From Dehalococcoidia bacterium (GTDB taxonomy: Bacteria; Chloroflexota; Dehalococcoidia; UBA2979): 64,000 bases of DNA. Of this stretch, positions 1 to 64,000 are shown one piece after another. The notes beneath the pieces were generated by a model, which had not been told where the DNA came from, did not search any database, and saw nothing but the letters and a program-made list of their open reading frames with translations. The position numbers and the translations under genes are program-made. The DNA lies in the NCBI GenBank assembly GCA_965219085.1, contig OZ244720.1, positions 1,856,001 to 1,920,000 of the forward strand, in the 5' to 3' direction. Each line of letters begins with the position of its first letter. Position 1 is the first letter of the stretch.

Positions 1-30
1 CGGTGCTCCCGTAACCGCGACCGAATCCGT

Positions 31-772
31 GCCGCTGCGCGCGACCTGGTGCACGCGTGCACGAGGTGAGCCGGGGGTCGGCGCCACGAGCTGCCGCGGG
101 CCGGGGAAGAGGCGGTGGCGCGGGCCTGTCGCCGGGCTGCGCCTCGCGCCGGGGGCGCGCTCGGCTGGACCCGCCTCGGGCCGCTCCGCGCCGAGGGGCC
201 ACACGTCGCTGCGCGCGACCTGGTGCGCGCGTGCACGAGGTGAGCCGGGGGTCGGCGGCCACGAGCTGCCGTGGACGCCGGGGAAGGAGCGGTGACGCGG
301 GCCTGTCGCCGGGCTGCGCCTCGCGCCGGGGGCGCGCTCGGCTGGACCCGCCTCGGGCCGCTCCGCGCCGAGGGGCCACACGCCGCTGCGCGCGACCTGG
401 TGCGCGCGTGCACGAGGTGAGCCGGGGGTCGGCGGCCACGAGCTGCCGTGGACGCCGGGGAAGGAGCGGTGACGCGGGCCTGTCGCCGGGCTGCGCCTCG
501 CGCCGGGGGCGCGCTCGGCTGGACCCGCCTCGGGCCGCTCCGCGCCGAGGGGCCACACGCCGCTGCGCGCGACCTGGTGCACGTGTGCACGAGGTGAGCC
601 GGGGGTCGGCGCCACGAGCTGCCGTGGGCGCCGGGGAAGGAGCGGTGACTCGGGCCTGTCGCCGGGCTGCGCCTCGCGCCGGGGGCGCGCTCGGCTGGAC
701 CCGCCTCGGGCCGCTCCGCGCCGAGGGGCCACACGCCGCTGCGCGCGACCTGGTGCGCGCGTGCACGAGGTG
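31..772. repeat. Tandem repeat, ~4.2 copies of a 174-177 bp GC-rich unit
   Basis: Unit starts G(C/T)CGCTGCGCGCGACCTGGTG at 31, 205, 382, 559 and 735. Units are near-identical along their whole length, with no variable spacers. Confidence 0.9.
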
Positions 773-963
773 GCCGGAACGTGCCGGAATACGCTTCCGC
801 ACGCGTGTGCCACGGAGAGGGCGCGAGGCTGCAGTCACCCTGATAGAATACGGCCAGAGAGGAACACATGGGCTACTCACAAGGCGACGAGAGCAGGGGA
901 GCGCGGGAGCGGGCGGTGGCCCCCCGGACGCTCCGCCGAGCGCCGCCAGCAGTGAGCAGAGGC

Positions 964-1514
964 CTAGCAGGGTGCTGAAAAAGGCGCGGCCATCTGGCAG
1001 GATGGGGCTGGCGGCGGGGGCATAGCCTGGGAGGCAGCCCCGTGCGAGGTGACGCCGAGCGCCAGACCAACATGTTGCTGGCGGTGACGCCGGACTCCTT
1101 CATCCCGGACGACCACCCGATCCGACGCATCAAACCGATCGTCGATGCCGCGCTGCAGCGGCTCTCGCCGCTGTTCGGCACGATGTACGCAACGAGCGGG
1201 CGGCCCTCGATCCCGCCCGAGCACCTGCTCAAGGCGAGCCTGCTGATCGCGCTCTACTCGGTGCGCAGCGAGCGCCAGTTCTGCGAGCGGCTGCGCTACG
1301 ACCTGCTCTTCAAGTGGTTCTTGGACCTCAACATCTCAGACGCGCCGTTCGACGCCTCGACCTTCTCCAAGAACCGCGAGCGCCTGCTCGCAGCCGATGT
1401 CGCGCGCGCCTTCTTCGCCGAGGTGGTGGCCGAGGCAAAGCGCCGCCGGCTGCTCTCCGCCGAGCACTGCACGGTGGACGGGACGCTGCTCGAGGCGTGG
1501 GCGTCGCTCAAGAG
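964..1514 (+). mobile_element. Left part of an IS5/IS1182-like insertion sequence (left end plus truncated transposase 1042..1514)
   Basis: CTAG followed by CAGGGTGCTGAAAAAG end motif at 964-983. ORF motifs GRPSIPPE, SERQ, FDASTFSKNR and VDGTLLEAWASLK; homology stops after WASLK, where the IS110 element begins. Confidence 0.85.
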
Positions 1515-1624
1515 ATGGCATGAGGGCCGGTCTCTTCCTCAAGGGGGATACTCGCCCCCGAAACAGCGGCCTCGATGGGCCAGAACGGCTCTTTGCGGAG
1601 CTTTGACGAGGTAGGAGACCGGCC

Positions 1625-2713
1625 GTGCAGCAGGATACCGCAACGACGTGGAGCATTGAGGGCAAGGAAGGGTCAGGGGTCACCATCGGCCTCGACGTGG
1701 GCGACCGCTACACCCACGTCCACGCCCTCGGCGCCGGCGGGGAGGTGGTACGTGAGAGGCGCGTCCGCACCACGACGGCAGCGCTGGGCATGGTGCTGAC
1801 CGGCCTCCCCCCATCGCGGGTCGTGATCGAGGCGGGGCCGCGCTCGCCGTGGCTGAGCCGCCTCATGGCGGACCTCGGCCACGAGGTGGTCGTCGCCAAC
1901 CCGCGCCAGGTCGCGCTGATCGCCCGCAGCCAGCGCAAGACCGACCGGCTCGACGCCGAGTGGCTGGCGCGGCTGGGGCGCTTCGACCCCCAGTTGCTCG
2001 CCCCGATCCGCCACCGCAGCGAGGCGAGCCAGCACGACCTCGCCGTGGTGCGCGCCCGCGACGCGCTGGTGCGCTCGCGGACGCTGCTCATCAACCACGT
2101 GCGCGGGGCCGTCAAGGCCTGCGGAGCCGCGTTGCCGTCGTGCACGGCCGAGGCGTTCCACCGCAAGACGGCGGACCACATCCCCGACGGGCTGCGCCCG
2201 GCGCTGCTGCCGCTGGTGGAGGCGATCGGCGAGCTGACCGCGCGCATCGCGGCGGCCGGCCGCGAGATCGAGGCGTTGTGCGAGGCTCACTCCGAGACCG
2301 CGGCGCTGCGCCAGGTCACGGGCGTCGGGCCGATCACCGCGCTCACGTTCGTGCTGACGATCGAGGATCCTGGGCGCTTCCCGAAGAACCGCGAGGTCGG
2401 CGCCTACCTCGGGCTCGTGCCGAGGCAGCGCGACTCGGGCGAGCGCACGCCGCAACTCGGCATCGGCAAGAGCGGCGATCCGCACCTGCGGCGGCTGCTG
2501 GTGCAGGCCGCGCACTACATCCTCGGCCCCTTCGGGCCCGACACCGACCTCCGCCGCTGGGGTGAGCGCTACACCGCTACGGGGGCCGGTAACGCGAAGA
2601 AGCGCGCCGTCGTGGGCGTCGCGAGGCGGCTGGCGGTGCTGCTGCTCGCGCTGTGGAAGACCGGCGAGGTCTACGAGCCGTTGCGCGACGCCGCGGCGCA
2701 GGAGGCCGCGTAG
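1625..2713 (+). CDS. IS110-family DEDD transposase/recombinase, 362 aa, apparently intact
   Basis: IGLDVG, VIEAG, KTDRLDA, GVGPITA, AYLGLVPRQRDSG and G.P.LRRLLVQAA motifs. Confidence 0.93.
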   Translation: MQQDTATTWSIEGKEGSGVTIGLDVGDRYTHVHALGAGGEVVRERRVRTTTAALGMVLTGLPPSRVVIEAGPRSPWLSRLMADLGHEVVVANPRQVALIARSQRKTDRLDAEWLARLGRFDPQLLAPIRHRSEASQHDLAVVRARDALVRSRTLLINHVRGAVKACGAALPSCTAEAFHRKTADHIPDGLRPALLPLVEAIGELTARIAAAGREIEALCEAHSETAALRQVTGVGPITALTFVLTIEDPGRFPKNREVGAYLGLVPRQRDSGERTPQLGIGKSGDPHLRRLLVQAAHYILGPFGPDTDLRRWGERYTATGAGNAKKRAVVGVARRLAVLLLALWKTGEVYEPLRDAAAQEAA

Positions 2714-2799
2714 CAAGGCGCGGCGCCGAAGCAACCGACCAGGAGAGCGAGACTGAGACGGACCTGGGAGGAGGCCCAGCAAACCAACCACTGCACGTG

Positions 2800-2975
2800 A
2801 TGCCGGGCAACGGGCGACTGCGAGGCGGTAGCGGTCCAACAAGGACGTTCAAGAGTTGGCAGCGCCCCCTGGAAGCAGGATGTGCCTTCATGCACCGGGC
2901 CCGATACGTGGCCCATCAAAGAGTGCGGATAGAAGCTCGGCACAGGCTCCGTCAGGGGACATCACGAGCGGATCG
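2800..2975 (+). ncRNA. Candidate bridge/seek RNA of the IS1111-type element
   Basis: Non-coding region downstream of tnp with stem-loops. TCAAGAG (2849-2855) equals the left target flank plus core; ATAGAAG (2929-2935) equals the element right end plus core. Boundaries approximate. Confidence 0.65.
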
Positions 2976-3037
2976 GCCCCGATGTCGAGGAGCGCCACGC
3001 CCCGAGGAGGAAGCCGCCACGTCGGCCTTGCAGAAAG

Positions 3038-3948
3038 GTCGGGTAAGGGGCTGGCGCGGTACGAGCCGTAGGCAGTGGCGCTTATCCCGCCGGTTTCCCG
3101 CCGGTGCTCACTTCCACGTGCCGTAGCCAACGCCCGTTTCCAGCCCCTCCCCTTCGAACCGTGCATGCGGTTCTCCCGCACACGGCTCACCGACGTCCTT
3201 CACCGGATGGCATTCGGCCCCGCCCGCCACGCACGCTCCACAACGTCCCTGCGGTGGACTTTGTCGTAGAGCGCGTGAAAACGTCGCTCGGCTCGGCCTT
3301 GGCCGCCCGGTAGAGCGTGTGCTGTAGTTCTCGGACCTTTTGCTCGGCGGTTCTAGCCACGACGGGCACTCGCCAATCCTTCCCCAAGCTACACGCGCAG
3401 ACGAAGTAGCGGCCCTTCCCTCACCGGCGGTTCTGTTGTCCGCTCGGCTCAATCGGTACTATGGCCGCCTCCGACTCCCTCCCGGCCGGCTACCCACTTC
3501 CCGGTTCGTCACCGGTTATAGGGCACCTCGCTCCGGCACCAATCCGCAGGCGCCGGACCGGGGAGGGCCTCCCCAGTTCCCGCCGTCACCTTCCACACGT
3601 TCCGCGCCCTCTACGCCGGGAGGTTCTTCGGGGTTGCGCCTCCAGGCTCTTCACCCCTTCCATGGCCTTCGCCCTGACGGCCGGGGCTCGGCTCCTCCTT
3701 GTTCCCACCATGCGGTGGGTATGTTCACGACGCGGCAGACTTCGCTTCATGCTGCGGACCGCGTGGTCGCTCCCCCTCAAGGGCTTTCGACATCGGGCTC
3801 CGGCCCGGCCCGTTTCCAGACCCGACCGCCGATCTGCTACCGGGCCCCCTGGCAGTTACCCGGACCGGACTTTCACCGGTAGGCGACGACGAGCATGTCT
3901 CCGGACTGATCAGATCATTCTGCACCGTCCTTCGACTTCAGGGCGCAC
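3038..3948 (-). mobile_element. Group II intron (911 nt), non-autonomous, with internally deleted RT ORF
   Basis: 5' end GTGCGCCC at 3948. Domain V GAGCCGTGTGCGGGAGAACCGCATGCACGGTTC (~3156-3188). Domain VI ends CCTTACCCGAC at 3038. Hairpin-loop GCCGUC (3676-3681) can pair with the 5'-exon end GACGGU. Removing the intron restores the IS inverted repeat. Confidence 0.9.
3200..3369 (-). pseudogene. Remnant of group II intron reverse transcriptase/maturase (N-terminus fused to last codons)
   Basis: KVRELQHTLYRAAKAEP, then frameshifted RRFHALYDKVHRRDV, typical of intron RT N-termini. No YADD domain; joins directly to the region just before domain V. Confidence 0.8.
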
Positions 3949-3965
3949 ACCGTCCCTCATAGAAG

Positions 3966-4270
3966 TGACCGCTGCGGCTCGGAGGCGTCGCCGGGACTGT
4001 CGTCAGCACCCGCCTCGACCGCGGCGACCTCCGCCGCGACCGGCTCGGGTGCGGCCCACGCGGCGTCGACGAGCAGCGCTTCGGCGTCCGCGGCGACTTG
4101 CTGCGCCTGGGCGAAGACCGACTCGACCGAGCCGGCATCCTCCTCGCCGGCGATGATCTTCCTGGCCAGCGCCAGCATCAGGTCGTCACCGTCGTCCCAG
4201 CGCCACTCGAAGACGCACAGCGTCGGAGCCTCGCGCCGACTCCGCGCCTTCGGCTCCGGCTGCTCGCCGG
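3966..4270 (-). pseudogene. Rearranged C-terminal fragments of ICE-type SF2 helicase
   Basis: DLMLALARKIIAGEEDAGSVESVFAQAQQ and EAPTL.VFEW pieces match the fragment at 58054-58620. Confidence 0.75.
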
Positions 4271-4274
4271 CCCC

Positions 4275-4685
4275 CTATCGGAGCAGGGCGACGAAGCCAG
4301 CCTGCACGAAGTCCCGGTCGTGAGCGAGTGCCTCCGAGATCCCTCGCTCCTCCATGACAAGGAAGCTCGCGCAGTCGGTGAGACTCTAGGTCTGATCCGG
4401 GCGGCTGGCGTAGCGCTCGACGGCGGCCCGGAACTGCGCGTCCGTCTGCGGGGTCACCTCGACGTTTTGGCTGCGTTCGGCCCGCTCCACAACCCCATAG
4501 GCCAGGGACCGCTGTCGTTCCCCTCGGCTCCCGAAGATGTTGAGCATCTCGACCAGCACCATCTGGGTGGTCACGATGCGGCGCGGCCCGAGCGCCCTTG
4601 TCAGAGCGAGTGCCTTCTCGTGCAGCCTGTCACGAGGATCCTCAAGTGCGACCCAGTACCCCGTATCTGCGAATACGTCGCTCAC
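4275..4685 (-). pseudogene. PIN-domain (VapC-like) toxin with internal nonsense codon
   Basis: VFADTGYW start. After TAG at 4386-4388 the frame continues SLTDCASFLVMEERGISEALAHDRDFVQAGF to a stop at 4275; the TAG sits where W of WSLTDC is expected. Confidence 0.85.
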
Positions 4686-4954
4686 AGGTTCCGGTCCTTC
4701 GGGTGGCCGTACAAGTAGTGCTTGTAGTTCTCGGCGAGGTCATGGGGCCGATCGTCACGCTCGTCGGCTGGCGCGGACGCGTGCAGTTCCTCGATGAGTT
4801 GCACAAGGGCCCCCCCGCTTCCTTCAGCCCCCTCCTGCGACGCACGCGATGTGTCATCCATCGACACCGTCACCTCCGCGCCCTCGTCCAGGTCGACAGG
4901 CTCCGTAGGCGTGAACACGCCATTGGCGTAGGTAGCCTTCACAGTTGTGGTCAT
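4682..4954 (-). CDS. Antitoxin, DUF104/AF2212-like
   Basis: MTTTVKATYANGVFTP...DLAENYKHYLYG. Stop overlaps the PIN start (GTGA); GGAGG RBS upstream. Confidence 0.8.
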   Translation of the reverse strand: MTTTVKATYANGVFTPTEPVDLDEGAEVTVSMDDTSRASQEGAEGSGGALVQLIEELHASAPADERDDRPHDLAENYKHYLYGHPKDRNL

Positions 4955-5066
4955 GGTCGATCCTCCCGGCGCGCGCCTGCGTCTATCCTACCGCGCGTTA
5001 GGCCCCGGTTGGACGGTCGGGGGAACCGGAAAGGCGCTTACCACCGCGCGCAGTCAGCCGCGCCGT

Positions 5067-5102
5067 CCACGAGTAGCGCAGCGTTTGGTGTGGATTGGAA
5101 AA
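5067..5102 (-). other. Conserved 36-bp junction motif, copy 1, abutting the helicase break
   Basis: TTTTCCAATCCACACCAAACGCTGCGCTACTCGTGG; 34/36 identical to 10802-10837 and at the same offset from the helicase ET codons. Confidence 0.75.
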
Positions 5103-5110
5103 CCGAGACC

Positions 5111-5870
5111 TCCGTTTCGTACCAGCAGATGGTGGGGAAGTCGACGAGGTCGAGGCCCGTCTGCACCAGCCGCAGATGGCAGACGAGCACGTCGACGCCC
5201 TCCTCGACCCGCTGCGCCACCCAGGCCTCGCGACGTTCGGGAGCGACGGATCCCGGCTTAATCACCGCGACCGTGAAGCCGTGGCGAGTGAGGAAGTCGT
5301 CCATCCGCTCCGTGATGTCACGCGTTCCCGTGTGGGTGGCGTAGACCAGCACCCGCCGGCCCGCCAGGCGCTCGGCGGCGACGAGGTCGACGAGGGACTG
5401 CTCCTTCGGGTAGAGCTTCTCCTCGGAGAGGGGAGGCACCTGGATGAGCACCTCCCCGGACTCCGGGTCGAAGACCGTCTCGCCGCGCGTGCAGCCGTCC
5501 GGGTAGGCCAGGAGCGTCTGCAGGTAGGTGGCCAGCAGCCGCTTCGAGCCCTTCGCCAGCACTTCCGTGAGGGCGGCGCGCAGCGTCTCGAAGACGGAGT
5601 CGTAGGCGCTCCGCTGGGAGAAGCCGCTACCGTCCTCCTCGTCGTCCATCGAGGAGAGCAGCACCCGCTCCTCGTAGGGCGGCAGCCCGGAGGCCACGTC
5701 CGAGAGGCGCAGGAAGATGCTGGCGCCGATGAGGTGAAAGAGCGCCGCGGGGGCGAGCCCCGGCCGCTCCCGGATCACCTTGCGGTACTTGCGGCGGCGG
5801 CTCGTGCGCCCGTCCTCGAGCGACTCGCCGTCGTCGCGCCCGATGGTGTGCTCGACGAAGCCGTAGCGCC
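5111..5870 (-). pseudogene. Internal fragment of ICE-type SF2/SNF2-like helicase, ending at WYET
   Basis: RRVLVYATHTGTRDI and LVQTGLDLVDFPTICWYET motifs. The start is cut by the IS110 end; the end is replaced by the junction motif. Confidence 0.85.
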
Positions 5871-7373
5871 CTATCTTCTTCGTCAAGGCCATCGGGCTCC
5901 TGAAGCTGGCTGAGTCGACGTCATCACGCGGCGACCGGACGGTCGTGCGGGATCTTCGCCCGGTACGGCCGGCGCGAGCGGAGCATGGCCAGGATGACGT
6001 CGCAGCGCCGGCGCGCGAGGCAGATGACCGCGGCGTTGTGTCGCTTCCCCTCGGCGCGCTTGCGGTCGTAGAAGGCCCTCGAGGCGGGGTCTCGCAACGA
6101 GGCGAAGGCGGCGAGGAACATCGCGTTCTTGAGCCTGTGGTTGCCGCGCCGGCTGCGCGCCTCGCCGCGGAGGCTGGAGCCCGACTGGCGTGTCACCGGC
6201 GCGAGTCCGGCGTAGCTCGCGAGCCTCGATCCGTTAGCGAAGCGGGAGCCGTCGCCGATCTCAGCGAGGATCCTCGACCCTGTCCGGGGGCCGATGCCCG
6301 GCAGCGTCCGGAGGATGCGTCCGAAAGGGTGTGCCTCGAAGAGGGCCTCGATCTCGGCCTCGAGCCGCTTGCGGCGCTCCAGCGTGCGGTCGAGTTCGGC
6401 GACCACCTCGGCGATCACGCGCCCCGTCACGGCCTCGACGGGCACGACGACGGTCTGCGCGTCGAGGGCCTCGGCGACGGTCGCGGCCAAAGCCTTCGCG
6501 AGGCGCGGCGAGCGCTTCCGCACCACCCGCGCGATCCGGCCGCGCCCGGCCGCAGCCAAGGCTTGGGGCACCGGGTGGCGGGTGAGGAGGTCGCGTACGC
6601 CCGGATGGTGCAGCCTGGGACCCAGAACGCGCTCCAGGGCCGGGGACACGCTCGTCAGCCGTCCCGCAGCCGGTTGGAGAGCCGCGTGGCGTCCGCGGCG
6701 AGGTCGGTGTCGTAGCCGTTGAGGACGCGCAGCTGATCGAGCAGCTCGTCGTCGCCGGCGTCGAGCCAGTGCACCTGGTGGCGCCGGGTGCGGCCGGTGT
6801 CGGCGATCACGAAGGCGTCGCGGCGGTCGGTCTTGGCCTCGCCCGGGTAGAGGTCGGCGGCGCGGCGCATGACCAGGCCGGGCACGTATGCGACCGGCAC
6901 ACCGAGGCGCGCAGCGACGGCGAGCACGAGGCTGGCGAGCGAGCCGGGCTGGTCGACGACCAGCGCAGGGGTACCGAGGGCCTGGGCGCGGCCGAGGAGC
7001 GCCTCGATGTCGGCCTCGCCGTTGGCCACGGCGCCGGCGAACAGCGGCGAGCCCGCGGCGTCCAGCACTTCAGCGAAATGTTCTGCCTTGCCGATGTCGA
7101 GGCCAATCCACACGTCGATGTCGTCGGGCGTTCCCACTGCGGCTCCTCATGGGTGCTTCGTCCACTCGTCCGGAAGGCCGCAGGTGCGCGCGCCGTCATC
7201 CACCTTACGAATCAGCGATCAGGTCGCATGTCCCCATCAGAGGTTCACGCACCGAGCAGCGCCGGTGGCAACACCCCCCAAGGCCGTCGAGCGACAGGGG
7301 GCACTGAGCCATGCCGGCACTGCCGGACTCCCGGCCCGGGAACCTACCCAGGCCGCAGGAAGAAGGTAAGGGG
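5871..7373 (-). mobile_element. IS110-family element (IS900/actinobacterial type, upstream non-coding region)
   Basis: Transposase 7137->5924. Right end carries TTGACG (-35-like) and appears truncated. Left junction reads CATGCGTACCCCCT|TAC. Confidence 0.8.
5924..7137 (-). pseudogene. IS110 transposase split by a 1-bp frameshift near 6660
   Basis: WIGLDIGK, VVDQP and KTDRRDA in 6655..7137; PGIGPRTG, LASYAGLAPVTRQSG and GNHRLK in 5924..6649. Confidence 0.88.
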
Positions 7374-7454
7374 GTACGCATGTGCTAGATCGCCCTGCAC
7401 GGCAGACCCCAGCGCGACGTGCAGTGCGACGGCACGCGCCGTCGCTCCCTCCGC

Positions 7455-7617
7455 CGTCTCAGGTGCATGGACTGGTCTGTCGAGCGTGATGCACATGCCT
7501 CCCGCAGCACGGATCCAACTCCATGGCAACGTACCACCTTGTTGTGAACCTTCAGTGGACAACAGGCCCGCTACGATGACAGTCCGGTGGACATTCTCAG
7601 GAAAAAGCTACGGAGGA
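7455..7617. promoter_or_regulatory. Conserved intergenic element, copy a (orphan)
   Basis: CATGGCAA..TACCACCT..TGAACCTTCA..GATGAC-N5-GGTGGA, homologous to the copies at 37205, 50526 and 55055. Confidence 0.65.
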
Positions 7618-8890
7618 GTTCGCCCTCGACGGCGAGGGAGCTTTGCAGCTTCTTCGCCACCAGCTTGAGGGCGTCCGCCTGGAGGGTGTTCCGGTAGGCC
7701 ATGAAGACGACCTGCACGGGCTGCGTCTGACCCACTCGTCACGAGCGCCGTGACGCTGCCGCATCGTGTAGACGCTGTAATCCGTCTCGTACCAAGCGAT
7801 CGTCGGGAACTCCACGAGGTCGAGGCCCGTCTGCGCGAGCCGGGGGTGGCAGACGAGCACGTCCACGCCCTCCTCGACGCGCTTCGCTACCCACGCCTCG
7901 CGGCGCTCCGGCGGCACCGCGTCGGCCTTCATCAACGCGACCCGGAAGCCGTGCCTGCCCAGAAAATCCTCCATCCGCCCGGTGATGTCGCGCGTGCCCG
8001 TGTGCGTGGCGTAGACGAGCACGCGGCGGCCTTGCAGCCGCTCGGCGGCGGCGACGAGGTCGACGAGCGCCCGCTCCTTGGGGTAGAGCCTGTCCTCGGG
8101 GAGCGGCGGCACTTGCACGAGCAGCTCCTCGCTCTCCGGATCGAAGACCGTCTCGCCCTGCGTGAGCCGTCGGGGTAGGCGAGCAGCGTCTGCAGGTAGG
8201 TGGCGAGCGGACGCCTGGAGCCCTTCGAGAGCGCGTCGGCGAGCGCCGCCCTGAGCGTCCCGAACAGCTCGTCGTAGCCCGAGCGCCGCGAGAGCCCGTT
8301 CCCGTCGGCTTCGGTGTCCATCGAGGAGAGCAGCACGCGCTCCTCATAGGGCGGGAGCCCCGACGCCACATCGGACAACCGTAGGAAGACCGAGTTGCCG
8401 ATGAGGTGGAAGAGCGCGGCGGGGGCGAGCCCCGGGCGCTCGCGCACGACCTTGCGGTAGCGCTTGCGGCGGCTCGTGCGCCCGTCCTCGAAGGAGTCCG
8501 GGTCGTCGCACCCGATGGTGTGCTCGACGAAGCCGTAGCACTCGATCCAGCGGCCTTCTTCCGCCCGCCCGAACTCCCCCCGGATCTCCGGGCTGAACCG
8601 ATAGAGGAGATGGAAGAGCGTCGAGGAGTAGCCACCCATGAGGGTGCCCGAGAGGCTAAGCTAAGCGACTTGGCGCAGGCGTCGGCGAGGACGCCGGCGG
8701 CGATGCCTGGGCGGAGCCGCGCGCCTTGAACTCGTGCACCTCGTCGCCGATCAGCAGCTCGAAGAAGCCCCGCAGGCGGTGCTTCACGTAGTCGCTGAGC
8801 GGGTAGCGCTTCGGGCCCGTGCGACCCGCGCTTGCCCATGGAGGAGCGCTCGCGGAAGTTGTCGAGCTCGATCTTGCCGATCCGCGCCGC
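7613..8890 (-). pseudogene. Longest SF2 helicase relic, with several frameshifts
   Basis: LIGDEVHEFK (motif II, ~8725-8755), SGTLMGGYSS (motif III), QTGLDL, intact WYETDYSVYTMRQ, and KKLQSSLAVEGEL. Confidence 0.85.
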
Positions 8891-10714
8891 GGTCAGATCA
8901 CCGTCGCCGCCGGGGTTACCTTCGACACCGCGACGACAGACACGTACAGCGTCACGGTCGAGGCCGATGACGCGAACGGCGGTAGCGCGACCGTCGAGGT
9001 GACCATCACCGTCACGGCCGGCCCGACGGAACCACCGATCATCGTCGCAGGTGGGGGCGGTGGCGGCGGTGGGCCCTCGGGACCCAGCCCCAGCAGCGTG
9101 GACTTCGAGTGGACCGTGAAGCTCGACATCGAGGCGCTGGACAGCGGCCACGACAAGCCGACCGGGATGTGGTCGGACCGGACGACCCTCTGGCTCCTCG
9201 ACAACCCAGACGGCGCTGGCGACGCCGTCTACGCCTACGACCTCGACAGCGGCGAACGCGTCGAGGAGCGTGAGTTCGCACTCGATGGGACGAATCGCGC
9301 CCCGCGGGGCATCTGGTCCGATGGCGAGACGCTGTGGGTCGCCGACAGCGGCCAGGACCGCCTCTTCGCGCACGATCTCGCCAGCGGCGAGCGGCTACGG
9401 GACCGCGACATCGTGCTCCACGAGGACAACGAGGACAGCCGCGGCATCTGGTCTCGCGACCGGATCATGTGGGTGCTCGACAGCCGCACGGATGCGCTGT
9501 TCGCCTACAACCTGACGTCCGGTGAACTCCTCGGCGAGTACGCCCTCGACGACACCAACGGCGACCCCCACGGTATCTGGTCGGATGGCGTCGGCGTCTG
9601 GGTCTCGGACCATGGGCGGAAGCGGCTTCTCGCCTACCGGCTGCCCGCGCTGCCGAATGAGCAAGAGCCCTCCGGCGAGGACATGTCACTCGAACGCGTC
9701 GGTGATGAGGACTTCAGGGAGCTGAGCGGCGCCAGCAACAACAGCCCGCGCGGCATCTGGTCCGACGGCGACGTCATGTACGTGGCCGACGCCAGCGACG
9801 ACAGGGTCTACAGCTACAACATGCCCGACGCGATCGACGCGCGCCTCGCCTCGCTCACCCTGAGCGGCATCGAGATCGGGGCGTTCGATCCCGGCCGCGA
9901 GGAGTACGAGGGGGTCGTCGCCGAGGGCGTGACCGAGACCGTCGTGACAGCGGAGGCGATGCAGCGCGGCACGGATGTCGCCATCGACCCGCCCGACGCC
10001 GACGAGGAGGCGGACGGCCACCAGGTAGCGCTGGAGGGCCTCGGCGAGATCACGGTCACCGTCACCTCGGCCGACGGCAGCCGCACGAAGAGCTACCGCG
10101 TGGCCTTCGGCGACGCCGGACAGGAACCGACCCCCGAGCCGTGGGCACACTGCCTGCGCGGCGACATCGCCGAGGGCTTCAGCCTCGTCGTCTCCGAGGG
10201 CGGCAGCGTCGAGGACCTCGTGGCCTGCGCGGAGAGCCGGGATGTCGTGACCCTCTACGCGCTGCACGAGGGTGTCTACGTCTCCTACATCCTCGGAGCG
10301 CCGGAGTGGGTGAACGCGGGCTTCGCCGGGCTGTTCGCCGGTGGCGTTCCCCCGTTCACGCCGCTGACCGTCCAGAGCGGCGGATCGCCTTCAGCCGACC
10401 CGAACCGCGGCGACGGCGCCCTGCTGCCGGGGCCGGAGTGCCTGCACGGCGAGATCGCCGAGGGCTTCAGCCTCCTCGTCTCCGAGGGCGGCAGCGTCGA
10501 GGAGCTCGTGGCCTGCGCGGAGAGCCTGCACATCACGGCCCTCTACGACCTGCAGGACGGAGAGTGGGTCTCCTACATCCTCGGCGCTCCGGAGTGGGTG
10601 AACGAGGGCTTTGCCGAGCTGTTCCCGGACGGCATTTCACCCATCACCCCATTGGTCGCCAAGGGGCCCGTGCCTACGGCCGATGCGACTCAAGCCGGCG
10701 CGGCAAGCCGGTAG
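8819..10714 (+). CDS. N-terminally truncated surface protein: partial cadherin domain, Gly8 linker, WSDG-repeat beta-propeller, cadherin-like beta-sandwich, two Cys repeats
   Basis: Closely similar to the C-terminal modules of 11596..37011 and 58640..64000. The first ~25 codons are antisense helicase sequence, so the start is chimeric. Confidence 0.8.
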   Translation: MRPALAHGGALAEVVELDLADPRRGQITVAAGVTFDTATTDTYSVTVEADDANGGSATVEVTITVTAGPTEPPIIVAGGGGGGGGPSGPSPSSVDFEWTVKLDIEALDSGHDKPTGMWSDRTTLWLLDNPDGAGDAVYAYDLDSGERVEEREFALDGTNRAPRGIWSDGETLWVADSGQDRLFAHDLASGERLRDRDIVLHEDNEDSRGIWSRDRIMWVLDSRTDALFAYNLTSGELLGEYALDDTNGDPHGIWSDGVGVWVSDHGRKRLLAYRLPALPNEQEPSGEDMSLERVGDEDFRELSGASNNSPRGIWSDGDVMYVADASDDRVYSYNMPDAIDARLASLTLSGIEIGAFDPGREEYEGVVAEGVTETVVTAEAMQRGTDVAIDPPDADEEADGHQVALEGLGEITVTVTSADGSRTKSYRVAFGDAGQEPTPEPWAHCLRGDIAEGFSLVVSEGGSVEDLVACAESRDVVTLYALHEGVYVSYILGAPEWVNAGFAGLFAGGVPPFTPLTVQSGGSPSADPNRGDGALLPGPECLHGEIAEGFSLLVSEGGSVEELVACAESLHITALYDLQDGEWVSYILGAPEWVNEGFAELFPDGISPITPLVAKGPVPTADATQAGAASR

Positions 10715-10801
10715 ACATTGGGGTCTGTAGCGGCGCCACTCGGTGCTTGAGTGGGTCATGTCCGAAACGAACCCTCACTGAAGCGACGGCAAGCTCGCAG
10801 C

Positions 10802-10837
10802 CCACGAGTAGCGCAGCGTTTGGTGTTGATTGAAAAA
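10802..10837 (-). other. Conserved 36-bp junction motif, copy 2
   Basis: TTTTTCAATCAACACCAAACGCTGCGCTACTCGTGG, following helicase WFET. Confidence 0.75.
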
Positions 10838-10845
10838 CTGGCAAC

Positions 10846-11020
10846 TCCGTCTCGAACCACACGATCGTCGGGGAGTCGACGACGTCCAGGCCCGTCTGCA
10901 CGAGCCTGGGATGGCAGACGAGGACGTCGGCGCCTTCCTCGACCCGCTTCGCCACCCACGCCTCGCGGGCGCTCGGGCGGCACGGCGTCGGCCTTCATGA
11001 CCGCGACCCTGAAGCCGTGT
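10846..11020 (-). pseudogene. SF2 helicase fragment ending at WFET
   Basis: MKADAVPPER..., VLVCHPRLVQTGLDVVDSPTIVWFET. Confidence 0.8.
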
Positions 11021-11028
11021 GTTCCGAT

Positions 11029-11400
11029 TGTCGACGTTCAGCGACTTTGTCTGCTTAACGGTTCAGCGAAAATATCCTCTCGCGTTTGATCGCTACCCGG
11101 TAGATGATGCCGCACCCTGGCGCCCGGGTGGGCCGCCGGCGCGGATATAGGCGCCGACGGTGTCGCGGGAGATGCCCAGCACTCGGGCGGTGGCGCGCAT
11201 CGAGAGTCCCTGCAGTTGTGCCTGGCGGATGGCCTTCCAGCGCGCCTGCTGCCGCGGGGTGGGCGGGTGCGGCGGCTTGACCCGGGCCTGCGGCGAGGCG
11301 CCGTGTGCGACGAGTCCGTAGCCGCCGTTTGGCGCGGGCTGCGCAAGGTCGAGCGGGCCATCGGCGACCTGCAGGCAACACTCGGTGATCGACGACGGTG
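11029..11400 (-). mobile_element. Right-end remnant of an IS481/IS1202(ISNCY)-like element
   Basis: Terminal TGTCG with a repeated TTCAGCGA box. C-terminal HTH GLSMRATARVLGISRDTVGAY. Confidence 0.55.
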
Positions 11401-11595
11401 AGGGGGGTCGCGGTAGGATAGGGAGCAGGCGCGCGCCCGGAGGATCAGCTATGACCACAACCGTGAAAGCCACTTACGCCAACGGCGTGCTGACGCCCGA
11501 GGAGCCCCTCGACCTCATGGAAGGTGAGAGGGTGACGGTGTCGATCGAAGGCGCGCCGCCGACGAGTGGAGGGCTGGGCGCGATCGTCGAGGCGG

Positions 11596-37011
<25,416 letters not shown>

Positions 37012-37116
37012 GGCGTGCTACGTACTACGTACCGAGCGGCAAACGCCGCGTCGAAGCACGGTCCGCTGGGACGGGACGCGGCCCGGTTGAGGAGGACGAA
37101 AGGGCCAGGAAAAATC

Positions 37117-37130
37117 GGGGGGGGGGGGGG
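37117..37130. repeat. G14/C14 homopolymer upstream of the giant gene
   Basis: AAAATC-G14-TAACG, 105 bp upstream of the ATG at 37011. Confidence 0.85.
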
Positions 37131-37204
37131 TAACGTACGTTCTATTGTGACCCGACCGGCGGGCGAGTGAGCGGCCCCGGCGTTCACCCAAGACCCATGC
37201 GCCG

Positions 37205-37415
37205 CTCGTCTCAGGTGCAATGGGACTGGTCTGTCGGGCGCCACGTGAACGCCTTCCCGTAGCACGGGGTCAATTCATGGCAGCATATCACGTAGCCATG
37301 AACGTTCGATGTAAACTAGCCACCTGTTGGTGGCAGGCTGGTGGCGAATCCGCAAAACGTATAGTCGGGGCTGGTTGCTACCTAGTCACAAGGACTACGC
37401 TCAGTAACCGTTTCG
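37205..37415. promoter_or_regulatory. Conserved intergenic element, copy b
   Basis: TGAACGTTCG (37299), GGTGGC-N5-GGTGGC (37329/37340), TATAGT (37360), then ~50 bp almost identical to 55151-55200. Confidence 0.75.
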
Positions 37416-38343
37416 GCGTCTCGATGGCCCGGTTGTACTGACCGAGGTTGTCATGGGCAACCCCCCTAGCGGCGAGGGTCTCCAGATTCTCGGGGTCGAG
37501 GCGCAGTGACCGGTCGAAGTCCTCGATTGCCTCGGCCGGTCTCTCCAGGTTGCCGAGAGCCACGCCCCGGCTGTGGAGGGCGCCAGCATTGTCCGGGTCG
37601 AGCTCCAGGGCAGCATCAAGGTCCCGGAGCGCGCTCTCGTACTCGCCGAGATTGAGCTTCGTGACTGCCCTCGCGCAGCGCGAGAGGTTGCTGAGCGGCT
37701 CCAGCTCGATGGCGCTGTCGAAGTCCTTGATCGCCCGCTCGAAGTCGCCCAGATCGCGGTAGGCGAGGCCCCGGTGGTGGTAGGCGGCCGCGAGACCGGG
37801 CGCGATCTCGATCGCCCCGCTCAGATCCTCCACAGCCCGGGTCGGCTCGCCCAGTTCGGCGTAGGTGTTTCCGCGGTTGTAGTAGGGGTTGGGATCGGCA
37901 GGGTCGGGGCCGATCGCCGTGTCGAAGTCTTTGAGCGCGGCGGCCATGTCGCCTAGCTGGGCGAGGGAGGCGCCGCGGCTGTAGTGCGCGACGGCATCAC
38001 CCGGATCGAGCAGGATGGCAATGTCGTAGTCTCCCACCGCCGCGCGGTGCTCCCCCAGCTCGGCACTGGCATGTCCGCGGTAGTGGTGGGCCTCGGCGTC
38101 ACCGGGCGACAGCTGCAGGGCCTTGCCGAAATCCTCCTTCGCGTGGCGGTCGTCGCCCAGTTGCTGATGCAGCAGCCCCCTCGCGGACAGCGCGGTAGCG
38201 TCGTCGGGATTGGCCGAGTCTGGGTTGAGGCGCTCCAGCAGCTGCCGCAGCTTCTGCTGACTGAAGTCGTCCAGCACCCCATGGTGTCTGCCTTGGTCGT
38301 CCGGTCGCTCCTGCCCGTCCTTGCGGTCGTGCTCTCCACGCAT
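37378..38343 (-). CDS. Tetratricopeptide-repeat protein, probably C-terminally truncated
   Basis: About eight 34-aa repeats (A..RG.A...LG....A..DF..AI.L.P). The last repeat runs into element b. The ATG at 38343 is more plausible than the 38622 start. Confidence 0.85.
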   Translation of the reverse strand: MRGEHDRKDGQERPDDQGRHHGVLDDFSQQKLRQLLERLNPDSANPDDATALSARGLLHQQLGDDRHAKEDFGKALQLSPGDAEAHHYRGHASAELGEHRAAVGDYDIAILLDPGDAVAHYSRGASLAQLGDMAAALKDFDTAIGPDPADPNPYYNRGNTYAELGEPTRAVEDLSGAIEIAPGLAAAYHHRGLAYRDLGDFERAIKDFDSAIELEPLSNLSRCARAVTKLNLGEYESALRDLDAALELDPDNAGALHSRGVALGNLERPAEAIEDFDRSLRLDPENLETLAARGVAHDNLGQYNRAIETPKRLLSVVLVTR

Positions 38344-38674
38344 CGCTGGGCTCCTCTGTCCTTCTCTCGGCGTCCCGCCGCGTCGGGCCGGTCTGTCCCC
38401 ATGGCGCCGCGCCCCCCACTCGTTCTCACGTTGCAGAGTGCGCGCGGCTGCTCTGCCGCGCGGTTGAGAGAAGCGCAGACGGGTACCGACTAGAGGGCCG
38501 CACCCTCGCGTAAGGGGGGGTCCCCGCCTCGGTGCTTCGACTCCAGTGAGGGAACCCACCTCTGGAGCCACGAGGTCGAGTTTCGTCTGCTTCAACGGGC
38601 CTCGGTAAACATGTTCCCTCAATCACCGCCGTATTTCTGCGGGTCCCTCTCCAGGGTGGAACCGCCGCCAATGC

Positions 38675-38727
38675 TCACCACCGCCCGGTGACCGACACGC
38701 TCGAGCCAGATGCCGGCGAGTGGTCAT
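38675..38727 (-). pseudogene. Stub of a further surface-protein gene start (MTTRRHLARACR)
   Basis: Follows the same ~55-bp linker as 44200-44255 and resembles the MTSSRRAAARAFR start of the giant gene. Confidence 0.55.
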
Positions 38728-38781
38728 GCTGCGCTACTCGATTCAATTGCGCGCGAGTGAAGCTCTGCCTGTCAGACACGG

Positions 38782-41700
38782 TCAGCTCGATGCCCGCGTG
38801 ATCGCGATGGTGTAGGCCTGCGTCGTGACGCCGTCCGCGGCGGTCACGGTGACGGTGATCGTGTTCGGACCCGTTGACAGATCCACCTGGTGGCCATTGG
38901 TCGAGCTGTCGTCGTCGGTGGGCGAGATCACCACGGTCGCCTGGTGTTGGTCGCACCCGCCGTGACCGTGGTCGAGGCCACATCGTTGTCGACCGAGAGG
39001 GTGTAACTGGCCGTATCGCGATCGAACGCGAAGTCGATCCCGCTGAGCTCGAGCTTGAGCAGCTTGGCGTTCTCCTTCCAGGGCGAATCGAACGAAGGAA
39101 TCTCCTGCTCCTCGCCGGCGGAGTTCCAGCAAACGATCGAGGTATCGGTCTTCAGGCCGCGCGCCTGGCGGTACCAGTCGATCGTCACTTCCTTGAAGAC
39201 GCCCTGCGGCGCCACCCTGTTGACATTCGTGACCAGCGCGGTCGTGCTGCCGTTCGCGATCCAGCACTTGATGTCACCGCCGACGGTGACGGCGCAAGAT
39301 TGCCGATAGTGCATGTCGACGTGCTGGAACTTGCCGGTCGGCGCGTTCGTCTCCACATGCGTCTGGTGGCCGATCCAGCGACCGCTGTCGTCCCACGGTC
39401 CCGTGAACTCCCAACAGACCAGGTCGCCGTCCGTATTGACGCCATCGTTCGGATCGCCATCCTTGCTGATGCCGCAGACTCGGTAGCCGCCGGCCTGGAG
39501 GAACGTGAACTTGCCGCCCGGCGGCTGCGATGTGGCGGAGCCGCCGAAGGATCGGCAGACGACCTCATCGTCCGCGTTCAGCGCACAGAAAAAGTTGTAT
39601 CCGCTCGTGACAAGCTTGAACGGGCCGCTATGCGTGCTGTTGGCGTCTCCGCCACAACCGACCGAGCCATCCTCGTTGAGCCAGCAGATTCCAGGTTGGC
39701 TGAAGGTGTGAATCTGCTGGATCTTCCCTTCCCGCACGGCCCCAACGTGACCAAATCCGTCCCAGCAGCGCGCGTAGCCATCGGCCTGGATGCCGCATGA
39801 GGAATCATTTCCTGCAACGATCTGGGTGAATATGCCCTCGGGGGTCCGCGGCTCCCGTTCGCTGAAATGCAGATCGCCCCAACACTCGACCGTCCCATCC
39901 ATACGCAGCGCGCAGACGTGGTCCCAGCCGGCGTCGACCTGCTGGAACCCGCCGACCGCCTGGACCACCTGTTTCGCGACGACGGGGTTGTCGACCTTGG
40001 CGATGGTCTTGATGGCGTCAACCAGTTGCTCGTCGTCTGCCTCCACCGATTTCACACCCGACGCCGCCGGGATCGTGATCGAGGTCGTGTCCGAACCCTG
40101 GCTGGCGGCATTGCCTCTCAGCGCGATGACCTGGAAGACGTACGTGGTCCCGGCCTCCGTGGCCGTGGCGTCGCTGTAGCTCGTGGCGGTCGACTCGCTG
40201 TCCGCGACCAGGGCGAACATCTCGCCCTCGCCGACGCCGCGCAGGATCCGGTAGCCGTCGACCGAGGCCGCGCCGGCCGCGGGCGCGGTCCAACCCAGCG
40301 CGACGCCGCCGCCGACGGCAATGGCCGCGGTCAGGCCGCCGGGCGCGAGCAAGGTCAGATCCGCGATGTGCGTGCCCGTCGTCACCGTGAGCGAGAGTTC
40401 GTAGGTGCCGGTCCAGCCGCTCTCCGCCGATGCGGAGACGAAATAGACTCCGTCCGCGTCGGGACTGAACGACTCGATCCGGCTGTCCTTGCCCGTGCCC
40501 GCTACTTCAGAGTCGGTGCCCGTGACCAGGAGGCCGCTCGCGTCGTAGATGCCCAGCAGTTTCGGATCCTCCAGCGTGCCCACCGAGACGAACGCCGGTG
40601 CGCCGTCGACCAGCTGCCACCCGCCGGTCGATTTGCCGCGCATGTCGATCTGATAGGTCGCGCTGGCCTGCAAGCTGAGCCGGTACCAATCGACATCGCC
40701 GACCGTTGCGCGCTCGCCGCGCACCGAACCGTCGACCTCGAGCGCGCACGCCGTGCTCGTGTCCGCGGGCAGATCGCTACCCCCGGCATCGAACTCGCAC
40801 GTCGCGACGACGGCCGCGGTCAGTGCGACCGAGGCTTCGGCCGACGCCTGGCTGCGGACGCCAGTGCGGATCGCATTGACCTGGTAGGTATAGGTTTCGC
40901 CGGCCGTGGTCGCCGTGGCGTCGCTGTAGGCGGTCGCCGTGCCCCCGGTGTCGGCCACCAGGGTGGCCAGCTCGCCGTCGCCGGCGGCGCGCAGGATCTC
41001 GTAGCCGCTGACGCTATCGGCGTCCTCCGCAGGCGCGGCCCAGCTCAGGGCCACGCCGCCGCCTTCGGGAAGCGTGGCGATCAGGCCGCTGGGGGCGAGG
41101 TCAACAGGGTCATGGGGGATTTGGACCCGGACCTGGCCCGACACCTGGCTGCGCTCCTCGCCGCGGATCGCCTTGACCTCGTAGGCGTAGGTCTGACCTG
41201 CCTCCGTCGCGGTGGCGTCGGTGTAGGTCGCGGTCGTGCTCGCAGTGTCGGCCACCAGGGTGGCCGGCTCCCCGTCGCCCACGGCGCGCAGGATCTCGTA
41301 GCCGCTGACGTTCCCGGCATCCTCCGCCGGGGCGGTCCAGCTCAGGGTCACCCCGCCGCCTTCGGCAGTCGCGGCGGTCAGGTTGGAGGGAGCCAGGGCA
41401 ACGGGGTCATGGGGGATCTGGACCTGGGCCCGGCTGGATGACTGGCTCCGCTCCTCGCCGCGGATCGCCTTGACCTCGTAGGCGTAGGTCTGGCCTGCCT
41501 CCGTGGCGGTGGTGTCGGTGTAGGTCGCGGTCGTGGAACTGCTGTCGGCTACGAGGGTGGTCAACTCGGCGTCGCCCACGACGCGAAGGATCTCGTAGCC
41601 GCTGACGTTCTCGGCATCCTCCGCCGGAGCGGTCCAGCTCAGGGTCACCCCGCCGCCTTCGGCAGTCGCGGCGGTCAGGTTGGAGGGAGCCAGGTCAACG

Positions 41701-44200
41701 GGGTCATGGGGGATCTGGACCTGGGCCCGGCCGGATGACTGGCTCAGCTCCTCGCTGCGGATCGCCTTGACCTCGTAGGCGTAGGATTCGCCCGCCTCCG
41801 TCGCGGTGGCGTCGCTGTAGGTCGTGGTCGTGCTCGCAGTGTCGGCCACCAGGGTGGCCGGCTCCCCGTCGCCCACGGCGCGCAGGATCTCGTAGCCGCT
41901 GACGCTGTCGGCGTCCTTCGCAGGAGCGGTCCAGCTCAGGCTCACCCCGCCGCCTTCGGCCAGCGTGGCGGTCAGGCCGCCGGGGGCCAGGTCCTCGGCG
42001 ACAGGCGCTGCCCGCGTCACCGTGACGCTGTAGGTCGCCGTACTCACGCCGTCGGGAGCAGTGACGACGATCGTGATCGCGTTCTCACCGACCGAGAGGT
42101 CGATCTGGTGTCCGTCGGTCTGCGAGTCGGCATCCGCCGTGACGCCAGCGGCGCTGATCGAGGCGTCGGCCGCGCCGTTGCTGAACGCCGGCTCGGCTGT
42201 GATCGCCGTCACCGAGACGTCGTTCGCGACCTCAGCCTCGTAGTCGAAGATGGCGGGCAGGAACGGGCGAACCTCGACATCCGTCAACTTCAGCAGTCTC
42301 AGGCGGGCGCGCTCCGGCATGGAGAATGCCCGGATCAGCGTGCCCTGCGAGTCGGACATCCACATCGTGGCGCCGTCGCTCCACAGACCTCCCGGGTGGA
42401 TCAGTCCAAGGTTCCAGGTCGTAAACCATTCCAGGCTTGGCACCCTCGTGTTGCTGTCGAGTTCAAGGACGCGAAGCCCGCCCATGAAGTTCATCATCCA
42501 GAACAGGTGGCCGTCGCTGTAGGCCGCGAACACCCGCCCCATTTCGCTGGCTACGCCACACCGGTTGTCGCCCCGCTCGAGGTCATCGAGCTCGTACGCG
42601 TACATGGGACCTTCGCAAGTGGGGTCGTCACTGCTGCTGCTGACGACCCGAATGGTGTCGCTGTCGCCCGCAATGCCCTTCAGTTCCGAGTCCGGCGACT
42701 CGATGTCTCGCCCGGGAACACGCGCCCACGTCTCCAGGTCATAGGCGTAGATCTGATTGGTCACCCCGCACCAGTTGTTGGATATCCATGCCGTCTCCCC
42801 GTCGGACCAGATGTCTCCCGGGCAGACCGGCCCGGAGCCGAGACTGTGGCTCCTCAGTTGCTCCGCGGTCTTCAGGTCGAACACCAGCACCTCATCGACA
42901 CGATCGATCAGGACCCACATGCGCTCGCCGTCCGACCAGATGCCCGTGGCCGACCACTCCAGACCCGACCACGATTCCAGCGGCGTGATGACGATGTCCC
43001 TGGACGAATCGCGAACGAGGCCGGTGGACGGATCGCGCGGGGTGTCGACCTCGGCTTCGACCGATGCGGGGCTGGCTCCGTGGCTGTTGAGCGCGAGGAT
43101 GCGGTAGGTGTACTTGCTGGCCGCCTCGACGGTCTCGTCGACGAATGTGGTTACCGTCGAGGCGCTGTCGTCGCTGACCGTCACCGTCGGGCCAGGCTCC
43201 GCGTCGCGCTCGCGGCGCAGAACCCGGTAGCCCGTGACCGTGTCGTCTTCGGGGTCGTCCCAGCTGAGCGTGACCGCTTCCGCCGTCGCCGTGCCGCTCA
43301 GCCCGGTCGGCGCCGATGGCGGCGCCGCGGGCGTGTTGGCCCGCAGATACGCCGACCACTGGCTCAGGCCGAACGTGTTGATCGCCTTGACCCGGTAGAC
43401 GTAGCGGGTCAAGGCACCGACGCCGTCATCGGTGTAGCTGGTCTCGGCGCTGCCGGTGTCGGCCACCACGATGTCGAACCGGCCGGTCTCGTACTCGTCG
43501 CGCAACCGGCGGAGAATCTGGTACCCGGTCACCGTGGCGTCCTGCGGATCGGTCCAGCTCAGCTCGACCGTCTCATGGGTGGCCGAGACCAGGCTCAGGC
43601 CCTGGGGCCGGGCCGGCGCCTCGGTCACCCGCTGCACCGTGGTTGTCGTCGATGCCGCTGCCGCCGGCTCGGCCTCGCTCTCCACCCAGCTCAGGCTCAG
43701 CGCGACCGTGTCGTCCTCGGCCCAGACCTGGGTGGTCGCCCAGACGGAGGAGGTAATCGATCTGCTCTTCACCTCACTCGCATCGGCGGACGCAAACTCG
43801 GTCCCGTCCACCGTCAGGACGAAGTCGTCGCTCGGCTCCGGTTTCAGGTTGAACGCCAGAAAGCCGTTCGACAGCAGGATCGCCACGACGTCAATCGTCT
43901 GGGTATCCGCGCTGAACTCGTCCTCGCTGAGCGTCCCCATCCCGCCCAGGAAGATGCTGTAGCCGTGGGTCGTCTCGCTGCCCGTGCCGTGCACGCCCAC
44001 GGTCAGGGTCGCGGTCCAGGCTGCGGCCGGGGTGTCGGGGACCGGCTCAGAGCCCTCCTCACCCGATACCGGCAGCACTCCCGACAGCGCAAGTGCGAGG
44101 GCAAGCGCCGCCAGGGCTATCGACATGGGGGCCGCGCGCAGGAACCGCCTCCGGCCTGCGTTCCGGGTGGCTCGTGCGGCGGCATGTCGGCTAGTGGTAT
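38782..44200 (-). CDS. Surface protein B (~1,800 aa): FN3 repeats, propeller, cadherin-like, PPC-like, RCC1/BLIP-II-like repeats; start and end each carry a 1-bp lesion
   Basis: ORF 38928..44126. In-frame upstream TTSRHAAARATRNAGRRRFLRAAP lacks its ATG (GCAGCAT-ACC). Frameshift at ~38940; the paralogous ending TIAITRASS* lies at 38782. Confidence 0.85.
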
Positions 44201-44255
44201 GCTGCGCAACCCGACCTAAATTGCGCGCTAGTGAAGCTCTGCCTGTCAGACATGG

Positions 44256-47200
44256 TCAGCTCGATGCCCGCGTGATCGCGATGGTGTAGGCCTGCGTCGT
44301 GACGCCGTCGCCGGCGGTGACGGTGACGGTGATCGTGGTCGTCGAACCCGCTGTCAGATTCACCTGGTGGCCGTCGCTCAAGCTGTCGGCGTCGGTGGGC
44401 GAGATCACCACCGTCGCCTGGGTGTTGGTCGCGCCCGTCGTGACCGTGGTCGAGGCCACATCGTTGTCGACCGAGAGCGTGTAGCTGACCGTGTCGCGGT
44501 CGAATTCGAGGTCGATCCCGCTGAGCTCGAGACTGAGAAGTTTCGCGTTGGTCTTCCAGGGGGAGTCGAACGCCGGCGTGTCGATCTCGGCGCCGTCGTA
44601 GCCCCAGCACGTAATCGTGCTGTCGGTCCGCAAGGCGCAGGCATGGGGATACCAGTCGATCGATACGGTCTTGAAATCGCTCGCGGTCAGTCCGCTCAAA
44701 CTCGTCAAGAGGGAGCCGAGACTGCCGCCATGGCGCGTCCAGCACTTGATTTGGCCCGTCTCTGTGACGCCGCAGGTTCGCGTGTAGTGCACCTGAAGGT
44801 GCTGGAACTTGTCAGTGGGGGCTGCTTGCTCGTCCTCCGTGTAACTGGTGTTCTCGGCGGAATCTTGCCCCGTCGTCGCGGCGAACTTGTTCTGCAGCGA
44901 GTGATCTCCGTATCGCCAACACAACACGGTGCCATCGACATCCGGGTCTGTGGCATCCGAACGAATCCCGCACACTCGATATCCGCCGACCTGTAGGAAC
45001 TTGAACGTGCCCGTTGGCACGGCGCGAGCCCCGTGATTGCTCCAACACACGGCTTCGTCGTCGTTGTCGATGGCGCAGGCGATGTAGCTGCCGACGCTGA
45101 TTGAGGTGTAGGTACCTGACGACGGCGGTCCGGCCATGCCGGCCCCGCAATCGACGGTGCCATCGGCGTTCAGCCAGCAGACTCCATCGAGGTTGTTGGT
45201 GTTGACCTGTTGCTTGGGACCAGAACCATCCGGCTGGTAGTCGCGCTCCCAACAGGTTGCGGAGCCGTCGTCACGGATGGCGCAGGTGCGGTCGAATCCA
45301 GCGATGACCTGGGTGAAGATGCCCTCAGGTGTGTCCGCTTGCCTGGCACACACCCAGCGCCCGTCATACGGACCGCCTTCGCAGCGCTCCTTCAGATTTT
45401 CCATCTCGCCCCAGCACTCCAGCGTGCCGTCCATGCGGAGGGCGCACGCGTGCCGCCAGCCGGCGTCGACCTGCTGGAACCCGCCGACCGCCTCGACCAC
45501 CTGCTTCACGACGACGGGGTTGTCGACCTTGACGATGGTCTTGATGGCGCCAACCAGTTGCTCGCCGTCGGAGTTGACGGAGTCGTCCGACTGAACCGAC
45601 TTGGCGGTGCTGTCCGAGTTGTCGGTGGTCAAGGACAGTTCCTTGACGTGCTGGCCGGCCGTCACCGTGAGCGAGAGTTCGTAGGTGCCGGTCCAGCCGC
45701 TCTCCGCGCCGGCGGCGATGTAGTACTCGCCGTCGGTCGATGGGGTGAATGAGGCGACACGGCTGTCCTTTCCGGTGCCGTTCACCTCGGAATCGCTGCC
45801 CGCAATCAGGATGCTGTCGCCGCCGTAGACGCCGAGCAGCTTGGGATCGACCAGCGTGCCCAGGGTGACGAACGCCGGCGCGCCGTTGACCAGGACCCAC
45901 TCGCCGCTCGACTTGCCCTTCATGTCGAACTGGTAGGTGACGCCGCCGACCAGCGCGACCTTGTACCAGTCGACGTCGCCTTCGGCGTCGATTTCGCCGA
46001 TCACGCTGCCGCCGACTTCGAGCACGCCAGTCGTGCTCGGGTCGTGGGGCAGATCACCGTCGCTGGGCGGAGTCGTGTCGATCACCCGGACCCCGTACGT
46101 GCCGGTCCCGCGACTGCCGGAGGTAAAGTCCTCGCGACTGCGCACCACGACGTAGTAGGTGGAATCCTCGGTCGGCTGGAACTCGTAACTGCCGGTCCCG
46201 TTGCCGCCGTCGCGGTCGTGGGACAGCGCGCTGCCGTCGCTGTCGTAGACCGCCCGCAGGTAGGGCAGGCCGAGCGTGTAGTCGTTGTCGCCGTCGGCCG
46301 AACTGACCAGGTCGAGGTAGTAGGTCTTGCCGTCGCCGCCGGTCAGATCGAGCTGGAACCAGTCGTGCTCCTCCTCGGCCGTCTCAATCGAGGCGTCCGT
46401 GGTCGTGCCCAGCGTCAGCGTGACCGGCGTCACGTCGGGGAACGTCTCGAACAGCGTTTCCTCCGGCGTCGGCGGCGCCAGCGGCGGCGGAATCTCGGGC
46501 GGCTCCTGGATCGTGAGCGAGAAGCTCCTCGTGCCGTGTCCCGGCTGGCCGCCGATTCGCACGTAGTAGGTCCCGGCTTCCTTCGGCCTGAAGGTACCGA
46601 TGTTGGACTTGGCGATGATCGTGCCGTCGGACTTGTAGATCGCCCGTCGGAAGACCTCACTGCTCTTGTTCAGCGCCGTCTCGTACTCCGTGCCGGCCTC
46701 GAGCTCGACCGAGAACCAGGCGTCGCTGTCGTTCGGCGGGAACTTGACTGTGCCGCGGATCGACTGGCCTTCGGTCGCCGACTTGGCGGAAATCTCGGCG
46801 AAGCTGTCCGCGTCGAGCGCCTCAACCTCCGTCACGGAGACCTCGTACGGGCCGATCATGCGGACGTCATCGCCGCAGCATGCGTTGTGGCCGAGGTCGA
46901 TGTAGTAATCGCCCGTGCGCGTCGGCGTGAAGACGATCTCCATCGTGCGGTGACGCCAATAGTCGCCGTCCCAGCGGGTGCCGGGCAGCGGCTTGGACTC
47001 GTCACCGAAGCGAATCCCGCCAATCCCAACGACCTCGTCGATAATGTGGTCTCGCCCGAACGTGCCATGAGCGCGCAGCTTGTAGGACTTGCCCGCTTCC
47101 ATGGCGACGACGTACCAGTCGTGGTCGGACGACTTCTCGAAGAAGCCGTTGACCTTGGTGCCGTCGATGCTCAGGCGCGCGGTCGTGCTGGTGTTGTTGG

Positions 47201-50200
47201 GCAGATCGGGTTCCGTCGGGGTGACATCGGTCACCGAGACGCGGTAGTCGCCGAGGAACCGGTTGTACCGAGAGGAAGCGTCCGGACTGACCACCAGGTA
47301 GTAGGCGCCGCTCTTGGGCGCGCGGTACAACGCGCGGGCGTTGCGGCCGTCACCGGAGTCTTCGTCATCGGCGCTGTTGAAGACGCTGATCTGGGGGCCC
47401 GGCAGGACGATCGTGTAGAGGTTCGGGTCGGGCCAGGGACCGACCTTGGAACCGGGCACGACGGCCGACTCGACGTCGACCTGGTAGATGCGGCCCGCAG
47501 TCAGATCGACGGCGATCCAGTCGGTGTCGCCGCCCTGCCACAGCCGGTCGTGGTTGTACTCGATGTCGTAGTCGTCGCTCCAGCGGACCCAGTCGATCCG
47601 ACCCAGCATCGAACCGCCGACCTCGACCCGACCGTGCTGGCCCGGACCGATGTCCCAGATCGGGTAGGAGCGGCCCTGGTCGTCCCTTGTGCGGGTCTCG
47701 CGGAAGTCATCCTCAACCCGCACGACGGTAAACGTGTATGGCTCGGTTCCCCGCCATCTCTCGTTGTAGTAGGGCGAGGTCGAGACGCGGAAGAAGAACA
47801 GGCCGCTGCGCCCCGGCGTGAGGATCGCCTCCTGGTATCCGACATCGACATCCTCGCGACTGAGTGAGTGCATCACGTACTCGGCGCCGTCGGCGTGCTC
47901 GTAGTCATGCTGAACCGCCGACGTCTGCCACGTGAGCACATTCCAGATGGTGCTCGGGTTGCGGCTGCGCACCACGACGGCGTACCGGACGCCCTTCTCC
48001 AGCTCGACGCCCACCCAGTCGGTCCCGTAGGCGCCGCCGCCGTATGTCCCGGGGTTGTCGTCGACGGCGTCGTGTCGACCAGTAATCGTGTCGCCGACCT
48101 GGGCGCGACCCAGGGTCTGGCCGTCATGGCTGAACTCGACGGTGCCGGACTCGGAGATGTTGCCGCTGACCGAGTAGCCGAGCTCGTAGCTCTGCGTGCC
48201 CGAGCCGGCGGGCACGGCGATCCGGATGCGGTAGTCGCCCGCGCGCAAGACGGCGGAACGCGCCTGGCCGTCGCCGTCGTTGGCGCCGGAGCTGAGCAGC
48301 GCGCCGGTCGATGAGTGCAGGTGGATGCCGACGCTCTGCGTGTTGAGCGTCAGGCTCACCTCGCGCACGTCGGTCAGGTTGAACGTGTAGTAGACCTCTG
48401 CCGTGCTCGCGCCGGTCTGCGTGCCCGAGCTGCCGTGCGGGGTGATGTCGCCGATATCGGTCGCGGTGGGCAGATCAATCTCCACAGCGGTCGAGGCGTC
48501 GCTGGCCGTCTCGCCGATCAGGGCGATCACCTGGTAGCCGTACTTGGCGCCGAGCATGACACTGTCATCGGCAAAGCTGACAGCGCTGTCGGACGTGTTC
48601 TCGACCAGAGTCGTGTAGCTGTCGGCCGCGTCGACATCGCGGTCACGGCGCAACACGCGGTAGCCCGTGACTACGTCGAGCGAGGGACCGTCCCAGGTCA
48701 GAGAGACCGCGCCGGCGCCGGCGGAGACCGTCGCCGCCAGCCCGGTCGGCGCGTCGGCCGGCGTATCGACCTCGATTTCGTCCGACTCGGGGCTCAGCCC
48801 GCTGCCGTCGAGCGCGCGGATCCAATAGGCGTACTTGCTGGCGGTGTCGACGGTGTTGTCGACAAACGACGTGGCGGTCGAACCGGTGTCGTTGTTGACG
48901 ATGACCGTGACGCTCGGGTCAACGTCGCGCTCGCGGCGCAGAATGCGGTAGCCGGTCAGCGAACTGTCATCCGGGTCGTCCCAGCCCAGCGTGACCGCGT
49001 CCGCGGTCGCCGTGGCGCTCAGGCCGGTCGGCGCATCCGGCGCCGACGGCAGGTCGGCCTCGACGGCGGTCGGTTCGCTGGCGAGCCCTTCGTGCAACGC
49101 CAGGACCTGCCAGGCGTACTGGCCGCCCGCGCTCACACCGGTGTCGAGGTAGCTGGTTCCGGAACCGTTGTCGGCCATGATCACGGCAAACGCGCTGCCG
49201 GCGACGGCGCGGTCGCGGCGCGTGATCTTGTAGCCGGTCACGCTCGCGTCGCCTGGATCATCCCAACTCAGCGTCGCCGAGGTCGTGGTCACGCTGACCG
49301 TCAGGCCGGTCGGCGCCGGCGGCGCCCCGACCATGTCGCCCTCGATGGTCGCTGGAACACCCACGATCTCGCCGCGCAGGGCGATGACTTGCCAGGCGTA
49401 CTTGCCGCCGGTACTCAAGCCGCTGTCTTCGTAGCTCGTGCCTGTCCCGCTGTCGGCGACGATCTGCACGAACTCGCTGTTTTCGATATCGCGGTCGCGG
49501 CGCGTAATCCGGTAGCCGGTGATGCTCGCGTCGCCCGGATCATCCCAACTCAGCGTCGCCGAAGTCTTGGTCACGCTGACCGATAGTCCGGTCGGCGCCG
49601 GCGGCGGTGGCGGGACGGCCTGCGTATCGGCCCTGACGTAGGTCGACTGCGGGCTCGGGCCGTGGGCGTTGATCGCCTTGACCCGGTAGACGTAGCGAGT
49701 CGAGGCTTCGACCGTCGTGTCCGTGAACCTGACCGCGGCGCTGCCCGTGTCCTCGACGATGATGTCGAAGCGTCCGACCTCGTACACATCCCGCAGCCGG
49801 CGCAAAATCTGATACCCGGTCACGCTTGAGTCCAGGACACGGTTCCAGCGCAGCTCGACCGCGTCGTGGCTGACCGACACCACCCGAACGCCCATTGGCT
49901 TCGCCGGCGGCTCACTGACCGTCTCCGGATCGCCCGGCGAAGACACTTCCCCTGGCGTATACAACGTCACTGTGCCACCCACCGCGACGGACTCGGCCGC
50001 GCTCTCCACCCAGCTCAAACTCAGCGCGACCGTGTCGTCCTCGGCCCACACCTGCGTGGTCGCCCAGACGTAGGAGGTAATTCTGGTGCTCTTCACCTGA
50101 CTCGCATCGGCGGAGGCGAACTCGGTCCCGTCCACCGTCAGGACGAAGTCGTCGCTCGGCTCCGGCTTCAGGTTGAAGGCCAGAAAGCCGTTCGACAGCA

Positions 50201-50525
50201 GCATCGCCACGACCTCGATCAACTGGTCATCCTCGTTGAACGTGTTCTCGCTGAGCGTGCCCATCCCGCCCTGGAAGATGCTGTAGCCGTGGGTCGTCTG
50301 GCTGCCCGTGCCGTGCACGCCCACGGTCAGGGTCGCGGTCCAGGCCGCCGAGCTTTCGCTCTCGACCGCGTCCACGCCTTGTTCGCCCGAGGCCGGCAGC
50401 ACGCCCGAGAGCGCACAGGCGAAGATGAGCGCAATCAGCGTCGCTGAGACGGCGACTGCGCGCAGGGCCGACCTCCCGCCCTTCTTCCAAATCGATCCTG
50501 TGGCGGGACGCTGGATAGCGGTCAT
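44256..50525 (-). CDS. Surface protein A (~2,090 aa): signal peptide, five FN3, several PPC-like domains, RCC1/BLIP-II-like repeats, cadherin-like C-terminus
   Basis: ALIFACALSGVLPASG signal; FN3 motifs; D.DW[FY].V.L PPC-like repeats; VDAGW.H.CALRMDGT..CWG repeats. Start may be 50525 or 50576. Confidence 0.9.
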   Translation of the reverse strand: MTAIQRPATGSIWKKGGRSALRAVAVSATLIALIFACALSGVLPASGEQGVDAVESESSAAWTATLTVGVHGTGSQTTHGYSIFQGGMGTLSENTFNEDDQLIEVVAMLLSNGFLAFNLKPEPSDDFVLTVDGTEFASADASQVKSTRITSYVWATTQVWAEDDTVALSLSWVESAAESVAVGGTVTLYTPGEVSSPGDPETVSEPPAKPMGVRVVSVSHDAVELRWNRVLDSSVTGYQILRRLRDVYEVGRFDIIVEDTGSAAVRFTDTTVEASTRYVYRVKAINAHGPSPQSTYVRADTQAVPPPPPAPTGLSVSVTKTSATLSWDDPGDASITGYRITRRDRDIENSEFVQIVADSGTGTSYEDSGLSTGGKYAWQVIALRGEIVGVPATIEGDMVGAPPAPTGLTVSVTTTSATLSWDDPGDASVTGYKITRRDRAVAGSAFAVIMADNGSGTSYLDTGVSAGGQYAWQVLALHEGLASEPTAVEADLPSAPDAPTGLSATATADAVTLGWDDPDDSSLTGYRILRRERDVDPSVTVIVNNDTGSTATSFVDNTVDTASKYAYWIRALDGSGLSPESDEIEVDTPADAPTGLAATVSAGAGAVSLTWDGPSLDVVTGYRVLRRDRDVDAADSYTTLVENTSDSAVSFADDSVMLGAKYGYQVIALIGETASDASTAVEIDLPTATDIGDITPHGSSGTQTGASTAEVYYTFNLTDVREVSLTLNTQSVGIHLHSSTGALLSSGANDGDGQARSAVLRAGDYRIRIAVPAGSGTQSYELGYSVSGNISESGTVEFSHDGQTLGRAQVGDTITGRHDAVDDNPGTYGGGAYGTDWVGVELEKGVRYAVVVRSRNPSTIWNVLTWQTSAVQHDYEHADGAEYVMHSLSREDVDVGYQEAILTPGRSGLFFFRVSTSPYYNERWRGTEPYTFTVVRVEDDFRETRTRDDQGRSYPIWDIGPGQHGRVEVGGSMLGRIDWVRWSDDYDIEYNHDRLWQGGDTDWIAVDLTAGRIYQVDVESAVVPGSKVGPWPDPNLYTIVLPGPQISVFNSADDEDSGDGRNARALYRAPKSGAYYLVVSPDASSRYNRFLGDYRVSVTDVTPTEPDLPNNTSTTARLSIDGTKVNGFFEKSSDHDWYVVAMEAGKSYKLRAHGTFGRDHIIDEVVGIGGIRFGDESKPLPGTRWDGDYWRHRTMEIVFTPTRTGDYYIDLGHNACCGDDVRMIGPYEVSVTEVEALDADSFAEISAKSATEGQSIRGTVKFPPNDSDAWFSVELEAGTEYETALNKSSEVFRRAIYKSDGTIIAKSNIGTFRPKEAGTYYVRIGGQPGHGTRSFSLTIQEPPEIPPPLAPPTPEETLFETFPDVTPVTLTLGTTTDASIETAEEEHDWFQLDLTGGDGKTYYLDLVSSADGDNDYTLGLPYLRAVYDSDGSALSHDRDGGNGTGSYEFQPTEDSTYYVVVRSREDFTSGSRGTGTYGVRVIDTTPPSDGDLPHDPSTTGVLEVGGSVIGEIDAEGDVDWYKVALVGGVTYQFDMKGKSSGEWVLVNGAPAFVTLGTLVDPKLLGVYGGDSILIAGSDSEVNGTGKDSRVASFTPSTDGEYYIAAGAESGWTGTYELSLTVTAGQHVKELSLTTDNSDSTAKSVQSDDSVNSDGEQLVGAIKTIVKVDNPVVVKQVVEAVGGFQQVDAGWRHACALRMDGTLECWGEMENLKERCEGGPYDGRWVCARQADTPEGIFTQVIAGFDRTCAIRDDGSATCWERDYQPDGSGPKQQVNTNNLDGVCWLNADGTVDCGAGMAGPPSSGTYTSISVGSYIACAIDNDDEAVCWSNHGARAVPTGTFKFLQVGGYRVCGIRSDATDPDVDGTVLCWRYGDHSLQNKFAATTGQDSAENTSYTEDEQAAPTDKFQHLQVHYTRTCGVTETGQIKCWTRHGGSLGSLLTSLSGLTASDFKTVSIDWYPHACALRTDSTITCWGYDGAEIDTPAFDSPWKTNAKLLSLELSGIDLEFDRDTVSYTLSVDNDVASTTVTTGATNTQATVVISPTDADSLSDGHQVNLTAGSTTTITVTVTAGDGVTTQAYTIAITRASS

Positions 50526-50662
50526 GTCGAGAGCCACGCAACTGCCTCCTGTGTAGCACGGGCCAAGCCATGGCAAGGTACCACCTGGCTGTGAATCTTC
50601 AATGGAAATAAGCCCACTGCGGTGGCAGTGCGATGTACACTCGGAGAAATAGGCTACGGAGG
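50526..50662. promoter_or_regulatory. Conserved intergenic element, copy c, directly upstream of surface protein A
   Basis: CATGGCAAGGTACCACCT, TGAATCTTCA (50592), GGTGGC (50621), GCTACGGAGG. Confidence 0.7.
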
Positions 50663-50809
50663 TAACAAGACCAAATGCGTGAGTTTCGGGCTCTCTTCCG
50701 TGAGCTTTAGTGAGGACTTATTTGATTCCGGGTATGGGCCTGCTGGCGGACGCAGAGACGCTGTCGGGGAAGCCGTCCAGGGCGCCACCCTGACGCCCTG
50801 CCGGAGTTG

Positions 50810-50893
50810 CGCGGGCTGCGTCCGGCCGATGCGCCACGAGCGCCGGGACGCCTGCCGCATCGTGTAGATGCTGTAATCCGTTTCGTACCAAAC
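50810..50893 (-). pseudogene. Short SF2 helicase fragment WYETDYSIYTMRQASRRSWRIGRTQP
   Basis: Direct translation; matches the other helicase relics. Confidence 0.8.
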
Positions 50894-50912
50894 AGGCGCA
50901 GACAGGGAAGCG

Positions 50913-50978
50913 TCAGTTGGCTTGCGGAGTGCCCTCGCTCCGGATGACGAGCGGTGTGATCGAGGGCAAACCTTCGGC
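50913..50978 (-). pseudogene. 3' stub of a surface-protein gene (AEGLPSITPLVIRSEGTPQAN*)
   Basis: Matches the end of the Cys-repeat module (AEGLPPLTPLVARSDGPAEAN* at 58640). Confidence 0.75.
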
Positions 50979-50984
50979 TGCGCG

Positions 50985-51390
50985 CCCCCCTCATACGCAC
51001 CCTGCCCGCGCTCCAGCAGCGCCCAGAGCCGCCCGTAGCGGCTCTCCCAGCGCGGCCACCAGCTCCGGCGCCACCTTGCCGCACCGCCTACCGCCTGCGG
51101 CTTGCGCGCCGGTAGTCCACCCGGCGACCGCCGAAGCGCTACGGGGGGTGCATGGCCTCCTCGCTGCGGCAGCGCAGCGTCAACTCGTCCACGCCGATGG
51201 AGGCCATCGCGCGCAGTCCTGCCCAGCGACTCGGCACCGAGTACCAGGCCCCCTCGACCCGCACCTGCACGCCGCGGGTCACCGAAACCGCCCGCAACTG
51301 GCGCGCGTCGACCTCTCCCCGCAGCCATGCCGGGAGCGCGGCGAGTGACTCCCCGCGCGGCACCGGCGTGAGGTGCTGCAGCCGGATTGC
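50985..51390 (-). pseudogene. IS21-family IstA transposase C-terminal fragment
   Basis: VQVRVEGAWYSVPSRWAG motif; frameshifted continuation. Confidence 0.6.
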
Positions 51391-51392
51391 CC

Positions 51393-53162
51393 TCACGCGG
51401 GGCGGTACTCAAGGAGCGACGACCGGCCAGTGATTGCGGCTACGCGCACGAGCAACCCGTGGCCGTTCGCGTCCGTCAAGCGCAACTCCTCCTCACCCGG
51501 AACGAACCGGACTGGCTGCTGTCGCCCACCGTTGATGGCGATGTTCGAGGCGTAAAGGTACGTCCTGCCGCTCGTGTCGAGGATCGGGTTGAGGCGACCC
51601 GAGAGGCCGGGGATGTGGCCAGTTCCCTCCGGGAACACGATCGATCCGCCGCCTGGGAGCACAACGAGTTCGACTGCAAGCGACCGTTCCGACGGGATCC
51701 AGTCCCGCTCCACATGCGCGGCGCAGCCTTCCGCCGCGACATACACGGTCATCGGCAGGTGCACCGAGTGCAGATCGAGGCGCGCCTCGCCGCCGCCATC
51801 GGTTGAGGCGCGCCTCCACGTGTTGTTCGGGAAGAGCGCGAGCACGTCGGCACCCGCAAGCAACAGTCCGTCCCGGCGAACCGCGATGACGACGCTTGCC
51901 GGTCCGGAGTCGGGCTCGGCGGCCGGCGGCGTGAGAGAGAGCCCGGAGCCATCGATGAGCCGGAACTCCGGCTCCCTGCCGGTTAGTTCGCGTGTCTCGC
52001 GGCGGATGATCGGCACGCCGTCGCCGCGGCGCTCCATGAAGTAGCGTCTGCCCCAGGCACCCTCCACTGAGCCCGCGTCGATGCGGCCGAGCACCGAGGT
52101 CAGCACCCCGTTCCGCGTCGACTGCCGCTCACCCATGCTCTCGATCGTGAGGTTGTTCGGGAGCGAGCCTGGCGAGCAGAGTTCGAGCCGGTCGGAGAAG
52201 ATCGACAGCCTGATGCGGCTCCCGCGGATCGAGTAGTCACGGTGCACCACCGCATTCACGATCGCCTCGAAGAGCGCCTGCGTGCTGTACTCGGGCAGGT
52301 TCTCACGGGCGGGCGCCTTGCGCGCCCCGACGTGCATGTTGTGCACGGCGAAGGCAAGCGCCTGCGTGATCTGGCCGTCGGTCGGCCCCGTGATTTCCTG
52401 CGCGTCGACCTGGCCCGACGCGCGGTCCGCGCCCCGGTAGCGGACGGCGGTGATCACGGCGTTCGGTAGGAACCGCTCCGGGTGAGCCGTGCAGACCAGT
52501 ACACCGGCCACGGTCGCGCGCGTCACGCCATGCTCGTCAGTCGCGAGCAGGCCGAGCTTCTCCAGCGCAACTTCTGGATCAACGAGGCCTTCGGCGCTGA
52601 GGAGCGGCTTCCACAGCTCCTCGTCGAGGGTCGCGAACCCGGTTTCGCCCACTGTCTGCTCGTCGAAGCTGGGGTATCGGACCAGGCCGCGCTGCTGCGC
52701 CAGTCGCACCCGCTCGTCGCGCGTTATCGGCTGCTTCGCACTACCGACGCGGACGTAGCGGCCACTCGGACTGTCGTGCTGCGCGTGTCCTTCGGGGACC
52801 GTGACCAGTAGGAGGGAGCGTCCGTCCAACTCCAGGCGGTACGCCTCCACCCGGATCGCCGGCTTGATGGAGTCCCTCGCGATCTCCCCGACGAGGCGCT
52901 CCACCGCGTCGAGACGCTCGCGGGACATGCCCGGCACATCGCCCGCGTCCGTGACGCCGAAGAGCAGGATACCGCCGCTCGCGTTGGCGAAGGCACCAAC
53001 CTCGTCGGCCCAGTCGTCGCGGTGATCCCGGGCGGGGCGGTCGCCCCGGAACTCGACCTCCTTGAACTCCCACCCACTGTCCTCGCCCTGACGCAGTCGG
53101 CTCCGGATTTCGTCGTCACTGTAGGGCATCGTCGTCGCTGGCTCAGCCTGTTCCGAGGCCAC
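51393..53162 (-). CDS. Schlafen/AlbA_2 domain plus HATPase_c_4 (RecG-C-like) protein with extra C-terminal domain
   Basis: GEDSGWEFKE, AFANASGG.LLFGVTD, EAIVNAVVHRDYS, LELCSPGSLP, MERRGDGV. Confidence 0.85.
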   Translation of the reverse strand: MASEQAEPATTMPYSDDEIRSRLRQGEDSGWEFKEVEFRGDRPARDHRDDWADEVGAFANASGGILLFGVTDAGDVPGMSRERLDAVERLVGEIARDSIKPAIRVEAYRLELDGRSLLLVTVPEGHAQHDSPSGRYVRVGSAKQPITRDERVRLAQQRGLVRYPSFDEQTVGETGFATLDEELWKPLLSAEGLVDPEVALEKLGLLATDEHGVTRATVAGVLVCTAHPERFLPNAVITAVRYRGADRASGQVDAQEITGPTDGQITQALAFAVHNMHVGARKAPARENLPEYSTQALFEAIVNAVVHRDYSIRGSRIRLSIFSDRLELCSPGSLPNNLTIESMGERQSTRNGVLTSVLGRIDAGSVEGAWGRRYFMERRGDGVPIIRRETRELTGREPEFRLIDGSGLSLTPPAAEPDSGPASVVIAVRRDGLLLAGADVLALFPNNTWRRASTDGGGEARLDLHSVHLPMTVYVAAEGCAAHVERDWIPSERSLAVELVVLPGGGSIVFPEGTGHIPGLSGRLNPILDTSGRTYLYASNIAINGGRQQPVRFVPGEEELRLTDANGHGLLVRVAAITGRSSLLEYRPA

Positions 53163-53329
53163 GGCGGTTCCTCATGCCTCCGTGCAGGACTGGACAACCC
53201 CGACATCCCAGCAGGGCCGGTCACCGCCCGTGGTGTAGACGGAGGCGAGAAGCGGCGGATTCGACTGGCGCATGGTCATTTTACTTTGCGCCGAGGAGCC
53301 CCGATCGATCGGCGGGTCGGCGGCGGCGG

Positions 53330-53572
53330 AGCCTGGCTGACGCGGGTCTCGCAACTGGCGCAGCGATCCGCGCCCAACATCCACCCCTGGAACCAGAACG
53401 TCATCTTCTCGATCAACCGCCTGATGAAGGAAATCGACTGGGAGCCAGAGTACACTTTCCGCTCCGCGTCGAGCAGACCTTCGAGTGGTTCATGAACGAG
53501 CGCATGGACAAGACGCTGGAGCTCGACTGCTCGCTCGAGGACCTGCTGCTGGAGCGCATCCGCGGCGGCTAG
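53330..53572 (+). pseudogene. Probable C-terminal fragment of an NAD-dependent epimerase/dehydratase
   Basis: FSINRLMKEIDWEPEYTF, then frameshifted VEQTFEWF, resembling the extended-SDR C-terminus. Confidence 0.45.
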
Positions 53573-53580
53573 CGTTCGTC

Positions 53581-54012
53581 TCATTCCACGTCTCCCCGCT
53601 CTCGGGGTTCGATGTCGGCGCGGATTCCCTCACTGATGCGGTCCGTCTCAGCCTGGACGTCTTCGATGCGCCGGAGCGCGTCCGCCTTCGGCAGCTCCAG
53701 CAGCCCCTCCAGACCCTCGCAGAGGGCGTCGAACCGCTGCCATTCCGCCGCCTCGAACCCCTCCGGAGCAAGCTCCCCGCCCGACGTGACCCACGAGCAC
53801 ATGGCGAAGGCGCCTCTTTCGGTATCAAGCGCCTCGTCTCAGTTGTCCTGCTCGACGCACTCCTTCAGGTCGTCCAGGCGCGCGTCGAAGCGTCGTGCGA
53901 GCGTCTCGGAGTCGGCGATCCAGTCCTCGACGTCGGGCAACAACCGCGCGCACCCAGTCAGCGCCAGTACGGCGAGGAATGCGACCGCGATGAGCAGGAC
54001 GGTCCGAATCAC
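53581..54012 (-). pseudogene. Helical lipoprotein with internal TGA
   Basis: MIRTVLLIAVAFLAVLALTGC lipobox. TGA at 53839-53841; the frame continues into the 53581..53802 ORF. Confidence 0.6.
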
Positions 54013-54114
54013 CCCAGCAGCCGCTTCATCGTCGCGCAGCTCTCGCCCACCATCGCGATTGCGTCCGTGTCGTGATCTTCGTTCACCAGGCGGGTCGTTC
54101 CTACCTCTCTCACA

Positions 54115-54360
54115 AGGGCGGCACTGCTGCCGCTGCTCGATGTGGTCGGCGAAGTGACCGCCCGCATCGCCGCCGCCGAGCGGGAGATCGAGGCGCTGTG
54201 CCGGTCTACCCCGAGACGGCGGCGCTGCGCCAGGTCGCCGGCGTGGGTCCCATCACCGCGCTCACGTTCGTGCTGACGGTGGAGGATCCCGCGCAACCGC
54301 GAGGTGGCTGCCTACCTCGGGCTCGTGCCGAGGCAGCGCTTCCCGACCCGGGGAGCAGCG
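54115..54360 (+). pseudogene. Degraded IS110 transposase fragment, paralogue of 1625..2713
   Basis: ETAALRQVAGVGPITALTFVLTVEDP...YLGLVPRQR. Confidence 0.85.
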
Positions 54361-54361
54361 G

Positions 54362-54832
54362 CTAGAGCAACTCCCGCTTGAACAGTAGCCGCTCGATCCC
54401 GTACTTGCGGCTGCCCAGGACGCCGATGATGCCGGCGATCCCGAAGTAGAGGATCGGCACCTCGCCGCCGTGGGCGCCGAAGCCGCCCATGGCCGGGTAG
54501 ATGTGCGGCCACAGCTCGTTGGGGTAGTGCACATCGAAGTACGCGACCACCATCTGCACCGTCAGTGCGCCCGCGCCGAGGCGGGTGAACACACCGCTCG
54601 CGATCAGGATGGCGGCGATCACCTCCACCCACCCGGCGACATCGACCTTCCAGCCGAGCGGGTGATCCGCCGGGAAGTCCCAGAGCAGGAACGCCTTCTG
54701 CACCCCGTGGAGGCCCACGAGGAAGGCGAACAGCAGCCGGAAGCCGAGGTAGAACTCCTCGACGTACGGCAGGAGGTACTTCCCCAACAGCGAGCCGTCG
54801 CCCGCCGCTCCTGATTCATTGTCCATCTGCAT
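54362..54832 (-). CDS. DoxX-family membrane protein
   Basis: RLLFAFLVGLHGVQK, AGWVE...G.FTRLGA, MVVAYF..H, GGE..ILY, G...Y.I[DE]; four hydrophobic segments. Confidence 0.85.
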   Translation of the reverse strand: MQMDNESGAAGDGSLLGKYLLPYVEEFYLGFRLLFAFLVGLHGVQKAFLLWDFPADHPLGWKVDVAGWVEVIAAILIASGVFTRLGAGALTVQMVVAYFDVHYPNELWPHIYPAMGGFGAHGGEVPILYFGIAGIIGVLGSRKYGIERLLFKRELL

Positions 54833-55054
54833 AGCGAATCCCCTCTCGTGGCCGCACCTCGTCTCAAGCGAGGGTACGGCCGCATCTCTCCAGCCGTGGT
54901 GCGTCCCTGCCAGACCTCCGCTTCGGACGAAGGAGGCCGTCGGTCATAGGGAGCCGTCCTCTCCGTTCACCCACACGCGCCGCAGCGCCGGGACCCGCCG
55001 CCACGGCCCCTCGTGGGCCGCTCTCCAATCACTCGAGCCCTCGAACCGGAGGGG

Positions 55055-55200
55055 CAATCATGGCAACCTACCACCTAGCCATGAAGATTCAATGGACAAT
55101 ATGTCTCTTTTGGTGGCAGTCTGGTGGCGATTCTCAGGAAACCGTATAATCGGGGCTGGTTGCTACCTAGTCACAAAGACTACGCTCAGTAACCGTTTCG
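55055..55200 (+). promoter_or_regulatory. Conserved intergenic element, copy d; probable promoter of the hybrid kinase
   Basis: TGAAGATTCA (55082), GGTGGC-N5-GGTGGC (55112/55123), perfect TATAAT (55145-55150). Confidence 0.75.
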
Positions 55201-55252
55201 CGCGCCGAGACGCTTGAGCGCCAGGTTCGACTGCAAGAATGAGGCCTGTCAT

Positions 55253-57658
55253 ATGAGCCAGTCCGACACTCCCCGCCCTGAGACCGAGCCCCCTCGGAAC
55301 CGCCTGTCCCAACTCCGCGAGGCCAGCCTCCGCATCAACGAAAGCCTGGACTTCGACACGGTGCTCCAGGAGGTCCTGGCCTCCGCCCGTGACCTGACCA
55401 CGTCGCGCTACGGCGTGTTCATCCTCCTCGACGATGCCGGGCGAATCCGGGAATTCTTCGGCTCCGGCATGACGCCCGAGCAGGGACGGAAGCTATGGCC
55501 CGAGCCGGACCGGGTCAGGTTCTTTGATTACGTTGGCAGAATTCAGAAACCGCTGCGAGTGCGGGACTTCCACAGCCACGCCCGGACGCTGGGTCTTCCC
55601 GAGTTCCCCCCGGCCATGACGGCGAGTTCCCTCCTGTCCTTTCTGGCTGCGCCAATCTCCCACCAGGGCGAGCACTTGGGCACCATCTACCTCGACGAGA
55701 AGAAGGACGGTGAATATACCCAGGAGGACGAGGACACGCTGGTGCTGTTCGCCTCCCATGCGGCGCTGGTCACCGCCAACGCCCGCCGCTACCGGGACGA
55801 ACAGCGCGCCAGAGCGCGCCTGGAGACGCTGATCGACATCTCTCCCGTGGGCGTGGCGGTCTTCGACGCCCGGACGGGAGCGCCGCTCTCCTTCAGCCGG
55901 GAGGCGGTGCGAATCATCGAGAGCCTGCGCGATCCGGACCAATCCCCGGAGCAGCTGCTGGAGGTTGTGTCCTATCGGCGGGCCGACGGATGGAACGTTG
56001 CTCCGTTCGACATAGCTAACGAGCTGCTCGGAGGGGATACGGTGCGGGCCGAGGAGATAGTCCTGAGCGTTCCCGATGGCCGGTCGATCACCGTCCTGGT
56101 CAACGCTACTCCGTTGCGCTCGGAGGATGGCAACGAGGTGGAGACGGTGGTCGTCACCCTGCAGGACATGACGTCCCTGAATGAGTTGGATAAGCTGCGA
56201 GCCGACTTCCTGGGGATGGTGAGCCACGAGTTGCGGGCGCCCCTGACCTCCATCAAGGGTTCGGCCGACACCATGCTGGAGTCCTTCAACTCCCTGGACT
56301 CCGCCGAGATGGTGCAGTTCATCCGCATCATCAAGTCCCAGAGCGATCGGATGCGGGACCTGATCAGCGACTTGCTGGACGTGGCCCGCATCGCGACGGG
56401 CATGTTGTCGGTGACTCCCGAACCGGTGGAGTTGGGAGATCTGGTGGACGAGGCCAAGAGCACCTTCCTGACCGGGGGTGGGCGAAGAAACCTCACCATC
56501 GAGATGGAACTGGACCTGCCCCGGGTGATGGCGGACCGCCGGCGCATCGTTCAGGTCCTGTGCAACCTGCTGTCAAACGCAGCCCGGTACTCCCCTGAAT
56601 CCTCCGCCATTCGGGTCAACGCTGCGCTGGGGGACGACTGCGTCGAAATGTCCGTGGCCGACGGAGGCCAAGGCCTGTCGCCCGAGGAGATGCCGTTGCT
56701 GTTCCGAAAGTTCTCCCGGACCACAGGCCAGGGCAGGGAACGCGAGGCCCCGGACACCGGCCTCGGCCTTGCGATCTGCAAGGGGATCGTGGAGGCTCAC
56801 GGCGGCCGCATTTGGGCCGAGAGCGCCGGCGTGGGCCGGGGCTCCACGTTCACCTTCACCCTGCCGCTGGCCAGCAGCGCCGTCGCGGCCGCCGAGAGTC
56901 CCAGTCCGAGCGTCAGGTCGCAACCCGGGGCCAGAGACCAGGCGCGGATTCTGGCGGTGGACGACGACCCGACGGTCCTCCGCTATGTACGGGACGCCCT
57001 CTCCAGAGCGGGCTATACGCCGGTTGTGACTACCGATCCGGACGAGGCCCTCCGCATCGTCGAGAGCGAGCGGCCCCGCCTGGTGCTGCTGGACCTGATG
57101 CTGCCGGGCAGCGACGGCATCGAGCTGATGAAGAGCATCCTGAACATCGCCGAGGTGCCGGTGATCTTTCTTTCGGCCTATGGCGGGGACGAGACCATCG
57201 CGCGGGCCTTCGAGGCCGGGGCCTCCGACTATATGGTTAAGCCCTTCTCACCCACCGAACTGGTGGCAAGGGTCCGGGGGGCCTTGCGCCGGCGTCTGAT
57301 TTCCCCAACGGGAGAGCCGTCGGAACCCTTCGTGCTGGGCGACCTGGTCATCGACTACGGCGAACGGCGTGTGAGCGTGGCCGAGCGTGCGGTCCATCTG
57401 ACTCCCACCGAGTATGAGCTGCTCTTCGAGCTGTCGGTGAATGCCGGACGGGTGTTGACCTTCGACGCCCTGTTGCACCAGGTCTGGGGCCCTGGTCGCT
57501 CCGGCGACAGGGGGAGTGTCACCACCTACGTGAAGCGGCTCCGCCGCAAGCTGGACGAGGACGCCGCGAGCCCGAAGTATATCTTCGCCGAGCCTCGCGT
57601 CGGCTACCGCATGCCGAAGGGAGGACAACCATCAAGTGAGCCGCCAGCAAATGCCTGA
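55253..57658 (+). CDS. Soluble hybrid regulator: GAF-PAS-HisKA-HATPase-REC-OmpR/KdpE-type winged helix
   Basis: SHELRAPL H-box; NLLSNAARYS; GLGLAICKGIVEAHGG; VDDD/LLDLMLP/KPF receiver; LTPTEYELL...LRRKL...GY DNA-binding domain; no transmembrane segment seen. Confidence 0.92.
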   Translation: MSQSDTPRPETEPPRNRLSQLREASLRINESLDFDTVLQEVLASARDLTTSRYGVFILLDDAGRIREFFGSGMTPEQGRKLWPEPDRVRFFDYVGRIQKPLRVRDFHSHARTLGLPEFPPAMTASSLLSFLAAPISHQGEHLGTIYLDEKKDGEYTQEDEDTLVLFASHAALVTANARRYRDEQRARARLETLIDISPVGVAVFDARTGAPLSFSREAVRIIESLRDPDQSPEQLLEVVSYRRADGWNVAPFDIANELLGGDTVRAEEIVLSVPDGRSITVLVNATPLRSEDGNEVETVVVTLQDMTSLNELDKLRADFLGMVSHELRAPLTSIKGSADTMLESFNSLDSAEMVQFIRIIKSQSDRMRDLISDLLDVARIATGMLSVTPEPVELGDLVDEAKSTFLTGGGRRNLTIEMELDLPRVMADRRRIVQVLCNLLSNAARYSPESSAIRVNAALGDDCVEMSVADGGQGLSPEEMPLLFRKFSRTTGQGREREAPDTGLGLAICKGIVEAHGGRIWAESAGVGRGSTFTFTLPLASSAVAAAESPSPSVRSQPGARDQARILAVDDDPTVLRYVRDALSRAGYTPVVTTDPDEALRIVESERPRLVLLDLMLPGSDGIELMKSILNIAEVPVIFLSAYGGDETIARAFEAGASDYMVKPFSPTELVARVRGALRRRLISPTGEPSEPFVLGDLVIDYGERRVSVAERAVHLTPTEYELLFELSVNAGRVLTFDALLHQVWGPGRSGDRGSVTTYVKRLRRKLDEDAASPKYIFAEPRVGYRMPKGGQPSSEPPANA

Positions 57659-57998
57659 GCCGTTGTTTTCCCACCTTGACGTAAGGGTCGGACAAGATGG
57701 CTGACTCCGACTTGGCCGTCGTCACCGGCGCGCTTCCCGGAGGGAACTTCAGCCGTGAAGTCCCCTCCGAGGGACCATGAGCGCTGCCCCGACTCGCGGT
57801 GCTCGCGGGACACACGTTGCCTACCGAACTGTCCTTCCCACGGACGTTGTTTACACGGGTGAGGCAGGGACAGCCCCGCCGATACCTCCGTGCGGTCGGG
57901 CGGGTAGGCCGGGGGCGAGCCTGCGCCGACGAACGGCACCGGGCTGCACCGTAGTCGGCCGGGGCCCGAGCGCAGAAAACCCCGCACACATTGGCGGG

Positions 57999-58038
57999 CA
58001 GGGGGAGGCCACCGCAGGTGCGCGGTGGCCTCCCCCTG
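57999..58038. terminator. Perfect 17-bp GC-rich hairpin between convergent genes
   Basis: CAGGGGGAGGCCACCGC-N6-GCGGTGGCCTCCCCCTG, 15 bp past the helicase stop; no U-tract. Confidence 0.6.
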
Positions 58039-58053
58039 TGTCGACCGGTCTAA

Positions 58054-58620
58054 CTAACGCTCCGCGCCGACCAGTTCCCGCTCGCGCTCCCGGTCGAGCG
58101 CCCACTCGAACAGCCAGAGCGTCGGAGCTTCGTCCCGACGGCGCCGCCCGGGCTCGACCTGCTCTTTCGCCATGAACTCCGCCCACGAGAACAGCGACCG
58201 CGGCGGCTCGCCAGCGTCGTCGCGCCGGTCGTCCGCGTCCACCCCGACCGTGACGGTTTCGACGGCCACCGGCTCGGGCTCGGCCCAGCCGTCGTCGATT
58301 AGCAGCGCCTCGGCGTCAGCGGCCACCTGCTGCGCTTGCGTGAAGACCGACTCGACCGAGTCGGCGTCCTCCTCGCCGGAGACGATCCTGCGCGCGAGCG
58401 CGAGCATGAGGTCGTCGCCGTCGTCACCGAGAGCGGCGAGGCCGTCCTCGGGCAGCTCGCCCTCCACCGCCAGCGACGATTGGAGCTTCTTCGCCACGAG
58501 TTTGAGGGCATCCGCCTGGAGGGTGTTCCGGTAGGCCATGAACACGACCTGCACGGGCTGCGTCTGACCGATGCGCACGACCTGCGCGAAGCCTGCCGCA
58601 TCGTGTAGACGGAGTAGTCG
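58054..58620 (-). pseudogene. C-terminal half of the SF2 helicase, beginning exactly at DYSVYTMRQ
   Basis: DYSVYTMRQASRRS, frameshift, then RIGQTQPVQVVFMAYRNTLQADALKLVAKKLQSSLAVEGEL...FEWALDRE...*. Confidence 0.85.
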
Positions 58621-58639
58621 GCCCCGGTAGCGAGAGCGA

Positions 58640-61600
58640 TCAGTTGGCCTCGGCAGGCCCATCGCTCCTCGCGACCAGCGGTGTGAGCGGGGGAAGGCCC
58701 TCGGCGAACAGCTCCTTGAACTCGCGGTTCACTAACTCCGGCGCTCCGAGGATGTAGGAGACCCACACGCCGCCGTGCAGGGCGTAGAGGGCCGTGACCT
58801 GCTGGCTCTCGGCGCACGCCTCCAGTTCCTCGACGCTGCCCCCCTCGTGGATGAGCAGGCTGAAGCCCTCGATGATGTCGCCGCGCAGGCACTCCGGCCC
58901 CGGCAACAGGGCGCCGTCGCCGCGGTTCGGGTCCGCAGATGGCGGCCCGCCGCTCTTGACGGTCAGTGGCGTCACGGGGGGCAGGCCCTCGGCGAACAGC
59001 TCCTTGAACTCGCGGTTCACTAACTCCGGCGCTCCGAGGATGTAGGAGACGTAGACGCCGCCGTGCAGTGCGTAGAGGGCCGCGACATCCCGGCTCTCCG
59101 CGCAGCTGACCAGCTCCTCGACGCTGCCGCCCTCGAAGACGACGAGGCTGAAGCCGACCGCGATGTCGCCACGCAGACAGTGTGTCCACGGCTCGGGTGT
59201 CGATTCCTGTTCGCCTTCGGCGAAGGCCACGCGGTAGGTCTTCGTGCGGCTGCCGTCGGCCGAGGTCACCGTGACGGTAATCTCAGTGACTCCGCTAAGA
59301 GCTATCTGGTGGCCGTCCGCTTCCTCGTCGGCGTCGGGCGGGTTGATGGCGATGTCCGTGCGCCGCTGCATCGCCTCAGCGAGAACGGTCGTCTCCGTCA
59401 CGCCCTCGGCTACGATGCCCTCGTATTCCGGCCGGCCGGGATCGAACTCCCCGAGGTCGACGCCGCTGAGCGTGAGCGAGGCGAGGCGGGCGTCGATCGC
59501 GTCGGGCATGTTGTAGCTGTAGACCTTGTCGTCGCTGGCGTCGGCGACGTACATCACGTCGCCGTCGGACCAGAGGCCGCGCGGGCTGTTGTTGCTGGCC
59601 CGGCTCAATATGGTGTTGGGGAACTCCTCGTCGCGGACGCGCTCGAGCTCCTTGTCGCCCTCGTCCTCCTCGTCCGCGTCCGGCTCCCCGGACAGCACGG
59701 GCAGGCGGTAGGCGAAGAGCCGCTTGGCGCCGTGGTCGGAGACCCAGACCGTGACGCCGTCGGACCAGATGCCGCGCGGGTCGTTGTTGGCTGCGTCGAG
59801 GGCGCACTCGGCGAGCAGCTCGCCGCTCTCCAGGTCGTACACGAAGACGCTGTCCTTGCCGCCGTCGAGCACATACATCCGCTCGCCGTCGGACCAGATG
59901 CCGCGGGCCTGGCGGTTGCGCGCCGCGAGTTCGATGTCGCGCTCCGCGAGGCGCTCGCCGCTCTCGAGGTCGTGGGCGAAGAGCTTGTTCTGGCCGCTGT
60001 CGGAGACCCAGAGGATCTTGATCTTGCCATCCGACCAGACGCCGCGGGGCGCGCGGTTGCGCTCGTCGAGCTCGAACTCACGGTCCTCGATGCGCTCGCC
60101 GCTCTTGAGGTCGTAGGCGTAGATCGCGTCGTCGGCGCCGTCGCCGTTCTCGAGGAGCCAGAGGATGGAGCCGTCGGACCACGAGCCCGTGGGCATGTCG
60201 TGGGTCGAGTCGAGCGACTCGATGTCGTGCTTGACCGTCCACTCGAAGTCGATGGTGCTCGGCGAGGGCCCGCCGCCGCCGCCACCGCCACCGCCGCCAC
60301 CGACGAAGCCGACGACGCCACGGGTCGTGGGAGCAGCGGTCACCGTGATGGTCACCACGATAGTGGCGTCCGAGGTGGTAGACGCGACGTACAAGGCGTT
60401 GAAGCCGTCGTGGACGGACACCGTGAAGGTGTAGCTGTCCTTCTCCGTACTGTCGAGGACGGCCTTCGTGCGGATCTGGCCGGTGGCCGCGTCGATGTCG
60501 AAGGCATTGGCGTCCGCCCCGCCGAGTGAGTAGGTGAGGACGTCACCCGTGTCCACGTCGGTCGCGCGTACGGGCGCGCCGACGCTCCGGCCTGCTGCCG
60601 TGCCTGCAGAAACGGTGCGGGTAGCTGTGGCTTCTGCGAACGTCGGCTTGGTGTTCGCCGCGGGCCTGGCGTCGCCGACAGGCGTCTGCAGCGTGGCGGA
60701 TGCCGTCTTGCCGCTGCCCAGCCTGTCCGTATAGGTGGCGGTCGCCCGCAGGTACTGGTTGGCGTCGGCGTCGGCTTCCATGTAGCTGTACGACGTTGCG
60801 CCCGTGATATCCGTCCAGCTGCTCCTGCCGTTGGGCGACCGCGCCCACTGCCAGGTCGTGCCGCTGATGGAGCCGTCGCCGTCGCTCAGGTCGGCGATGA
60901 ACTGTGTCACGTCGTCCAGCCAGCCCCGGGGCGGGGAGATGGTCACGACACCCTCTTCCTCCTCGTCCGTAACAGTGACGGTCACGGACAGCGAGCCCGG
61001 CTGGGGTTTCGTGGCGTCGTCGTCGATGGCGGAGACAGTCACCGCGTAGGTCGTCTGACCCTCGAAGTTGGGCGGCGTGCGGAAGTAGAGCTCGCCCCGG
61101 CTGGAGATCCAGAAGTCGTTGGAGAATGCCGACCTTGCCGACCATGTGAATTTGTCGCCCTCCGGGTCAGTCGCCCGGTAGCTCGCCACCATGGAGCTTG
61201 AATTCTCCTCGATCGAGGCGGTGCTGGGGCCCGTCACGACCGGCGCCTCGTTGACGTTCGTCACCGTGATGGTCACGTTCTGCGTGTCGTCGATGGCGTC
61301 CATGTCGTCGGCGCCGCTCTCGTCCTTGCCATCGCTGACTTGCACGGTGACGCGGTAGGTCCGCTTGCCCTCGTAGTCGAGTTCCACGCCCGTCGCCACC
61401 CGCAGTTGCCCGTCGCTGTCGATCTCGAACGAAGCGGCGTCCGTCCCAGTCAGGGAGTAGGTCAGCATGTCGCCCTGGTCGGGATCAACCGCCGACACGG
61501 GCGCGCCAACGTTGTCGCCCGCCGGGGTGTCCTCCGGCACGCTGCGCAGTCCGTCCTCCGTCGACAGGAAGGCGGGGTCCAGGTTGGCAACGCCGACGAC

Positions 61601-64000
61601 GTTGGTCACGCCGGTCGCGGAGCGGGCGAGGTTGCCGTTGCCGGCGGCATCCTCGACGGCGTCGGCGCCGAGCGCCACAGTGATGTTCGCGGACGTGCTG
61701 GTCAGGGCCGTCGCCAGGGCGATTTCGAGCCTGGGTCCAGACAGCACCGACCCCACTGGGGTTGCCTGCGTCGTCGTGCCCGACTTCACGGTGATCTTGG
61801 TGCGGTCGACCGTGCCGATAGCTTCGTTGAAAAAGAAGATGATTTTCGTGCCGTCGGCCGACGTCGTCGGCGCATTGGCGCCGGTCGTGACGAGCGTCGG
61901 GCGGACGCCGTCGACCTTGTGATTGGCGTTGATGGCGACCGCGCTGTGGTCGAGGTCGGCGGCGGTCGTGCTGCCGGTGGCCGTGATCGTGCCGCCGGTC
62001 AGCTTGTTCGCCGCGATCGCGATGCCGTTCGGGGCCGAGTCGTTCACCAACACCGTGTAGCTGCAGACCATCGTGGTCGTGGTCGTGCCGGTCGCGCAGC
62101 CGGCCGCTTTCGCGCTCCCGGCAAAGTTCAGCTCGAGCTGCGGGCTGCCGGTGATGTCGACCGCCTCGCTGAAGGTCACCGTCGCCTCGATTACGCCGCC
62201 GATGTTGTAGCCGTAGGTGGCGTTGTTGGGGGCGGAGGTGAGCGCGACGCCGGTCACGGTGGGGGTGACGACGGTGCTGCCGACGTTATTGGTCACGGTT
62301 ACCGCGACGAGGGTGGTGTTGGAGTTGCCGGCGGCGTCGGTGACGGCCTCGGCAGCGACATCTATTTCGAGGCTCGTGGTCGAGTCGGTCAGGGCCGTCG
62401 TCAGTGTGAGTTCGACCGTGCGTCCGGAAAAACTCTCGCCGCTTGTCGAAAACATGTTGCTGGGGGCGTTGGCGTCGTAGATGGTGATATTGGTTCGGTC
62501 GACGCTGCCGATGTCCTCGCTGAACGTCAGGATCACCTTCGCGCCGTCGGTCGACGTCTTCGGCGCATTGGCGCCGGTCGTGACGAGCGTCGGGCGGACG
62601 CCGTCGACCTTGTGGCTGCTGTCGCGCCCGACCGTGCTGTGGTCTAGGACGGCGGCGTTGGTCGTGCTGCCATTGGCATAGATCGTGCCGCTGTTGAGCG
62701 TGAGCTTGTTCGCCCCAATCGCGACGCCGCCCGTCGCCTGGACGCCCGACTCCACCTCGTAGGAGCAGACCATCGTGGTCGTGCCCGTGGCGGACGCGCA
62801 GTCGGCCGTCTTCGTGACGTTCGGGCTGCCGCCCAGGTCAAGTTCAAGCTGAGGTGTGCCCGTAATGTCGACCGACTCGCTGAACGTCACCGTGGCCTGG
62901 ACGGCCTCGCCGATGCCGTAGGGGGCGGTGGTGGAGGTCAGTGCGACGCCGGTGACCGTGGGCGCGGTGGCGCTGACGACGGCGTTGGTCACGGTGGCCG
63001 CGGCGAGGGTGGCATTGTCGTTGCCGGCGGCGTCGCTGACGGCCCCGACCGCGAGCGCCACGGTGAGGCTTGCGGCCGAGTCGGTGAGCGCCGTCGTCAG
63101 CGTCAGTTCGACCGTGGGTCCGGAAATACTCTCGCCGCTCGTCGGCAGGGCGACGCTGTTGCCCTCGATGGTGATCAGACTTCGAGTCACGGTGTCGATG
63201 TCCTCGCTGAACGTCAGGATCACCTTGGTGCCGTCGGTCGACGTCGTCGGCGCATTGGCGCCGGTCGTGACGAGCGTCGGGCGGATGCCGTCGACCTTGT
63301 GATTGGCGTCGATCGCCACCGCGGCGTGGGCGAGGACGGCGGTGATGGTCGTGCTGCCGGTGGCCGTGATGGCGCCGCCGTTGAGCGTGAGCTTGTTCGC
63401 CGCGATCGCGATGCCGCCGGCAGCCACGTCGCCCGCCACCACCTCGTAGTAGCACCCCATCCAGTTCTGGTTCGTGGCGGCCACGCAATCTACCGCTTTC
63501 GGGGTGCCGGCAAAGTCCAGCTCCAGCTGCGGGGTACCGGTGATGTCCACCGCCGCGCTGAAGTTCACCGTCGTCTCGACAATGTCGTCGATGGCGTAGA
63601 CGTTGCCGGTGGGGTTGGAGGTGAACTCGACCGACGAGACGGTCGGGGGCGGGCCCTGGACCGGGCCAACCTCGCTGCTGTAGCGGGGGTACTCCTGGTT
63701 GCCGGCGTCGTCGTCGAAGATGACTCGGACCTTGAGGTTCTTGCCGACGTCGTCGGCGGTCGGGGTGTAGCTCGAACCGGTCTCGCCGGCAAGCTCGGTC
63801 TCGTCGGCGCCGTCCACCCGGATCCACTGGTAGAGGTACAAGACGTTGTCGAGTCCGTCGGTGGAGTCCGTGATCCCGGAGATATCGGCCGTCAGTTCGA
63901 TGTCCTGCTGAGCAGTGGCACCGAGAGTCGGGACGCCGATTGCGGGGGTGTTGTCCGGCTGGGCGCCCGGCAGGTCGTAGGCGTAGAGCTGGAGGTCGCT
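58640..64000 (-). CDS. Large surface protein (>1,787 aa, 5' end outside window): three Ig-like+SwmB-like units, cadherin repeats, Gly11, propeller, cadherin-like, two Cys repeats
   Basis: The frame stays open from 63841 to 64000 (SDLQLYAYDLPGAQPDN...). Ends ...SDGPAEAN*. Confidence 0.9.
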   Translation of the reverse strand, partial: SDLQLYAYDLPGAQPDNTPAIGVPTLGATAQQDIELTADISGITDSTDGLDNVLYLYQWIRVDGADETELAGETGSSYTPTADDVGKNLKVRVIFDDDAGNQEYPRYSSEVGPVQGPPPTVSSVEFTSNPTGNVYAIDDIVETTVNFSAAVDITGTPQLELDFAGTPKAVDCVAATNQNWMGCYYEVVAGDVAAGGIAIAANKLTLNGGAITATGSTTITAVLAHAAVAIDANHKVDGIRPTLVTTGANAPTTSTDGTKVILTFSEDIDTVTRSLITIEGNSVALPTSGESISGPTVELTLTTALTDSAASLTVALAVGAVSDAAGNDNATLAAATVTNAVVSATAPTVTGVALTSTTAPYGIGEAVQATVTFSESVDITGTPQLELDLGGSPNVTKTADCASATGTTTMVCSYEVESGVQATGGVAIGANKLTLNSGTIYANGSTTNAAVLDHSTVGRDSSHKVDGVRPTLVTTGANAPKTSTDGAKVILTFSEDIGSVDRTNITIYDANAPSNMFSTSGESFSGRTVELTLTTALTDSTTSLEIDVAAEAVTDAAGNSNTTLVAVTVTNNVGSTVVTPTVTGVALTSAPNNATYGYNIGGVIEATVTFSEAVDITGSPQLELNFAGSAKAAGCATGTTTTTMVCSYTVLVNDSAPNGIAIAANKLTGGTITATGSTTAADLDHSAVAINANHKVDGVRPTLVTTGANAPTTSADGTKIIFFFNEAIGTVDRTKITVKSGTTTQATPVGSVLSGPRLEIALATALTSTSANITVALGADAVEDAAGNGNLARSATGVTNVVGVANLDPAFLSTEDGLRSVPEDTPAGDNVGAPVSAVDPDQGDMLTYSLTGTDAASFEIDSDGQLRVATGVELDYEGKRTYRVTVQVSDGKDESGADDMDAIDDTQNVTITVTNVNEAPVVTGPSTASIEENSSSMVASYRATDPEGDKFTWSARSAFSNDFWISSRGELYFRTPPNFEGQTTYAVTVSAIDDDATKPQPGSLSVTVTVTDEEEEGVVTISPPRGWLDDVTQFIADLSDGDGSISGTTWQWARSPNGRSSWTDITGATSYSYMEADADANQYLRATATYTDRLGSGKTASATLQTPVGDARPAANTKPTFAEATATRTVSAGTAAGRSVGAPVRATDVDTGDVLTYSLGGADANAFDIDAATGQIRTKAVLDSTEKDSYTFTVSVHDGFNALYVASTTSDATIVVTITVTAAPTTRGVVGFVGGGGGGGGGGGPSPSTIDFEWTVKHDIESLDSTHDMPTGSWSDGSILWLLENGDGADDAIYAYDLKSGERIEDREFELDERNRAPRGVWSDGKIKILWVSDSGQNKLFAHDLESGERLAERDIELAARNRQARGIWSDGERMYVLDGGKDSVFVYDLESGELLAECALDAANNDPRGIWSDGVTVWVSDHGAKRLFAYRLPVLSGEPDADEEDEGDKELERVRDEEFPNTILSRASNNSPRGLWSDGDVMYVADASDDKVYSYNMPDAIDARLASLTLSGVDLGEFDPGRPEYEGIVAEGVTETTVLAEAMQRRTDIAINPPDADEEADGHQIALSGVTEITVTVTSADGSRTKTYRVAFAEGEQESTPEPWTHCLRGDIAVGFSLVVFEGGSVEELVSCAESRDVAALYALHGGVYVSYILGAPELVNREFKELFAEGLPPVTPLTVKSGGPPSADPNRGDGALLPGPECLRGDIIEGFSLLIHEGGSVEELEACAESQQVTALYALHGGVWVSYILGAPELVNREFKELFAEGLPPLTPLVARSDGPAEAN

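Follow-up and report, generated by a model that had tools for sequence, protein, structure and literature searches.

The window (the whole 64-kb stretch of Dehalococcoidia DNA that was analyzed) contains at positions 1513-3963 an insertion sequence (IS) of the IS110 family, IS1111 type, that was recently active and comprises 1540 bp plus a 911-nt group II intron, or 2451 bp in the intron-bearing form. Taken as a whole, the data very probably reflect an IS that is guided by RNA into an IS1182-family transposase gene, that has sister copies carrying guides for sites elsewhere, and whose copy in the window is a hybrid. The mechanism is already known, because the element works like the published bridge/seek-RNA ISs; what is new, within the literature searched, is the class of target and the natural series of guides. 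The central idea of an earlier sequence-only reading of this DNA, namely, an IS1111-type IS110 element with a downstream guide RNA programmed for the transposase gene of another IS, is borne out, with the target gene belonging to the IS1182/IS5 family (NF033551).

The limits of the element were fixed by comparing its copies with empty sites. Empty sites read CTCAAGAGCTACC and have a single AG, whereas filled sites read CTCAAGAG followed by ATGGCA at the left and CATAGAAG followed by CTACC at the right, with one AG per junction; in the window, the two copies of this core dinucleotide lie at 1513-1514 and 3964-3965. The left end (1515-1535) is identical in 11 genome copies, and the right end, compared with other copies, spans 3949-3963. 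Three intron-free identical copies have the same left end and finish with ...CCGTCCCTCATAGAAG, in agreement with the outer limits already proposed (left junction at about 1513/1515 and right end at 3963/3965). The left subterminal inverted repeat read from the sequence, ATGAGGGCCGG (1520-1530), matches the reverse complement of its right counterpart, CCGTCCCTCAT (3950-3960), at 10 of 11 positions, a length within the range of about 11-13 bp typical of IS1111 elements. Also as in that group, the terminal extensions measure 7 bp on the left (AGATGGC, with the AG counted left) and 3 bp on the right (AGA, following the repeat), and the 110 nt of noncoding DNA upstream of the transposase gene (1515-1624) compare with 339 nt downstream once the intron is removed. 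The gene itself (1625-2713, plus strand) has a GTG start and codes for a 362-aa DEDD/serine transposase of the IS110 family, with matches to PF01548 (2.8e-19), to PF02371 (Transposase_20, the C-terminal domain; 4.6e-20), and to NCBIfam NF033542 (240.1 bits against a cutoff of 140). Its RuvC-like DEDD residues D24, E69, D107, and D110 and the Ser-Gly pair S271 and G272 are unchanged in the transposases of 10 relatives, and the C-terminal GL-P----S(T)G motif of the IS1111 group appears in the translation as GLVPRQRDSG.

Immediately to the left, at 1042-1512 on the plus strand, lies the host (target) element, the 5' part of an IS1182/IS5-family transposase gene that is cut after ...EAWASLK. It matches Pfam DUF772 (1.3e-22) and NCBIfam NF033551 (transpos_IS1182, 6.6e-36), the latter under the cutoff of that family because the gene is a fragment. 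Intact paralogues of this gene read EAWASLKSYRPRDE, and the insertion point falls within the conserved ...EAWASLK-S... stretch of the IS1182 transposase. The genome has 11 near-full copies of the IS, 5 of them 100% identical; four of these five (copies A to D) are bordered left and right by IS1182 sequence, and all four share the precise insertion site and the orientation. Five complete copies and the left half of the rearranged copy in the window fill this IS1182 site, and eight sites are still empty (sequence TCAAGAGCTACC, n = 8). Elsewhere in this genome, sister copies with different guide pairs are located in IS1380, IS3, and IS110 elements. All eight of the empty sites found with a 12-mer read CTCAAGAG-CTACCGCC, i.e., codons K-S-Y-R; the continuation that had been predicted for the intact gene, AG-CTTCC (K-S-F-R), therefore fails by the very comparison that had been proposed for refuting it.

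Downstream of the transposase gene, we predict a bridge/seek RNA gene on the plus strand at approximately 2793-2972, on the basis of a consensus fold and of a conserved block with two hypervariable guide segments. In the alignment of copies and relatives, these guide blocks are the only hypervariable segments of an otherwise conserved noncoding region. RNAalifold recovers a target-binding stem-loop (2812-2867) with an outer stem, in which GGGCGaCTGC (2812-2821) pairs with GCAGCGCCC (2859-2867), and an inner hairpin, in which GTCC (2834-2837) pairs with GGAC (2843-2846); these pairs are invariant in all 18 sequences, so covariation neither supports nor contradicts them. The right target guide, GGCGGTAGC (2824-2832), is complementary to the target top strand GCTACCGCC (the second core base plus the right flank), which comes after CTCAAGAG in eight uninterrupted copies of the IS1182-family transposase gene. 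The complementarity extends over 9 of 9 bases for the right flanks of copies A to D and of the empty sites, and this block varies with the target across 16 guide types. The left target guide, TCAAGAG (2849-2855), which the sequence-only reading had identified correctly, corresponds in sense to the left flank together with the core. The underlying match between TCAAGAGATGGCA at the left junction (1508-1520) and TCAAGAGTTGGCA (2849-2861) was reproduced at 12 of 13 bases, and a search of the window allowing up to one mismatch finds this 13-mer in only these two places, against 0.01 expected from shuffles. The right guide lies 5' of the left guide and overlaps it at the core G, which is the order published for IS1111 seekRNAs, where the top-strand complement is 5' of the bottom-strand match (PMC11187229, in the part of the paper available to us). 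By analogy with the available account of a bridge recombinase structure (PMC11208158), the TTG at 2856-2858, just after the left guide, is a possible handshake guide directed at the left end of the IS.

A different wiring had been proposed, with GGAAGC (2871-2876) as the right target guide and CCGTC (2949-2953) as the left-end donor guide, both on a stem formed by AAGGACGT and ATGTGCCTT (ATGT-G-CCTT). The complement of GGAAGC, GCTTCC, does differ from the real flank, GCTACC, by a single base, and IS1182-like genes of other organisms in read data have AAGAGCTTC (loose ends at 1503). This wiring is nevertheless scarcely tenable. GGAAGC is identical in 10 copies from the same genome and in 10 of the 18 aligned sequences, and the remaining eight, which form two subfamilies, have GCAAGC or GGAGAC at this position irrespective of their targets. 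Since it stays constant while targets differ and lies within a hairpin, it is not a target guide; it belongs instead to a small structural hairpin, CCUG-GAAG-CAGG (2868-2879), whose four stem pairs are invariant and whose loop is GAAG in 10/18, GAGA in 5/18, and CAAG in 3/18 sequences, whatever the target. CCGTC gives way to CCGCG, CCTCT, or CCGCC while the left end stays unchanged, and it is thus not a donor guide. As for the stem, 77% of its cells are paired over the 18 related sequences with no compensatory change, and four of its eight pairs are broken in 5 to 9 of them. Moreover, 2824-2832 offers a perfect guide of 9 nt whose sequence covaries with the target.

The donor side of the RNA is recognizable by its agreement with the ends of the IS. 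ATAGAAG (2929-2935) repeats, in the same sense, the right end plus core (3959-3965), an equivalence that had been noticed from the sequence and that holds at 7/7 bases in all 11 distinct end/guide combinations of relatives; it covaries, with 3 of the 11 combinations having the guide ATGGAAG where the end is CATGGAAG. The probable left-end donor guide is TGCCTTC (2883-2889), which is complementary at 6/7 bases to G+ATGGCA at the junction of the core and left end. It forms 5-6 Watson-Crick pairs out of 7 in the nine end/guide combinations with an uninterrupted left end and shows matched changes in some families (e.g., CCCCATC with GATGGGA), so that its assignment, while probable, is less well supported than those of the other three guides. 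Between the two donor guides lies a hairpin, GCACCGGGCC...GGCCC...GTGC (2892-2928), in which three pairs show compensatory changes (five cells in total). In the consensus fold, 25 of the 31 pairs never vary, and most of the structure therefore rests on thermodynamic prediction. The single-sequence fold of 2793-2972 has the same architecture as the consensus but does not exceed shuffled sequences in stability (z = -1.09, with 30 of 200 shuffles equally stable) and so lends the structure no weight. At the Rfam gathering score, no family matches 2714-3037, both matches in the window being to the intron. Contigs from two metatranscriptome libraries of one study (X17 and X18) cover the intron part (3036-3895) plus small pieces elsewhere and not 2793-2972, a pattern from which, contigs being what they are, absence cannot be read. 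Likewise, the contigs of four sequencing runs compared with the element list zero joints (circles or empty sites) and no new insertion.

By analogy with published work on relatives, we suggest that the RNA is expressed, that the transposase binds it, and that insertion proceeds as follows. To the right of the crossover, the 5' side of the target loop (GGCGGUAGC) would pair with the top strand, and to the left, its 3' side (UCAAGAG) would pair with the bottom strand. The excised circular IS would be held jointly by the two further segments that flank the second hairpin, of which AUAGAAG matches the right end with the core and UGCCUUC is the complement of the core with the left end. Exchange of strands at the common AG core would then result in one-orientation insertion between the K and S of ...WASLK-SYR... 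in the IS1182-family transposase, and this insertion would inactivate the IS1182-family element.

The closest published parallels are the IS1111-family ISs with a seekRNA, ISEc11, ISKpn4, ISPst6, and ISPa11 (Siddiquee et al. 2024, PMC11187229). As far as the available text of that report describes them, they share with the present element a DEDD transposase, a long downstream noncoding region, 11-bp subterminal inverted repeats, 7-bp and 3-bp extensions, the guide order, a single orientation at a specific site, and the lack of a true target duplication. They differ in that their targets are REP, attC, or short linear sites, whereas here the guides are aimed at coding or end sequences in other ISs and in group II introns; furthermore, the transposase here has 362 aa against the 330-350 aa quoted there for the IS1111 family, and the present element is known from its sequence alone. 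With the bridge recombinases of IS621 and ISCro4 (Durrant 2024, PMC11208160; Hiraizumi 2024, PMC11208158), it shares, judging from the accessible portions of those papers, left and right guides for both target and donor, exchange at a 2-nt core, and possible handshake bases after the core. Unlike in those systems, however, the RNA follows the gene on its 3' side, the guides come in the reverse order, the donor guides lie in a multiloop, and the core is AG rather than CT. The available part of PMC11208160 places the donor-binding bases of many IS1111 bridge RNAs within a multiloop, which fits the element described here. Its transposase is only distantly related to these recombinases (E of about 1e-6 to the solved chains, C-terminal domain only). 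Known IS1111-type elements that home to another mobile element target transposon ends, whereas three of the four sister guide types of one genome are aimed here at transposase reading frames. Our literature search found no IS110-family lineage that targets the genes of other ISs, with the qualification that the target logos for >300 ISs in the supplements of PMC11208160 and PMC11187229 may include such cases, and nothing relevant on Tepidiformaceae.

To relate guides to flanks more broadly, we parsed 59 loci. Four of these (L011, L024, L041, and L043) were skipped, as an end or the guide block was not found, and the remaining 55 represent 39 unique sites with 16 guide types from eight related genomes. 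Scored over six left and seven right bases with the core excluded (maximum, 13), guides and their own flanks agree on average at 10/13 positions, compared with 4.48/13 for the flanks of other elements; a score of at least 10 is reached by 27 of the 39 own-flank pairs and by 3 of 585 other-flank pairs. The 12 sites that score below 10/13 against their own guides include L022, L024, and L062, which were kept in the survey figures. Their left junction, ...CCAGTTAGCCGGGCGCTC followed by TGGCATGAG, had the appearance of an odd target; it is actually a second group II intron (RF02005) that occupies the left end of the IS, and their left-flank scores are consequently meaningless. For each guide type, at least one matching site lies within or next to an IS1182, IS1380, IS3, IS110, IS21 (istA or istB), or ISNCY element or a group II intron, often in DNA coding for conserved motifs. 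In one genome, the targets of four sister guide types are three transposase reading frames and one region upstream of an IS, and the relatives add five more kinds of site. The anchor patterns for the guide blocks were found in none of the 26 loci of distant relatives from other phyla (L125-L150, 54-61% identity), nor in L118 (69% identical).

These data also bear on whether the protein alone might pick the target, the conserved downstream region being merely regulatory, such as a terminator or the 3' untranslated region of the transposase gene. Such a role would accommodate the invariance of most helices in an RNA that we recognize here by sequence analysis only. It is, on the other hand, very improbable given that transposases 86-100% identical to each other are found at unrelated targets, with each change of target mirrored in two short noncoding blocks; over the wider range of 63-100% identity to the transposase of the window, at least 16 different guide pairs occur. 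Published relatives, moreover, require the RNA, according to the available sections of PMC11187229 and PMC11208160. Guidance by the RNA thus remains the preferred reading, and the series of naturally reprogrammed guides, together with donor guides that covary with the ends, offers a data set from which to derive guide rules for the IS1111 architecture, which has been studied less.

The copy in the window departs from this pattern on its right side. Of the roughly 1250 bases of the IS that had been taken as noncoding, 911 (3038-3948) are in fact an ORF-less group II intron on the minus strand, which the sequence-only reading missed. It lies between the downstream noncoding region and the right inverted repeat and matches Rfam RF02003 at 3747-3882 (95.1 bits) and RF00029 at 3038-3190 (44.8 bits). 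On the minus strand it begins with GTGCGCCC, and it has the 5' GUGCG, domains I-IV, and domain V/VI core of a group II intron. No intron-encoded reverse transcriptase/maturase was detected in the 911-nt insert, where the minus-strand frames are short remnants (ORFs of 66-114 aa), and the intron would hence depend on a protein supplied in trans. It is absent from copies B, C, and D (three of the five identical copies), and its two full copies in the genome are both in this IS. To the right of the element, the IS1182 continuation is gone. The flank there, TGACCGCT..., comes from a different repeated gene, with 3966-4200 being the tail of a repeated helicase-like gene (on the minus strand) whose paralogues read GAGAACAG followed by CGACCGCTGCGG at this point, and it matches the copy's own guide at 5/7 bases. 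Because its right flank has been replaced, the copy in the window is a rearranged hybrid.

Accordingly, this copy might be regarded as a dead relic, rendered immobile by the intron, which puts 911 nt between the right end and the rest, and by the foreign, noncognate right flank, with its guide match being purely historical. We consider this unlikely, as the transposase frame, the guides, and both ends are intact, and the 1524 bases that the copy shares with the other four are 100% identical, bar one base that it has in common with copy A. Copy A, the second intron-bearing copy, lies in a different IS1182 copy with both flanks cognate, which fits transposition of the intron-bearing form, although it may also reflect two separate intron homing events. 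A preprint (10.64898/2026.08.31.748434) further reports, in its available part, that recognition by the donor arm is sufficient for excision.

Some identical copies occupy sites specified by the guide of a co-resident element, which suggests that guides are used in trans. Copies at such seemingly wrong targets (copy H of the same genome and L025, L040, and L064) could instead owe their insertion to guides that they formerly carried themselves and that recombination with sisters has since overwritten, with no borrowing in trans. Copy H is indeed a mosaic, its first ~300 bases resembling copy I (91%) more than copy E (79%) and the remainder being 100% like copies E and F, and L123 joins the left guide of one type with a different right guide. 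Overwriting is a doubtful, albeit possible, account of the whole set, since L025 and L040 have zero differences over 1527 bases from three copies at cognate sites, so that the entire element would need to have been replaced, and a different element, abundant in their genome, has guides that fit the flanks of both. That target and donor loops come from separate RNA molecules has so far been inferred from a structure. Identical copies at neighbor-specified sites, together with hybrid junctions, would be natural evidence for it.

Beyond the individual element, we lean slightly toward a picture in which this IS1111 lineage, found in Tepidiformaceae-like Dehalococcoidia, specializes in parasitizing other mobile elements, with guides rewritten at least 16 times, an IS or intron site for each version examined, apparent borrowing of loops in trans, and group II introns invading both ends of the IS, making up a reciprocal network of parasites upon parasites. 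Its choice of targets implies that the element disables other ISs. Consistent landing in other transposons also fits a safe-harbor strategy, given that such sites are multicopy, harmless to the host, and carried along with mobile DNA; in the genome studied here, 16% of the DNA is repeated.

The left end of the IS, ATGGCATGAGGGCCGG (the element begins at 1515), follows a fragment of an IS1182/IS5-family transposase gene (1042 to 1512, N-terminal 157 residues; Pfam DUF772; NCBIfam NF033551), whose frame is broken after ...EAWASLK. The 362-aa product of its own gene (1625 to 2713) is an IS110-family transposase by profile matches (PF01548 and PF02371; NF033542 at 240 bits, cutoff 140); it resembles the IS621 and ISCro4 chains of known structure only remotely (E ~1e-6). 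The right end, ...CCGTCCCTCATAGA-AG, stops at 3963/3965, beyond the non-coding region 3' of the transposase gene, which is the longer non-coding stretch of the IS. The 11-bp subterminal inverted repeat (10 of 11 positions alike), the 7-bp (AGATGGC) and 3-bp (AGA) terminal extensions, the downstream non-coding region, the GLVPRQRDSG motif of the transposase, and the guide order agree with the definition of the IS1111 group in the literature. These hallmarks and the profile matches uphold the assignment made by the sequence-only reading, and on sequence grounds the element is of a known kind, an IS1111-type IS with a predicted guide RNA. Elsewhere in the window are a 221-nt piece that shares 81% identity with the central part of the transposase gene (54119 to 54339; G000:C1:1910119-1910339 in the window's own genome) and, on the minus strand, probably a truncated IS110-family copy (5924 to 6649), a 241-aa ORF with the Transposase_20 domain alone.

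Searching the 3.3-Mb genome from which the window comes recovered 11 near-full copies, five of which (the window copy W and copies A to D) are 100% identical. Since the identical copies B, C, and D lack bases 3038 to 3948, reading ...TTGCAGAAAG|ACCGTCCCTCATAGAAG, the IS proper is 1540 bp long and the 911-nt intron present in W and A only is a later insert. Copies A to D are flanked on both sides by an IS1182-family gene (...GCTCAAG-AG|IS|-CTACCGCCCGCGCGAC), which bears out the earlier proposal that the IS aims at the transposase gene of another IS. The predicted continuation of the intact gene, AG-CTTCC (K-S-F-R), was off by a base: the eight uninterrupted IS1182 paralogues that we retrieved read TCAAGAGCTACC (translation EAWASLKSYRPRDE), that is, AG-CTACC (K-S-Y-R). 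Empty sites have a single AG and filled ones have an AG at each junction; the dinucleotide is therefore a 2-nt core rather than a target duplication. Partial pieces of the non-coding region and right end lie in tandem behind some copies (G000:C1:2849990-2850740; 893306-893397; 1261320-1261394; locus L049 of a relative), with five right ends after copy I, two each after G and F, and three at L049, AG preceding every new piece. These arrays may reflect in-place duplication of the kind that a preprint describes for expanded IS110 loci (10.64898/2026.08.14.744561).

Alignment of the downstream regions of ten complete copies from this genome, and then of relatives, revealed strong conservation except in two short hypervariable segments, AGGCGGTAGCG (2823 to 2833) and TTCAAGAGTT (2848 to 2857). 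The second includes TCAAGAG, identical to the left flank plus core and varying with the target, as befits the left target guide that it had been taken for; the 12/13 match of the left junction noted earlier occurs at two places, against 0.01 expected by chance. The predicted right target guide, GGCGGTAGC (2824 to 2832), lies in the first segment and is perfectly complementary to GCTACCGCC, which comprises the second core base and the right flank; it displaces the previously favored GGAAGC, which sits in the loop and 3' stem of a small hairpin. Both the order of the guides and their overlap in the target resemble those of IS1111-family seekRNAs, for which published work describes a top-strand complement 5' of a bottom-strand match, overlapping in the target (PMC11187229). 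In sister copies, both guide blocks change in step with the flanks: copies E, F, and J combine GGCAGAG and CACCCACT with the site GGC(C/A)GAG|TGGGTG, copy I combines CCGCATAG and AGGCTGCT with CCGCATAG|CAGCCTG, and copy G combines CCACCAG and GAGCTGCT with CCACCAG|CAGCTCG. At one related locus (L123, genome G076), the left guide of one type (GAAGCAG) stands with a right guide block that is not its usual partner, a combination suggesting that left and right blocks can be swapped independently.

Of the order's 99 genomes, 8 have the transposase: the window's own, 5 of the 18 others in its genus, and 2 of 5 in a second genus; matching public contigs are labelled as Dehalococcoidia and Tepidiformaceae MAGs. 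Parsing succeeded for 55 of 59 loci, which collapse to 39 unique sites with 16 guide types; scoring took in the 6 flank bases to the left of the core and the 7 to its right (maximum 13). The guides matched their own flanks at a mean of 10/13 and those of other types at 4.48/13, with scores of at least 10 in 27 of 39 own-flank pairs versus 3 of 585 other-flank pairs; because loci are related and several sites have a common target, these numbers are descriptive and carry no probability. The covariation of guides with targets on which the earlier proposal had staked itself is thus seen across the relatives.

On the donor side, ATAGAAG (2929 to 2935) retains its proposed role as the right-end guide, with guide and right end plus core agreeing in all 11 distinct end/guide combinations, three of which pair the end CATGGAAG with ATGGAAG. 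CCGTC fails as the left-end guide, as it varies while the left end is constant. The probable left-end guide is TGCCTTC (2883 to 2889), complementary at 6/7 positions to G+ATGGCA; matched changes occur in related families (e.g., CCCCATC with GATGGGA and ..TCATC with GATGA...), and the grade reflects pairing of just 5 to 6 of 7 positions. RNAalifold consensus folding of 18 sequences predicts an enclosing stem (GCCG, 2802 to 2805, with CGGC, 2938 to 2941), a target stem-loop (outer stem 2812 to 2821 with 2859 to 2867; inner hairpin 2834 to 2837 with 2843 to 2846), the small hairpin CCUG-GAAG-CAGG (2868 to 2879), which includes GGAAGC, and a hairpin separating the two donor guides. In this consensus, 99.1% of cells are paired, but compensatory change is confined to three pairs (five cells), all in the hairpin between the donor guides, and 25 of 31 pairs never vary and so are uninformative on structure; the window sequence by itself folds no more stably than shuffled ones (z = -1.09). 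The stem earlier drawn around the guides is 77% paired with zero compensatory change. The element and the main idea of the sequence-only reading stand; its stem and two of the four guides that it assigned do not. In the modelled fold, the donor guides sit in a multiloop, as also noted for many IS1111 bridge RNAs by Durrant et al. (PMC11208160).

Within this genome, the four guide types are directed at an IS1182-family gene (type 1), the antisense of the C-terminal ...GRLTHSARRW... of an IS1380-family gene (type 2; NF033539, 334.8 bits), the ...YNTKRPH|SSLGW... motif of an IS3-family gene (type 3; NF033516, 191.3 bits; 10 empty sites), and the position immediately upstream of another IS110-family gene (type 4). 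In relatives, Pfam, NCBIfam, and Rfam classified the targets as IS21 istA, istB, and 68 nt upstream of istA; ISNCY, within and just 5' of the gene; upstream regions of IS110-family genes; the surroundings of IS1182-family genes (83 nt upstream and 108 nt downstream); and group II introns at two places. For each of the 16 guide types, at least one matching site falls inside another mobile element or at most a few hundred bases away from it, in a survey whose loci were chosen by protein score rather than at random, whose genomes are related, and in which multi-copy ISs necessarily have multi-copy targets; some types also occupy sites elsewhere (L032, L051, L060, and L061). The yardstick is the repeated DNA of the window's genome (at least 200 bp at 80% or greater identity elsewhere), 16.0% of its 3.3 Mb, a share very high for a bacterium of that size. 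Three points deserve following up: that the lineage as a whole aims at other mobile elements, that its guides form a natural series, and that there are signs of guide use in trans.

The signs of trans use come from copies at non-cognate sites. Genome G079 carries five copies of one element, identical over 1527 bases, of which three are at sites fitting their own guides and two (L025 and L040) lie at TTTT(T/C)CAG|CAGCCT, the site that another element's guides specify; that element is abundant there, and its protein is 75% identical to that of the window. Overwriting of the guides by recombination is unlikely for copies that are identical. According to the IS621 structure paper, the target and donor loops of one complex come from two different RNA molecules (PMC11208158), which makes it reasonable, by analogy, that the non-cognate copies borrowed a neighbor's target loop in trans. 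Copy H (G000:C1:340399-341913) has type 2 (IS1380) guides yet occupies an IS1182 site. Its sequence combines two sister elements in a mosaic, the first ~300 bases resembling copy I and the remainder identical to E/F, and its left end has an extra A (AGATAGGCATG). L064 is a similar case.

The window copy is itself a hybrid, with a perfect IS1182 half-site at its left and, at its right, TGACCGCTGCGG..., the C-terminal end (3966 to 4200) of a repeated, minus-strand ORF that is helicase-like and whose paralogues (more than 12 partial ones in the genome, 79 to 93%) read GAGAACAG|CGACCGCTGCGG. A DNA-read contig, from a run that may be the source of the assembly, crosses this junction. The hybrid could have arisen when two IS copies recombined and the intervening DNA was lost. 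Equally, a half-matched RNA-guided event, as reported in two 2026 preprints (one being 10.64898/2026.08.31.748434), might by analogy have produced it; the right-side site fits the right guide at 5/7 positions, and the left guide would fit poorly.

Rfam searches of the whole 64 kb returned only two families, both on the minus strand inside the presumed non-coding region of the IS: group II intron domains I to IV (3747 to 3882; 95.1 bits) and V/VI (3038 to 3190; 44.8 bits). The downstream region earlier called non-coding is therefore in part IS non-coding DNA and in part (3038 to 3948) a group II intron, lying between that region and the right repeat on the strand opposite the IS. An ORF scan found no reverse-transcriptase frame in it. 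Its two full copies in the genome are both in this IS (W and A), and a 477-nt fragment, 87% identical, lies at G000:C1:3165839-3166316. Contigs of RNA libraries from another study cover this intron, and in one of them it directly adjoins a related IS at its right-end region (loose end before 3036). Relatives L022, L024, and L062 carry a reverse-transcriptase-bearing group II intron (RF02005, 159 to 170 bits) on the opposite strand after the first base of the IS left end. Conversely, two guide types target introns of this kind, one at a distance of 10 nt from the 5' end (L063) and the other between domains I to IV and the reverse-transcriptase gene (L027). Thus, the IS and group II introns invade each other.

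Just upstream of the IS1182 fragment lies a tandem array (31 to 777; 177-bp unit, 4.2 copies, 96% matches) that may extend past the start of the window. On the other side, a 99-aa PIN-domain ORF overlaps a 90-aa AF2212-like ORF (4386 to 4954, minus strand), a pair that looks like a VapBC-type toxin-antitoxin system.

Follow-up and report, generated by a model that had tools for sequence, protein, structure and literature searches.

A site within the helicase gene of an ICE very probably serves as the attB for a family of integrative elements that depend on a large serine recombinase (LSR) for their movement. Our analysis started from a 64,000-nt stretch of a Dehalococcoidia genome (the window), and the interpretation draws on the anatomy of the junctions, the identity of the recombinase, dyad symmetry, empty and filled sites, and independent insertion events, all of which we observed. 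In the proposed scheme, the attB would consist of the W-[YF]-E-T|D codons of a DUF6094-methyltransferase/SNF2-like helicase gene carried by a T4SS-type ICE, with a 2-bp GA crossover (CA in one lineage). Integration would join the N-part of the helicase gene to the P' arm of the element, which contains a repeated motif, and would join the helicase C-part to the P arm, which the final LSR codons make up. Only an LSR module of ~3 kb and a 44-nt P' block are constant, with exchangeable cargo in between: here a toxin-antitoxin pair and the gene for a giant cadherin-like adhesin, and defence-like genes in relatives. The window itself has two decayed attL remnants, one unoccupied pseudogene site, two joints between an adhesin gene and the helicase C-part, and no LSR.

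Junctions in the window

The junctions were verified base by base and by self-BLAST, and helicase copies were surveyed genome-wide by BLAST with a 5.2-kb reference (33 HSPs; q denotes reference coordinates). The following features were annotated:

1607..2713 (+): IS110-family transposase gene, a bystander away from the junctions
4039..4272 (-): scrambled helicase 3' pieces (q4589-4665 at 4272 to 4197; q4306-4465 at 4198 to 4039)
4386..4954 (-): cargo remnant directly inside attL-A, AF2212-like antitoxin (4682-4954; PF01954, E 4.4e-08) and PIN-domain toxin (4386-4685; PF01850, E 1.5e-05)
5067..5110 (-): P' arm of attL-A, 44-nt conserved block including the 36-bp motif (5067-5102)
5111..6192 (-): helicase N-part fragment A (BLAST homology 5111-5875, open frame to 6192)
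6655-7146 (-): partial second copy of an IS110-family transposase, a bystander away from the junctions
7617..8823 (-): helicase copy B, unoccupied attB (q3078-4279; GA at 7782/7781)
8807..10714 (+): 3' fragment (635 aa) of a cadherin-like surface-protein gene, converging on attL-C
10802..10845 (-): P' arm of attL-C, 44-nt block
10846..11019 (-): helicase N-part fragment C (q3942-4114), ending at GA (10847/10846)
11596..50576 (-): three tandem giant surface-protein genes, at 11596-37011 (8471 aa), 38928-44126 (1732 aa) and 44256-50576 (2106 aa), identified through their resemblance to Pfam-scanned copies in DNA and in the C-terminal domain
50808..50915 (-): surface-gene stub joint, class I (stop 50913-50915; 22-nt linker 50891-50912; helicase 50890 to 50808)
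58066..58619 (-): helicase C-part (q4113-4694), beginning exactly at GA
58620..63841 (-): cadherin-like surface-protein gene (58640-63841, 1733 aa) with a 20-nt linker (58620-58639) running up to the C-part

The sole Rfam matches in the window are to a group II intron (3038-3882), and the window has no tRNA.

The initial annotation had proposed that two diverged helicase copies end at the same base, and the minus-strand fragments (5875 to 5111 and 11019 to 10846) bear this out. Both align with copy B (8823 to 7617) as far as base 7781, and fragment A, which aligns over q3350-4114 (85% to the reference copy), has the A of the GA crossover (5112/5111) as its last base. The break lies within the GA dinucleotide of the codons W-[YF]-E-T|D. 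Copy B, rightly recognized as an unbroken site, is intact across this position; it is a pseudogene that becomes garbled ~20 nt past the site and is cut off at 7617. A table of breakpoints throughout the genome shows five N-parts that stop at the identical base, q4114. The C-parts start at q4113 (four), at the W codon (q4101/4102; two), at q4120/4122 (two) or at q4163 (two), and two helicase copies span the site.

The 36-bp motif at 5067-5102 recurs at 10802-10837 with two mismatches (34/36), as had been reported, and 0.00 such repeats are expected by chance (100 shuffles). It had been placed 8 nt beyond the helicase end; the motif is present, but genome-wide the conserved block is 44 nt long and abuts the junction directly (5110 to 5067 and 10845 to 10802), and the apparent gap is merely its more variable inner portion. 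The impression that the motif is better conserved than the helicase proved mistaken, since mean pairwise identity over five copies in the genome is 0.88 both for the block and for the 100 nt of helicase next to it. In the same copies, identity over the next 100 nt inward of the block (0.62) equals the random level (0.62).

The P' arm is followed by the same type of toxin-antitoxin interior in the relative G015 as at attL-A, and the scrambled 3' pieces together with attL-A are one decayed insertion. At attL-C, the stop of the 635-aa fragment lies 87 nt from the P' block, which is the arrangement of an intact 26.6-kb element elsewhere in the genome (rc(P') at +96 after the fragment and at +79 in the intact element). 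Neither attL remnant has a matching attR. The view of the island as a stack of events is borne out for the first 11 kb of the window, which are a pile of decayed copies.

The disrupted gene encodes DUF6094, N6_Mtase, ResIII and Helicase_C domains and is thus a methylase plus helicase gene. Near it lie genes for a VirB4/TraC-like ATPase, a TrwB-type coupling protein, a Replic_Relax protein and a separate LSR of the host element's own; the host element is a T4SS-type ICE. An SSB-like ORF in this element was named by eye only. The genome as a whole is rich in duplicated ICE and adhesin DNA.

Recombinase, attachment sites and inserted elements

The helicase site is the attB of an LSR integrative element, and the 36-bp motif is part of the P' half of its attP. 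As stated by the initial annotation, no recombinase is visible in the window; the LSR for this site is absent from it and is found outside, at ~358 kb and at 2.59 Mb of the genome. The protein (597 aa) contains Resolvase (PF00239, 1.9e-24), Recombinase (PF07508, 2.5e-18) and Zn_ribbon_recom (PF13408, 2.4e-09) domains, and its closest solved relatives are the SPbeta YokA/SprA, TP901-1 and A118 integrases. The two copies (100% and 90% aa) each run into the P arm and then into the helicase C-part at GA. Since the 358-kb copy has an in-frame TGA, perhaps just one copy is functional in this genome. The co-occurring serine recombinase that had been suggested as a check thus exists: the 3' end of its gene is the P arm GTGTCGATTGCCAAACCGGAGCC, and this arm abuts the C-part at the same GA in all six readable loci from five genomes. 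These six have the pattern inside the fetched stretch, and four more loci are too short or fragmentary. Orthologues in G018, G001, G003 and G008 (83-92% identity) have the same P arm and C-part next to them. The LSR gene is located at one end of the inserted DNA, adjoining the attachment site, and its product probably catalyses the integration events at the helicase site. No recombination directionality factor was identified. The LSR clade comprises 1195 relatives at E <= 1e-20, including sister specificities with GA, CA or AC crossovers.

P and rc(P') match at 18/25 positions and form an inverted repeat, a degree of symmetry reached by 0/20000 random dyads (mean 7.2 matches, sd 2.4). Pseudo-palindromic attP sites with 25-bp half-sites are described for LSRs in PMC3783163. 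Dyad symmetry of attB is weak (12, 8 and 5 of 25 in three alleles). GA alone (CA in one lineage) is common to all four site types, including attL, attR and attB; in G018 it is CA that stands in attL as well as in attR, and empty sites of the CA type also occur. Translated in the frame set by the LSR ORF, the attL-A block encodes RSRFSNPHQTLRYSW..., and continuing this frame into P' yields a conserved tail of 20-24 aa followed by a stop in 8/10 attL. Because the reading frame appears to cross attP, the LSR would carry different C-terminal tails in the excised and integrated states. The chromosome has a P|GA|P'-like junction at 816 kb, which fits the expectation between tandem copies.

One intact, contiguous insertion is present in this genome, with the N-part at 2620898 to 2616826, the 26.6-kb element, and the C-part from 2590188. 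A genus scan, in which 14/19 genomes matched, added 17 full-length unoccupied sites and 5 further attL junctions in relatives. The elements of this genome (G000, 26.6 kb), G018 (17.2 kb) and G003 (at least 20 kb) have only the ~3-kb LSR module and P' in common, and their cargo is mutually unrelated. The initial annotation was right about units with adhesin or toxin-antitoxin cargo: different cargo, including a 4532-aa adhesin-type gene and the AF2212-like/PIN pair, has been inserted independently. Cargo in relatives includes defence-like genes, and the examined cargo showed no genes of phage type. A Replic_Relax protein is encoded in the 26.6-kb element, whereas the large ORFs covered in the partly scanned G018 and G003 elements yielded none.

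The comparison of empty and filled alleles that had been proposed is provided by G015, where two loci are the same up to GA (246/247 nt identical) and then continue with P' in one, filled, and with the helicase C-part in the other, empty. Descent of all broken copies from a single clade had been set beforehand as the refuting outcome, and across the genus the AU test rejected one clade both for the six attL N-parts (p = 0.0032) and for the three attR C-parts (p = 0.0036). Restricted to the four attL copies from this genome, the test does not reject one clade (p = 0.095). The attL and attR trees are poorly resolved, with one and two well-supported branches, respectively, and recombination among helicase copies may blur such trees. 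The same-base breaks, the empty and filled sites and the independent insertions uphold the proposal that the helicase codons are a site-specific attachment site.

Surface-protein joints and alternative explanations

Two joints in the window connect the end of a surface-protein gene with helicase sequence. For the first, the C-half had been placed at 58620, 19 bp past the stop; the joint exists, but GAC starts at 58619, 20 nt beyond the TGA (58640-58642) of the 1733-aa gene, whose product has Cadherin, Cadherin-like and Big_12 domains. The second, a stub (..PQAN*) near a helicase piece, is as described, with the stop followed by the 22-nt linker and by TGGTACGAAACGGATTAC from 50890. In this class-I joint the helicase fragment begins at the W codon and retains an attB-like site.

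Such joints had been taken as the complementary halves of the N-part and motif junctions, and as independent events. Neither view held: the actual partner of those junctions is the 3' end of the LSR gene (6/6 readable loci), and the adhesin joints share their linker, with three testable copies compatible with one clade (AU p = 0.31), the outcome that had been set beforehand as refuting, here for this half of the proposal. Most begin 12 nt upstream of the crossover (19 nt in the relative G013), so that the whole attB-like site is kept, which is B-type and not a P half-site. Canonical LSR chemistry alone does not yield joints between an adhesin stop and the C-part. The adhesin joints are hence not canonical element ends and fit a single old junction that was duplicated later. 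Those in the window most likely stem from one older rearrangement that kept the attB-like site and was copied along with the adhesin genes.

It is possible, though unlikely, that a single LSR family also recombines half-sites beside adhesin genes and at other secondary targets with helicase sites and in this way assembles, deletes and reshuffles the giant-adhesin arrays; the attL of one insertion may then recombine with the attR of another. With similarly low probability, the landing site preserved after each adhesin gene would amount to a site-specific adhesin-cassette system in symbiont-type Chloroflexota. Hints of reshuffling come from unrelated left partners that join the C-part or the P' arm at the identical GA, such as a type-IV flank whose partner is the C-part in G001 and G018 and P' in a Tepidiformaceae record, from an adhesin-linked site with a P' arm at genome position 865917, and from the att-related sequence next to all 15 adhesin ends of the '...AN*' subtype.

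Less probable again, we consider, is that the adhesin 3' end with its ~20-nt linker is itself a P-type right end, so that LSR-less cassettes would be mobilised in trans and stacked by successive integrations. By eye, 15/15 adhesin 3' ends of the '...AN*' subtype lie beside the LSR module or beside sequence that derives from the helicase or an att site, and BLAST places a helicase C-part at most 57 nt past 7 of 35 surface-gene ends examined. Some copies have the linker fused to the C-part, and the one at 865917 has it fused to a P'-like arm at GA; five same-strand adhesin and C-part units lie at 298-361 kb and three in or just beyond the window; and the 58619 joint falls exactly at GA, the last 9 nt of its linker matching the P arm at 8/9. 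However, most joints hold the 12 nt (19 nt in G013) of helicase B-arm before GA, adhesin genes of this subtype normally have the linker as their 3' UTR, also where the gene converges on P', the three testable C-parts fit one clade, and the 58619 copy is the sister of a class-I copy at 1924143. Furthermore, neither genome BLAST nor the genus scan found an N-part broken at the W codon, so the reciprocal product is absent.

It is very improbable that there is no site-specific system at all and that a single ancestral break of the helicase was copied by duplication and transfer. Duplicated ICE and adhesin DNA is abundant in this genome, and its four attL are compatible with one clade, but this explanation is already largely refuted by the AU tests across the genus, by the nearly identical filled and empty pair, by the same 44-nt arm preceding unrelated cargo, and by the differing use of GA and CA among lineages; a dyad-symmetric attP with an adjoining LSR gene also suits a site-specific system. 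The faintest chance goes to another kind of element, be it an IS110-family (bridge-RNA-guided) IS, a cassette of the integron attC type, or an island with a tyrosine recombinase that leaves the 3' end of the target gene duplicated: IS110-family genes do occur in the window, and the adhesin and C-part units do look like 3' ends displaced by tRNA- or gene-end-integrating islands, but the IS110 genes are at least 1.5 kb from the junctions, the motif does not fold (z = +1.99, -0.59 and +1.37) and forms no attC-type imperfect hairpin, the window lacks tRNAs and has the intron as its only Rfam match, and the sites have 2 bp in common, not a long core. For an IS110-family IS in particular, a conserved body with a DEDD transposase would be expected behind the end, and identity is random 44 nt inside the junction.

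Relation to known systems

LSR-driven integration into the ICE helicase gene, the explanation we favour, is of a known kind, since in streptococci the SNF2 (COG4646 methylase + helicase) gene of Tn5252-family ICEs is described as a host of serine-integrase IMEs, for example IME_SNF2 and the tet(O) fragment of ICESp2905 (PMC7168690, PMC5704250). Going by these descriptions, both systems have a serine-integrase element that site-specifically disrupts the methylase-helicase gene of a conjugative element, and both show many decayed copies, truncated targets, variable cargo and a nested (matryoshka) structure. They differ in the host, which is Chloroflexota-type here and Firmicutes there, in the cargo, which consists here of giant cadherin-like adhesins, toxin-antitoxin and defence-like genes and not of antibiotic-resistance genes, and in that a relaxase-like Replic_Relax gene was seen here only in the element of this genome.

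Large serine integrases also include Bxb1 and phiC31, and gene-interrupting LSR elements are represented by skin/SpoIVCA and by SPbeta in spsM. Like the phage enzymes (A118/LI, SPbeta SprA/YokA, TP901-1), the present LSR has a three-domain architecture, and its element, like theirs and other gene-interrupting ones, inserts within a protein-coding gene. In contrast to phage LSR elements, the cargo examined contains no phage genes and the target is on another mobile element; moreover, the LSR frame appears to cross attP here, with the tail changing on integration. A pseudo-palindromic attP, a 2-bp crossover and half-sites of ~25 bp are shared with the phage systems as outlined in PMC3783163.

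Decayed att-bearing elements that pile up side by side, and the P|GA|P'-like junction at 816 kb, recall the site-specific tandem accretion and CIMEs (cis-mobilizable elements) treated in PMC5704250. However, the repeated unit here keeps an attB-like site beside an adhesin gene, which is not described in the parts of that literature drawn on here. Accretion of an LSR element into attL or attR is also unexpected. As with integron gene cassettes, a single recombination site gathers varied cargo, but here an attC hairpin is lacking, the enzyme is a serine and not a tyrosine recombinase, and the units are of 17-27 kb and not single genes.

Overall, our results extend the arrangement of an island in the helicase gene of a conjugative element from streptococci to a Chloroflexota lineage (Dehalococcoidia/Tepidiformaceae-type). 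For an LSR clade that is uncharacterised, attP, attB and the crossover are now defined, which could be of interest to those mining serine integrases for genome engineering. The integration route described here would provide a concrete way for giant adhesin and defence genes to spread and pile up in these genomes, and the reshuffling of adhesin arrays, if true, would represent a recombinase-driven diversification of surface proteins.

The attachment site and its probable recombinase

A BLAST search of the 5.2-kb reference helicase against the whole genome (a single contig of 3.31 Mb with 69.8% G+C) returned 33 HSPs and revealed a repeated break within the Asp codon that follows W-[YF]-E-T. The pieces 5′ of the break (N-parts) end at query position q4114 in five cases, and the pieces 3′ of it (C-parts) begin at q4113 in four, with an overlap of two bases, GA; the reference and copy B are the two copies that run through the site without a break. 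In the window, the minus strand carries pieces of this one gene family, in which a DUF6094/N6-methyltransferase and an SNF2-like helicase form a single fusion; the domains were assigned by Pfam on the full copy at genome positions 719395-723222.

Features of the window
31-777, left window edge: tandem repeat of about 175 nt per unit, copies 95-97% identical
Within 1-11600: IS110 and DUF772 transposase genes
Within 1-11600: attL-A, backed by a toxin-antitoxin pair, together with scrambled pieces of the helicase 3′ region
Within 1-11600: attL-C, on which an adhesin-gene fragment converges, as in the intact element
3038-3882, minus strand: group II intron RNA (Rfam D1-D4 at 3747-3882, 95 bits; domain V-VI region at 3038-3190, 45 bits)
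5875 to 5111, minus strand: helicase fragment A, stopping at the same base as fragment C relative to copy B
8823 to 7617, minus strand: helicase copy B, a pseudogene, continuous through the break point
11019 to 10846, minus strand: helicase fragment C, stopping at the same base as fragment A relative to copy B
11596-37011, minus strand: single open frame of 8471 aa
From 50890, minus strand: shorter helicase piece starting at the W codon, 22 nt past the stop of a surface-gene stub
51139-53162, minus strand: Mu-transposase C-terminal fragment and Schlafen AlbA_2 + HATPase_c_4 protein, between the two adhesin-helicase joints
55214-57658, plus strand: GAF-PAS histidine kinase fused to receiver and Trans_reg_C domains, between the same joints
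From 58619, minus strand: helicase C-terminal piece, 20 nt past the stop of a 1733-aa cadherin-like gene

The repeated break described in the initial annotation was confirmed with one-base corrections: fragments A and C end at the same base, and the accompanying 36-nt motif occurs twice in the window (0 and 2 mismatches), where none is expected by chance. The motif lies in a 44-nt block which follows all five N-part ends. Its supposed higher conservation relative to the helicase did not hold, as mean pairwise identity among the five copies is 0.88 both for the block and for the neighbouring 100 nt of helicase. Since identity in the next 100 nt inward is 0.62, as for 100-mers drawn at random from this genome, the block is a sharply bounded conservation island, not better conserved than the helicase gene.

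A 597-aa ORF with Resolvase, Recombinase and zinc-ribbon domains ends in front of two of the four C-parts beginning at GA and matches the solved large serine integrases SPbeta YokA/SprA, TP901-1 and A118. The two copies of this large serine recombinase (LSR), 90% identical at the amino acid level, are located at genome positions 2591768 to 2589978 and 360225 to 358435, the latter with an in-frame TGA. As had been noted, no cognate recombinase is present within the window, and the nearest other LSR, 9.4 kb upstream of it, is 27% identical. At the first copy the arrangement is one contiguous insertion, in which an N-part (2620898 to 2616826) is followed by 26.6 kb of inserted DNA and a C-part from 2590188. 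P, the arm formed by the LSR 3′ end, and the 44-nt block form an inverted repeat around GA: the 25 nt of each that adjoin the crossover match at 18 of 25 positions, against a mean of 7.2 for random dyads of this genome, of which none in 20000 reaches 18. Serine-integrase attP sites have been described as pseudo-palindromic with 25-bp half-sites (PMC3783163), and the dyad has the architecture described there. In these terms the motif represents the P′ arm and the helicase codons represent attB; the junction of N-part and motif is attL, and that of LSR end and C-part is attR.

The LSR frame runs on across the crossover and, when the element is integrated, passes through the helicase C-part in a frame different from that of the helicase. 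On the P′ side, in the frame expected on the excised circle, a conserved tail of about 20-24 residues leads to a stop (RSRFSNPHQTLRYSWAxxLPSxx*) in eight of ten attL. Judging from these reading frames, the C-terminus of the LSR would depend on the integration state, and conservation may extend past the 25-bp half-site because the P′ side encodes this tail.

Outside the window, a degenerate P-like arm meets the P′ block of genome positions 816104-816147 at GA. This attP-type junction within the chromosome is of the kind expected between tandem copies or after recombination of attR with attL of neighbouring insertions; adjacent to it, no LSR gene was detected.

Other explanations of the motif were rejected. 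There is no tRNA in the window, its sole Rfam matches are to the group II intron, and the motif folds no better than its shuffles, which leaves no case for a tRNA or structured RNA. The IS110 genes were also checked, and an IS110 element as maker of the junctions was rejected, with identity at the random level past 44 nt.

Filled and empty sites in related genomes

A search of the LSR protein against 61 related genomes (E <= 1e-30) found matches in at least 16 (a floor; the first look used a stricter cut). Orthologues 83-92% identical in G018, G001, G003 and G008 are each followed by the same P arm and a helicase C-part; this order was seen in all six loci with the site in the fetched stretch, and four further loci are fragments. 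An 800-nt query centred on the site matched 14 of the 19 genomes of the genus scanned, and the relatives contain 17 full-length uninterrupted sites as well as five further attL junctions (G018, G008, G003 and two in G015). In G018 the crossover of attL as well as attR is CA instead of GA; empty sites of the CA type also occur. LSR relatives are named 'recombinase family protein' in MAGs of Chloroflexi, Chloroflexota and Dehalococcoidia.

The elements of the genome analysed (26.6 kb), G018 (17.2 kb) and G003 (at least 20 kb) have in common only the P′ block and about 3 kb, consisting of the LSR and ~830 nt upstream. Their cargo is unrelated.

Cargo of the three elements
Genome analysed: DUF4011/AAA_11/AAA_12/MTES_1575 helicase-nuclease, Replic_Relax protein, fn3 protein, 4532-aa adhesin-type gene
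G003: HEPN_Swt1 + DUF499; SNF2 + NOV_C proteins
G018: permease, RCC1-repeat protein, trypsin-like peptidase

In a species-representative collection, the P′ core pattern was found in 37 stretches, nearly all titled Tepidiformaceae, Dehalococcoidia or Chloroflexi, and a W-[YF]-E-T arm stands directly upstream of the core in nine of them. A sister type of the block (GTTCCCAGTTTCC.AATCGACACC...), distinguished by its AC crossover and by different left flanks, accounts for 17 of the 37. Repeats of the heptamer CACCGAC make up the left flank in eight of these 17, and one AC-type locus (L099) has the unintegrated form, in which an LSR gene continues at its 3′ end into P|AC|P′.

The comparison of empty and filled alleles called for by the initial annotation was provided by two G015 loci, which are identical at 246 of 247 nt up to and including GA and continue with P′ in one and with the helicase C-part in the other. 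In this common stretch, the helicase has the same upstream truncation at both loci and is preceded by 126 nt of unrelated flank.

Alternatively, all broken copies could derive from a single ancestral rearrangement that was later duplicated. For attL and attR this was not supported, since AU tests reject one clade both for six attL N-parts (p = 0.0032; tree of 25 rows and 401 columns) and for three attR C-parts (p = 0.0036; 27 rows, 350 columns), although both trees are poorly resolved. One clade was not rejected for the four attL copies of the genome analysed alone (p = 0.095; 25 rows, 401 columns), nor for the adhesin joints discussed below. Rows too short for trees were omitted; these include fragment C of the window, the two attL of G015 and the attL of G003. 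Precise excision, itself site-specific recombination, would also be expected to scatter the labels in these trees.

Assembled contigs (Logan) from four runs of one study, among 24 runs listed, contain 0.65-0.77 of the window's words and may originate from the source sample. The 20 runs from sponge, coral or reef metagenomes contain 0.08-0.14, which is taken as no evidence of habitat. Over window positions 3500-12500 the contigs are a few hundred bases long and end at repeats (for example 4164-5096, with 0 differences, ending inside the P′ block), so that they neither confirm nor question the junctions.

Adhesin joints and the composition of the window

Among 35 surface-gene 3′ ends with the family C-terminal domain, seven have a helicase C-part within 57 nt, all of the '...AN*' subtype. 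At most joints the usual ~21-nt 3′ UTR of the gene is followed by 12 nt of true helicase B arm (19 nt in G013), GA and the C-part. With this arm before GA, most adhesin joints, on sequence grounds, keep a whole attB-like site rather than half. At genome position 865917 an adhesin-linked site has a P′-like arm after GA and reads as if an element had landed there. Locus L090 was rejected as an adhesin-linked site in another species, with no adhesin gene end in the upstream 300 nt.

One clade was not rejected for the three testable adhesin-joined C-parts (p = 0.31), and no reciprocal product of the class-I joint (adhesin stop, linker and helicase from the W codon), namely an N-part ending at the W codon, was found among the BLAST HSPs of this genome or those of the genus scan. 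The simplest reading is that the adhesin joints represent one old junction at the edge of attB that was copied along with adhesin genes, each copy then decaying in its own way. The joint at 58619 is without the 12-nt B arm, and its C-part is sister to a class-I copy. Its 20-nt linker (58620-58639) fits about equally well a P arm truncated after deletion of the LSR module and an adhesin 3′ UTR (17/21 by eye).

Other unrelated left flanks also meet a C-part or P′ arm at exactly this GA. One (type III) is found in the genome analysed and in G003; another (type IV) directly precedes the C-part in G001 and G018, but P′ in a named record. Recombination between attL of one insertion and attR of another would give such a mixed pattern and offers a lead.

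Outside the window, genome positions 298000-362000 contain five adhesin-helicase C-part units on one strand, several of them separated by IS (DUF772-type) genes. The LSR module lies between adhesin gene and C-part in the first unit, and an fn3-type gene precedes the adhesin gene in this array as in the 26.6-kb element.

Window bases 1-11600 are a junkyard of decayed pieces. They are followed by three tandem giant adhesin genes, the class-I joint, unrelated genes (Schlafen/AlbA_2, DoxX and a hybrid histidine kinase) and a further adhesin gene with its C-part joint. The group II intron stands immediately downstream of the scrambled helicase 3′ pieces and, given its extent of only about 850 nt, probably has no ORF or intron-encoded protein. 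In the last 5 kb of the 8471-aa frame (about 13500-16700), a ~100-aa C-terminal domain of other surface proteins recurs several times. A local intergenic family of ~100-150 nt has four copies with 74-82% identity (window 7451-7553, 37191-37430 and 55051-55200; genome 1923311-1923416); copies stand upstream of the 8471-aa gene and the histidine-kinase gene, and helicase copy B is truncated (7617) right beside one.

The host element and its precedent

The designation of the host gene as an ICE-type helicase proved apt, as a VirB4/TraC-like ATPase, a TrwB-type coupling protein and a Replic_Relax protein adjoin the reference helicase. An SSB-like ORF, named by eye only, is also nearby, and a second, unrelated LSR lies at the edge of the host element. 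Among the papers listed by a literature search on conjugative elements of sponge Chloroflexi, none was relevant by title or abstract, which is not proof of absence.

Overall, the interpretation of the helicase codons as the target of a cassette system stands for the attachment site, the varied cargo and a recombinase encoded outside the window, but not for the anatomy of the units, which have the LSR gene as their right end; adhesin joints are secondary. In streptococci, serine-integrase IMEs have been described to target the SNF2 gene of Tn5252-family ICEs, which encodes a COG4646 methylase plus helicase, and these reports mention numerous defective copies as well as truncations of the target gene (PMC7168690; PMC5704250). 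Compared with the IMEs described there, our data reveal the same kind of arrangement in a different phylum.
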